Below are positions 1-64,000 of a stretch of 64,000 nucleotides of DNA, piece by piece. Location: assembly GCA_964016885.1 (NCBI GenBank), contig OZ024742.1:223262001-223326000 (forward strand). Direction: 5' to 3'. The notes under the pieces are model-generated. The model made no database searches. It saw only the letters and a list, made by a program, of their open reading frames with translations, and was not told the origin of the DNA. Source of the stretch: Eledone cirrhosa. Taxonomy: Eukaryota. Numbering within the stretch: the stretch's first letter is position 1; each line of letters opens with the position of its first letter. A program made the translations under genes and the position numbers.

Positions 1-85
1 TTATAATTAAAAAGAAATAGGATTTCACTTCAAACATAGCTTTATACAATATGTATGAATATTTTGTATCTCCAAAGAAATACGG

Positions 86-139
<54 letters not shown>

Positions 140-141
<2 letters not shown>

Positions 142-446
142 AGGCACACGGCTTAGTGGTTAGAGCATTGGCCTTGCAATCGAAAGGTTGTGAGTTCAAT
201 TCTCAGACCGGGTGATGTGTTGTTTCCTTGAATAAGACACTTTATTTCACATTGCTCCAGTTTACTCAGCTGTAGAAATGAGATGATAAGGACTGGGGTC
301 CCTATCATTCCACTGCAAAGTGGTCGTGGAGGTGCCACGGCAAAAAAGCACCCAGCACTCACTGAAATCAAGCCAGAATCAGTTCCTGTCCCACCCTTGC
401 AAGCAGGGAAAAACGGATGTAAAATGAAATGATGATGATGATGATA
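140..446 (+). mobile_element. tRNA-derived SINE, family B (internal deletion)
   Basis: A box ggcttagtgg, B box gagttcaatt, central ccttgaataagacactt...ctccagtttactcagctgtagaaatg domain, (ATG)n tail; near-identical to 33563-33904. Confidence 0.9.
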
Positions 447-484
447 TATATATATACATATATATACACATATAATATATATAT

Positions 485-660
485 CATCATCATCATTTAA
501 CGTCCATCTTCCACGCTAGCATGGGGTAGGGCGAGCTGACCCTTTGTGAGGGATCAGGTCGGTGGACCATAATTCACTCACACAGAACTGATTCTGGCTT
601 GGTTTCTACGGCTGGATGCCCTTCCTAACACCAACCACATTTACATGTACAGGTGCTGGG

Positions 661-662
<2 letters not shown>
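485..662 (-). mobile_element. SINE 3' fragment
   Basis: (CAT)n + ttaacgtccatcttccacgctagcatgg + ggctggatgcccttcctaacacc. Confidence 0.8.
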
Positions 663-710
<48 letters not shown>

Positions 711-884
711 GTGTGTATAAATATATATATACGTATGTGTGTGTGTATAAATATATATATACGTATGTATGTATGTATAAATATATATATATATGTATGT
801 ATGTGTGGGTATGTATATATTTATGTATGTTATGTTGTCGCCTCCTGACTTACATCAGGATTCTACATAACATACATATATTTA

Positions 885-927
<43 letters not shown>

Positions 928-1150
928 CTTGGTAGTGTGCTGGAATGTATGTAAACCAGACACAAGCCTCTGGCATATCTGAGAGGTCAGTAGCTTTGCT
1001 TAAGTACTGACTCGGCTTGTGACAACCCATCCAACTCTTGCTATCAGGGAAAATGGATGTTAAATGATGATGATGATAATGATCATCATCATCACCCTTT
1101 AATGTACATTTTCCCTGCCAGTAAGAGTTTGCTAGATGAAATACCAGCCA

Positions 1151-1194
<44 letters not shown>

Positions 1195-1429
1195 GAGTGG
1201 TCCCTTTGGTAATGAATCTAATTTGTTACTATAAAAATTAATTACCACTTCACTTAAAATATATGTTTTTAAGAAGAATTTGTCCCCAAACCTCAACTAA
1301 TACTGAAAGGCTACATCCAAAGCAATCTTTTAGAAATTAATAAAACCCAACTTATAAATATAATTAAATCATCAAGTTCCTGCAACTGGTGCTGTCAGTT
1401 ATTGGCATGCCACCCTAGATGCTTTTGCA

Positions 1430-2780
1430 GTCAGCCATCAGCATTGGTCTCTATTCTAGAAGGGTCTCAGTGTAGTAACCTGTCAAGTCTTTGGTGTTGT
1501 GAAACCAGGACTTTCTTTGTCTGCATCTTCTTTGTCTTCCCTCGGTTGTGCCCTGAAAGATGGTTTTAGCCAGGGAGTTGTGGCAAGATATATGACTACC
1601 TGACAAGCCTCTGTCTTTTCATCACTGCAAGAAGTGGTTCTTTTCTGCCAATGTATTTGTTTGACAAAGCAGTTTGTTTTGTGCTCTTTGTATGGAATGT
1701 ATCGCAGCCTTCTGAACCACTTGTGCTTGAATACCTGGATTCTTCATTTCATATGTCAACTGTAAGAGTCCAGCTCTTTCACCCATACAAAATGTTCGAA
1801 ATCACCAGGAACTTGTACAATTTGAGCCTAATGGAGTTGCTTTTCCATATGATGTTCAGCTTTGCCATGGCAGAAGAGGCTAGGTCAAGTATTGTCATTA
1901 TCTCCTTTTGAAGCCTGCCATTCTTGGTCAGAGTGGTTCCTAGCTATTTGAAGGTGTTGACTTCTTCAAGTCTTCTGTTCAACATGATGCTAGTTGCTGT
2001 ATTTTGGTTATGATTATTAACAAAAATTTGCTCTTTTTCGATCTGATTTCTATTTCATATGCTCTTGATACTTTCTCCAGTCTGATGGTGAGCTCCGGGA
2101 GTTCTGCTTCACTGCTTCCTAATAAGTCAATATCATCAACAAAAACAAGTTGGTGATGGGCCGTCCTCCAATGGAAACAGAGGTGTGGAAGTCTTGGAGA
2201 GTCTCTTGCATGATATTCTCCAGGAAGATGTTGAAAAGCACTGGAGATTGTCACACTCCCACTGTTGTCCTGAAGAATCTAAAGTTGATGAAGTTATGAT
2301 AGAAATCAGATTAGCGCTGAAGTTGTTTCTTGGTTAGCAGTCTGATGTTAGATATCTGCTCTGTTGTACTTCTTTTGGGCCTGAATCCTACCTGTTCTGC
2401 CAGAGTTTCTTCTGTCTTTCCCTTAAGTTTGTTTAGAACTCTTAGAACTACTTTACTGGGATGAATAATAAGACTGTTCTGTAAATTTAGCAGAGTCTTA
2501 ATTTGCCTTTTTGAGAATGGGTATCATCAATGATTGGATCCACTCCTTTGGCCATTTCTTCATTTCCCATATCTTCTGACAGTTAAATGTCAATGCTTTC
2601 ATAAGTTTTGGCACTCCATGTTTTAGGAGCTCTAAAAGGATCTTATCCTCTCCTGGGAGATTTTCCATCTTTCAGCATGCACACCACCTCTTCGACTTCC
2701 TGGAGAATTGGAATATCCTCCAAGTTCTCTATTCTTATTTGTGGAATTGTCCAGAATGTTGATGTCATATCTGAGTTTGT
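1430..2780 (-). mobile_element. Degenerate RTE-type LINE reverse transcriptase fragment
   Basis: Translated pieces LKDGKSP, an AGFRPKRSTTEQ-like motif and FVDDIDLLGSSEAEL (RT YADD-like box), with stops and frameshifts. Confidence 0.8.
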
Positions 2781-2909
2781 GGTTATAATCATTTTTGCAA
2801 TAAATACATTTAATAAAGACCAATGTAATGATTGTACAGTAAATACAAGATTGAATAAGCAGAAAGAAAACAATTCAGTTTTGATTTTCTGTTTTGTTTA
2901 CATCATACA

Positions 2910-3157
2910 CATTATTTCACATTGCTCCAGTTTACTCAGCTGTAGAAATGAGATGATAGAGACTGGGGTTCATATCATTCCACTGCAAAGTGGTCGTGGA
3001 GGTGCCACGGCAAAAAAGCACCCAGCACTCACTGTAAATGAGGTTGGTGTTAGGAAGGGCATCCAGCTGTAGAAATCAAGCTAGAATCAGTTCCCGTCCC
3101 ACCCTTGCAAGCAGGGAAAAGCGGACGTAAAATGATGATGATGATGATGATGATGAT
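2910..3157 (+). mobile_element. 5'-truncated SINE, family B
   Basis: Matches 33660-33904 nearly base for base; (ATG)n tail. Confidence 0.9.
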
Positions 3158-3282
3158 ACATGTATCAAGTAACACAAAATTGATATTAACAAGAGTGTCA
3201 ACTTATTTAACAGGCACCTAATTATTGAAGAGCACAAAATAAATGCTAACAAGACAAAGTTAAGCCAGATAAATATAAAAGA

Positions 3283-3421
3283 TAGCCATGTCATACACTA
3301 ACACTCCACACAACAAAAGGTAGCCATGTCATGCACTAACACTCCACACAACAAAAGGTAGCCATGTCATACACTAACACTCCACACAATAAAAGCTAGC
3401 CATGTCATACACTAACACTCC
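3283..3421. repeat. 38-bp minisatellite, ~3.6 copies
   Basis: tagccatgtcatacactaacactccacacaacaaaagg. Confidence 0.9.
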
Positions 3422-3648
3422 TGCACACGATTGGCTTGAGTGATCCCAAGTGAACTTTTATGGCCTTAGTTTTTAATTTGTTATTTTTTATATGGAAATT
3501 GTTCCATTACCTGATTTTCATTACCACAGATGTTCATTACTGAAGAATTCATTGTATTTGTATATATATGTGTGTATATCTTAGTGTGTGTGTGTTAAAA
3601 TTCCTTCTTAATTGCTGTATTTATTATTTAAATGCTCTGTACACTTAC

Positions 3649-4096
3649 ATCATCATCATCATCATCGCCGTTTTACGTCCATTCTTCCACGCTAGCATGG
3701 GTTAGATGGGTTGTCCTGCTGTGAGCAGTGTCCAGTCAGCTGACCATGCCTTGCTCACATGGGAACTGATTCTGGCTTGATTTCTACAGCTAGATGCCCT
3801 TCCTAACACCAACCTCATTTACAGTGAGTGCTGGGTGCTTTTTTGCCGTGGCACCTCCACGTCCACTTTACAGTGTGGGCTGGGTACTTTTTTTGCCATG
3901 GCACCTCCACGACCACTTTACAGTGGAATGATATGGACCTCAGTCCTATCATCTCATTTCTACAGCTGAGTAAACTGGAGCAATGTGAAATAAAGTGTCT
4001 TGCTCAAGGAAACAACACATCACCCAGTCTGAGAATTGAACTCACAACCTTTCGATTGCAAGGCCAATGCTCTAACCACTAAGCCATGTGCCTCCA
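3649..4096 (-). mobile_element. Full-length SINE, family B, with internal duplication
   Basis: Reverse complement of the 33563 copy; the tttacagtg..gctgggt..ttttgcc.tggcacctccacg unit is duplicated; different 3' tail. Confidence 0.9.
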
Positions 4097-4661
4097 TTAC
4101 ACTTGGACAATAACCCAGATTTGTTTAACACAAATTTAATATCTATCTGATTACGATTCTATATGGATGACACCTTGGACAAATAGATTCTTTCTATTTA
4201 CTGATTGTAGAACCACATTGACCTCGAAAGTTCCTTGGCATACTTTACCATTTTCATCTTTCAATAGTTTTACACTTGTTTGTGTGTGTGTGTGTGTGTA
4301 CTGGGTAGTTTTTACTTGAAGTGTTACCCATATATATATGTGTATATATCTTTATAATATATAGAAATGACTTTTACAGGGCTAGAATGAAACAATTCTA
4401 GTCCTGTAGAGGTCATTTCTATATAAAATAAAGATGCCTATACTCTACCAATGTATTGAGTCCCTTTTTTAACTGTGGTTACCCCAGACACAACTTGAGA
4501 ATCTATACATATATATGTGTTGTGTGCATATATACATATCTTTCTGTGGAAATACTAGTTATATATATATCTATGTATATGCGTGTATATATATATGTAT
4601 ATGTGTGTGTATTGGGTATATGCTATATGCTGTGTTAGCTATGTATGTATATTGCCTGCAG

Positions 4662-4757
4662 GTATCTGTTGCTGCTGCTACTACTACTGTCAGTCTGAGA
4701 CCAGAGAATAATTCTTTGGTCAGAAGAACAGGAAAGAAAGACAGGCAAAAAGTCAAA
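4662..4757 (+). CDS. CUEDC1: Probable internal exon of the CUEDC1-like gene (VSVAAATTTVSLRPENNSLVRRTGKKDRQKVK)
   Basis: cctgcAG at 4660-4661 and GTaggt at 4758; 96 nt, open, phase 0/0, joins in frame to exon 12945 (QKVK|RHTISG). No conserved motif recognised. Confidence 0.55.
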
Positions 4758-4837
4758 GTAGGTTTTTGTTTTTTGGTCTTTGAAATTTCTGTTTCTGAAT
4801 TGGGATGTGTAATGATAATAATAATAATAATAATAAT

Positions 4838-5140
4838 AATGATTTCTAGTATAGGCACAAGGCCAGTAATTTGGGGGGAGGGGAAAGTCGATAAATCGAC
4901 CCCAGTACGTGACTGGTACTTTATTTTATTGACCCCCGTAAGGATGAAAGGCAAAACTAGCATCACTGGGATTTGAACTCAGAATGTAGAGAGTCCAAAT
5001 CCCACCAAAGCAATCTTTGTCTTTCATTCTTTTGAGGTTGATAAAATAAAGTACAAGTCAAATACTGGGGCTGATTTAATCGACTTTCTTCACTTCCTCC
5101 CAAATTGTCGGGCATATACCTAAATTAGAAACCATTAATA
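4838..5140. mobile_element. Two head-to-head family A SINE fragments
   Basis: - copy at 4838-4990 followed by a + copy at ~4995-5140. Confidence 0.7.
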
Positions 5141-6024
5141 ACAACTATATTATTTGTTTCTTTACAAACTATTTTCTGTTTGAAACAACAATAACAACTA
5201 CTAATCAATACACCACCACCACCTCCACCACCACCACCTCTACCACCTTTAATCAATTGATTATAATTAATAAAATACTTTTTCTTTTTGTTCTTGTTGT
5301 CTTGTTCCTCCTCTTTTTCAATCTTCTCTCTATATATTTTAGTTATTATTGTGGAAGGTGAATGGCCTAGTGGTTACGGTGTTGAACTCACAATCATAAG
5401 GTTGTGGATTCAGTTCATGGATCAGATAGTGCATTGTGTTCTTGAACAAGACACTTCATCTTCCTTCTGCCAAGAGTTGTAACCAGCAGATAGTTTCAAC
5501 AATCAATGGAAAGACCAATGGCAACATAGTTTCCTTGGTCTTATCGGATGAGCAGCTCCTCTCCTGGGAGAAGCTGTTGTTGTGTTGTTCCAGTTGCTGT
5601 TAATGTTTTGCCTTGTCAAGTTTGAAATATTAATAAAACCTTAAAACCTAAGTGGTCTTTTCAATCAACAATAATGTACTCCTGTTGACTTCTGGGTGGT
5701 GGAATATGTGCTTTTTGTGACCTCAACCAAATCCTGGATCTCCATTCATGGTTATAGATGTTACATCTGTAGGTTATTGCATTTGTAGGTTATATCTGTA
5801 GGTTGTGGCATCTGTAGGTTGTCACAGTCATGGAGGCTGAAGTGCACATTGCCAGAATGATTGGTGTTGGTAAACCTTGTCTGTTCTGAGAACTTGTATC
5901 ACAGTCATTCCTTGGTGGATTGTTGCTCACCAGACATTCCAGTCTTTCATATGGATTTACTAATCTTCTAACTCCATTTTACATTATACACATTATACAT
6001 AACAAGACACATTATATATAATAA

Positions 6025-6210
6025 CGGTGGATTGGCAGTATCGGTAGAAGGTCGGACGCCATGCTTTCCAGCATAGTTACGTCCCTTTACGATCTGAGTT
6101 CAAATCCCGCCGAGGTTGACTTTGCCTTTCATCCTTACGGGGTCGATAAAATAAAGTACCAGTAATGAACTGGGTAATTGCTGGCCTTGTGCCTAAAGTA
6201 GAAACAATTA
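6025..6210 (+). mobile_element. Young ~190-bp tRNA SINE, family A
   Basis: tggcagtatcggtag A box, gagttcaaatcc B box; 16-bp direct repeat ATTATATATAATAACG at 6011-6026 and 6207-6222. Confidence 0.9.
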
Positions 6211-6481
6211 TATATAATAACGACAAAAATTTTTTGTAAAATCCATTTTCTGAGTTCAAATCCTGCGAAGGTAAACTTAACATGTTGAATATTCAGTTAA
6301 TCAAACAACTGAATGTCCAACATCAGAACCTATTGAGAATCCATCAGAGGACATTAAATGTGTTGGAAGGTGGAGAATTGGCAGAGTCATTAAAACAACT
6401 TGGTTATCTCTGCTCTGAGTTCAAATCCTGCTGAAGTTAATTTTGTCTTTCATCCTTTCAAGGCCTGTTCAGTACTGGTGT

Positions 6482-6550
<69 letters not shown>

Positions 6551-6698
6551 CTTCTCCCCCCCCCCTCTCTCTCTCTCTCAAATCAGCTGTGTTTAGACCT
6601 GGAGAGGGATGGGCTCCACAACATTTCTATGCCCAAAACACACAATATATCACTACACAACCCCTATGGCTCTATCAGGAGTTAGTTCAATGTCATTG

Positions 6699-6780
<82 letters not shown>

Positions 6781-6807
6781 TGTTGTTATTATTAGACAAT
6801 ATAAAGG

Positions 6808-7030
6808 GTGGTGGGTTAGCAGTATCGTTAGAGCATTGGACATTATTCTTAGCAGCATAAAGTTACGGCCCTTTACATTCTGAATCCAAATCCCACCAAG
6901 GTTAGCTTTGCCTTTCACCCTTACAGGATCGATAAAATAAAGCACCAGTAACGCACTGGGGCCGATTTAATCAATTTTCCCCTTCCCCAAAAATTGTTGG
7001 CCTTGTGCCTAAATCAGAAACAATTATTAG
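6808..7030 (+). mobile_element. Family A-related SINE (longer variant)
   Basis: ctttgcctttcacccttacaggatcgataaaataaag...ggccttgtgcctaaatcagaaacaatt. Confidence 0.8.
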
Positions 7031-7089
7031 ACAATACAATGGCAGTGGATTGGGAGTATCGGTTGGATAATATATAGGGTGTTATTATT

Positions 7090-7440
7090 GGACAATATAT
7101 AGTGTTACTATAGGACATGACTTAGTGGTTAGAGCATTGGACTTGCAATCATGAGGTTGTGAGTTCGATTCTCGGACTGGTTGACACGTTGTGTCCTTGA
7201 GCAAGACACTTTATTTCACGTTGCTCCAGTTTACTCAGCTGTAGAAATGAGTTGCAACGTCACTGCTGCTGAGTTGTATCGGCCATTGCCTTTCCTTTGG
7301 ACAACATTGGTGGTGTGGAGAGGGGAGGCTGGTATGGATGGGTAACTGCTGGTCTTCCATAAACAGCCTTGCTTGGACTTGTGTCTCAGAGGAGGAACTT
7401 TTTAGATGCAAATCCCAAGGTCATTCGTGACTGAAAGGGC
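7090..7440 (+). mobile_element. tRNA SINE with family B head and central domain but a different 3' half
   Basis: gacttagtggttagagcattggacttgcaatc...gttcgattctc...ccttgagcaagacac. Confidence 0.8.
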
Positions 7441-7764
7441 TGAAAGGGCATTATTGGACAATATATAGTGTTTGTTAAATAATGTGTTATTGGACAATAT
7501 ACATACATATATATATAGTTTGTGTTATTAAACATTATATATTGTGTGTTATTGTTTTAACTGCCAAAAATGTTTGTGAAACCAAGTTTCATTGACTGAC
7601 TATTTGTAAAGCTGGTGTTGAAATATTACTTGCTTCTTAACTCCTGCCTGTAAGATCTTTATTTTGTTGTTCTTTATATATACAGCATGTATGCATGTCA
7701 AATTTACATAAGTTTTGAACTATTCTATATATATATATTTCAACCATGCCCACCTTTGTATATA

Positions 7765-8350
7765 TACTCACTCACTCATGAGTCTAGTTTCCTCAATCCA
7801 ATGAACAATACTCCTTCCATTTGTCTCGATCTAGCATTATCACTCTAATTTCTCTTAAATTCCATCCGGTGTCATCATATAGCATATCCAGATATGTTGT
7901 TACAGGACGACCTCTACTTCTATGACTCTCTGCAGGCTTCCATAAAAGAACATGGCTGACACACTCGTTTTTTGCCCTGTAACAATGTCCTGCAAAACAC
8001 ATCCTTCTTAGACAAACAATATCTGACATGGGAGGACTATCCAGATAGAGTTCTCCATTTGTGTCTCTCTGTCGCCAAGATATGTTGAAAGCGTGTCTCA
8101 GGAGTCTCGTATAACATCCATTTAGTCTTGTTTCGAGGGTTTTATTAAGTGTCCATGCTTCCGACCCGTAGAGTAACACACTTTCTACTGTGGCTTTGAA
8201 GAACATACGCTTTAGTCTCTTCAAGGGAGATGATTGCCATATTTTGTTAGGTTTGTTTATGGCCGACCATGTTAAGGCTTTTCTGATGTTGATTTCTTTT
8301 TCTGTTTCTGAGATATTTGAAATCAGAAACTTCTTTAATAGTTTTGCCAT
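7765..8350 (-). mobile_element. 5'-truncated RTE-type LINE 3' end
   Basis: 185-aa ORF with VESVLLYGSEAWTL, FAGHCYR and RGRP, followed by a (TGAG)n/(TA)n tail. Confidence 0.85.
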
Positions 8351-8687
8351 TTGAAACCCTCAGCTGATCATGTGTATTATATCATATTACTTGAACTACT
8401 TTATATATACTTTAACCATCCTACCACTGTATATATACTTGAATTACACTATATATATGTTAACTACTATATATATATATATATATATACTTTAACCATC
8501 TTGCCACTCTGTAATATACTTGAACTACATTATATATATGTTAACTCTCTCACAGCTGTACCATCTCATCATAGTGAACTCTTCAACTATCATTCTATCA
8601 CATGACTGTACAGTGTTAGTGTCATTTAAGAATCAGACGCCTGGTCACCAGGTCACTGGTATAGCATCACAGCTGTAATAATAATAA

Positions 8688-8876
8688 TTGTTTCTACTTT
8701 AGGCACAAGGCCAGCAATTATCCAGTGCATTACTGGTACTTTATTTTATCGACCCCGTAAGGATGAAAGGCAAAGTTAACCTCGGTGGGATTTGAACTCT
8801 GATTGGAAAGGGCCGTAACTCTATGCATCAAAGCATGGCGTCCGACCCTCTACCGATACTGCCAATCCCCCGCCAT
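8688..8876 (-). mobile_element. SINE family A
   Basis: Reverse complement of 6025-6210, flanked by (TAA)n. Confidence 0.88.
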
Positions 8877-9049
8877 ATAATGATAATAATAATGCACTGA
8901 GTTTTGTTTCTCCCATTTGTACACCCAAACCTATGTGTCTGTGTATATACACACACATTTAGATTATTACACTTCTGTTATATTTGTCTAACCCATGCCA
9001 GTATGGAAAAGCAGACATTAAACAACGAGGAATGGTCTATTTCTCTGTC

Positions 9050-9089
<40 letters not shown>

Positions 9090-9390
9090 TAAACTAATCA
9101 AATGTAAAACTAAAAATAACGCAACAATCTATGTAACTATCTGATAACAGCAACCAACTGCATGTTTAATTAAGTTTGGTAATTATACTACATTGTTAAT
9201 TGGTTATGAAACTTATTTGATATAATTACATTGATAATGGTCATGGCTTATGTCATTTAATAGACTGCATGCACTTGTGTATATAACCCCTCTCTATTTT
9301 ACATCCATCATTTACAGTATACCATATATACTCTTAAGTGTAACCGTTGTGTATAATGTCACCCCTCTCTTTTACATTCATCATCTATAA

Positions 9391-9532
9391 CAGAGGTCTC
9401 AAATACTCTGCCCACAAACTACTTTTTTATGGCCCACAGCAGAACAATTTTCGTGACTAATTAATGAAAATTTGTTCCCCAACATTTTGTACTAATTCAC
9501 ATATCCCTCTAACTATCAAATGCATATTCAAA

Positions 9533-9565
<33 letters not shown>

Positions 9566-9711
9566 TTTTTTTTCTAAAATTTATATATATACGTATATAT
9601 ATATTTGCCTTATAACTAGTGGAAATCACGCCACACCTCATCTCACTTTTGGCCCACTTTGCCTCTTCAGAATATAATGACCCTTTCAAGTCCTTTAGTT
9701 TGAGATCTCTG
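9391..9711. mobile_element. hAT-like MITE
   Basis: CAGAGGTCTCAAA...TTTGAGATCTCTG inverted ends; no clean 8-bp TSD. Confidence 0.55.
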
Positions 9712-10541
9712 TTTTACAGTATTCCATATAAACTCATGTATATATTACCATACAATGTAAAATTAAGCTATTTTCATACTTGTAACTGAGTAATATTTAT
9801 TATTACCCACATTATATATATATTTATATATAGCTATACTTGTATATCATCATAATAATGTCACACCTCTATTTTACATACACCATCATTTTTATATCTG
9901 TTTGCTCTATACAGACATTTTGGCAGGTTTTCTATAGCTAGATGCCCTTTTCAATGCCAACTTATACTTTATAAAGTATAGTATATACTAGTCATTATCC
10001 TATCTACTATTCGCTTGGAGAGGAAATGTCTTTGTTGTCAATATATATTTTGAATTGTGGTTTTGTAGGACAATAGATAAATCACATTCTAGTTTTCCAC
10101 ATCATATTTTTGTGGAAATTATGATTTATACTGGAGTAAATACAGTATATACAGTATATACAGTATATACAGTTTGTTATTTGAAAATATAACTTGTTCA
10201 ATATATTTAGGGTTTTTTTAAAAATTTTGTTTTAAAAATAGCATTTTGTTTCATATCTTAAAATTTCATTTTTTTTTCACACCCATTTTTATTATATGTA
10301 CATTTTCTTCATGTATAATACACACACTATAAAGACAGTGTTAAGATATATGTATATATACACCTATTTTGATAATGTGCATGTATATATACTAACATAT
10401 TACATCTGTTGTGTCTGTGCATGCGTACATATATTTCAGTGTGTATAAACCAATTTGACCTGTTATGACCACCAAAGAGGTATATTATTAATGGATGCTG
10501 GAAAAAGAAAAATTAGAAAATAATAAAAAAAATTTTCAGTA

Positions 10542-10806
10542 CAGTGGAACCACAGTTCACAAACTTAATTTATTCTTGAACTATTTTTCCCCATACCAAA
10601 TGTTGAGAAATATAGTGAGAGAGAGACTGTGTGTAAAAGACAGATAGATATCACCATAGTAACTAACTACACAGCAAGTGACACTTTACCGCTGATACTC
10701 TCAGCTTGTCAAGAACTGTTGTTGCTGGTTTGCATGTTTGTTACTTGAGATACCGTTTGTCGCCCGAGATGTTCAGAAAAATTGTTCATGAACTAAGGTT
10801 CCATTG
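10542..10806. mobile_element. pogo/Tigger-like MITE
   Basis: TA|CAGTGGAACCACAGTTCAC...ATGAACTAAGGTTCCATTG|TA. Confidence 0.7.
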
Positions 10807-10877
10807 TATATATGTTTTCTAAAATTATGTTGAATTTAGAATATGTTAAATTTAGAATCCTTTTATTGTTTTGCTTG

Positions 10878-10991
10878 TTTCAATCATTAGACTGTGGCCA
10901 TACTAGGGCACTACGTTTCAGTCATTAAACTGTGGCCATAATAGCGCACCATGTTTCAGTCATTGGACTGTGACCAAACTAGGGCACCATG
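10878..10991. repeat. ~38-bp repeat x3 (duplicated SINE tail)
   Basis: tttcagtcattagactgtggccatactagggcacca. Confidence 0.7.
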
Positions 10992-11534
10992 GGTAAAGTC
11001 AATCATATCGATCCTAGTATTTATTTTTTAAAAGTTTATTCTTTTTTTTTTTTAAATTGTAATTATCATACTCGATTGCCATTGCTTGGACACCTTTCCA
11101 GAAATCCAGGCCACAAGTCAACCAGAGAATAGCTTCTCTATTTAAGGCTTCTAACATCTCTGACCAAATTTCATCCTCTCTATGACCCTCCCAGGAACAA
11201 GTGGGCAAAGAAGTTTTGAACTGGTTTTATCAATCCTGTTTTTTTGATGAACCCCTAAATGTTGAACATTCTGTTGTAAACATTTGGGTCAGTACCTAAG
11301 AACTGATTAAAAAATCTTCTTCACTAACGAAATGCCACTTATCAAATTAAAATATAGACTTAGCTGCATGGTTTAGGAAGTTCACTTTGCAAACATGTGG
11401 TTTCAAGTTCAATCTCATAGAATGGCATCTTGTGCAAGTATCTTCTATTATAGCCTTGGGCTGGGCAATATCTTGTTAGTTAATTTATGGTAGATGGAAA
11501 CTGTGTGGAAGATCATGTTATTTAACATCATTAT

Positions 11535-11720
11535 CGGTGAATTGGCAGTATCGGTAGAGGGTCGGACATGCATTCCAGCATAGTTACGTCCCTTTACGAT
11601 CTGAGTTCAAATCCCGCTGAGGTTAACTTTGCCTTTCATCCTTATGGGGTTGATAAAATAAAGTACCAGTAATGTACTGGGTAATTGCTGGCCTTGTGCC
11701 AAAAATAGAAACAATTATCA
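11535..11720 (+). mobile_element. SINE family A inserted in an older SINE
   Basis: Near-identical to the 6025 copy; catcattat direct repeats flank it. Confidence 0.88.
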
Positions 11721-12343
11721 TCATTATTATAGGTCCATTTTCCATGCTAGATTAGATGGGTCAGATAACTGTCGTATATGTTCATATTTTCCCAAGGTTT
11801 CTGTCTGGATGCTCTTCTTAACAGTTGCCACCTTACAAAGTGTACTGATTGTAGTTTATCATGGCACATATGTATGATTTTGCATGTCTTCACATTGACA
11901 CCAAAAACGGTGCTGTTTGTTTATGTCTCGCATCCTGCAATTTAGCGATTCAATGGGTGAAGGTCAATGGAATAAGTGTCTTAAAAATAAGAGTTAGGGA
12001 TCAGGAACATCATCTAGCTGTAGAATACTGCCTTAAAAAAGTCTTACCCAACCTATGCCATCATAGAAAATTAAACATAAACAACTGTGATGATGATGAT
12101 GATGATGATGATGATAAAGCAATAAATGAAAAACACCTGCCAGTCATGGTTCAATTCTTGCAGTCATCTATTGCCCTTGTTATTCCATCTCAAGAGTAAT
12201 ATACCTCATTTATTCAACTATTTTATACTTAATATATGTGTTGTGGCAGCTTTTCATAAGAAAGGTAAATAGATTATATTTTAAAAACTTGCCCAGTTTC
12301 TTTGAAAATGTTTTGGTTTATTAACATTTTTCCCCATCTTGCC

Positions 12344-12921
12344 CTGCTGTTGTTATACCTGTTGTTGTTATACCTGTTGTTGTTATACCTCTTGTTATAC
12401 CTGTTGTTGTTATACCTCTTGTTATACCTGTTGTTGTTATACATGTTGTTGTTATACCTGTTGTTGTTATACCTGTTGTTATACCTCTTGTTGTTATACC
12501 TCTTGTTATACCTCTTGTTGTTATACCTGTTGTTGTTATACCTGTTGTTGCTATACCTGTTGTTATACCTGTTGTTGTTATACCTCTTGTTATACCTGTT
12601 GTTATACCTCTTGTTGTTATACCTGTTGATATACCTTTTGTTATACCTCTTGTTGTTATACCTGTTGTTGTTACACCTGTTGTTATACCTGTTATACCTG
12701 ATGTTGTTACACCTGTTGTTATACCTGTTGCTGTTACACCTGTTGTTATACCTGCTGTTGTTATACCTGTTGTTATACCCGTTGTTACACCTGTTGTACT
12801 TGTATATATTGTTATACCTGTCTTTTACCTGTTACAGTTGTTGTTATAACTGTTGTTGTACCTGTAGTTATTACACCTGTTGTAATACATGTTACACTTG
12901 TTTTACCTGTTGTTACACCTG
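12344..12921. repeat. 12/15-bp intronic minisatellite (CTGTTG[TTG]TTATAC)n
   Basis: Directly visible; ends ~25 nt before the 12945 acceptor. Confidence 0.95.
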
Positions 12922-12944
12922 ATCTTTTTTCTCATTAACTACAG

Positions 12945-13493
12945 CGTCACACAATCTCTGGTATTTCATCAAATAGTACAAAGATCCAAGACTCACCTCC
13001 TTCATATTCAGAAGCCATGCGGCTGCAACATTCTTCATCGTTGGCTGGTCCACATGGAGCCACATTACCATTCACGTGGCGCCACTCTTCACTCCAGCTG
13101 CCTCCAACTCCACCCAGGGGCCCTCTCACTCACAAACGGAGTTTATCTGCCTGTGGCAACCTGCTTGATATTGACTCACCCAGTCTACCCCTTAGTCCAA
13201 CCCTGTCATTGTCATCATCCAATACAATCCCCAAAACATTTTATGGACATCCTAACAAAGCTATTTCGAGCCCTTCCGGAAGGGTCTATCGCAACTGGAA
13301 CCCACCAATGTTAGGGACCTTACCTGATGACTTTCTCCGCCTCAACCTCCCTATCCGACTCCAAAGAAGCAACACACCACCACCACCTCCACCACCACCA
13401 CTCTCACACAAACATTCATCCCCAACAGCAACACTTGAGGCTAATTTCAATTCAACTCCACAAAGAAAAAGTTATCGACCATCAAAGACTATG
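12945..13493 (+). CDS. CUEDC1: CUE domain-containing protein 1-like, internal exon
   Basis: ctacAG acceptor, ATG|GTaagt donor, phase 0/0. Encodes PPSY and RNWNPPMLGTLPDDFLR, matching the CUEDC1 motif WNPPLLGxLPDDFLR recalled from vertebrate orthologues. Confidence 0.9.
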
Positions 13494-13926
13494 GTAAGTA
13501 CTGAACGACTCTCTTTTTCTTTTTCTCTCTCTCTAGATATATGTTAATGTTGGATGTTAACCCTGTATGTTAACACTAAATGATAAAACTAGATGTTAAG
13601 CTTATATATATTTCATTAGTTTAACTTTTCTATAATTTTCAATATTCATTTATTAGCAATGATAATTATTTTGATACTAACTTGGTCAAAACCAGCTCTG
13701 GTTTTATAAAACCAAATCAACCATCTTAAAGGGTTCTTGTTTAAATTAAAATATTCCAATATAATTTTATATAAGAACCATATGTTAAATTACTATCTTA
13801 GTAATGAAATAAGTAAATCCCCCAAATTCTTCATCTATTGATTGAACCAGAATGCATTTCATTAGAAATATGTTGATAAAAAGATTTATATTTACTGTTT
13901 TGATATATTTCCTCTTATGTCTCCAG

Positions 13927-14131
13927 ATTATTTCAACCCATGAATTTAGCAAAAGTATGTTGGATCAGAAACTGAAAGAGAATGAACGGAGACGGCGTTC
14001 AACGAGCCAGGACATTGACCCTGAGCTGACCCAGTACCTGGCTGATGAACATCTAGCTATTGTGATACAGAACAGTGAATTCCTGCAAGAGTTGAGAGGA
14101 AATGAGGACTTTATGAAAACTCTTGAGAAAG
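13927..14131 (+). CDS. CUEDC1: CUEDC1-like internal exon
   Basis: ctccAG / G|GTagtg, phase 0/1. QYLADEHLAIVIQNSEFLQELRGNEDFMKTLEK resembles CUEDC1 QYLEDERIALFLQNEEFMKEL. Confidence 0.9.
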
Positions 14132-14835
14132 GTAGTGTAAGATATGTAGTCATTTGTCATAAAAATATGTTAATAAAGTTCCTGTTTTAGCGTATACTAT
14201 GCTTTAATGAGAAGAAATGAGTAGTGGCATCACTTTGACAAAGTAGCCTGTTGATAAATAACTAGTCAGAGCTGTCCCAGCCATGTACGAAGTCTGGAGG
14301 TCATTAAGAGGACTAGGTGTAGATGAATGACTGGTCAGAGCTGTCAAACTATGCTGGAGTTGATTAAGCCTGCAGCCCCTGGCTGAAAATTTCACCAGAG
14401 CCCTTGCATATTATTTATAGTAACAAAAATATTAATTTGAGGTACTTTGTCTGCAGCCCAGTCAGTTGCTCACCTTAAACTGTCCCTGAAGCCATGTACA
14501 GAGATACTATGAGTAAGGTGAGACTTCATGTTGGAATTAAGTGTTCATTATAGCTCAATTCCCAGTTTTCCCCTGTCTATTATAGTTCTCCAGGCCATGA
14601 GGAGTTTAAGACTGGCTGTTCATTAGAACTCCTCTATATCAATGATCTGGAATGTAAATATGACGTGTTGTGATAGATGTGTTTAACAAGTCATGTTCAT
14701 AATGTGATGTGATTAAATGTGATTGTAATGTCCATGTCATAATGTGTTTAATGTGTTTGATTCTGTAATGTTTGCCATTCGATGTGTTAATTGTGGAATA
14801 CCTATGTCATGTGATGTGTTTAATTCTAATTCTAG

Positions 14836-14907
14836 ATCGAATGAATGCAGCAGCTTTTGAACCGTCTGCTCTATGTCAACCATCACCAACTGGACCAAAA
14901 GAAAGTG
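14836..14907 (+). CDS. CUEDC1: CUEDC1-like internal exon (DRMNAAAFEPSALCQPSPTGPKES)
   Basis: ttctAG / G|GTaagt, phase 1/1; completes the conserved LEK-DR. Confidence 0.85.
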
Positions 14908-15489
14908 GTAAGTTTTGTCTATCTACAACAATGGCTTCTTAACCTTTTTCAGACCAAATCATCTGAAACCACCTCTCATTCTATAATTTAAAAAAAAATG
15001 TTTGTTTTAAAGTGTTTATCATCATCATATTTTTGATAGGGTTTTTCTGACTGGATGTCCTTTCTATCATCAACCACTTGACAATGAGGACTAGGTGTAT
15101 TTCGTCAACACTAGAGTGGTTATCTGACAGAACTGAAAAGTCCTCTCTACCCTGTATCAGTTTTAATTCAGAGTGATTGTTCTCATAGACAGGTTGCCTT
15201 CAATAAGATTTTCAGAGCAGTCTTATTTATTCAGAGTGACTCCTTTCTTAGATAGGTTACTTTTTCCATGGCTTACATTTGTCTAAATAATTTTCATCAC
15301 AATTTTATATAAAAAACTTAAAATTTTGCTTAATAATGAGAAAGTTAGTTATATTACTAAATTTATCCTATTTCTGCAGATAATGAGGGCTATAGTGATA
15401 TAAATAGTCATATATCTTCTATATTTCCACAGATATTGAGGGCTACAGTGATATAAATAGTCATATATCTTCTCTCTATATTTCCACAG

Positions 15490-15612
15490 ATATTGAGGGC
15501 TATGGTCATGATAACCAAGAGACACTGGAAGCTTTTCCATTTAGTCAACCCCTGCCTTCTTCTGTTGATGAAGATGCAGAATTACGAAGTCAGTTAAAGC
15601 ACATGGGACGTG
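15490..15612 (+). CDS. CUEDC1: CUEDC1-like internal exon (DIEGYG...DEDAELRSQLKHMGR)
   Basis: ccacAG / G|GTaagt, phase 1/1; EDAxxRxxLKHMG motif. An alternative in-frame acceptor is possible at 15432. Confidence 0.88.
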
Positions 15613-15955
15613 GTAAGTAGCAACTTCTCTCCACCTTCTCACCATTAACTCTTAACATCCTGTAAAGATTTATCAGAAAATATTTAAATGCTGGTCTGTT
15701 GATTCAAATATCAAATATTTACAATATCAACTATGGGACAGATTGTTGTAAAAATTTACAGTAAACTTAATTAAAGACTTAAATTTTTAATGTGATGCAG
15801 TCATTATACTGTTTTGAACTTTTCAAGAATGCCTTGCTAATGTGGTTTCATGCATTACGGGATGTTCAGGTTATTTTAATAAAAGATCTTTGTTAATTTT
15901 GACAATTGAATTTTGTCAACTTAACTTTTTTTGTTTTGTTTTTATTCATACTCAG

Positions 15956-16028
15956 CCTCCAGAAAGCAGTTTGTGACTCTAGCAAGAAAATTTTTCTCAA
16001 GACGAAAAAAGAAATCTTCTCGGGACAT
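15956..16028 (+). CDS. CUEDC1: CUEDC1-like internal exon (ASRKQFVTLARKFFSRRKKKSSRD)
   Basis: Long T tract + ctcAG, AT|GTatcc donor, phase 1/2; resembles CUEDC1 STRRKLFELARAFS plus a basic stretch. Confidence 0.85.
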
Positions 16029-16230
16029 GTATCCTTTCAAGTTGATCTGTTATGGTTTAATTATTACTCGAGTGAGCTTATTATTGCTTGATGTGAGCTA
16101 ATTATTGCTTGATGTGGGTTAATTATTGCTTGATGTGGGCTAATTACACCGTGTAACATATTTTTTGTTTCCCGGTTCTAAGTGTCATTTCATGGTTTGT
16201 TATATCCCATTATTATTAAAAAAACAAAAG

Positions 16231-16420
16231 GGGCGGTGGATTGGCAGTATCGGTAGAGGGTCGGACGCCATGCTTTCCAGCATAGTTACGTCCCTTTACG
16301 ATCTGAGTTCAAATCCCGCCGAGGTTGACTTTGCCTTTCATCCTTACGGGGTCGATAAAATAAAGTACCAGTAATGCACGGTAATTGCTGGCCTTGTGCC
16401 TAAAGTAGAAACAATTATTA
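16231..16420 (+). mobile_element. SINE family A nested in the Chapaev element
   Basis: Near-identical to the 6025 copy; taaaaaaaca on both sides. Confidence 0.9.
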
Positions 16421-16632
16421 TAAAAAAACACTATTAATCAGAAGTTTGGGTTTGTGGTCAGGAGTTTGATATTTCGAAATTTTCATATTTTTCAAAAAAA
16501 AAAAAACGCATTTAAAAAAAATTTATCAGTTCATATAATTAAATCAACAAAGTATATATTTATTTTATTACACAAGCTTATCAAAAGCAAACAAGTAAAA
16601 ACAAATAACACTTATAAAGAAACTTATACACA

Positions 16633-17700
16633 TCAGAAATGACTGGATTTCTTGGATTTGCGGTTGTAGTCCAGGTCGCATTCCCGCACTAGCCCCCAGA
16701 TATAGTCCCCCATCATTTTTTCATTGTAGTGGCCCTGGTACTTCCGCTCTATCTCTTTCACATCTTGGTGGAATCGTTCACCTTGTTCTTCTGAGTAGGC
16801 ACCCATATTGTCCTTGAATTTTTCCAGGTGAGCATCCAGCATATGGCGCCAAAAGCCTTTATCAGATCCTGCACCAGTTGCTGGTAGTTTTCAGCTCTGT
16901 AGTTGCCCAGGAAGCCCTTAACAACTGCCTTGAAACAGTTCCATGCTGTTCTCTCAATCCTATTGAGCTTATTGGAGAACTCGGTAGACTCAAACATCTT
17001 CTTTATCAGAGGTCCAACAAAAATTCCACCTTTGATTTTGGCCTCAGATAACTTGGGGAAGAACTCAAGAAGGTACTTAAAAGCGGGCGGCTGATTCTTG
17101 GTTGAGAGCCTTCACAAACTGCTTTATAAACTCCAACTTAATGTGCAGTGGCGGCTTGAGCACAATCCTGGGAACAACCAGTGGCTCCCACATGACGTTC
17201 CGGGTCCCAACTACAAATTCTGTTCGCTGCTCCCAGTTCTTTCTTTTGTAGTGGTCAGAGGTGGCTCTGCTGTCCCAAAGGCAGAGGAAGCATTGAAGTT
17301 TGATAAAGCCTCCTTGGAGTCCAAGCAGGAAAGCCACCATCTTGAAGTCTCCAATGATTTCCCAATTGTACTGGTTGTATTGCAGAGCTTCCAAGAGGAC
17401 TTTCACACTGTAGTAATCTTGCTTCAGGCAGACTGAATGAGCTAGGGGCAGTGTCGGGAACTTGTTTCCATTGTGGAGGAGGACAGCCTTCAAACTTGTG
17501 GTGGAGCTGTCTAAATAGCCGCCACTCCTTGGGCACAAACGGCACCCCAATAACGTCAAACAGTCCAGGCACGTCATGGCAGAAGCAGAGGCCATCCCTA
17601 AGAGTGTAAAAGCCTGAGAAAGGTTTGTGTCGACTTCTCTGACTTGTCACCTGCACTTCCTCCTTGACCAAGTTCCACTGTTTCATCCTGGAGACGAATG
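16633..17700 (-). pseudogene. Frameshifted, N-terminally truncated Chapaev-type transposase
   Basis: Motifs are split over four overlapping ORFs (17255-17686, 17077-17595, 16758-16997, 16633-16842). Confidence 0.85.
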
Positions 17701-18374
17701 CTTAAAACACAACTTACCCTTTATTCAGGGTGCGAAAATCCAGTATCAATAAATCTCTTTAATCCACTTTTTAACAATTTTATACTTTATTGCACTTTTA
17801 TAATTTTCTTTAGGTATTACTCTTTATTTTATAATTTTAATTTAACCTGAAACATATATAAAAAATCATTTAACATAAGCAAATTAAACTTACATACAAC
17901 GTAAAATCCAGCATACAAATAATTCTAGTGAATAGCTTAGAATTTTTACAAACCCAAACTTTTAACTGTTTAATAGCACTTTTTAAATTTATTTGGGACC
18001 TAAGCAACACAAAAAAAGTGATTACAAGCCAGGAACAGAGAAAAAAAAAATTTTTTGTTACACGGCGTTATTGCTTCTTCATCATCATCATCATCATTTA
18101 ACGTCTATCTTCCACGCTAGCATTGGTTAGACGCTTGACGTGGGATAATTATTGCTTGATGTGGGATAATTATTACCTGACGTGGGCTAATTATTGCTTG
18201 AGGTAGATTAATTATTCCTTGATGTGGGCTTAATACATATTAAATGGTGGTGAAAAGATATATTTCAAGCAACTAGAACAGATCTATTTGGCATGTAATA
18301 ACAATAAGATGTCAGGGGAAGTAACTCCATTTTTAACATAAGTCTTTCATATATATTATTGTGAGATTTTAATG

Positions 18375-18560
18375 GGAAAGTTTGAAGTTGGTGTGAGTTC
18401 ACAGTGCTGTGTGAAAGTTCATAAATTCACGGAATTGTATGGAAGTTCAGAGTTGTGTGAAAACTTTGAAATGTGTAGAAATCTATAAGTTGTGTGGAAG
18501 TTCATGGAATGGGTGGAAGTCCATGGAATGTGTAGAAGTTCATAATGTTATGTGGAAACT
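18375..18560. repeat. Degenerate ~20-bp minisatellite (gaagttcatggaattgtgtg)
   Basis: About 8-9 diverged units just upstream of the 18608 acceptor. Confidence 0.7.
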
Positions 18561-18607
18561 TTGGTGTTTGTTCTGGAATATGGTGTTTTCCTTAATGTAA
18601 ATTGCAG

Positions 18608-18719
18608 CCTTGGAGAAAAAATTGCTCCATCGATGACAAATCTTTTGGAAGATGAAGAACAACCAGAAGACGACCTCCCTGCTGCTTTTCTTGAAGATAG
18701 ACCAGTATTTGAGCCATTG
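18608..18719 (+). CDS. CUEDC1: CUEDC1-like internal exon (ILGEKIAPSMTNLLEDEE...PVFEPL)
   Basis: ttgcAG / TTG|GTcagt, phase 2/0, compatible with the preceding exon; SxxNLLxD motif. Confidence 0.82.
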
Positions 18720-19379
18720 GTCAGTATCCAGAGCTTTTATAACAATCATAGATTTTTTAAAATTTATATCTGAACATCCTTATGTTATCTATTCAATCTC
18801 TTTACCGACAACCAACATCTAGTTATCACTATTTCATTCTTTCCTTCATTACACCCTCTTTACTTTGCCATCCTATCAATTTGTTTTCCACATTTTCATA
18901 CATCTCTTTCCCTTTGTTATCAGACCCCCGTTTGCATTTTCAGTTGCATTTGCTTTGAAAGGAGACTACTAAGAGTAAAGAGGACCCTTCAGTGTTGCTG
19001 TGGGCACAGCAGCCTCACTAGTGCTGATAAAATGCATCCTATACAATGTGTAATGTGGTTGGTGATCAAATGAAGACAGCACACTCTAGAGGTTACTGTT
19101 TATTCATGTTGAGGACATGACAACCTGTCTAGTGTTGGTGCCAAAATAAAGTGTACCTAGTACATTCTGTAAAGCATTAAAAAGAACATCTAGCAGTAGA
19201 AAACATGCCCAAAACAGAATGTGGTCTCCTGACTTGTCTAGGAGGGCAGTTACTCTGAATAAGAATTCACTTGAACTATAACAGCTCATCTAATCCATGC
19301 CAACATGGAAAGTAGACATACTATGACTGTTTTTACAACTGTTTTCTATGCTATATTAGGAGAGTCCTTTCCAGTATAA

Positions 19380-20040
19380 CATTCCTCCAATTGTTTCTTT
19401 TGTCTCCTTTGTGAGGTGTAGTTTCTTGAATCTGCTTTCACTATCTTGGCCCACGTTTTTGATGTAGTTTCTTGAAGTCAGTTTTCTTCATTCCTATCTA
19501 CATCATTCCTCATCTTTGTCTTCCATGACTTCTTACCATTTAAATTTCTTGGAACTTCTATACCCAGTAATCATCATCTATATACATCACATGTCCATAC
19601 CAGCACAGTCCTCTCTCTTCTACACTACATCTGACCCCTCTAATACCCAGTTTTTTTCTCAACCAATCTTTGTTTTGTCCTACGTTCATAATAATATTAT
19701 ACATCCAATATATACATGCAGAGACATTACAGAAGTCTATCTTTATCATAGTTTCTTTCTATATATAATGCCTGGCACTTCATCCAATGATTATCATCCA
19801 TACATATTCCATGTCTATACCAACACGATTTTATCTACTGTACACTATATCTGATTCCTCTTATTCTTATATGTCTACACAAGCGCAATCTTCTCTCATG
19901 TATACTATATTTTATTCTTCTTATACACATCACAATCTTCTCTCTTGCATATTTCATCTGAATCTTCTTATGCACATCACATGTCCATACCAGCACAGTC
20001 TTCTCTCCTGCACACAACATCTGGTTATTTTTCTATACTT
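19380..20040 (-). mobile_element. Decayed, locally re-duplicated RTE LINE 3' fragments
   Basis: Several copies of cacatgtccataccagcacagtc, i.e. the L(R/C)WYGHV motif on the - strand. Confidence 0.6.
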
Positions 20041-20075
20041 TAACTAAAATGCTGTCTCATTTGTCTCTTTTCCAG

Positions 20076-20165
20076 CCAGACACACTGCCTATGAGCAGAA
20101 CAAACTCACGTTTCTCACAGGCAATGACAAACCATTCACTCAACAGACGTTCTGATATTGTCTGA
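20076..20165 (+). CDS. CUEDC1: CUEDC1-like terminal coding exon (PDTLPMSR...RRSDIV*)
   Basis: Strong pyrimidine tract tgtctcttttccAG, phase 0, 29 codons + TGA, then AT-rich UTR-like sequence with AATAAA near 20220. Confidence 0.7.
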   Translation, partial: PDTLPMSRTNSRFSQAMTNHSLNRRSDIV

Positions 20166-20909
20166 AAATGAATTCTTTGCAGAAAAGAAAAAAAAAATAC
20201 TCCAGAGCAGAAAGTATAAAATAAAAAACTGTTACTCCAACTCTGAAATATATATAAACCTCCCTCATATGATCTTGGTGAGGGAGGCAGCAATTGATAA
20301 AGAAGACAGAATAATAATAATGTTATTGATTCATTACGATTTCAATTGACATTAAACTGGGTGTAAATCACACATACACACACATACATATACATAAATA
20401 TCTGCTTTTCTGCCGACATATATTTTTAATATAAATGCGTGTTTATATATATATAAGTTTTAAGAGTACATATGTACATGAGTGAAAGTGAAATTGGTGT
20501 GCATTTAGGGCCACAATTTTACAAATCCCTTCCCCTGCAGTAAGACACAAACATATATATTGTGGATACTCGTAGATAAGATGTTGTTTTTTAATAAAAA
20601 GTAAAAAAAATGTAAAACCTCATGCGACTTATTTGTCAAACCTTGCTCTGGGCTTGAAATATACAACAAATGTTTTAAGGCCATTTCCCCTGCTAAAGGG
20701 GTTAGTCTTGCGGACTCCATGAAAGGCTTAATCATACACATCATAGAGTTCTTTTGAGGCAATGTTTTACAGCTGGATACCCTTCCTAACACTGACCCTT
20801 TTAGCCACCTCTTATGACACAGGGCAGACACATACAGTATAAGCAAATAATTAAGTCGCAATAATATAAACACAATGGGGAAAGGTGTATCTTATATATA
20901 TATATATAT

Positions 20910-20961
<52 letters not shown>

Positions 20962-20967
20962 TTATAT

Positions 20968-21830
20968 ATGTGGCCTAGTGATTAGGGTGTTGGACTCATG
21001 ATCATAAGGTTGCGGGTTTGATTTCTGGACTGGACAATGCGGTGTCAGGACACTTCATTTCACATTGCTGCAGTCCATTCACCTGAAAAAAGAATGGAGT
21101 TCCAGCAGAAGCTAGGGGGTTAACCCCTGCAACAAACTGGCATCTGGTCCAAGGAGGAGGAAGTCTTTTCATGATAGGACTGGGGCCCCTATCATTAAAA
21201 CAGCTGATAAACTGCTAATGAGATTGCATCTCATTGGAAGTCAGCCATGTGTGAGCTGTAATGACAATGACAACATATATGGTTGTAAATTTAGAAACTG
21301 CAAAACACCTAAATGCCATGTTACCAAGTCTTACTGGTACTATATACATTAGATGTCGTGTAATAAAACAGTATGAAGGCATATGGCTTAGTTGTTAGGA
21401 TGTTTGGCTCATGATTGTAAGGTCATGAGTTCAATTCCCAGCAGCACATTGTGTCTTTGAGTAAGACATTTACTTCACATTACTCCAGTCCATTCACATG
21501 ACAAAAAAGTTGTGCCTGTAATTCAAAGTGGCCAGTCTTGTCTCACACACGTGCATTGTGTCATGATCAATCTCTCTGAGAACTACTTTAAGGGTACATG
21601 TGTCTGTGGAATATTTAACCATTTGTACTACAATACAATACAGATTGTACCTGTAATTCAAAAGTTCAGCCTTGTCACTCACTATGTCATGCTGAATCTT
21701 CCTGAGAACTGTATTAAGGGGTGTCTGTGGAATGTTCAGCTACTTACATGTTCATTTCACAAGCATGTTCTGTTGATTGTATAACTGGAACACTTGTCAG
21801 ATGGGACAGTGGTCCAACACACGCATGAGT
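20968..21830 (+). mobile_element. Two older tRNA SINEs (~20968-21270 and ~21377-21830)
   Basis: A/B boxes plus the gacacttcatttcacattgct..agtccattca domain; the second has an internal duplication. Confidence 0.7.
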
Positions 21831-22039
21831 TGGAGGTAGCATTTACTACTACTACATGGCCTCAAATCCTTCCTCTTTTCTTCAGAACATCATCAATTTA
21901 GGAATAAAATTTGCTGATTAGGAGATATTATTATTATTATTATTATTATTATTTTCATACGTAAACAAAATAATCATTTATTGGTTCATATACAATCTTA
22001 ATTATAAAACATATATACATATATATATATGTATACACA

Positions 22040-22400
22040 CACACACACACATGCATATATACATTTTATTCATATACCCCTCCCCCATTATAAAGCAGGT
22101 ATATATACACATGCATATGCACTATTTTATTTGTTTATACACTCCCTGTTATAAAACAAGTATGCATACACACACATGCATATATACACACTTTTATTTG
22201 TTTATACACCTTCCCTCATTCTAAAGCAGGTATATATACACATATACACTCAATAATTGGCTTATACATTCTCCATTCTAAAAACAGGAAACACACACAC
22301 CGCACACACACTTTTGTATTGGTTTATACAGTCCCCATTCTAAAAACAGTTATATATATATATATATATATATACATACATACACACGTACATATACACT
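22040..22400. repeat. Degenerate ~60-65-bp repeat, ~5 copies
   Basis: ttttatttgtttatacac..cccattctaaagcaggtatatatacac recurs. Confidence 0.7.
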
Positions 22401-23039
22401 CTTTTTGTTTTTACAATTTTATTGTTTTTTAAACAGTTTCTACAGTAGGAATTATTATTATTTCCCTAAATCGTTAATGAAATACAATCTTATATACCTC
22501 TATAATTTCTTTTTAAAAAATTTGGGAAATATTGCTAAAAAAAAAAAAAGCCCAACACTTTGCAATCATGGATATATTTTCCATATCTGACTAACGAAAC
22601 ATTCAATAATAAATTGAAAAAGACAAAAAAATGTTTGAATCCATCAAGGAAAAAGATTTCTTTTCTAATTTTGAGTTTGCTTCAAACCACTGTGTTTCTC
22701 TCTCTATGTCTATCTTTGTCTCTTTCTCTCTGTCTCAACATCTTTTCAATCTTTCTCTTTCTGGTTATTTTATCTTTAATGTTGAATTTTCTAATTACAT
22801 TCATTTATTCCAGCAGAAATTTATTAAAAACAACTGCTACCATCACCATCATCACAACAATAATTACCATGTCCCATTTACCTTTTTGTTTAGTTTAAAA
22901 AATAACCAAATTTTCACATGTATATTGAAAATACAGTTGAAATATATATCTAACAAAACATGTCCATTTAAATTCATCAGCCAAGATAATATCAAAGTTG
23001 TTGCAAGGGAACTAGGATTTAAAATTGGCCCAAGTGATG

Positions 23040-23331
23040 CTGAAGGCCACAAGTGTGTTTTCACTGCTCAGCTAAGGTGACACTGACTAACAGACTGTTG
23101 AGGGTCAGAGGTGTGTTTTCATTGATCAGGTAAGGTGACACTAACAGATTACAGAGGGGTGTTTTTATTGCTCAGCTAAGGCCATACTGACAGTTGATGG
23201 TCAGAGGTATGTTTTTACATGCCATTGACTAACAGACTGAGAGCAGAGGTGTTTTTTCACTGCTCAGTTAAGGTAACAATGACTAACAGACTGCTGAGGG
23301 CCAGAGATGTTTTTACTGCTCAGCTAAGGTT
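23040..23331. repeat. ~55-bp minisatellite, 5-6 copies
   Basis: gtgttttcactgctcagctaaggtgacactgactaacagactgttgagggtcagag. Confidence 0.85.
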
Positions 23332-24599
23332 GGTTCCATTTTAGTTTCAATCTTTGTACAGCAGTTATGACTTCTTTTTTATGTGACATTTTTTCAGCTG
23401 TTTATTTTTTATCCTGCTCACTGGACCACTGATCATTGCCCAATTACCTGTATGGCCAGTCCACCTGTAACTCTCCTTTGTTATTGAAGTAGTCTGTAAG
23501 AGAACCTCATGAAGTGGTTCTTCTTAAAACCCAGCTTGTGGGGCATATACAGAGATAAATATAGCTGTTGTATTGTCCAGGGTGCACATTATGAGACAAG
23601 TCAGGTCAGGTGACCACATCTCACTCATATGGATCTATATTTCGGCTTGATGCCTTTCCTGATGTCAACCACATTACTGGGTGCTTTTTCCTCATGTCAC
23701 CAACAGGACCACCATACAGGGTGCACTGGGTGCTTTTTATTTTTTGTTACCACAACCACCTTACAAGGTGGACTATACATACATGTGTGTGTGTGTGTGT
23801 GTACACAAGATTTACACAGGATATATATATACAGATTGTGTGTGTGTACATTAGACTTACAAAGTCCTCTTATCTTTCCAATTAATAAGATAGCTTTAAT
23901 TATCAGTTTTTTCACCCTATTTTTGTATCTGTCTAGTTGGCCTAATGGATAAAGGTGTTTATAGATAATCACATGTGGATAGTGGTTTCAATCTCTGCCA
24001 GAGAATTATATTGGGACATAATTTTTTTCTTTTTTTTTTTAACTCACCTGTAGAGATAGAAAGTAAAACAGGAAAAAATTCTTTTCCTAGAACCCAATCC
24101 CAGACTTCACCTAGAATTGAACTTCCAACCAAGTCCTCTTACCTATCTGCAGGCATCTTTACCTACAACACTAACCAGAAAGTGACTGTAATTGTACAAA
24201 ATATGTTCTACTTCAAGCTAAAACTTTTAAAAAAATTATTCAACTAGCTTTAAATATTTTATTTGTCACATCAAGTTATATGAGTAAAGACATAAGGAGA
24301 TAGCAGCACAGCAGATAGGTGAGGGTTCAATCTCTGCCAATAATTTTACTGGGGGCTTTAATTAAATATTTTCATTTATTTTACTGAAGAGATTTAAGTA
24401 ATTAAATTAATTTTTAAATACATTTTACTAAGAGATTGAAAAAAAAATAATACATATATTCGTGTATAGGTCACAGCTCCATTTTATATGCATTCTTGAC
24501 TTATAACCCATCTATGAATCAGGTACTATGTGTGTACAAAGTTGATCTGGCTTGGGTGTTCTCCTGACTGGTAGGTGATTTGGTGGCTGGCCAGTTTCC

Positions 24600-25320
24600 T
24601 GAAGTTAGTATTGCAAATGGTTAAATCATTTGCGTCTCATCTCTTGAGCCATAGCCACTGTGTACATAAGTGTAGCCATCAATATGTCCATTAAAGTCAC
24701 CTGCTAGGATAAGGTTTCTTTCATCAGTAACTGAGGTTCTCCATAAAAGTGGCTCTTTTGTTCCTTTTTGTGGTGCATGGCTAGAGATAATTGTTTTCAT
24801 GATAATTCTATTGCTTACTCTAACCATTTAAATTCTTATCTACTCACTTCTCAGCTAGTAGAGTGCCTACTCCACCATCATTGGTGGATTGGCAGTATCG
24901 GTAGAGGGTCGGACGCCATGCTTTCCAGCATAGTTACGTCCCTTTACGATCTGAGTTCAAATCCCGCCGAGGTTGACTTTGCCTTTCATCCTCACGGGGT
25001 AATTGCTGGCCTTGTGCCTAAAGTAGAAACAATTATCTACCCAGAAGAGATTGTATTTATGGTGCTTGCTTGTTTGAAGTCTTGCAGCGGCGCCTCTCCA
25101 TCTCCCCCCTTGAACACACAATACATTCACTCCACAATTTCACCTGATTCACTTTTCAGTGTGCCCACATTGAGTATAGCAGCTCTAAGATGAGTTACCT
25201 GGTAATGATGATTTGGTCCTTTTGTAGTTCTTTGTACCTGGAAGGGAATAAGGTGTGCGATTGCTTGAAGATGGCCGAGGGGTTCTTGCACATGGCTAAG
25301 TTAGCCACCCCACTACCGTG
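24600..25320 (-). mobile_element. LINE AP-endonuclease fragment (RTE-like) interrupted by a SINE
   Basis: ILAGDFNGHI...VHSGYG and GGVG motifs on the - strand; SINE at 24881-25036. Confidence 0.65.
24881..25036 (+). mobile_element. SINE family A (internal deletion) nested in a LINE fragment
   Basis: First ~110 nt essentially identical to the 16231 copy; lacks the cgataaaataaagtaccagt block. Confidence 0.88.
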
Positions 25321-25809
25321 CACAGCACTAACATGACTTGTGTTAGTCCTGTATATGCAATTAGTGAGAGATTTATATATTGTACTTTGGATGGATGCCC
25401 TTCCTTAACTTTTATACAGCATGGACTGGGTGCATTATTCATGCCACTGTCACTAGAGAGATTGTCTTGCCCTGTATCAGTTTTTATTCAGAATGACTGC
25501 TCTCCTAGATGGGTTGCCTACATTTCAGTGTACGGAGCCTGTTTTCTCCTTGCAGTTTTATTTTATTCAGAGTCACTGCCTTCTTCATGGTTTGCGGAGC
25601 CCATGTTTGCTCCATGCTGATTTATTTTATTTAGTTTTGAGTCACAATATCAATATACCATATATGCATATACATACTCCTAAACAAGTTTTTTTGGAGG
25701 AATTAAAACTAGTAAAATGACTGTGCTACAAACCAATAAAACAAAACAAAGATTCTTTAAAAGAGATATTGAAAAAAAAAGAAAATAGCTTGTAATAAAT
25801 GGGAAGGGG

Positions 25810-26233
25810 TAGCTGAATCACAGCTTTTAAAGTGTTAAATGTTGTGTATACATAGCTGATTTCTAGGAATTTTACAAAATGTTCAAGGGATAAAGTTAAT
25901 ATAAAGAGTGATGTGCTCATTCACAGAGATGCTATAAAATAGCTTATAACTAATTTATGACGGTAAGATATGTCTCAATCCATTGGCTTAATGGTTTAAA
26001 ATGCTTCGCCGATACCAGGGAGATATGGGGTTCAATTCCTCTGTGGCAGATGGTAACTTCTTTTCCATCTTTAAGGATCTTCACCCTAGTTTATAAGTCA
26101 TTCTATAGCATCTCCACGCATGAGCACACCATGTTTTATATCAATTATATTCCCTCAGCGTTTCATAAAAGTCCGAGAGATCGGCTATGTATACACAATG
26201 TTTGTTGACATTTAAAAAGCTGTGATTCAGCTA
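25810..26233. mobile_element. Foldback MITE with ~145-bp inverted arms and a tRNA-like spacer
   Basis: TAGCTGAATCACAGCTTTT...AAAAGCTGTGATTCAGCTA, with further arm matches (tgtgtatacatagc, tgtgctcat, gagatgctata). Confidence 0.8.
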
Positions 26234-26461
26234 TCTAATTTAAGATGGTAAGAGTTATGGTCCCGTGGCTTTATATATATGCCATCATCATCATACGTCC
26301 ATGTCCCATGGTATCATGGGTTGGATAAATTGGCATGGTCAGAGGAACACATCTTGTTCATATGTTCCCTTTTTGTCATGGTTTCTACAGCTGGATCTTG
26401 TTCTCAACACTAACCCATGCTAGCGTGGAAAATGGACGTTAAACGAAGATGATGATGATGT

Positions 26462-26620
26462 ATTCCTCGGTTAGTCTAGTAACCAGATGGTTATTTAATT
26501 ATCAAAGCTCTTGTCAAAATGAAGAAGGCAAGAGGGCAAGAATAGTCAGTGAAAAGGTCATATAATGTGTGACAAGAGCTTTGACAATTAAATAACCAAC
26601 CTGTTAATAAACTGAGGAAT
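26462..26620. mobile_element. Small hairpin MITE, ~55-bp arms
   Basis: attcctc..ggttatttaattatcaaagctcttgtca versus tgacaagagctttgacaattaaataacc..gaggaat. Confidence 0.7.
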
Positions 26621-27515
26621 GGATTAGCTACATAACTATATATTCAACTGACATGAAATAACAAAATAAAGCAATTTTAAACCCTCCATACACAAGTATG
26701 AGGCAACAACTGTTAACTGCCTTTGTGAAAAGAGAATGGCATATAAACTGTAAAAGTTAAATTAGTATTGATATAACACTTTCATTGCTGTATTTCTAAT
26801 GAAATATATTACATCATAAATTTGGAGGAATTTAATAATGCAACTGAGCTTTTCATTAGAAAGTTGATATTTAGAACATTACATATGAATAATTTCTAAA
26901 ATATAATTATGATGGAACATTTTATTATAAGGATAAATATTTTAAAATGTGCAGTTTCATAAATCTATGGAAGTTTCAAGTAATTTGGTATCAAAAGGTT
27001 TAATGATGTTTTTGGAACATATATTTCCTACTAGCACCTTTGTCCATATTTTTTCAACTATGGGAGTACTTTAACCAATTTTCTCAAATATTATTTGTAG
27101 CAATTGTTGTCATTTGCATTAGAACAACTGCATTTTAGGCTTGAAAATTTCCTAATGTTTCCTAAGTCAACTAGATGTTCTCACTATGTTTTCAAGTTAA
27201 GGGACATATGTGTCTTGAAAGAGTTAAAATGTGAGATGAAGAAAATTCATTTTAAAACTTTTGATTTGAAATGAACTAAAACCACCCCCATTATTTTCGA
27301 AATTATTTGAAAATTATTGGTTGTGTCTTTCATTAGAAACATGGCAATGAAAAGGTTAACTTTTTTTTTATAAATACAAAACTAAAACAAACTCTAGAAA
27401 GTGAAAATGATAAAAAAAAATCCATACATATATACATATTATATTATATTATACAAAATTTTAAAAATACAAATCTTTCTGTTTTGCAAATGAAATATTC
27501 TATTTTTATAAAGTA

Positions 27516-29599
27516 TCAACATTTTGAGATTTGTAAGATTTTACTTTTCCTGTGGTTAGGAGGCAATTGTTCCAAATGGGTCTGGTCAGATTTTGTTATC
27601 AATGAAGGTTTGAGGGTCTGTGATGCTGGAAAAGCAGAATGATTAGGAGAATATTGATGAGGATAATCAATAACTTGTGTAGATGATGATGCAGGTGGAT
27701 GGAGGTTTCTTTTATCAGGAAGTTTGGAGGGATGTTGTGAAAACTCCATCTGCCTTGACCTGGGGGGAAGAGGAGTTAAATTATGATCCTTTGTGGAGAA
27801 ATCTTTATCATGTACAGTATTGCTGGTTTGGGATACAGAGAAGTCAGAGAAATAAAACCGACCAAGTGGTCCGTAAGTCTGTGGAGTGAATTCTTCAGCA
27901 ATAAGAGGACTTGAAAGGGATTTTTCTTTAAAACAAACTTTTTTTTGTATATGTTTGCCTTCTTGGGGCTCTTGAGAAGTTAGTGAATCTGTTGTGTATG
28001 TAGTGTGATGATCTGGGTCTAAAACAGAAGGATCAGAGGGCCATTTGTCTATACGGTTCTTAGCTGATTTTTGTCTGAAAGAAATAAAGCCAGCATCAGA
28101 ACCTATATTGTCACTGTTGGAATGTATATTATAAGTAGAAAATTGTGGATTACGGCCTGAACTTCCATCTTGGTAATGACCCTTCATTCTTGACTCCAAG
28201 TCCGAAGAAGAAAAAGATTGTGGTGGAACAGTATTTCTAGGAACAGATACTGTATGGAGAACATTTTCTGGGGAGTTTACAGCAGTTTTATCAGACCGAG
28301 TCATGAACGTGGAGTGTTCCAATACAGAATATTCTGGGGAAGAACAGAACTGAAAAGGGTTAGAGCTAAATGTTGAATAGGTTCCACCTAATTGGTAGTT
28401 AGCTTTAGGGAGATCTTGCGAGTGAATAACTACTTTTTGAAAACAGTTTTGTACCTGACTATTGTCTTTGTGTTTCAAATCTTGCTTTTTGTCTCCCCCT
28501 CTTAACTTTAAGTTATTTTCGGTTGAAGATGATAAACTTTTGAATGCAGAATTCTGAGTAGGTCGCAGCTGAGGTTTGGCAGGGATTGGGGGTTTTGCAT
28601 CAGTGATATAATTTTGATCTTTATTAGGAGAGTTTTTGTAAGAATGAAATACAGGAGAAAAACTATTTGAAGAGGTGCTGCATTTATAATATTGTTCACT
28701 TGGTGCATTTCTAGGTAAACTATTAAAGGAAGAAACACCTGAGGAAGGGCTTTTAGAAGATCTGTCTTGTGTATTTAAAGTTTCCTGTTGCAAGATTACA
28801 TTGCTAGATTTATCAGTGTTGCTTTGATGTAATGCAGGGGAATAAGACCCACTGCTTTTAATGGACTCTGAAGCGTAAGTCTTAAACCCTGCTGTAGTAA
28901 TGGTGGTACTGGGACTAATGGAAGAGGGAGAACTCCCTGATGTACTTGGAGTGTGTCTGGCCATTCCTATGGAAGTACACATGGTGGTGTTGCTGCTTAG
29001 AGAATCACATGAAGGACTCGCATGTCTTGAAGAATTAGCTGAATTAGAGGAATAAGAACAATTATCTGGACTAGATTTTGACCTCTGTTGGATCTGTTCA
29101 ATACGGAGCATGTGAGTCTTTTTCTGGGACTGGAAAAAACTGGCTTTCTGAAGTTGTTCTACAGCTTCTCGTTGTGATGCCACATCAGCTAACACTTTCA
29201 GGGCAATATCTTCTGGATTAAGTGAGGAATTTTTTAGACTTTTATTATTTAATTCAGTTTCTTTTTTGCCAACCTTTTTAAATAAAGAATTTGCCGAAGT
29301 GAAAATAGACTTAGCGTTCGAAATAGTTTTGGACACGGGCGTCACGTTGTCGTCCATTTTATTGAATTTTGATGCAAGGGAACTAACTCTAGACTTCCCC
29401 ACTGTACAACCCGGAGACAAACGATCAAATGGTTGTTGGTCTTCAGTGAAATTGGTGCAGGAATTTTCTAGATCATTTTTTAGTTCTTTAGCATCGTTCT
29501 TACACTGATTCCCACTTCCATTTGAAGAGGTATCACATGGACTAAATATATTGACGCTGTTTCCGCTATCTGAATTATTTTCGACTTCTCTGTGGTGTT
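27516..29599 (-). CDS. Large terminal exon of an unidentified gene; ~690 aa Ser/Pro/Asn-rich, probably disordered tail
   Basis: The 634-aa ORF stays open upstream to a ttcttttacAG acceptor (ct at 29600-29601), phase 1. Contains PPIPAKP and PLPPR proline motifs and ends ...LQISKC*. Confidence 0.88.
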
Positions 29600-29649
29600 C
29601 TGTAAAAGAAATAGTAATTATGGCATTAGCAAGACAAATTATATCATCA

Positions 29650-29930
29650 TTATCATATTTCTTTTCTTTGTCATCTTATCTGTGAGGTAAAGAATCATAA
29701 GGTCAGCTTTCACCACTTCTGTCTACATCTTCCTTGGTGATTTTCTGCAGCAGTGTCCTTCCATTTTGATTTCCTGACACTTCTTCACCCAACAATAATT
29801 AAACATGCACATCATGTGTCCTTACCAAGCACAGTCTATGCTACATCTGATTCCTCTAATATCCAGTTTTTCTCTCAATTTCATCTGTTCCTCATTAGTT
29901 ATGCACACTAACATTACACATACAACATTT
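29650..29930 (-). mobile_element. Short RTE LINE 3' fragment
   Basis: Same LGIRG/WxGHxxRM-like sequence as at 19560-19680, with a (TGA)-like tail. Confidence 0.5.
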
Positions 29931-29933
29931 TTA

Positions 29934-30413
29934 TTAACCCCTTTGATACTAAACCAGCTGAAACTGCCCCTGGTTCTATGATACAAAATGATTTATTTCA
30001 AATCTTTATATTTATCTAAACCCCTGCTTAATAAGGAGAAAGTTAGTTTAGTTCCATTACAAAATTCCTTCAAATTCTTGAAAATTATGGTAATTAGAAA
30101 TATGGTAACAAAGGGTTAAATTGTTTGTATTTATATAAAAACCTTTCATCAAAATTTTATGTAAGAACTTTTGTTAAGTTATATTTCAAATATCAACTTA
30201 TATCAAATTATATTACTAAATCCTTCTAAATTCTTAACTATTTAAAAATGATTTGAAAATTATAGGCAGTGTCTTTCATTAGAAATATGACAATGGAAGG
30301 GTTATGCTCCCATACACAGCTTAATAATGAGAAAAGTATTACTAAATCCCCCCAAAATTATTTGAAAATCATAGGCAGTATCTTTCATTAGAAATATGGT
30401 AATGAAAGGTTAA
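29934..30413. mobile_element. TTAA-flanked (piggyBac-like) MITE with its right half tandemly repeated
   Basis: TTAACCCCTTTGATAC...GTAACAAAGGGTTAA, then two more units ending cattagaaatatg..aatg.aagg(g)tta. Related fragments near 13620-13875 and 27180-27360. Confidence 0.6.
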
Positions 30414-30431
30414 GTAAATATTCATATTTAC

Positions 30432-30714
30432 CTGAGTTTTGTTGCAGAGAAAGAGAATTAGTTGTGGAATCTGTGCCAGGTGTACTGTGAATATAAGGTG
30501 ATCCAGGTAGTATATTTGACAGTTCTTCCGGACTACTTGTGGTGCTACTAACAGACAGGCAACTCTCAGAACTAGTAGCAGGACTGTGACAGAGGTAATT
30601 GTTTGCTGGGTACATAGCTTTAATTCTACTTTGATGAGACAGACACAGGGAAGGATCTGGTGGTACAATTTTGGAAGATTTCTGGTGTTTATTCAACTTA
30701 CCCACTAAGCCGCC
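30432..30714 (-). CDS. Internal exon of the - strand gene (GGLVGKLNKHQK...SLSLQQNS)
   Basis: tttctatttatAG acceptor, G|GTaaat donor, phase 0/1; in frame with both neighbours. Confidence 0.85.
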
Positions 30715-30729
30715 CTATAAATAGAAACA

Positions 30730-31710
30730 TTATTATTATTATTAGTCGTCACTGCAGTACCGAGCACGGCTCTGTGTGCCATGAGTTTGCGCAGTGTGGT
30801 TTTTAACAGTGTTGTAGTGAGAGTACTGTTTGTACTAGTGCCTAGTGGTGGTGTTTTTGTATGTTGGTTATATTTCTAAGTCCTGGGGTTTTGGTTATGT
30901 ATTTGTCTCTGTGTTTTTTTATCATTCACAGAGCCCCTATTATAGGTTTTGTTTTTGTCTTCATCATACACATTCAGGTTATTTCAATCTCTATATATTT
31001 GGACAATTTCTCCATTTCCTTGGTAGATATTTAACATCAATTAGAAGACATTTTTCTTTTTGTGGTCTTTGACTGTAATATCCAATTGGTTGACTTTGGT
31101 CTTCCTGTCTGTGTGTATTAGCATATCCAAGAGTATGGTTGCTTTGTCATTCTGACACCTTTTCTTGTATGTTGGCATTTCATAATGTTGGCATAACTTC
31201 CAGTGTATGTAAATACCAACTCATGTCTGTGGATATATTCCTTTTTGGCTAAGACTAGGCAGCCAGAGGCAATGTGGTTAATTCTTTCTTCCCCTCTTCT
31301 ACATATTCTACAGTTACTATGTTCTGCATCATTATCTTGTGTTGTGATTAGAAATCTTTTAGTCTAGTGCTTCGTAGCCAGTTTTGTGTGTTTTGCTTGT
31401 CTACTTCCTCTCTATTCAGTTTTTGTTTTTAATTGGCCTTGTAAGGGTTTTTCTTATCATTTTAGCATGGCATTCTGGAGGTCTCTTTTCAGTTTAGGTT
31501 TTATGTTTTTTATAATTTCTGTTGTTGTTCCGTCCTTGTTTTCATTTCCCTCACAATTATCTGTCAATCCAGCTTCTATTATGAATTTGTTGACTTCATT
31601 TTGTTCGTTTTGTGGCTACTTTTATTAACTTACCTTTGTTCTTCATTAGATATTTTTGTAGCTCTACTGTGTTTTCTTTTACTGAACTCTCAGGTTGAGT
31701 AATAACCTGT
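30730..31710 (-). mobile_element. Decayed R4/Dong-clade (restriction-like endonuclease) non-LTR retrotransposon 3' end
   Basis: CCHC knuckle CRICREGEERINHIASGC..LAKKEYIHRH, then TILxDMxIHTDR..NxxDIxVKD..LLIDV, and a (TAA)n tail at ~30730-30742. Confidence 0.75.
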
Positions 31711-31769
31711 GAGTGGAATTTGATAGATGGAACAGTGCAGAAGCCCATAATATATATATATCTTATCCA

Positions 31770-32130
31770 GCACTGGTTTTCAAATGCCCTGTGTGCCCTA
31801 GGGTGTGCCTTTTGAATGCTGGCTTGAAGTCAGACCAACGAGCAGATGATGGTAAAGTCCTCAAACTTCATTGCAGAGAATCAGTTCCAGTGCAATGTTT
31901 ATCAGAAAATTTGCAAATAAGGTGGTGGATTGAAGTGACATCTGAACATACACAATAAGAAAACCCAAAGTGGAAACAAGAATAAAATGAGACATCATTG
32001 TATTATTTGTGGACAGGTCTTTCACTTTCACAGGCTTTCAGGACTCAAAAGCCATTCGAGATTTCATGCCAGGAAGGAACAGTGCAAGAAGTGGTCAAGC
32101 TTTGTATGGAGCAGACGACTTTCATATATA
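31770..32130 (+). mobile_element. Three degenerate C2H2 zinc-finger units, probably the C-terminal end of an RTE LINE
   Basis: FKCPVCPRVC...GLKSxQRA, FQCxxxxKIC..GGGLK.HL, HCIICGQVF..LSGLKSHSRFH, broken by stops and frameshifts, then a (TA)n tail. Confidence 0.55.
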
Positions 32131-32506
32131 TATATATATACACATGTGTGTGTATATATAGAAAGGTGCATGGTTAAGGTATTGGACTCATGATCGTAAG
32201 TTCATGGGTTCACTTCCTGAACCAGGCAACCTATTGTGTTCTTGAGCAAGACACTTCATTTCATATTATACTAAAAAAGATGAGTACCAGCAGCATCAGC
32301 TGGCAGTTTGCCTTGTGATATGTTAGCATAACATCCCAGGGATAGTCTTGTACTCCCAGTTGATGAGGCAAAGGAATAGCTGTAAGGTGAAGAAGCATGC
32401 TTCACATCTATATGGTCTTGGGTTCTCACCTACTGTGTGACTATCTACCTGTTGTGTGAGATGATAGTAATGAAAGTTTATCTGAGTAATTAAGCTATAT
32501 ATTTAC

Positions 32507-32724
32507 CTGTTGCATGAGATGATATCGATTAAGGTTTCTCTTCTTCTCCATCTCCGCAGGGTTAAATAAGGACTTTTTCTTTGTCCGTGGAGATAATGGA
32601 GGTGTTCCAGCAAAGTTGGACAATATTGAGGTCGATGTTGTTGTGTTGGAACTGTGAGACGATGACAAACTTTCCAGAGAACTGGAACTGTCCAGGGCAA
32701 GACTTTTAGGGGCTTCTTGGGTAT
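32507..32724 (-). CDS. Internal exon of the - strand gene (DTQEAPKSLALDSSSSLESL...PPLSPRTKKKSLFNPAEMEKKRNLNRYHLMQQ)
   Basis: ctttttctctgtAG acceptor, CAG|GTaaat donor, 218 nt, phase 1/0, open frame (not the frame in the ORF track). Confidence 0.85.
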
Positions 32725-33059
32725 CTACAGAGAAAAAGATAATTGCATGAAGCCTGTATGTGTATATATATCAGTGATGTACAGTGGTGTGTATGTGTCA
32801 TTCAAATATTAACATGGTTTAAGATTGACCAGAGAGTTTAAATGTAATAAATAATGTGTATGTATATATATATATAAATATATATATATATACACACACA
32901 CAGTAAGACAATGTCACTGGACCGAGATCTTTGGCGCTACGTAGTAATACAGAAGACCTGCCTTGCCTAAGTACAAAGCGAAACCTACAGTCAGTAGGCA
33001 CCTCCTAACTAAAATACACCCCCGTCCCAACCCTACCGCCATCTACACCACCCTTTTGA

Positions 33060-33525
33060 TGTAAAGCTATGTTGGTACCACAACATCCAGTCCTAAATAA
33101 ATGAGGTTGTGTAGGTGTCACAACAAAAAAACATACAGTCCACGCTGTAATGTGGCCGTGTAGGTAACACGGTAAAAACCTCCCAGTCCACACTGTAAAC
33201 GTGGTTGGTGTTAGGAAGGGCATCAAACCGTAGAAAACCCGCCAGTCCTGAGCAAGACAACCAATCTTGCCTCAAGTGGGACAATTCCCGTCCAGACCCA
33301 TGCTAGCATGGAAAATGGACGTTAAACGATGATGATGATGATATATATTTATATATATATATATATATAGTGCAGCAAGGTATGGCATGGCCAATTCTGG
33401 CCAAACTTGTCTCTTGACATGGACGCCCCATCTAACCCATGCGGGCATGGGAAATGGACGTTAAACAGTAATAATGGTGATGACACACACACACATACAA
33501 ACGGTAATAATGATGATGATGACAC
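33060..33525 (+). mobile_element. Two tandem SINE 3' fragments
   Basis: ggaagggcatc and gcatggaaaatggacgttaaacgatgatg tails. Confidence 0.7.
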
Positions 33526-33562
33526 ACAGACACACATATTTATATATATATATATATATAAT

Positions 33563-33904
33563 GGAGGCACATGGCTTAGTGGTTAGAGCATTGGCCTTGC
33601 AATCGAAAGGAAAGTTCAATTCTCAGACCGGGTGATGCATTGTTTCCTTGAGCAAGACACTTTATTTCACATTGCTCCAGTTTACTCAGCTGTAGAAATG
33701 AGATGATAAGGACTGGGGTCCCTTTCATTCCACTGTAAAGTGGTCGTGGAGGTGCCACGGCAAAAAAGCACCCAGCACTCACTGTAAATGATGTTGGTGT
33801 TAGGAAGGGCATCCAGCTGTAGAAATCAAGCCAGAATCAGTTCCCGTCCCACCCTTGCAAGCAGGGAAAAGCGGACGTAAAATGATGATGATGATGATGA
33901 TGAT
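33563..33904 (+). mobile_element. Full-length SINE, family B
   Basis: tRNA head, central domain, ggaagggcatccagc domain and (ATG)n tail, inserted in (TA)n. Confidence 0.9.
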
Positions 33905-33939
33905 ATATATATATATAGAGAGAGAGATGAGGTACTCAC

Positions 33940-34047
33940 CAAAAACTGCAACAAGAGACTGCAGTGCAAACTGTAGATGTCGTTTAGTAGCTTGCTTTCC
34001 CAGTCGAAGTGTAACGTCATCACGTCCAACATCAATGAGATCAAAAC
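33940..34047 (-). CDS. Internal exon of the - strand gene (xFDLIDVGRDDVTLRLGKQATKRHLQFALQSLVAVF); probably the end of a folded domain
   Basis: gttttttAG acceptor, G|GTgagt donor, 108 nt, phase 1/1; needs further upstream exons. Confidence 0.8.
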
Positions 34048-34469
34048 CTAAAAAACATGTAAGGAATATGTTACAATATTGTTTAGAATAGATTCATCAT
34101 AACACTGTGTGTTGTAGGAGATGACTAAAAGGGTTGATACCAGGAAGGACATCCAGTCATAATAACAGTGCTTCAAAATGACCCCCAAGTGGGCCCGCAA
34201 GGTTAACCCCAGCCTGTGAAGTGTTCTTAAGATGTGATTTGAAGGAAATTTGGTTAACAACAGAGATGTGAGTTAGATGTGAGATGTACTAAGAGTAATA
34301 CTAACACAAATATAAGTTATCAAAATAATAGTAGTAGTAGAGTTAGTATCGATAGTACAAGTTATCTACAGATATAGTAGTAGTAGTCATACTAACAACA
34401 ATAGTAATAGTGAGTACTTTAACAGTAATAATATAGATATAATAAGTTATAATGATATATACTAATATA

Positions 34470-37400
34470 AACATTAGTTACCTAGAGATGTACTAACAAC
34501 AGTAGTACTATAGACATTAGATACCTAGAGATGTACTAACAACAGTGGTAATATAGACATTAGGTACCTAGAGATGTACTAACAACAGTAGTAATATAGA
34601 CATTAGATATCTAGAGATGTACTAACAACAGTAGTAATATAGACATTAGTTACCTAGAGATGTACTAACAACAGTAGTAATATAGACATTAGTTACCTAG
34701 AGATATACTAACAACGGTAGTAATATAGACATTAGTTACCTAGGTATATACTAACAACAGTAGTAATATAGACATTAGTTACCTAGAGATATACGAACAA
34801 CAGTAGTAATATAGACATTAGTTACTTAGGTATATACTAACAACAGTAGTAATATAGACATTAGTTACCTAGGTATATACTAACAACAGTAGTAATATAG
34901 GCATTAGTTACCTAGAGATATACTAACAACAGTAGTAATATAGACATTAGTTACCTAGAGATATACTAACAACAGTAGTAATATAGACATTAGTTACTTA
35001 GGTATATACTAACAACAGTAGTAATATAGACATTAGTTACCTAGGTATATACTAACAACACTAGTAATATAGACATTAGTTACTTAGGTATATACTAACA
35101 ACAGTAGTAATATAGACATTAGCTACCTAGAGATATGCTAACAACAGTAGTAATATAGACATTAGTTACCTAGGTATATACTAACAACAGTAGTAATATA
35201 GACATTAGTTACCTAGAGATATACTAACAACAGTAGTAATATAGACATTAGTTACCTAGGTATATACTAACAACAGTAGTAATATAGACATTAGGTACCT
35301 AGAGATATACTAACAACAGTAGTAATATAGACATTAGGTACCTAGAGGTATACTAACAACAGTAGTAATATAGACATTAGTTACTTAGGTATATACTAAC
35401 AACAGTAGTAATATAGACATTAGCTACCTAGAGATATACTAACAACAGTAGTAATATAGACATTAGTTACCTAGGTATATACTAACAACAGTAGTAATAT
35501 AGACATTAGTTACCTAGAGATATACTAACAACAGTAGTAATATAGACATTAGGTACCTAGGTATATACTAACAACAGTAGTAATATAGACATTAGGTACC
35601 TAGGTATATACTAACAACAGTAGTAATATAGACATTAGTTACCTAGGTATATACTAACAACAGTAGTAATATAGACATTAGGTACCTAGGGATATACTAA
35701 CAACAGTAGTAATATAGACATTAGTTACCTAGGTATATACTAACAACACTAGTAATATAGACATTAGTTACCTAGAGATATACTAACAACAGTAGTAATA
35801 TAGACATTAGTTACCTAGGTATATACTAACAACAGTAGTAATATAGACATTAGTTACCTAGAGATATACTAACAACAGTAGTAATATAGACATTAGTTAC
35901 CTAGAGATATACTAACAACAGTAGTAATATAGACATTAGTTACCTAGGTATATACTAACAACAGTAGTAATATAGACATTAGTTACCTAGGTATATACTA
36001 ACAACAGTAGTAATATAGACATTAGTTACCTAGGTATATAATAACAACAGTAGTAATATAGACATTAGTTACCTAGGTATATACTAACAACAGTAGTAAT
36101 ATAGACATTAGTTACCTAGGTATATACTAACAACAGTAGTAATATAGACATTAGGTACCTAGAGATATACTAACAACAGTAGTAATATAGACATTAGGTA
36201 CCTAGGTATATACTAACAACAGTAGTAATATAGACATTAGTTACCTAGAGATATACTAACAACAGTAGTAATATAGACATCAGTTACCTAGGTATATACT
36301 AACAACAGTAGTAATATAGACATTAGGTACCTAGGTATATACTAACAACAGTAGTAATATAGACATAAGTTACCTAGAGATATACTAACAACAGTAGTAA
36401 TATAGACATCAGTTACCTAGGTATATACTAACAACAGTAGTAATATAGACATTAGTTACCTAGAGATATACTAACAACAGTAGTAATATAGACATCAGTT
36501 ACCTAGGTATATACTAACAACAGTAGTAATATAGATATTAGGTACCTAGGTATATACTAACAACAGTAGTAATATAGACATAAGTTACCTAGAGATATAC
36601 TAACAACAGTAGTAATATAGACATCAGTTACCTAGGTATATACTAACAACAGTAGTAATATAGACATTAGGTACCTAGGTATATACTAACAACAGTAGTA
36701 ATATAGACATTAGTTACCTAGGTATATACTAACAACAGTAGTAATATAGACATTAGTTACCTAGAGATATACTAACGACAGTAGTAATATAGACATTAGT
36801 TACCTAGAGATATACTAACAACAGAAGTAATATAGACATCAGTTACCTAGGTATATACTAACAACAGTAGTAATATAGAGATTAGGTACCTAGAGATATA
36901 CTAACAACAGTAGTAATATAGACATTAGTTACCTAGAGATATACTAACAACAGTAGTAATATAGACATTAGTTACCTAGGTATATACTAACAACAGTAGT
37001 AATATAGACATTAGGTACCTAGAGATATACTAACAACAGTAGTAATATAGACATTATGTACCTAGAGGTATACTAACAACAGTAGTAATATAGACATTAG
37101 TTACCTAGGTATATACTAACAACAGTAGTAATATAGACATTAGTTACCTAGAGATATACTAACAACAGTAGTAATATAGACATTAGTTACCTAGAGATAT
37201 ACTAACAACAGTAGTAATATAGACATTAGTTACCTAGGGATATACTAACAACAGTAGTAATATAGACATTAGTTACCTAGGTATATACTAACAACAGTAG
37301 TAATATAGACATTAGGTACCTAGGTATATACTAACAACAGTAGTAATATAGACATTAGTTACATAGGTATATACTAACAACAGTAGTAATATAGACATTA

Positions 37401-40400
37401 GTTACCTAGAGATATACTAACAACAGTAGTAATATAGACATTAGTTACTTAGGTATATACTAACAACAGTAGTAATATAGACATTAGGTACCTAGGTATA
37501 TACTAACAACAGTAGTAATATAGACATTAGTTACCTAGGTATATACTAACAACAGTAGTAATATAGACATTAGTTACCTAGAGATATACTAACAACAGTA
37601 GTAATATAGACATTAGGTACCTAGGTATATACTAACAACAGTAGTAATATAGACATTAGGTACCTAGGTATATACTAACAACAGTAGTAACATAGACATT
37701 AGTTACCTAGAGATATACTAACAACAGTAGTAATATAGATATTAGTTACCTAGGTATATACTAACAACACCAGTAATATAGACATTAGTTACCTAGGTAT
37801 ATACTAACAACAGTAGTAATATAGACATTAGTTACCTAGGTATATACTAACAACAGTAGTAATAGAGACATTAGATACCTAGAGATATACTAACAACAGT
37901 AGTAATATAGACATTAGTTACCTAGGTATATACTAACAACAGTAGTAATATAGACATTAGTTACCTAGGTATATACTAACAACAGTAGTAATATAGACAT
38001 TAGTTACCTAGAGATATACTAACAACAGTAGTAATATAGACATTAGTTACCTAGAGATATACTAACGACAGTAGTAATATAGACATTAGTTACCTAGGTA
38101 TATACTAACAACAGTAGTAATATAGACATTAGTTACCTAGAGATATACTAACAACAGTAGTAATATAGACATTAGTTACCTAGGTATATACTAACAACAG
38201 TAGTAATATAGACATTAGTTACCTAGGTATATACTAACAACAGTAGTAATATAGACATTAGTTACCTAGGTATATACTAACAACAATAGTAATATAGACA
38301 TTAGTTACCTAGGTATATACTAACAACAATAGTAATATAGACATTAGGTACCTAGAGATATACTAACAACAGTAGTAATATAGTCATTAGTTACCTAGGG
38401 ATATACTAACAACAGTAGTAATATAGACATTAGTTACGTAGGTATATACTAACAACAGTAGTAATATAGACATTAGTTACCTAGGTATATACTAACAACA
38501 GTAGTAATATAGTCCTTAGTTACCTAGGGATATACTAACAACAGTAGTAATATAGACATTAGTTACGTAGGTATATACTAACAACAATAGTAATATAGAC
38601 ATTAGTTACTTAGGTATATACTAACAACAGTAGTAATATAGACATTAGTTACCTAGGTATATACTAACAACAGTAGTAATATAGACATTAGTTACCTCGA
38701 GATGTACTAACAACAGTAGTAATGTAGACATTAGTTACCTAGGTATATACTAACAACAGTAGTAATATAAACATTAGTTACCTAGAGATGTACTAACAAC
38801 AGTAGTAATATAGACATTAGTTACCTAGGTATATACTAACAACACTAGTAATATAGACATTAGTTACCTAGGTATATACTAACAACAGCAGTAATATAGA
38901 CATTAGTTACCTAGAGATATACTAACAACAGTAGTAATATAGACATTAGTTACCTAGAGATATACTAACAACAGTAGTAATATAGACATTAGTTACCTAG
39001 GTATATACTAACAACAGTAGTAATATAGACATTAGTTACCTAGGTATATACTAACAACACTAGTAATATAGACATTAGTTACCTAGGTATATACTAACAA
39101 CAGTAGTAATATAGACATTAGTTACCTAGGTATATACTAACAACACTAGTAATATAGACATTAGTTACCTAGGGATATACTAACAACAGTAGTAATATAG
39201 ACATTAGTTACCTAGGTATATACTAACAACAGTAGTAATATAGACATTAGTTACCTAGGTATATACTAACAACAGTAGTAATATAGACATTAGTTACCTA
39301 GAGATATACTAACAACAGTAGTAATATAGACATTAGGTACCTAGAGATATACTAACAACAGTAGTAATATAAACATTAGTTACCTAGGTATATACTAACA
39401 ACAGTAGTAATATAGACATTAGTTACCTAGAGATATACTAACAACAGTAGTAATATAGACATTAGTTACCTAGAGATATACTAACAACAGTAGTAATATA
39501 GACATTAGTTACCTAGGTATATACTAACAACAGTAGTAATATAGACATTAGTTACCTAGAGGTATACTAACAACAGTAGTAATATAGACATTAGTTACCT
39601 AGAGATATACTAACAACAGTAGTAATATAGACATTAGTTACCTAGGTATATACTAACAACAATAGTAATATAGACATTAGTTACCTAGGTATATACTAAC
39701 AACAGTAGTAATATAGACATTAGTTACCTAGAGATATACTAACAACAGTAGTAATATAGACATTAGGTACCTAGGTATATACTAACAACAGTAGTAATAT
39801 AGACATTAGTTACCTAGGTATATACTAACAACAGTAGTAATATAGACATTAGTTACCTAGGTATATACTAACAACAGTAGTAATATAGACATTAGTTACC
39901 TAGAGATATACTAACAACAGTAGTAATATAGACATTAGTTACCTAGAGATATACTAACAACAGTAGTAATATAGACATAAGCTACCTAGGTATATACTAA
40001 CAACAGTAGTAATATAGACATTAGTTACCTAGAGATGTACTAACAACAGTAGTAATATAGACATTAGTTACCTAGGTATATACTAACAACAGTAGTAATA
40101 TAGACATTAGGTACCTAGTCATATACTAACAACAGTAGTAATATAGACATTAGTTACCTAGAGATGTACTAACAACAGTAGTAATATAGACATTAGTTAC
40201 CTAGAGATATACTAACAACACTAGTAATATACACATTAGTTACCTAGGTATATACTAACAACAGTAGTAATATAGACATCAGTTACCTAGAGATATACTA
40301 ACAACAGTAGTAATATAGACATTAGTTACTTAGGTATATACTAACAACAGTAGTAATATAGACATTAGTTACCTAGAGATGTACTAACAACAGTAGTAAT

Positions 40401-43400
40401 ATAGACATTAGGTACCTAGAGATATACTAACAACAGTAGTAATATAGACATTAGGTACCTAGGTATATACTAACAACAGTAGTAATATAGACATTAGTTA
40501 CCTAGGTATATACTAACAACAGTAGTAATATAGACATTAGGAACCTAATGTAATAACAACAGTAGTAACATAGACATTAGGTACCTAGAGATATCCTAAC
40601 AACAGTAGTAATATGGACATTAGTTACCTAGGTATATACTAACAACAGTAGTAATATAGACATTAGTTACCTAGGTATATACTAACAACAGTAGTAATAT
40701 AGACATTAGTTACCTAGGTATATACTAACAACAGTAGTAATATAGACATTAGTTACCTAGGTATATACTAACAACAGTAGTAATATAGACATTAGTTACC
40801 TAGGTATATACTAACAACAGTAGTAATATAGACATTAGGTACCTAGGTATATACTAACAACAGTATTAATATAGACATTAGTTACCTAGGTATATACTAA
40901 CAACAGTAGTAATAGAGACATTAGTTACCTAGGTATATACTAACAACAGTAGTAATATAGACATTAGTTACCTAGGTATATACTAACAACAGTAGTAATA
41001 TAGACATTAGTTACCTAGGTATATACTGACAACAGTAGTAATATAGACATTAGTTACCTAGGTATATACTAACAACAATAGTAATATAGACATTAGGTAC
41101 CTAGAGATATACTAACAACAGTAGTAATATAGACATTAGGTACCTAGAGATATACTAACAACAGTAGTAATATAGACATTAGTTACTTAGGTATATACTA
41201 ACAACAGTAGTAATATAGACATTAGTTACCTAGGTATATACAAACAACAATAGTAATATAGACATTAGGTACCTAGAGATATACTAACAACTGTAGTAAT
41301 ATAGACATTAGGTACCTAGAGATATACTAACAACAGTAGTAATATAGACATTAGTTACTTAGGTATATACTAACAACAGTAGTAATATAGACATTAGTTA
41401 CCTAGGTATATACTAACAACACTAGTAATATAGACATTAGTTACTTAGGTATATACTAACAACAGTAGTAATATAGACATTAGCTACCTAGAGATATACT
41501 AACAACAGTAGTAATATAGACATTAGTTACCTAGGTATATACTAACAACAGTAGTAATATAGACATTAGTTACCTAGAGATATACTAACAACAGTAGTAA
41601 TATAGACATTAGTTACCTAGGTATATACTAACAACAGTAGTAATATAGACATTAGGTACCTAGAGATATACTAACAACAGTAGTAATATAGACATTAGGT
41701 ACCTAGAGGTATACTAACAACAGTAGTAATATAGACATTAGTTACTTAGGTATATACTAACACCAGTAGTAATATAGACATTAGCTACCTAGAGATATAC
41801 TAACAACAGTAGTAATATAGACATTAGTTACCTAGGTATATACTAACAACAGTAGTAATATAGACATTAGTTACCTAGAGATATACTAACAACAGTAGTA
41901 ATATAGACATTAGGTACCTAGGTATATACTAACAACAGTAGTAATATAGACATTAGGTACCTAGGTATATACTAACAACAGTAGTAATATAGACATTAGT
42001 TACCTAGGTATATACTAACAACAGTAGTAATATAGACATTAGGTACCTAGGGATATACTAACAACAGTAGTAATATAGACATTAGTTACCTAGAGATATA
42101 CTAACAACAGTAGTAATATAGACATCAGTTACCTAGGTATATACTAACAACAGTAGTAATATAGACATTAGGTACCTAGGTATATACTAACAACAGTAGT
42201 AATATAGACATAAGTTACCTAGAGATATACTAACAACAGTAGTAATATAGACATCAGTTACCTAGGTATATACTAACAACAGTAGTAATATAGACATTAG
42301 TTACCTAGAGATATACTAACAACAGTAGTAATATAGACATCAGTTACCTAGGTATATACTAACAACAGTAGTAATATAGATATTAGGTACCTAGGTATAT
42401 ACTAACAACAGTAGTAATATAGACATAAGTTACCTAGAGATATACTAACAACAGTAGTAATATAGACATCAGTTACCTAGGTATATACTAACAACAGTAG
42501 TAATATAGACATTAGGTACCTAGGTATATACTAACAACAGTAGTAATATAGACATTAGTTACCTAGGTATATACTAACAACAGTAGTAATATAGACATTA
42601 GTTACCTAGAGATATACTAACGACAGTAGTAATATAGACATTAGTTACCTAGAGATATACTAACAACAGAAGTAATACAGACATCAGTTACCTAGGTATA
42701 TACTAACAACAGTAGTAATATAGAGATTAGGTACCTAGAGATATACTAACAACAGTAGTAATATAGACATTAGTTACCTAGAGATATACTAACAACAGTA
42801 GTAATATAGACATTAGTTACCTAGGTATATACTAACAACAGTAGTAATATAGACATTAGGTACCTAGAGATATACTAACAACAGTAGTAATATAGACATT
42901 AGGTACCTAGAGGTATACTAACAACAGTAGTAATATAGACATTAGTTACCTAGGTATATACTAACAACAGTAGTAATATAGACATTAGTTACCTAGAGAT
43001 ATACTAACAACAGTAGTAATATAGACATTAGTTACCTAGAGATATACTAACAACAGTAGTAATATAGACATTAGTTACCTAGGGATATACTAACAACAGT
43101 AGTAATATAGACATTAGTTACCTAGGTATATACTAACAACAGTAGTAATATAGACATTAGGTACCTAGGTATATACTAACAACAGTAGTAATATAGACAT
43201 TAGTTACATAGGTATATACTAACAACAGTAGTAATATAGACATTAGTTACCTAGAGATATACTAACAACAGTAGTAATATAGACATTAGTTACTTAGGTA
43301 TATACTAACAACAGTAGTAATATAGACATTAGGTACCTAGGTATATACTAACAACAGTAGTAATATAGACATTAGTTACCTAGGTATATACTAACAACAG

Positions 43401-46400
43401 TAGTAATATAGACATTAGTTACCTAGAGATATACTAACAACAGTAGTAATATAGACATTAGGTACCTAGGTATATACTAACAACAGTAGTAATATAGACA
43501 TTAGGTACCTAGGTATATACTAACAACAGTAGTAACATAGACATTAGTTACCTAGAGATATACTAACAACAGTAGTAATATAGATATTAGTTACCTAGGT
43601 ATATACTAACAACACCAGTAATATAGACATTAGTTACCTAGGTATATACTAACAACAGTAGTAATATCGACATTAGTTACCTAGGTATATACTAACAACA
43701 GTAGTAATAGAGACATTAGGTACCTAGAGATATACTAACAACAGTAGTAATATAGACATTAGTTACCTAGGTATATACTAACAACAGTAGTAATATAGAC
43801 ATTAGTTACCTAGGTATATACTAACAACAGTAGTAATATAGACATTAGTTACCTAGAGATATACTAACAACAGTAGTAATATAGACATTAGTTACCTAGA
43901 GATATACTAACGACAGTAGTAATATAGACATTAGTTACCTAGGTATATACTAACAACAGTAGTAATATAGACATTAGTTACCTAGAGATATACTAACAAC
44001 AGTAGTAATATAGACATTAGTTACCTAGGTATATACTAACAACAGTAGTAATATAGACATTAGTTACCTAGGTATATACTAACAACAGTAGTAATATAGA
44101 CATTAGTTACCTAGGTATATACTAACAACAATAGTAATATAGACATTAGTTACCTAGGTATATACTAACAACAATAGTAATATAGACATTAGGTACCTAG
44201 AGATATACTAACAACAGTAGTAATATAGTCATTAGTTACCTAGGGATATACTAACAACAGTAGTAATATAGACATTAGTTACGTAGGTATATACTAACAA
44301 CAGTAGTAATATAGACATTAGTTACCTAGGTATATACTAACAACAGTAGTAATATAGTCCTTAGTTACCTAGGGATATACTAACAACAGTAGTAATATAG
44401 ACATTAGTTACGTAGGTATATACTAACAACAATAGTAATATAGACATTAGTTACTTAGGTATATACTAACAACAGTAGTAATATAGACATTAGTTACCTA
44501 GGTATATACTAACAACAGTAGTAATATAGACATTAGTTACCTCGAGATGTACTAACAACAGTAGTAATGTAGACATTAGTTACCTAGGTATATACTAACA
44601 ACAGTAGTAATATAAACATTAGTTACCTAGAGATGTACTAACAACAGTAGTAATATAGACATTAGTTACCTAGGTATATACTAACAACACTAGTAATATA
44701 GACATTAGTTACCTAGGTATATACTAACAACAGCAGTAATATAGACATTAGTTACCTAGAGATATACTAACAACAGTAGTAATATAGACATTAGTTACCT
44801 AGAGATATACTAACAACAGTAGTAATATAGACATTAGTTACCTAGGTATATACTAACAACAGTAGTAATATAGACATTAGTTACCTAGGTATATACTAAC
44901 AACACTAGTAATATAGACATTAGTTACCTAGGTATATACTAACAACAGTAGTAATATAGACATTAGTTACCTAGGTATATACTAACAACACTAGTAATAT
45001 AGACATTAGTTACCTAGGGATATACTAACAACAGTAGTAATATAGACATTAGTTACCTAGGTATATACTAACAACAGTAGTAATATAGACATTAGTTACC
45101 TAGGTATATACTAACAACAGTAGTAATATAGACATTAGTTACCTAGAGATATACTAACAACAGTAGTAATATAGACATTAGGTACCTAGAGATATACTAA
45201 CAACAGTAGTAATATAAACATTAGTTACCTAGGTATATACTAACAACAGTAGTAATATAGACATTAGTTACCTAGAGATATACTAACAACAGTAGTAATA
45301 TAGACATTAGTTACCTAGAGATATACTAACAACAGTAGTAATATAGACATTAGTTACCTAGGTATATACTAACAACAGTAGTAATATAGACATTAGTTAC
45401 CTAGAGGTATACTAACAACAGTAGTAATATAGACATTAGTTACCTAGAGATATACTAACAACAGTAGTAATATAGACATTAGTTACCTAGGTATATACTA
45501 ACAACAATAGTAATATAGACATTAGTTACCTAGGTATATACTAACAACAGTAGTAATATAGACATTAGTTACCTAGAGATATACTAACAACAGTAGTAAT
45601 ATAGACATTAGGTACCTAGGTATATACTAACAACAGTAGTAATATAGACATTAGTTACCTAGGTATATACTAACAACAGTAGTAATATAGACATTAGTTA
45701 CCTAGGTATATACTAACAACAGTAGTAATATAGACATTAGTTACCTAGAGATATACTAACAACAGTAGTAATATAGACATTAGTTACCTAGAGATATACT
45801 AACAACAGTAGTAATATAGACATAAGCTACCTAGGTATATACTAACAACAGTAGTAATATAGACATTAGTTACCTAGAGATGTACTAACAACAGTAGTAA
45901 TATAGACATTAGTTACCTAGGTATATACTAACAACAGTAGTAATATAGACATTAGGTACCTAGTCATATACTAACAACAGTAGTAATATAGACATTAGTT
46001 ACCTAGAGATATACTAACAACACTAGTAATATACACATTAGTTACCTAGGTATATACTAACAACAGTAGTAATATAGACATCAGTTACCTAGAGATATAC
46101 TAACAACAGTAGTAATATAGACATTAGTTACTTAGGTATATACTAACAACAGTAGTAATATAGACATTAGTTACCTAGAGATGTACTAACAACAGTAGTA
46201 ATATAGACATTAGGTACCTAGAGATATACTAACAACAGTAGTAATATAGACATTAGGTACCTAGGTATATACTAACAACAGTAGTAATATAGACATTAGT
46301 TACCTAGGTATATACTAACAACAGTAGTAATATAGACATTAGGAACCTAATGTAATAACAACAGTAGTAACATAGACATTAGGTACCTAGAGATATCCTA

Positions 46401-49400
46401 ACAACAGTAGTAATATGGACATTAGTTACCTAGGTATATACTAACAACAGTAGTAATATAGACATTAGTTACCTAGGTATATACTAACAACAGTAGTAAT
46501 ATAGACATTAGTTACCTAGGTATATACTAACAACAGTAGTAATATAGACATTAGTTACCTAGGTATATACTAACAACAGTAGTAATATAGACATTAGTTA
46601 CCTAGGTATATACTAACAACAGTAGTAATATAGACATTAGGTACCTAGGTATATACTAACAACAGTATTAATATAGACATTAGTTACCTAGGTATATACT
46701 AACAACAGTAGTAATAGAGACATTAGTTACCTAGGTATATACTAACAACAGTAGTAATATAGACATTAGTTACCTAGGTATATACTAACAACAGTAGTAA
46801 TATAGACATTAGTTACCTAGGTATATACTAACAACAGTAGTAATATAGACATTAGTTACCTAGGTATATACTAACAACAATAGTAATATAGACATTAGGT
46901 ACCTAGAGATATACTAACAACAGTAGTAATATAGACATTAGGTACCTAGAGATATACTAACAACAGTAGTAATATAGACATTAGTTACTTAGGTATATAC
47001 TAACAACAGTAGTAATATAGACATTAGTTACCTAGGTATATACTAACAACAATAGTAATATAGACATTAGGTACCTAGAGATATACTAACAACTGTAGTA
47101 ATATAGACATTAGGTACCTAGAGATATACTAACAACAGTAGTAATATAGACATTAGTTACTTAGGTATATACTAACAACAGTAGTAATATAGACATTAGT
47201 TACCTAGGTATATACTAACAACACTAGTAATATAGACATTAGTTACTTAGGTATATACTAACAACAGTAGTAATATAGACATTAGCTACCTAGAGATATA
47301 CTAACAACAGTAGTAATATAGACATTAGTTACCTAGGTATATACTAACAACAGTAGTAATATAGACATTAGTTACCTAGAGATATACTAACAACAGTAGT
47401 AATATAGACATTAGTTACCTAGGTATATACTAACAACAGTAGTAATATAGACATTAGGTACCTAGAGATATACTAACAACAGTAGTAATATAGACATTAG
47501 GTACCTAGAGGTATACTAACAACAGTAGTAATATAGACATTAGTTACTTAGGTATATACTAACACCAGTAGTAATATAGACATTAGCTACCTAGAGATAT
47601 ACTAACAACAGTAGTAATATAGACATTAGTTACCTAGGTATATACTAACAACAGTAGTAATATAGACATTAGTTACCTAGAGATATACTAACAACAGTAG
47701 TAATATAGACATTAGGTACCTAGGTATATACTAACAACAGTAGTAATATAGACATTAGGTACCTAGGTATATACTAACAACAGTAGTAATATAGACATTA
47801 GTTACCTAGGTATATACTAACAACAGTAGTAATATAGACATTAGGTACCTAGGGATATACTAACAACAGTAGTAATATAGACATTAGTTACCTAGAGATA
47901 TACTAACAACAGTAGTAATATAGACATTAGTTACCTAGGTATATACTAACAACACTAGTAATATAGACATTAGTTACCTAGAGATATACTAACAACAGTA
48001 GTAATATAGACATTAGTTACCTAGGTATATACTAACAACAGTAGTAATATAGACATTAGTTACCTAGAGATATACTAACAACAGTAGTAATATAGACATT
48101 AGTTACCTAGAGATATACTAACAACAGTAGTAATATAGACATTAGTTACCTAGGTATATACTAACAACAGTAGTAATATAGACATTAGTTACCTAGGTAT
48201 ATACTAACAACAGTAGTAATATAGACATTAGTTACCTAGGTATATAATAACAACAGTAGTAATATAGACATTAGTTACCTAGGTATATACTAACAACAGT
48301 AGTAATATAGACATTAGGTACCTAGAGATATACTAACAACAGTAGTAATATAGACATTAGGTACCTAGAGATATACTAACAACAGTAGTAATATAGACAT
48401 TAGGTACCTAGAGATATACTAACAACAGTAGTAATATAGACATTAGTTACCTAGGTATATACTAACAACAGTAGTAATATAGACATTAGTTACCTAGAGA
48501 TATACTAACAACAGTAGTAATATAGACATCAGTTACCTAGGTATATACTAACAACAGTAGTAATATAGACATTAGGTACCTAGAGATATACTAACAACAG
48601 TAGTAATATAGACATTAGTTACCTAGAGATATACTAACAACAGTAGTAATATAGACATTAGGTACCTAGGTATATACTAACAACAGTAGTAATATAGACA
48701 TTAGTTACCTAGGTATATACTAACAACAGTAGTAATATAGACATTAGTTACCTAGGTATATACTAACAACAGTAGTAATATAGACATTAGTTACCTAGAG
48801 ATATACTAACAACAGTAGTAATATAGACATTAGTTACCTAGAGATATACTAACAACAGTAGTAATATAGACATAAGCTACCTAGGTATATACTAACAACA
48901 GTAGTAATATAGACATTAGTTACCTAGAGATGTACTAACAACAGTAGTAATATAGACATTAGTTACCTAGGTATATACTAACAACAGTAGTAATATAGAC
49001 ATTAGGTACCTAGTCATATACTAACAACAGTAGTAATATAGACATTAGTTACCTAGGTATATACTAACAACAGTAGTAATATAGACATTAGTTACCTAGA
49101 GATGTACTAACAACAGTAGTAATATAGACATTAGGTACCTAGAGATATACTAACAACAGTAGTAATATAGACATTAGTTACCTAGAGATATACTAACAAC
49201 AGTAGTAATATAGACATTAGTTACCTAGAGATATACTAACAACAGTAGTAATATAGACATTAGGTACCTAGAGATATACTAGCAACAGTAGTAATATAGA
49301 CATTAGTTACCTAGAGGTATACTAACAACAGTAGTAATATAGACATTAGTTACCTAGGTATATACTAACAACAGTAGTAATATAGACATTAGGTACCTAG

Positions 49401-52400
49401 AGATATACTAACAACAGTAGTAATATAGACATTAGGTACCTAGAGATATACTAACAACAGTAGTAATATAGACATTAGTTACCTAGAGATATGCTAACAA
49501 CAGTAGTAATATAGACATTAGTTACCTAGAGATGTACTAACAACAGTAGTAATATAGACATTAGTTACCTAGGTATATACTAACAACAGTAGTAATATAG
49601 ACATTAGTTACCTAGAGATATACTAACAACAGTAGTAATATAGACATCAGTTACCTAGGTATATACTAACAACAGTAGTAATATAGACATTAGTTACCTA
49701 GAGATATACTAACAACAGTAGTAATATAGACATTAGTTACCTAGAGATATACTAACAACAGTAGTAATATAGACATTAGGTACCTAGGTATATACTAACA
49801 ACAATAGTAATATAGACATTAGGTACCTAGGTACATACTAACAACAGTAGTAATATAGACATTAGGTACCTAGGGATATACTAACAACAGTAGTAATATA
49901 GACATTAGTTACCTAGAGATGTACTAACAACAGTAGTAATATAGACATTAGTTACCTAGAGATATACTAACAACACTAGTAATATACACATTAGTTACCT
50001 AGGTATATACTAACAACAGTAGTAATATAGACATCAGTTACCTAGAGATATACTAACAACAGTAGTAATATAGACATTAGTTACTTAGGTATATACTAAC
50101 AACAGTAGTAATATAGACATTAGTTACCTAGAGATGTACTAACAACAGTAGTAATATAGACATTAGGTACCTAGAGATATACTAACAACAGTAGTAATAT
50201 AGACATTAGGTACCTAGGTATATACTAACAACAGTAGTAATATAGACATTAGTTACCTAGGTATATACTAACAACAGTAGTAATATAGACATTAGGAACC
50301 TAATGTACTAACAACAGTAGTAACATAGACATTAGGTACCTAGAGATATCCTAACAACAGTAGTAATATGGACATTAGTTACCTAGGTATATACTAACAA
50401 CAGTAGTAATATAGACATTAGTTACCTAGGTATATACTAACAACAGTAGTAATATAGACATTAGTTACCTAGGTATATACTAACAACAGTAGTAATATAG
50501 ACATTAGTTACCTAGGTATATACTAACAACAGTAGTAATATAGACATTAGTTACCTAGGTATATACTAACAACAGTAGTAATATAGACATTAGGTACCTA
50601 GGTATATACTAACAACAGTATTAATATAGACATTAGTTACCTAGGTATATACTAACAACAGTAGTAATAGAGACATTAGTTACCTAGGTATATACTAACA
50701 ACAGTAGTAATATAGACATTAGTTACCTAGGTATATACTAACAACAGTAGTAATATAGACATTAGTTACCTAGGTATATACTAACAACAGTAGTAATATA
50801 GACATTAGTTACCTAGGTATATACTAACAACAATAGTAATATAGACATTAGGTACCTAGAGATATACTAACAACAGTAGTAATATAGACATTAGGTACCT
50901 AGAGATATACTAACAACAGTAGTAATATAGACATTAGTTACTTAGGTATATACTAACAACAGTAGTAATATAGACATTAGTTACTTAGGTATATACTAAC
51001 AACAGTAGTAATATAGACATTAGTTACCTAGGTATATACTAACAACAATAGTAATATAGACATTAGGTACCTAGAGATATACTAACAACTGTAGTAATAT
51101 AGACATTAGGTACCTAGAGATATACTAACAACAGTAGTAATATAGACATTAGTTACTTAGGTATATACTAACAACAGTAGTAATATAGACATTAGTTACC
51201 TAGGTATATACTAACAACACTAGTAATATAGACATTAGTTACTTAGGTATATACTAACAACAGTAGTAATATAGACATTAGCTACCTAGAGATATACTAA
51301 CAACAGTAGTAATATAGACATTAGTTACCTAGGTATATACTAACAACAGTAGTAATATAGACATTAGTTACCTAGAGATATACTAACAACAGTAGTAATA
51401 TAGACATTAGTTACCTAGGTATATACTAACAACAGTAGTAATATAGACATTAGGTACCTAGAGATATACTAACAACAGTAGTAATATAGACATTAGGTAC
51501 CTAGAGGTATACTAACAACAGTAGTAATATAGACATTAGTTACTTAGGTATATACTAACACCAGTAGTAATATAGACATTAGCTACCTAGAGATATACTA
51601 ACAACAGTAGTAATATAGACATTAGTTACCTAGGTATATACTAACAACAGTAGTAATATAGACATTAGTTACCTAGAGATATACTAACAACAGTAGTAAT
51701 ATAGACATTAGGTACCTAGGTATATACTAACAACAGTAGTAATATAGACATTAGGTACCTAGGTATATACTAACAACAGTAGTAATATAGACATTAGTTA
51801 CCTAGGTATATACTAACAACAGTAGTAATATAGACATTAGGTACCTAGGGATATACTAACAACAGTAGTAATATAGACATTAGTTACCTAGAGATATACT
51901 AACAACAGTAGTAATATAGACATTAGTTACCTAGGTATATACTAACAACACTAGTAATATAGACATTAGTTACCTAGGTATATACTAACAACAGTAGTAA
52001 TATAGACATTAGTTACCTAGGTATATACTAACAACAGTAGTAATATAGACATTAGTTACCTAGGTATATACTAACAACAATAGTAATATAGACATTAGTT
52101 ACCTAGGTATATACTAACAACAATAGTAATATAGACATTAGGTACCTAGAGATATACTAACAACAGTAGTAATATAGTCATTAGTTACCTAGGGATATAC
52201 TAACAACAGTAGTAATATAGACATTAGTTACGTAGGTATATACTAACAACAGTAGTAATATAGACATTAGTTACCTAGGTATATACTAACAACAGTAGTA
52301 ATATAGTCCTTAGTTACCTAGGGATATACTAACAACAGTAGTAATATAGACATTAGTTACGTAGGTATATACTAACAACAATAGTAATATAGACATTAGT

Positions 52401-55400
52401 TACTTAGGTATATACTAACAACAGTAGTAATATAGACATTAGTTACCTAGGTATATACTAACAACAGTAGTAATATAGACATTAGTTACCTCGAGATGTA
52501 CTAACAACAGTAGTAATGTAGACATTAGTTACCTAGGTATATACTAACAACAGTAGTAATATAAACATTAGTTACCTAGAGATGTACTAACAACAGTAGT
52601 AATATAGACATTAGTTACCTAGGTATATACTAACAACACTAGTAATATAGACATTAGTTACCTAGGTATATACTAACAACAGCAGTAATATAGACATTAG
52701 TTACCTAGAGATATACTAACAACAGTAGTAATATAGACATTAGTTACCTAGAGATATACTAACAACAGTAGTAATATAGACATTAGTTACCTAGGTATAT
52801 ACTAACAACAGTAGTAATATAGACATTAGTTACCTAGGTATATACTAACAACACTAGTAATATAGACATTAGTTACCTAGGTATATACTAACAACAGTAG
52901 TAATATAGACATTAGTTACCTAGGTATATACTAACAACACTAGTAATATAGACATTAGTTACCTAGGGATATACTAACAACAGTAGTAATATAGACATTA
53001 GTTACCTAGGTATATACTAACAACAGTAGTAATATAGACATTAGTTACCTAGGTATATACTAACAACAGTAGTAATATAGACATTAGTTACCTAGAGATA
53101 TACTAACAACAGTAGTAATATAGACATTAGGTACCTAGAGATATACTAACAACAGTAGTAATATAAACATTAGTTACCTAGGTATATACTAACAACAGTA
53201 GTAATATAGACATTAGTTACCTAGAGATATACTAACAACAGTAGTAATATAGACATTAGTTACCTAGAGATATACTAACAACAGTAGTAATATAGACATT
53301 AGTTACCTAGGTATATACTAACAACAGTAGTAATATAGACATTAGTTACCTAGAGGTATACTAACAACAGTAGTAATATAGACATTAGTTACCTAGAGAT
53401 ATACTAACAACAGTAGTAATATAGACATTAGTTACCTAGGTATATACTAACAACAATAGTAATATAGACATTAGTTACCTAGGTATATACTAACAACAGT
53501 AGTAATATAGACATTAGTTACCTAGAGATATACTAACAACAGTAGTAATATAGACATTAGGTACCTAGGTATATACTAACAACAGTAGTAATATAGACAT
53601 TAGTTACCTAGGTATATACTAACAACAGTAGTAATATAGACATTAGTTACCTAGGTATATACTAACAACAGTAGTAATATAGACATTAGTTACCTAGAGA
53701 TATACTAACAACAGTAGTAATATAGACATTAGTTACCTAGAGATATACTAACAACAGTAGTAATATAGACATAAGCTACCTAGGTATATACTAACAATAG
53801 TAGTAATATAGACATTAGTTACCTAGAGATGTACTAACAACAGTAGTAATATAGACATTAGTTACCTAGGTATATACTAACAACAGTAGTAATATAGACA
53901 TTAGGTACCTAGTCATATACTAACAACAGTAGTAATATAGACAATAGTTACCTAGAGATGTACTAACAACAGTAGTAATATAGACATTAGTTACCTAGAG
54001 ATATACTAACAACACTAGTAATATACACATTAGTTACCTAGGTATATACTAACAACAGTAGTAATATAGACATCAGTTACCTAGAGATATACTAACAACA
54101 GTAGTAATATAGACATTAGTTACTTAGGTATATACTAACAACAGTAGTAATATAGACATTAGTTACCTAGAGATGTACTAACAACAGTAGTAATATAGAC
54201 ATTAGGTACCTAGAGATATACTAACAACAGTAGTAATATAGACATTAGGTACCTAGGTATATACTAACAACAGTAGTAATATAGACATTAGTTACCTAGG
54301 TATATACTAACAACAGTAGTAATATAGACATTAGGAACCTAATGTACTAACAACAGTAGTAACATAGACATTAGGTACCTAGAGATATCCTAACAACAGT
54401 AGTAATATGGACATTAGTTACCTAGGTATATACTAACAACAGTAGTAATATAGACATTAGTTACCTAGGTATATACTAACAACAGTAGTAATATAGACAT
54501 TAGTTACCTAGGTATATACTAACAACAGTAGTAATATAGACATTAGTTACCTAGGTATATACTAACAACAGTAGTAATATAGACATTAGTTACCTAGGTA
54601 TATACTAACAACAGTAGTAATATAGACATTAGGTACCTAGGTATATACTAACAACAGTATTAATATAGACATTAGTTACCTAGGTATATACTAACAACAG
54701 TAGTAATAGAGACATTAGTTACCTAGGTATATACTAACAACAGTAGTAATATAGACATTAGTTACCTAGGTATATACTAACAACAGTAGTAATATAGACA
54801 TTAGTTACCTAGGTATATACTAACAACAGTAGTAATATAGACATTAGTTACCTAGGTATATACTAACAACAATAGTAATATAGACATTAGGTACCTAGAG
54901 ATATACTAACAACAGTAGTAATATAGACATTAGGTACCTAGAGATATACTAACAACAGTAGTAATATAGACATTAGTTACTTAGGTATATACTAACAACA
55001 GTAGTAATATAGACATTAGTTACTTAGGTATATACTAACAACAGTAGTAATATAGACATTAGTTACCTAGGTATATACTAACAACAATAGTAATATAGAC
55101 ATTAGGTACCTAGAGATATACTAACAACTGTAGTAATATAGACATTAGGTACCTAGAGATATACTAACAACAGTAGTAATATAGACATTAGTTACTTAGG
55201 TATATACTAACAACAGTAGTAATATAGACATTAGTTACCTAGGTATATACTAACAACACTAGTAATATAGACATTAGTTACTTAGGTATATACTAACAAC
55301 AGTAGTAATATAGACATTAGCTACCTAGAGATATACTAACAACAGTAGTAATATAGACATTAGTTACCTAGGTATATACTAACAACAGTAGTAATATAGA

Positions 55401-58400
55401 CATTAGTTACCTAGAGATATACTAACAACAGTAGTAATATAGACATTAGTTACCTAGGTATATACTAACAACAGTAGTAATATAGACATTAGGTACCTAG
55501 AGATATACTAACAACAGTAGTAATATAGACATTAGGTACCTAGAGATATACTAACAACAGTAGTAATATAGACATTAGGTACCTAGAGATATACTAACAA
55601 CAGTAGTAATATAGACATTAGGTACCTAGAGATATACTAACAACAGTAGTAATATAGACATTAGTTACCTAGGTATATACTAACAACAGTAGTAATATAG
55701 ACATTAGTTACCTAGAGATATACTAACAACAGTAGTAATATAGACATCAGTTACCTAGGTATATACTAACAACAGTAGTAATATAGACATTAGGTACCTA
55801 GAGATATACTAACAACAGTAGTAATATAGACATTAGTTACCTAGAGATATACTAACAACAGTAGTAATATAGACATTAGGTACCTAGGTATATACTAACA
55901 ACAGTAGTAATATAGACATTAGTTACCTAGGTATATACTAACAACAGTAGTAATATAGACATTAGTTACCTAGGTATATACTAACAACAGTAGTAATATA
56001 GACATTAGTTACCTAGAGATATACTAACAACAGTAGTAATATAGACATTAGTTACCTAGAGATATACTAACAACAGTAGTAATATAGACATAAGCTACCT
56101 AGGTATATACTAACAACAGTAGTAATATAGACATTAGTTACCTAGAGATGTACTAACAACAGTAGTAATATAGACATTAGTTACCTAGGTATATACTAAC
56201 AACAGTAGTAATATAGACATTAGGTACCTAGTCATATACTAACAACAGTAGTAATATAGACATTAGTTACCTAGGTATATACTAACAACAGTAGTAATAT
56301 AGACATTAGTTACCTAGAGATGTACTAACAACAGTAGTAATATAGACATTAGGTACCTAGAGATATACTAACAACAGTAGTAATATAGACATTAGTTACC
56401 TAGAGATATACTAACAACAGTAGTAATATAGACATTAGTTACCTAGAGATATACTAACAACAGTAGTAATATAGACATTAGGTACCTAGAGATATACTAG
56501 CAACAGTAGTAATATAGACATTAGTTACCTAGAGGTATACTAACAACAGTAGTAATATAGACATTAGTTACCTAGGTATATACTAACAACAGTAGTAATA
56601 TAGACATTAGGTACCTAGAGATATACTAACAACAGTAGTAATATAGACATTAGGTACCTAGAGATATACTAACAACAGTAGTAATATAGACATTAGTTAC
56701 CTAGAGATATACTAACAACAGTAGTAATATAGACATTAGTTACCTAGAGATGTACTAACAACAGTAGTAATATAGACATTAGTTACCTAGGTATATACTA
56801 ACAACAGTAGTAATATAGACATTAGTTACCTAGAGATATACTAACAACAGTAGTAATATAGACATCAGTTACCTAGGTATATACTAACAACAGTAGTAAT
56901 ATAGACATTAGTTACCTAGAGATATACTAACAACAGTAGTAATATAGACATTAGTTACCTAGAGATATACTAACAACAGTAGTAATATAGACATTAGGTA
57001 CCTAGGTATATACTAACAACAATAGTAATATAGACATTAGGTACCTAGGTACATACTAACAACAGTAGTAATATAGACATTAGGTACCTAGGGATATACT
57101 AACAACAGTAGTAATATAGACATTAGTTACCTAGAGATGTACTAACAACAGTAGTAATATAGACATTAGTTACCTAGAGATATACTAACAACACTAGTAA
57201 TATACACATTAGTTACCTAGGTATATACTAACAACAGTAGTAATATAGACATCAGTTACCTAGAGATATACTAACAACAGTAGTAATATAGACATTAGTT
57301 ACTTAGGTATATACTAACAACAGTAGTAATATAGACATTAGTTACCTAGAGATGTACTAACAACAGTAGTAATATAGACATTAGGTACCTAGAGATATAC
57401 TAACAACAGTAGTAATATAGACATTAGGTACCTAGGTATATACTAACAACAGTAGTAATATAGACATTAGTTACCTAGGTATATACTAACAACAGTAGTA
57501 ATATAGACATTAGGAACCTAATGTACTAACAACAGTAGTAACATAGACATTAGGTACCTAGAGATATCCTAACAACAGTAGTAATATGGACATTAGTTAC
57601 CTAGGTATATACTAACAACAGTAGTAATATAGACATTAGTTACCTAGGTATATACTAACAACAGTAGTAATATAGACATTAGTTACCTAGGTATATACTA
57701 ACAACAGTAGTAATATAGACATTAGTTACCTAGGTATATACTAACAACAGTAGTAATATAGACATTAGTTACCTAGGTATATACTAACAACAGTAGTAAT
57801 ATAGACATTAGGTACCTAGGTATATACTAACAACAGTATTAATATAGACATTAGTTACCTAGGTATATACTAACAACAGTAGTAATAGAGACATTAGTTA
57901 CCTAGGTATATACTAACAACAGTAGTAATATAGACATTAGTTACCTAGGTATATACTAACAACAGTAGTAATATAGACATTAGTTACCTAGGTATATACT
58001 AACAACAGTAGTAATATAGACATTAGTTACCTAGGTATATACTAACAACAATAGTAATATAGACATTAGGTACCTAGAGATATACTAACAACAGTAGTAA
58101 TATAGACATTAGGTACCTAGAGATATACTAACAACAGTAGTAATATAGACATTAGTTACTTAGGTATATACTAACAACAGTAGTAATATAGACATTAGTT
58201 ACTTAGGTATATACTAACAACATTAGTAATATAGACATTAGTTACCTAGGTATATACTAACAACAATAGTAATATAGACATTAGGTACCTAGAGATATAC
58301 TAACAACTGTAGTAATATAGACATTAGGTACCTAGAGATATACTAACAACAGTAGTAATATAGACATTAGTTACTTAGGTATATACTAACAACAGTAGTA

Positions 58401-61400
58401 ATATAGACATTAGTTACCTAGGTATATACTAACAACACTAGTAATATAGACATTAGTTACTTAGGTATATACTAACAACAGTAGTAATATAGACATTAGC
58501 TACCTAGAGATATACTAACAACAGTAGTAATATAGACATTAGTTACCTAGGTATATACTAACAACAGTAGTAATATAGACATTAGTTACCTAGAGATATA
58601 CTAACAACAGTAGTAATATAGACATTAGTTACCTAGGTATATACTAACAACAGTAGTAATATAGACATTAGGTACCTAGAGATATACTAACAACAGTAGT
58701 AATATAGACATTAGGTACCTAGAGGTATACTAACAACAGTAGTAATATAGACATTAGTTACTTAGGTATATACTAACAACAGTAGTAATATAGACATTAG
58801 CTACCTAGAGATATACTAACAACAGTAGTAATATAGACATTAGTTACCTAGGTATATACTAACAACAGTAGTAATATAGACATTAGTTACCTAGAGATAT
58901 ACTAACAACAGTAGTAATATAGACATTAGGTACCTAGGTATATACTAACAACAGTAGTAATATAGACATTAGGTACCTAGGTATATACTAACAACAGTAG
59001 TAATATAGACATTAGTTACCTAGGTATATACTAACAACAGTAGTAATATAGACATTAGGTACCTAGGGATATACTAACAACAGTAGTAATATAGACATTA
59101 GTTACCTAGAGATATACTAACAACAGTAGTAATATAGACATTAGTTACCTAGGTATATACTAACAACACTAGTAATATAGACATTAGTTACCTAGAGATA
59201 TACTAACAACAGTAGTAATATAGACATTAGTTACCTAGGTATATACTAACAACAGTAGTAATATAGACATTAGTTACCTAGAGATATACTAACAACAGTA
59301 GTAATATAGACATTAGTTACCTAGAGATATACTAACAACAGTAGTAATATAGACATTAGTTACCTAGGTATATACTAACAACATTAGTAATATAGACATT
59401 AGTTACCTAGGTATATACTAACAACAGTAGTAATATAGACATTAGTTACCTAGGTATATAATAACAACAGTAGTAATATAGACATTAGTTACCTAGGTAT
59501 ATACTAACAACAGTAGTAATATAGACATTAGGTACCTAGAGATATACTAACAACAGTAGTAATATAGACATTAGGTACCTAGAGATATACTAACAACAGT
59601 AGTAATATAGACATTAGGTACCTAGAGATATACTAACAACAGTAGTAATATAGACATTAGTTACCTAGGTATATACTAACAACAGTAGTAATATAGACAT
59701 TAGTTACCTAGAGATATACTAACAACAGTAGTAATATAGACATCAGTTACCTAGGTATATACTAACAACAGTAGTAATATAGACATTAGGTACCTAGAGA
59801 TATACTAACAACAGTAGTAATATAGACATTAGTTACCTAGAGATATACTAACAACAGTAGTAATATAGACATTAGTTACCTAGGTATATACTAACAACAG
59901 GAGTAATATAGACATTAGTTACCTAGAGATATACTAACAACAGTAGTAATATAGACATTAGTTACCTAGGTATATACTAACAACAGTAGTAATATAGACA
60001 TTAGGTACCTAGAGATATACTAACAACAGTAGTAATATAGACATTAGGTACATAGAGGTATACTAACAACAGTAGTAATATAGACATTAGTTACCTAGGT
60101 ATATACTAACAACAGTAGTAATATAGACATTAGTTACCTAGGTATATACTAACAACAGTAGTAATATAGACATTAGTTACCTAGAGATATACTAACAACA
60201 GTAGTAATATAGACATTAGTTACCTAGAGATATACTAACAACAGTAGTAATATAGACATTAGTTACCTAGGGATATACTAACAACAGTAGTAATATAGAC
60301 ATTAGTTACCTAGGTATATACTAACAACAGTAGTAATATAGACATTAGGTACCTAGGTATATACTAACAACAGTAGTAATATAGACATTAGTTACCTAGG
60401 TATATACTAACAACAGTAGTAATATAGACATTAGTTACCTAGAGATATACTAACAACAGTAGTAATATAGACATTAGTTACTTAGGTATATACTAACAAC
60501 AGTAGTAATATAGACATTAGGTACCTAGGTATATACTAACAACAGTAGTAATATAGACATTAGTTACCTAGGTATATACTAACAACAGTAGTAATATAGA
60601 CATTAGTTACCTAGAGATATACTAACAACAGTAGTAATATAGACATTAGGTACCTAGGTATATACTAACAACAGTAGTAATATAGACATTAGTTACCTAG
60701 GTATATACTAACAACAATAGTAATATAGACATTAGGTACCTAGAGATATACTAACAACAGTAGTAATATAGACATTAGTTACCTAGGTATATACTAACAA
60801 CAGTAGTAATATAGACATTAGTTACCTAGGTATATACTAACAACAGTAGTAATATAGATATTAGTTACCTAGAGATGTACTAACAACAGTAGTAGTATAG
60901 ACATTAGTTACCTAGGTATATACTAACAACAGTAGTAATATAGACATTAGTTACCTAGGTATATACTAACAACAGTAGTAATATAGACATTAGTTACTTA
61001 GGTATATACTAACAACAGTAGTAATATAGACATTAGGTACCTAGGTATATACTAACAACAGTATTAATATAGACATTAGTTACCTAGGTATATACTAACA
61101 ACAGTAGTAATAGAGACATCAGTTACCTAGGTATATACTAACAACAGTAGTAATATAGACATTAGTTACCTAGGTATATACTAACAACAGTAGTAATATA
61201 GACATTAGTTACCTAGGTATATACTAACAACAATAGTAATATAGACATTAGTTACCTAGAGATGTACTAACAACAGTAGTAATATAGACATTAGTTACCT
61301 AGGTATATACTAACAACAATAGTAATATAGACATTAGGTACCTAGAGATATACTAACAACAGTAGTAATATAGACATTAGTTACCTAGGTATATACTAAC

Positions 61401-64000
61401 AACAGTAGTAATATAGACATTAGTTACCTAGGTATATACTAACAACAATAGTAATATAGACATTAGGTACCTAGAGATATACTAACAACAGTAGTAATAT
61501 AGACATTAGGTACCTAGAGATATACTAACAACAGTAATAATATAGACATTAGTTACTTAGGTATATACTAACAACAGTAGTAATATAGACATTAGTTACC
61601 TAGAGATATACTAACAACAGTAGTAATATAGACATTAGTTACCTAGGTATATACTAACAACAGTAGTAATATAGACATTAGGTTCCTAGAGATATACTAA
61701 CAACAGTAGTAATATAGACATTAGTTACCTAGAGATATACTAACAACAGTAGTAATATAGACATCAGTTACCTAGGTATATACTAACAACAGTAGTAATA
61801 TAGACATTAGTTACCTAGGTATATACTAACAACAGTAGTAATATAGACATTAGTTACCTAGGTATATACTAACAACAGTAGTAATATAGACATTAGTTAC
61901 CTAGGTATATACTAACAACAGTAGTAATATAGACATTAGTTACTTAGGTATATACTAACAACAGTAGTAATATAGACATTAGTTACCTAGGTATATACTA
62001 ACAACAGTAGTAATATAGACATTAGTTACCTAGGTATATACTAACAACAGTAGTAATATAGACATTAGTTACTTAGGTATATACTAACAACAGTAGTAGT
62101 ATAGACATTAGTTACCTAGAGATATACGAACAACAGTAGTAATATAGACATTAGTTACCTAGAGATATACGAACAACAGTAGTAATATAGACATTAGTTA
62201 CTTAGGTATATACTAACAACAGTAGTAATATAGACATTAGTTACCTAGGTATATACTAACAACAGTAGTAATATAGACATTAGTTACCTAGGTATATACT
62301 AACAACAATAGTAATATAGACATTAGTTACCTAGGTATATACTAACAACAGTAGTAATATAGACATTAGTTACCTAGGTATATACTAACAACAGTAGTAA
62401 TACAGACATTAGTTACCTAGGTATATACTAACAACAATAGTAATATAGACATTAGGTACCTAGAGATATACTAACAACAGTAGTAATATAGATATTAGTT
62501 ACCTAGAGATGTACTAACAACAGTAGTAGTATAGACATTAGTTACCTAGGTATATACTAACAACAGTAGTAATATAGACATTAGTTACTTAGGTATATAC
62601 TAACAACAGTAGTAATATAGACATTAGTTACCTAGGTATATACTAACAACAGTAGTAATATAGACATTAGGTACCTAGAGATATACTAACAAAAGTAGTA
62701 ATATAGACATTAGGTACCTAGAGATATACTAACAACAGTAGTAATATAGACATTAGTTACCTAGGTATATACTAACAACAGTAGTAATATAGACATTAGG
62801 TACCTAGAGATATACTAACAACAGTAGTAATATAGACATTAGTTACCTAGGTATATACTAACAACAGTAGTAATATAGACATTAGTTACCTAGGTATATA
62901 CTAACAACAGTAGTAATATAGACATTAGTTACTTAGGTATATACTAACAACAGTAGTAGTATAGACATTAGTTACCTAGAGATATACGAACAACAGTAGT
63001 AATATAGACATTAGTTACCTAGAGATATACGAACAACAGTAGTAATATAGACATTAGTTACTTAGGTATATACTAACAACAGTAGTAATATAGACATTAG
63101 TTATCTAGGTATATACTAACAACAATAGTAATATAGACATTAGTTACCTAGGTATATACTAACAACAGTAGTAATATAGACATTAGTTACCTAGGTATAT
63201 ACTAACAACAATAGTAATATAGACATTAGTTACCTAGGTATATACTAACAACAGTAGTAATATAGACATTAGTTACCTAGGTATATACTAACAACAGTAG
63301 TAATATAGACATTAGTTACCTAGGTATATACTAACAACAATAGTAATATAGACATTAGGTACCTAGAGATATACTAACAACAGTAGTAATATAGACATTA
63401 GTTACCTAGGTATATACTAACAACAGTAGTAATATAGATATTAGTTACCTAGAGATGTACTAACAACAGTAGTAGTATAGACATTAGTTACCTAGGTATA
63501 TACTAACAACAGTAGTAATATAGACATTAGTTACCTAGGTATATACTAACAACAGTAGTAATATAGACATTAGTTACCTAGGTATATACTAACAACAGTA
63601 GTAATATAGACATTAGGTACCTAGAGATATACTAACAACAGTAGTAATATAGACATTAGGTACCTAGAGATATACTAACAACAGTAGTAATATAGACATT
63701 AGTTACCTAGGTATATACTAACAACAATAGTAATATAGACATTAGGTACCTAGAGATATACTAACAACAGTAGTAATATAGACATTAGTTACCTAGGTAT
63801 ATACTAACAACAGTAGTAATATAGACATTAGGTACCTAGAGATATACTAACAACAGTAGTAATATAGACATTAGTTACCTAGGTATATACTAACAACAGT
63901 AGTAATATAGACATTAGTTACCTAGGTATATACTAACAACAATAGTAATATAGACATTAGTTACCTAGGTATATACTAACAACAGTAGTAATATAGACAT
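34470..64000. repeat. 43-bp satellite array, ~29.5 kb, ~690 monomers, runs off the window
   Basis: Consensus GACATTAGTTACCTAGGTATATACTAACAACAGTAGTAATATA; period checked (actaacaaca at 34621 and 34664). Two common polymorphisms: agTtac/agGtac and tagGTat/tagAGat. Confidence 0.99.

What the first reader, a model, noticed from the sequence alone, without database searches (positions are those of the whole stretch)
34470..64000. A >29-kb pure 43-bp satellite apparently inside an intron of an intact gene
Seen: the exon at 34047-33940 (- strand) begins with a phase-1 AG acceptor and has no start context, so its upstream exon lies to the right. Only ~400 bp separates it from ~690 uninterrupted monomers. 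I saw no SINE insertion in the array, although the flanking 34 kb has one every 1-2 kb, implying recent expansion or active homogenisation. Inference: Pol II must transcribe the whole array, as in the satellite-filled giant introns of Drosophila Y fertility genes.
Basis: partly seen in the sequence, partly recalled or inferred. Interest (0 to 1): 0.75.

Follow-up and report, generated by a model that had tools for sequence, protein, structure and literature searches.

The report
Splice-donor satellite inside octopod TTC28
In an octopus-type genome, the splice signal at the end of one exon of the intact TTC28 gene is repeated about 740 times in a row in the next intron, yet a public spliced transcript joins the two exons exactly at the original signal, so the copies are likely ignored passengers: a very large case of an oddity known from a few human and bird genes.

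Summary
The array is real: 34,463-66,170 (2.2 kb past the window), 738 units of 43 bp, no gap, and 721 of 722 genome-wide probe hits lie here. It fills 96% of a 32,917-nt intron of an intact TTC28 gene (90% identical to Octopus vulgaris TTC28). One spliced contig from a public run joins the flanking exons exactly. A 759-bp solo LTR inside the first unit puts the nearest identical decoy 1,108 nt away, and any decoy use meets a stop two codons in. The intron position is ancestral. Most likely a neutral local expansion, spliced at the first donor, as in human F7/CBS donor VNTRs (5-25 copies) and avian 'exon stuttering' (1-44 copies). The Drosophila Y analogy fails on scale: this gene has a longer intron (65 kb). 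The scan noted this arrangement before at other loci of this genome (unreviewed, 1,850-1,930 copies). Recursive splicing is not excluded but poorly supported.

The parts
34463..64000 (-). 43-bp tandem array: 687 units in the window, 738 in all; it runs on past the window to L009:2170 (extended coordinate 66,170). On the transcribed strand each unit is intron +1..+34 plus the last 8-9 exon bases.
34048..64000 (-). In-window part of the TTC28 intron (32,917 nt in all, GT-AG, phase 1, 96% array). Beyond the window it holds the rest of the array, a 759-bp solo LTR with a 5-bp target-site duplication (L009:2171-2929), and unit 1 with the authentic donor (L009:2930-2964). The upstream 109-nt exon, source of the unit, is L009:2965-3073.
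34281..34462 (-). Decayed unit-like fringe (about 4 older copies)
   Evidence: score 77 for 34,281-34,450 against mean 36.6, SD 8.4, max 65 in 300 shuffles
33940..34047 (-). Downstream exon (108 nt); 100% identical to O. vulgaris TTC28
32507..32724 (-). TTC28 exon (218 nt)
30432..30714 (-). TTC28 exon (283 nt)
27516..29599 (-). TTC28 last coding exon, ending in TGA

Best explanation
The array is a single-locus tandem repeat of the TTC28 exon/intron donor junction that fills 96% of a 33-kb intron, and the one spliced contig seen joins the upstream exon to the acceptor exactly at the original donor; it likely grew in place as a neutral expansion, and the spliceosome likely commits to the first donor and ignores the ~740 copies. 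Steps. (1) Shown: the unit is 8-9 exon bases plus intron +1..+34. (2) Inferred: the intron is older than the array; a short duplication across the donor seeded the repeat. (3) Shown: a solo LTR with a target-site duplication sits in unit 1. Inferred: it inserted after the repeat existed and now spaces the real donor ~0.8-1.1 kb from the decoys. (4) Shown: multi-kilobase blocks are duplicated exactly. Inferred: recent growth by unequal exchange, which also explains the lack of SINEs. (5) Inferred from F7 experiments and exon definition: U1 binds the donor 109 nt from the upstream acceptor before any decoy is transcribed. (6) Shown: read-through past the real donor meets an in-frame stop two codons in. 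Inferred: any decoy-spliced RNA would be removed by NMD. (7) Shown: the sense strand of the array has no AATAAA or ATTAAA. Inferred: this helps it be tolerated.
For: Unit = junction: (GT in 735 of 738; AG|GT in 675; 479 identical to the real donor 9-mer; 140 identical over -8..+14). Single locus: 616 of 616 exact hits and 721 of 722 one-mismatch hits. Exact junction: the same 7,861-nt contig of run X4 maps with 0 mismatches to 33,940-34,050 (record 2,544-2,654) and L009:2963-3073 (record 2,650-2,760). Intact gene: 18 exons give 2,763 codons with no internal stop, 2,462 of 2,746 aligned residues identical to P0071 (O. vulgaris). Ancestral intron: 6 of 32 aligned homologue models (bivalve, tick, three fish, lizard) begin, end or gap at this codon. 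No extra conservation of donor positions (1.33 against 1.44 distinct alternative bases per position), and two of the commonest variants weaken the donor. Precedent: only the most upstream of identical donors is used in F7 (PMC1557585).
Against: RNA evidence is one assembled contig from one run whose kind is not on record. Contigs drop rare forms and NMD would hide decoy products, so 'ignored' is not measured. A recursive path would give the same mature junction. In IFI6 (6-16) and CBS some proximal pseudo-sites are used. Donor-weakened units are enriched next to the real donor (20 of the first 30 units carry +4C; at most 11 in any later window of 30). The dominant unit type also makes a 10-base palindrome over the decoy donor with a higher predicted opening cost (7.1 against 4.6 kcal/mol). 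Either could be selection and not drift. No orthologous intron DNA could be compared.
Confidence: 0.78

Rival explanations
1. Recursive-splicing ladder: the AG|GT in each unit acts as a zero-length exon, so the intron is removed in steps, each step regenerating the authentic donor exactly.
For: 675 of 738 units have AG|GT, and splicing to it would rebuild the real donor with the same exon-side bases. A branch-point-like word lies ~35 nt upstream (sequence; motif recalled). The mature junction would be the same. Tandem AGGT dual sites are used in human UBC (PMC10809524, abstract).
Against: 0 of 672 YAGGT sites meet the published Y5+N0-4YAGGT motif (PMC10156609). This is a weak test, since only 8 of 17 real acceptors of this gene have such a tract. 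664 of 675 AG|GT sites have another AG within -20..-3, against 0 of 17 real acceptors; that first AG is not followed by GT. The AG and GT are no better conserved than the rest of the unit.
Confidence: 0.08
2. The array is under selection as a control device: a U1-loading, poly(A)-signal-free stretch that keeps Pol II going, a timer, or a decoy/NMD sink that sets TTC28 dose by copy number.
For: 479-675 potential U1 sites and 0 AATAAA/ATTAAA in 31.7 kb, against ~1.2 AATAAA per kb in three other introns of the gene. U1 suppresses premature cleavage and speeds elongation in long introns (PMC12216098, passages). Decoy use would hit a stop.
Against: Both features follow automatically from copying one 43-mer. 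The gene already crosses longer introns full of poly(A) signals. There is no sign of constraint on donor positions. Unreviewed notes list many intronic arrays in this genome without donor content.
Confidence: 0.07
3. A much shorter array was over-expanded, or mis-ordered, by the assembler.
For: Exact internal duplications of up to 53 units could in part be assembly copies. Read-depth ratios (about 150-250) are at or below the assembly's 31-mer counts (about 220-320). No long reads were available.
Against: There is no gap. There are 84 distinct unit types with private variants. Both flanks belong to consecutive exons of one gene, so a misjoin is excluded. Unit-joint contigs in DNA-like runs are 150-250 times deeper than single-copy pieces (one sample; the tool warns that depth is not copy number).
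Confidence: 0.05
4. A Drosophila Y-loop-type giant intron needing a dedicated expression programme.
For: Satellite-filled intron in an intact gene that Pol II must cross.
Against: 33 kb against megabases. It is not the longest intron of the gene. ATG to stop spans 205 kb. Nothing points to germline restriction.
Confidence: 0.02

Closest known systems
Human exon/intron-spanning minisatellites with 5' pseudo-sites: F7 IVS7 37-bp VNTR, IFI6 (6-16), CBS IVS13, LAMIN B2, PDGF (PMC1557585; abstract, Introduction and Discussion read)
   Same: The first unit spans the exon/donor junction (F7: 4 exon + 33 intron bases; here 8-9 + 34). Identical donors are reiterated in the intron and the most upstream one is spliced.
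   Different: 5-25 copies there, 738 here (31.7 kb). Here an LTR splits unit 1 and spaces the decoys ~0.8-1.1 kb away, the host is an invertebrate, and length polymorphism and decoy competence are untested.
Avian 'exon stuttering' on dot chromosomes (PMC12954441; abstract, 12 passages and first part of Discussion read; supplements not read)
   Same: Strictly local intronic expansion of a unit that includes the exon edge and its splice site, with the exon left intact.
   Different: 1-44 copies, spans up to 23.6 kb, exon part 20-187 bp, GC-rich microchromosomes. Here 738 very uniform units, 8-9 exon bases, 29% GC, mid-way along a 379-Mb chromosome-scale contig.
Drosophila Y-loop genes kl-3, kl-5 (PMC11207136 passages; PMC6508621 search listing only)
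   Same: Satellite-filled intron transcribed as part of a pre-mRNA.
   Different: Megabase scale, spermatocyte-specific programme. Here 33 kb and a private, donor-derived unit.
Recursive splice sites and tandem dual-specific AGGT sites (PMC10156609 passages; UBC, PMC10809524 abstract)
   Same: Tandem YAG|GT words on the sense strand.
   Different: No pyrimidine tract of the published form, a competing AG 11 nt upstream, and no evidence of use.

Membership tests
Splice-donor-reiterating minisatellite (F7/CBS type) | First unit spans the exon-intron boundary | tested here: met
   exon end and intron +1..+35 match the unit; 140 array copies identical to the junction over -8..+14
Splice-donor-reiterating minisatellite (F7/CBS type) | Donor sequence reiterated on the sense strand of the following intron | tested here: met
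   GT in 735 of 738, donor 9-mer identical in 479
Splice-donor-reiterating minisatellite (F7/CBS type) | Mature mRNA uses the most upstream donor | tested here: met
   one spliced contig, exact junction; minor forms cannot be seen in contigs
Splice-donor-reiterating minisatellite (F7/CBS type) | Copy number varies between individuals (VNTR) | not testable with these tools
   one assembly; depth from one DNA sample only
Splice-donor-reiterating minisatellite (F7/CBS type) | Pseudo-sites become active when the authentic donor is lost | not testable with these tools
   needs a minigene
Exon stuttering (avian type) | Expansion strictly local, source is the adjacent exon edge, exon intact | tested here: met
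Exon stuttering (avian type) | GC-rich dot-chromosome setting | tested here: not met
   28-29% GC, 379-Mb contig; works like it, not a member in the strict sense
Exon stuttering (avian type) | Large intron-length variation within the species | not testable with these tools
   no long reads from several individuals
Recursive splice sites | Pyrimidine tract + YAG directly followed by GT | tested here: not met
   0 of 672 YAGGT meet Y5+N0-4YAGGT; weak, as only 8 of 17 real acceptors have such a tract
Recursive splice sites | Sawtooth coverage or lariat reads at the site | not testable with these tools
   only assembled contigs were served
Y-loop gigantic introns | Intron of hundreds of kb to Mb | tested here: not met
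   32,917 nt against the sizes in PMC11207136
TTC28 orthologue | Full-length collinear match to named TTC28 proteins | tested here: met
Solo LTR (insert in unit 1) | Target-site duplication; sibling copies occur as direct pairs round an internal region | tested here: met
   5-bp duplication here and in L040, L041; pairs in L051, L052, ~1.05 kb apart

The most novel reading that the evidence does not exclude
The array is a natural splicing ladder. Each unit's AG|GT rebuilds the gene's real donor base for base, so the 33-kb intron is removed in many small recursive steps while hundreds of U1 sites carry Pol II across. Octopod introns then grow such donor-seeded ladders repeatedly by a splicing-linked process.
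Probability: 0.08. Interest if true: 0.75.

Novelty: new variant of a known kind. Interest (0 to 1): 0.4.

Why it matters
It is a natural stress test of 5' splice-site choice: one real donor against 479 identical and ~250 near-identical copies, 15-30 times more than in the published human and bird cases I read, with an exact spliced junction in hand. It extends exon-edge 'stuttering' to an AT-rich invertebrate gene. Together with unreviewed notes on other loci of this genome, it suggests that octopod introns often grow private repeats, some seeded on splice donors. If decoys are truly silent, it supports strict first-come donor commitment; if they are used, it would be a new scale of recursive or NMD-coupled splicing. 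As a giant intron it is ordinary for this gene and genome.

Tried and rejected
Pfam scan of the three short exon translations beside the array: 0 families. Identity rests on homologue alignments. No RNA holder was listed as such for the region; X4 is treated as RNA-like only because its contig is spliced. X4 showed no contig with the unit-to-unit joint that X1-X3 showed: absence in contigs, not used as evidence. RNA-structure masking of decoys as a selected trait was not supported. Across 129 single-base changes of the exon-like unit, copy number did not track predicted masking (Spearman 0.06, p 0.53), and a 260-nt stretch folded no better than shuffles (-49.9 against -44.8 +/- 4.3 kcal/mol). 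Against this, the dominant double change scored +5.6 kcal/mol as a pure run, and 150 of 738 sampled decoys averaged 6.7 against 3.8 for the real donor, within the 2.4-8.7 range of the gene's 17 donors; left open. Intron gain by duplication of an AG|GT site was rejected, because homologue models break at the same codon. My scripted splice pick for one exon was 9 nt off and was corrected from the contig. Paper searches for TTC28 + octopus + intron gave 0 papers, and cephalopod + minisatellite + intron + splice site + expansion gave 1 general review. Searches showed no cephalopod case in their listings. The library lacks most subscription papers.
Full report
Coordinates are window coordinates; values above 64,000 continue the numbering into G000:C3 (the window is C3:223,262,001-223,326,000; 200 kb more fetched; L009 position = value minus 64,000). 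The gene is on the minus strand.

Observation. The array runs 34,463-64,000 in the window (43 bp, 687.3 copies) and ends at 66,170 (737.7 copies, no N nearby). Segmenting gives 738 units: 732 of 43 nt, 5 of 40 nt and one terminal part-unit, in 84 distinct 43-mer types, on average 1.5 bases from the commonest type and 5.3% apart pairwise. It is a single-locus repeat: all 616 exact hits of one probe and 721 of 722 one-mismatch hits of a second lie here. Two local SINE-like queries hit 10 places in 1-34,462, 11 in 66,171-98,000 and 0 in the array (lower bounds).

The gene. The exon at 34,047-33,940 and its neighbours belong to TTC28 (TPR repeats plus CHAT domain). Eighteen mapped exons give 2,763 codons without an internal stop, 2,462 of 2,746 aligned residues identical to the Octopus vulgaris protein P0071. 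The two exons beside the array are 94% and 100% identical. The host is therefore an octopod (inferred; species not determined). A 7,861-nt contig of run X4 (kind not on record, one study) maps exon by exon with no mismatch on both sides: record 2,544-2,654 to 33,940-34,050 and record 2,650-2,760 to 66,963-67,073. The 5-base overlap arises because both ends read alike; GT-AG fixes the intron at 66,964-34,048, 32,917 nt, 96% array. I take the two records to be the same contig from equal length, depth, strand and abutting coordinates. Of 17 mapped introns, 15 are 196-5,077 nt, this one is 32,917 and one is 65,303 nt (by homology). A probable first intron is 79,314 nt (by homology).

What the unit is. 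Read on the transcribed strand, the unit is intron +1..+34 followed by the last 8-9 bases of the upstream exon. GT is kept in 735 of 738 units, AG|GT in 675, the real donor 9-mer in 479, and 140 copies match the junction over -8..+14. The donor itself is ordinary for the gene: 12 of 17 donors have G at +5, and this is one of the 5 that do not. Reading on past the donor gives Gly-Asn-stop, so use of any downstream copy truncates the protein. The intron predates the array: of 68 homologues returned, 32 aligned to the junction segment, and 6 of these gene models (bivalve, tick, three fish, lizard) start, stop or gap at this codon. This is indirect evidence, since no orthologous DNA was available.

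History. A 759-bp element at 66,171-66,929 sits at +35 of unit 1 between 5-bp direct repeats. It is a dispersed family (40 of 1,101 candidates scored, the best non-self full-length copies 79-89% identical), and sibling copies occur as direct pairs ~1.05 kb apart, so it is a solo LTR. The rest of unit 1 follows it, so the repeat most likely existed when it inserted (inferred). It moves the first decoy ~0.8 kb and the first identical donor 1,108 nt from the real one. At the 3' end about four decayed copies remain (score 77; shuffles 36.6 +/- 8.4, max 65 of 300). Inside, blocks of 74-321 units recur with exact runs up to 53 units, the pattern expected of recent unequal exchange (inferred). In DNA-like runs X1-X3 (one sample), contigs carrying the unit-to-unit joint are about 250, 153 and 176 times deeper than single-copy pieces, against about 220-320 copies of such 31-mers in the assembly. 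This fits hundreds of copies, but the tool warns that depth is not copy number.

Mechanism. Best reading (0.78): neutral local expansion, with splicing fixed at the first donor by exon definition and 5'-to-3' commitment, and NMD as a backstop. In human F7 a 37-bp VNTR has the same build; its pseudo-sites are functional but only the most upstream is used, and IFI6, CBS, LAMIN B2 and PDGF are similar with 10-25 copies, two of them using proximal pseudo-sites (PMC1557585; abstract, Introduction, Discussion). Donor positions in the array are not extra conserved, and +4 A>C (175) and -1 G>A (49) are among the commonest variants. The array has no AATAAA or ATTAAA on the sense strand, against ~1.2 AATAAA per kb in other introns; this may ease tolerance but follows from copying one 43-mer. 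Results that do not fit pure neutrality neatly: 20 of the first 30 units carry the weaker +4C donor (at most 11 in any later window of 30), and the dominant unit type forms a palindrome over the donor (367 copies) with higher predicted opening cost. Units are not independent, edge effects could explain the first, and a 129-change scan showed no trend.

Rivals. Recursive ladder (0.08): each AG|GT would rebuild the real donor, and tandem AGGT sites are used in UBC (PMC10809524, abstract). But 0 of 672 YAGGT sites meet the published motif (PMC10156609, passages; only 8 of 17 real acceptors have such a tract), and 664 of 675 have a competing AG within -20..-3 where 0 of 17 real acceptors do. Regulatory device (0.07; U1 roles from PMC12216098, passages). 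Assembly over-expansion (0.05). Y-loop-type programme (0.02; genes over 4 Mb in PMC11207136, passages).

Known kinds and novelty. It meets the testable features of the F7/CBS class and works like avian exon stuttering (1-44 copies, spans up to 23,555 bp; PMC12954441; abstract, passages, first part of Discussion; supplements not read and may hold larger cases). It differs in scale, host and the LTR spacer. I found no cephalopod case in the held library. PMC10078293 (passages) added nothing specific. My reading was fixed before the look-up of earlier notes (none near). Those notes, all unreviewed, report donor-derived arrays of ~1,850 and ~1,930 copies and many larger intronic arrays elsewhere in this genome. 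I confirmed only the two ends of one 35-bp array and could not locate the SHOC1 case. They suggest that the locus is one of a recurring type here.

Verdict. Real, well supported, a new large variant of a known kind; interest 0.40.

Noticed in passing
L009:2171-2929; siblings L040-L052: Solo LTR of a small non-autonomous LTR family, at least 40 copies, with 5-bp target duplications and non-canonical TG...AA ends; paired copies flank only ~1.05 kb, and several sit in TA or GATA microsatellites.
   Followed up: partly
L017:821-6268 (extended coordinates 144,821-150,268): A second private-looking minisatellite (20-21 bp, ~272 copies, 5.4 kb) in the 65-kb intron of the same gene; its unit carries no donor on the sense strand.
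   Followed up: no
L053:5358-10000 and L054:1-5172 (G000:C3 ~311.43-311.48 Mb): Ends of a 35-bp array noted earlier by the scan. Its first copy has a stronger donor (G at +5) than the later copies and follows a short exon-like stretch, so it may also be donor-seeded.
   Followed up: partly
L009:900-2157 (first 30 units): The units nearest the real donor are enriched for the weaker +4C donor (20 of 30); the three longest runs of it all lie there.
   Followed up: partly
window 12343-12921: A 0.6-kb degenerate 12/15/27-bp minisatellite downstream of TTC28.
   Followed up: no
extended coordinates 119,789-123,470, 154,691-155,146, 238,026-238,432 (L014, L018, L026): Tandem runs of a 48-bp piece of the common SINE-like element, up to ~26 copies.
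   Followed up: no
P0002: The bivalve TTC28 gene model lacks exactly the exon after this intron, and five other models break at the same codon, probably annotation errors at a conserved intron.
   Followed up: partly
extended coordinates 244,912-248,363 and 261,226-261,425 (L027, L028): A 15-bp array (140 copies) beside a 143-bp array upstream of the probable first coding exon, and a 200-base assembly gap further on.
   Followed up: no
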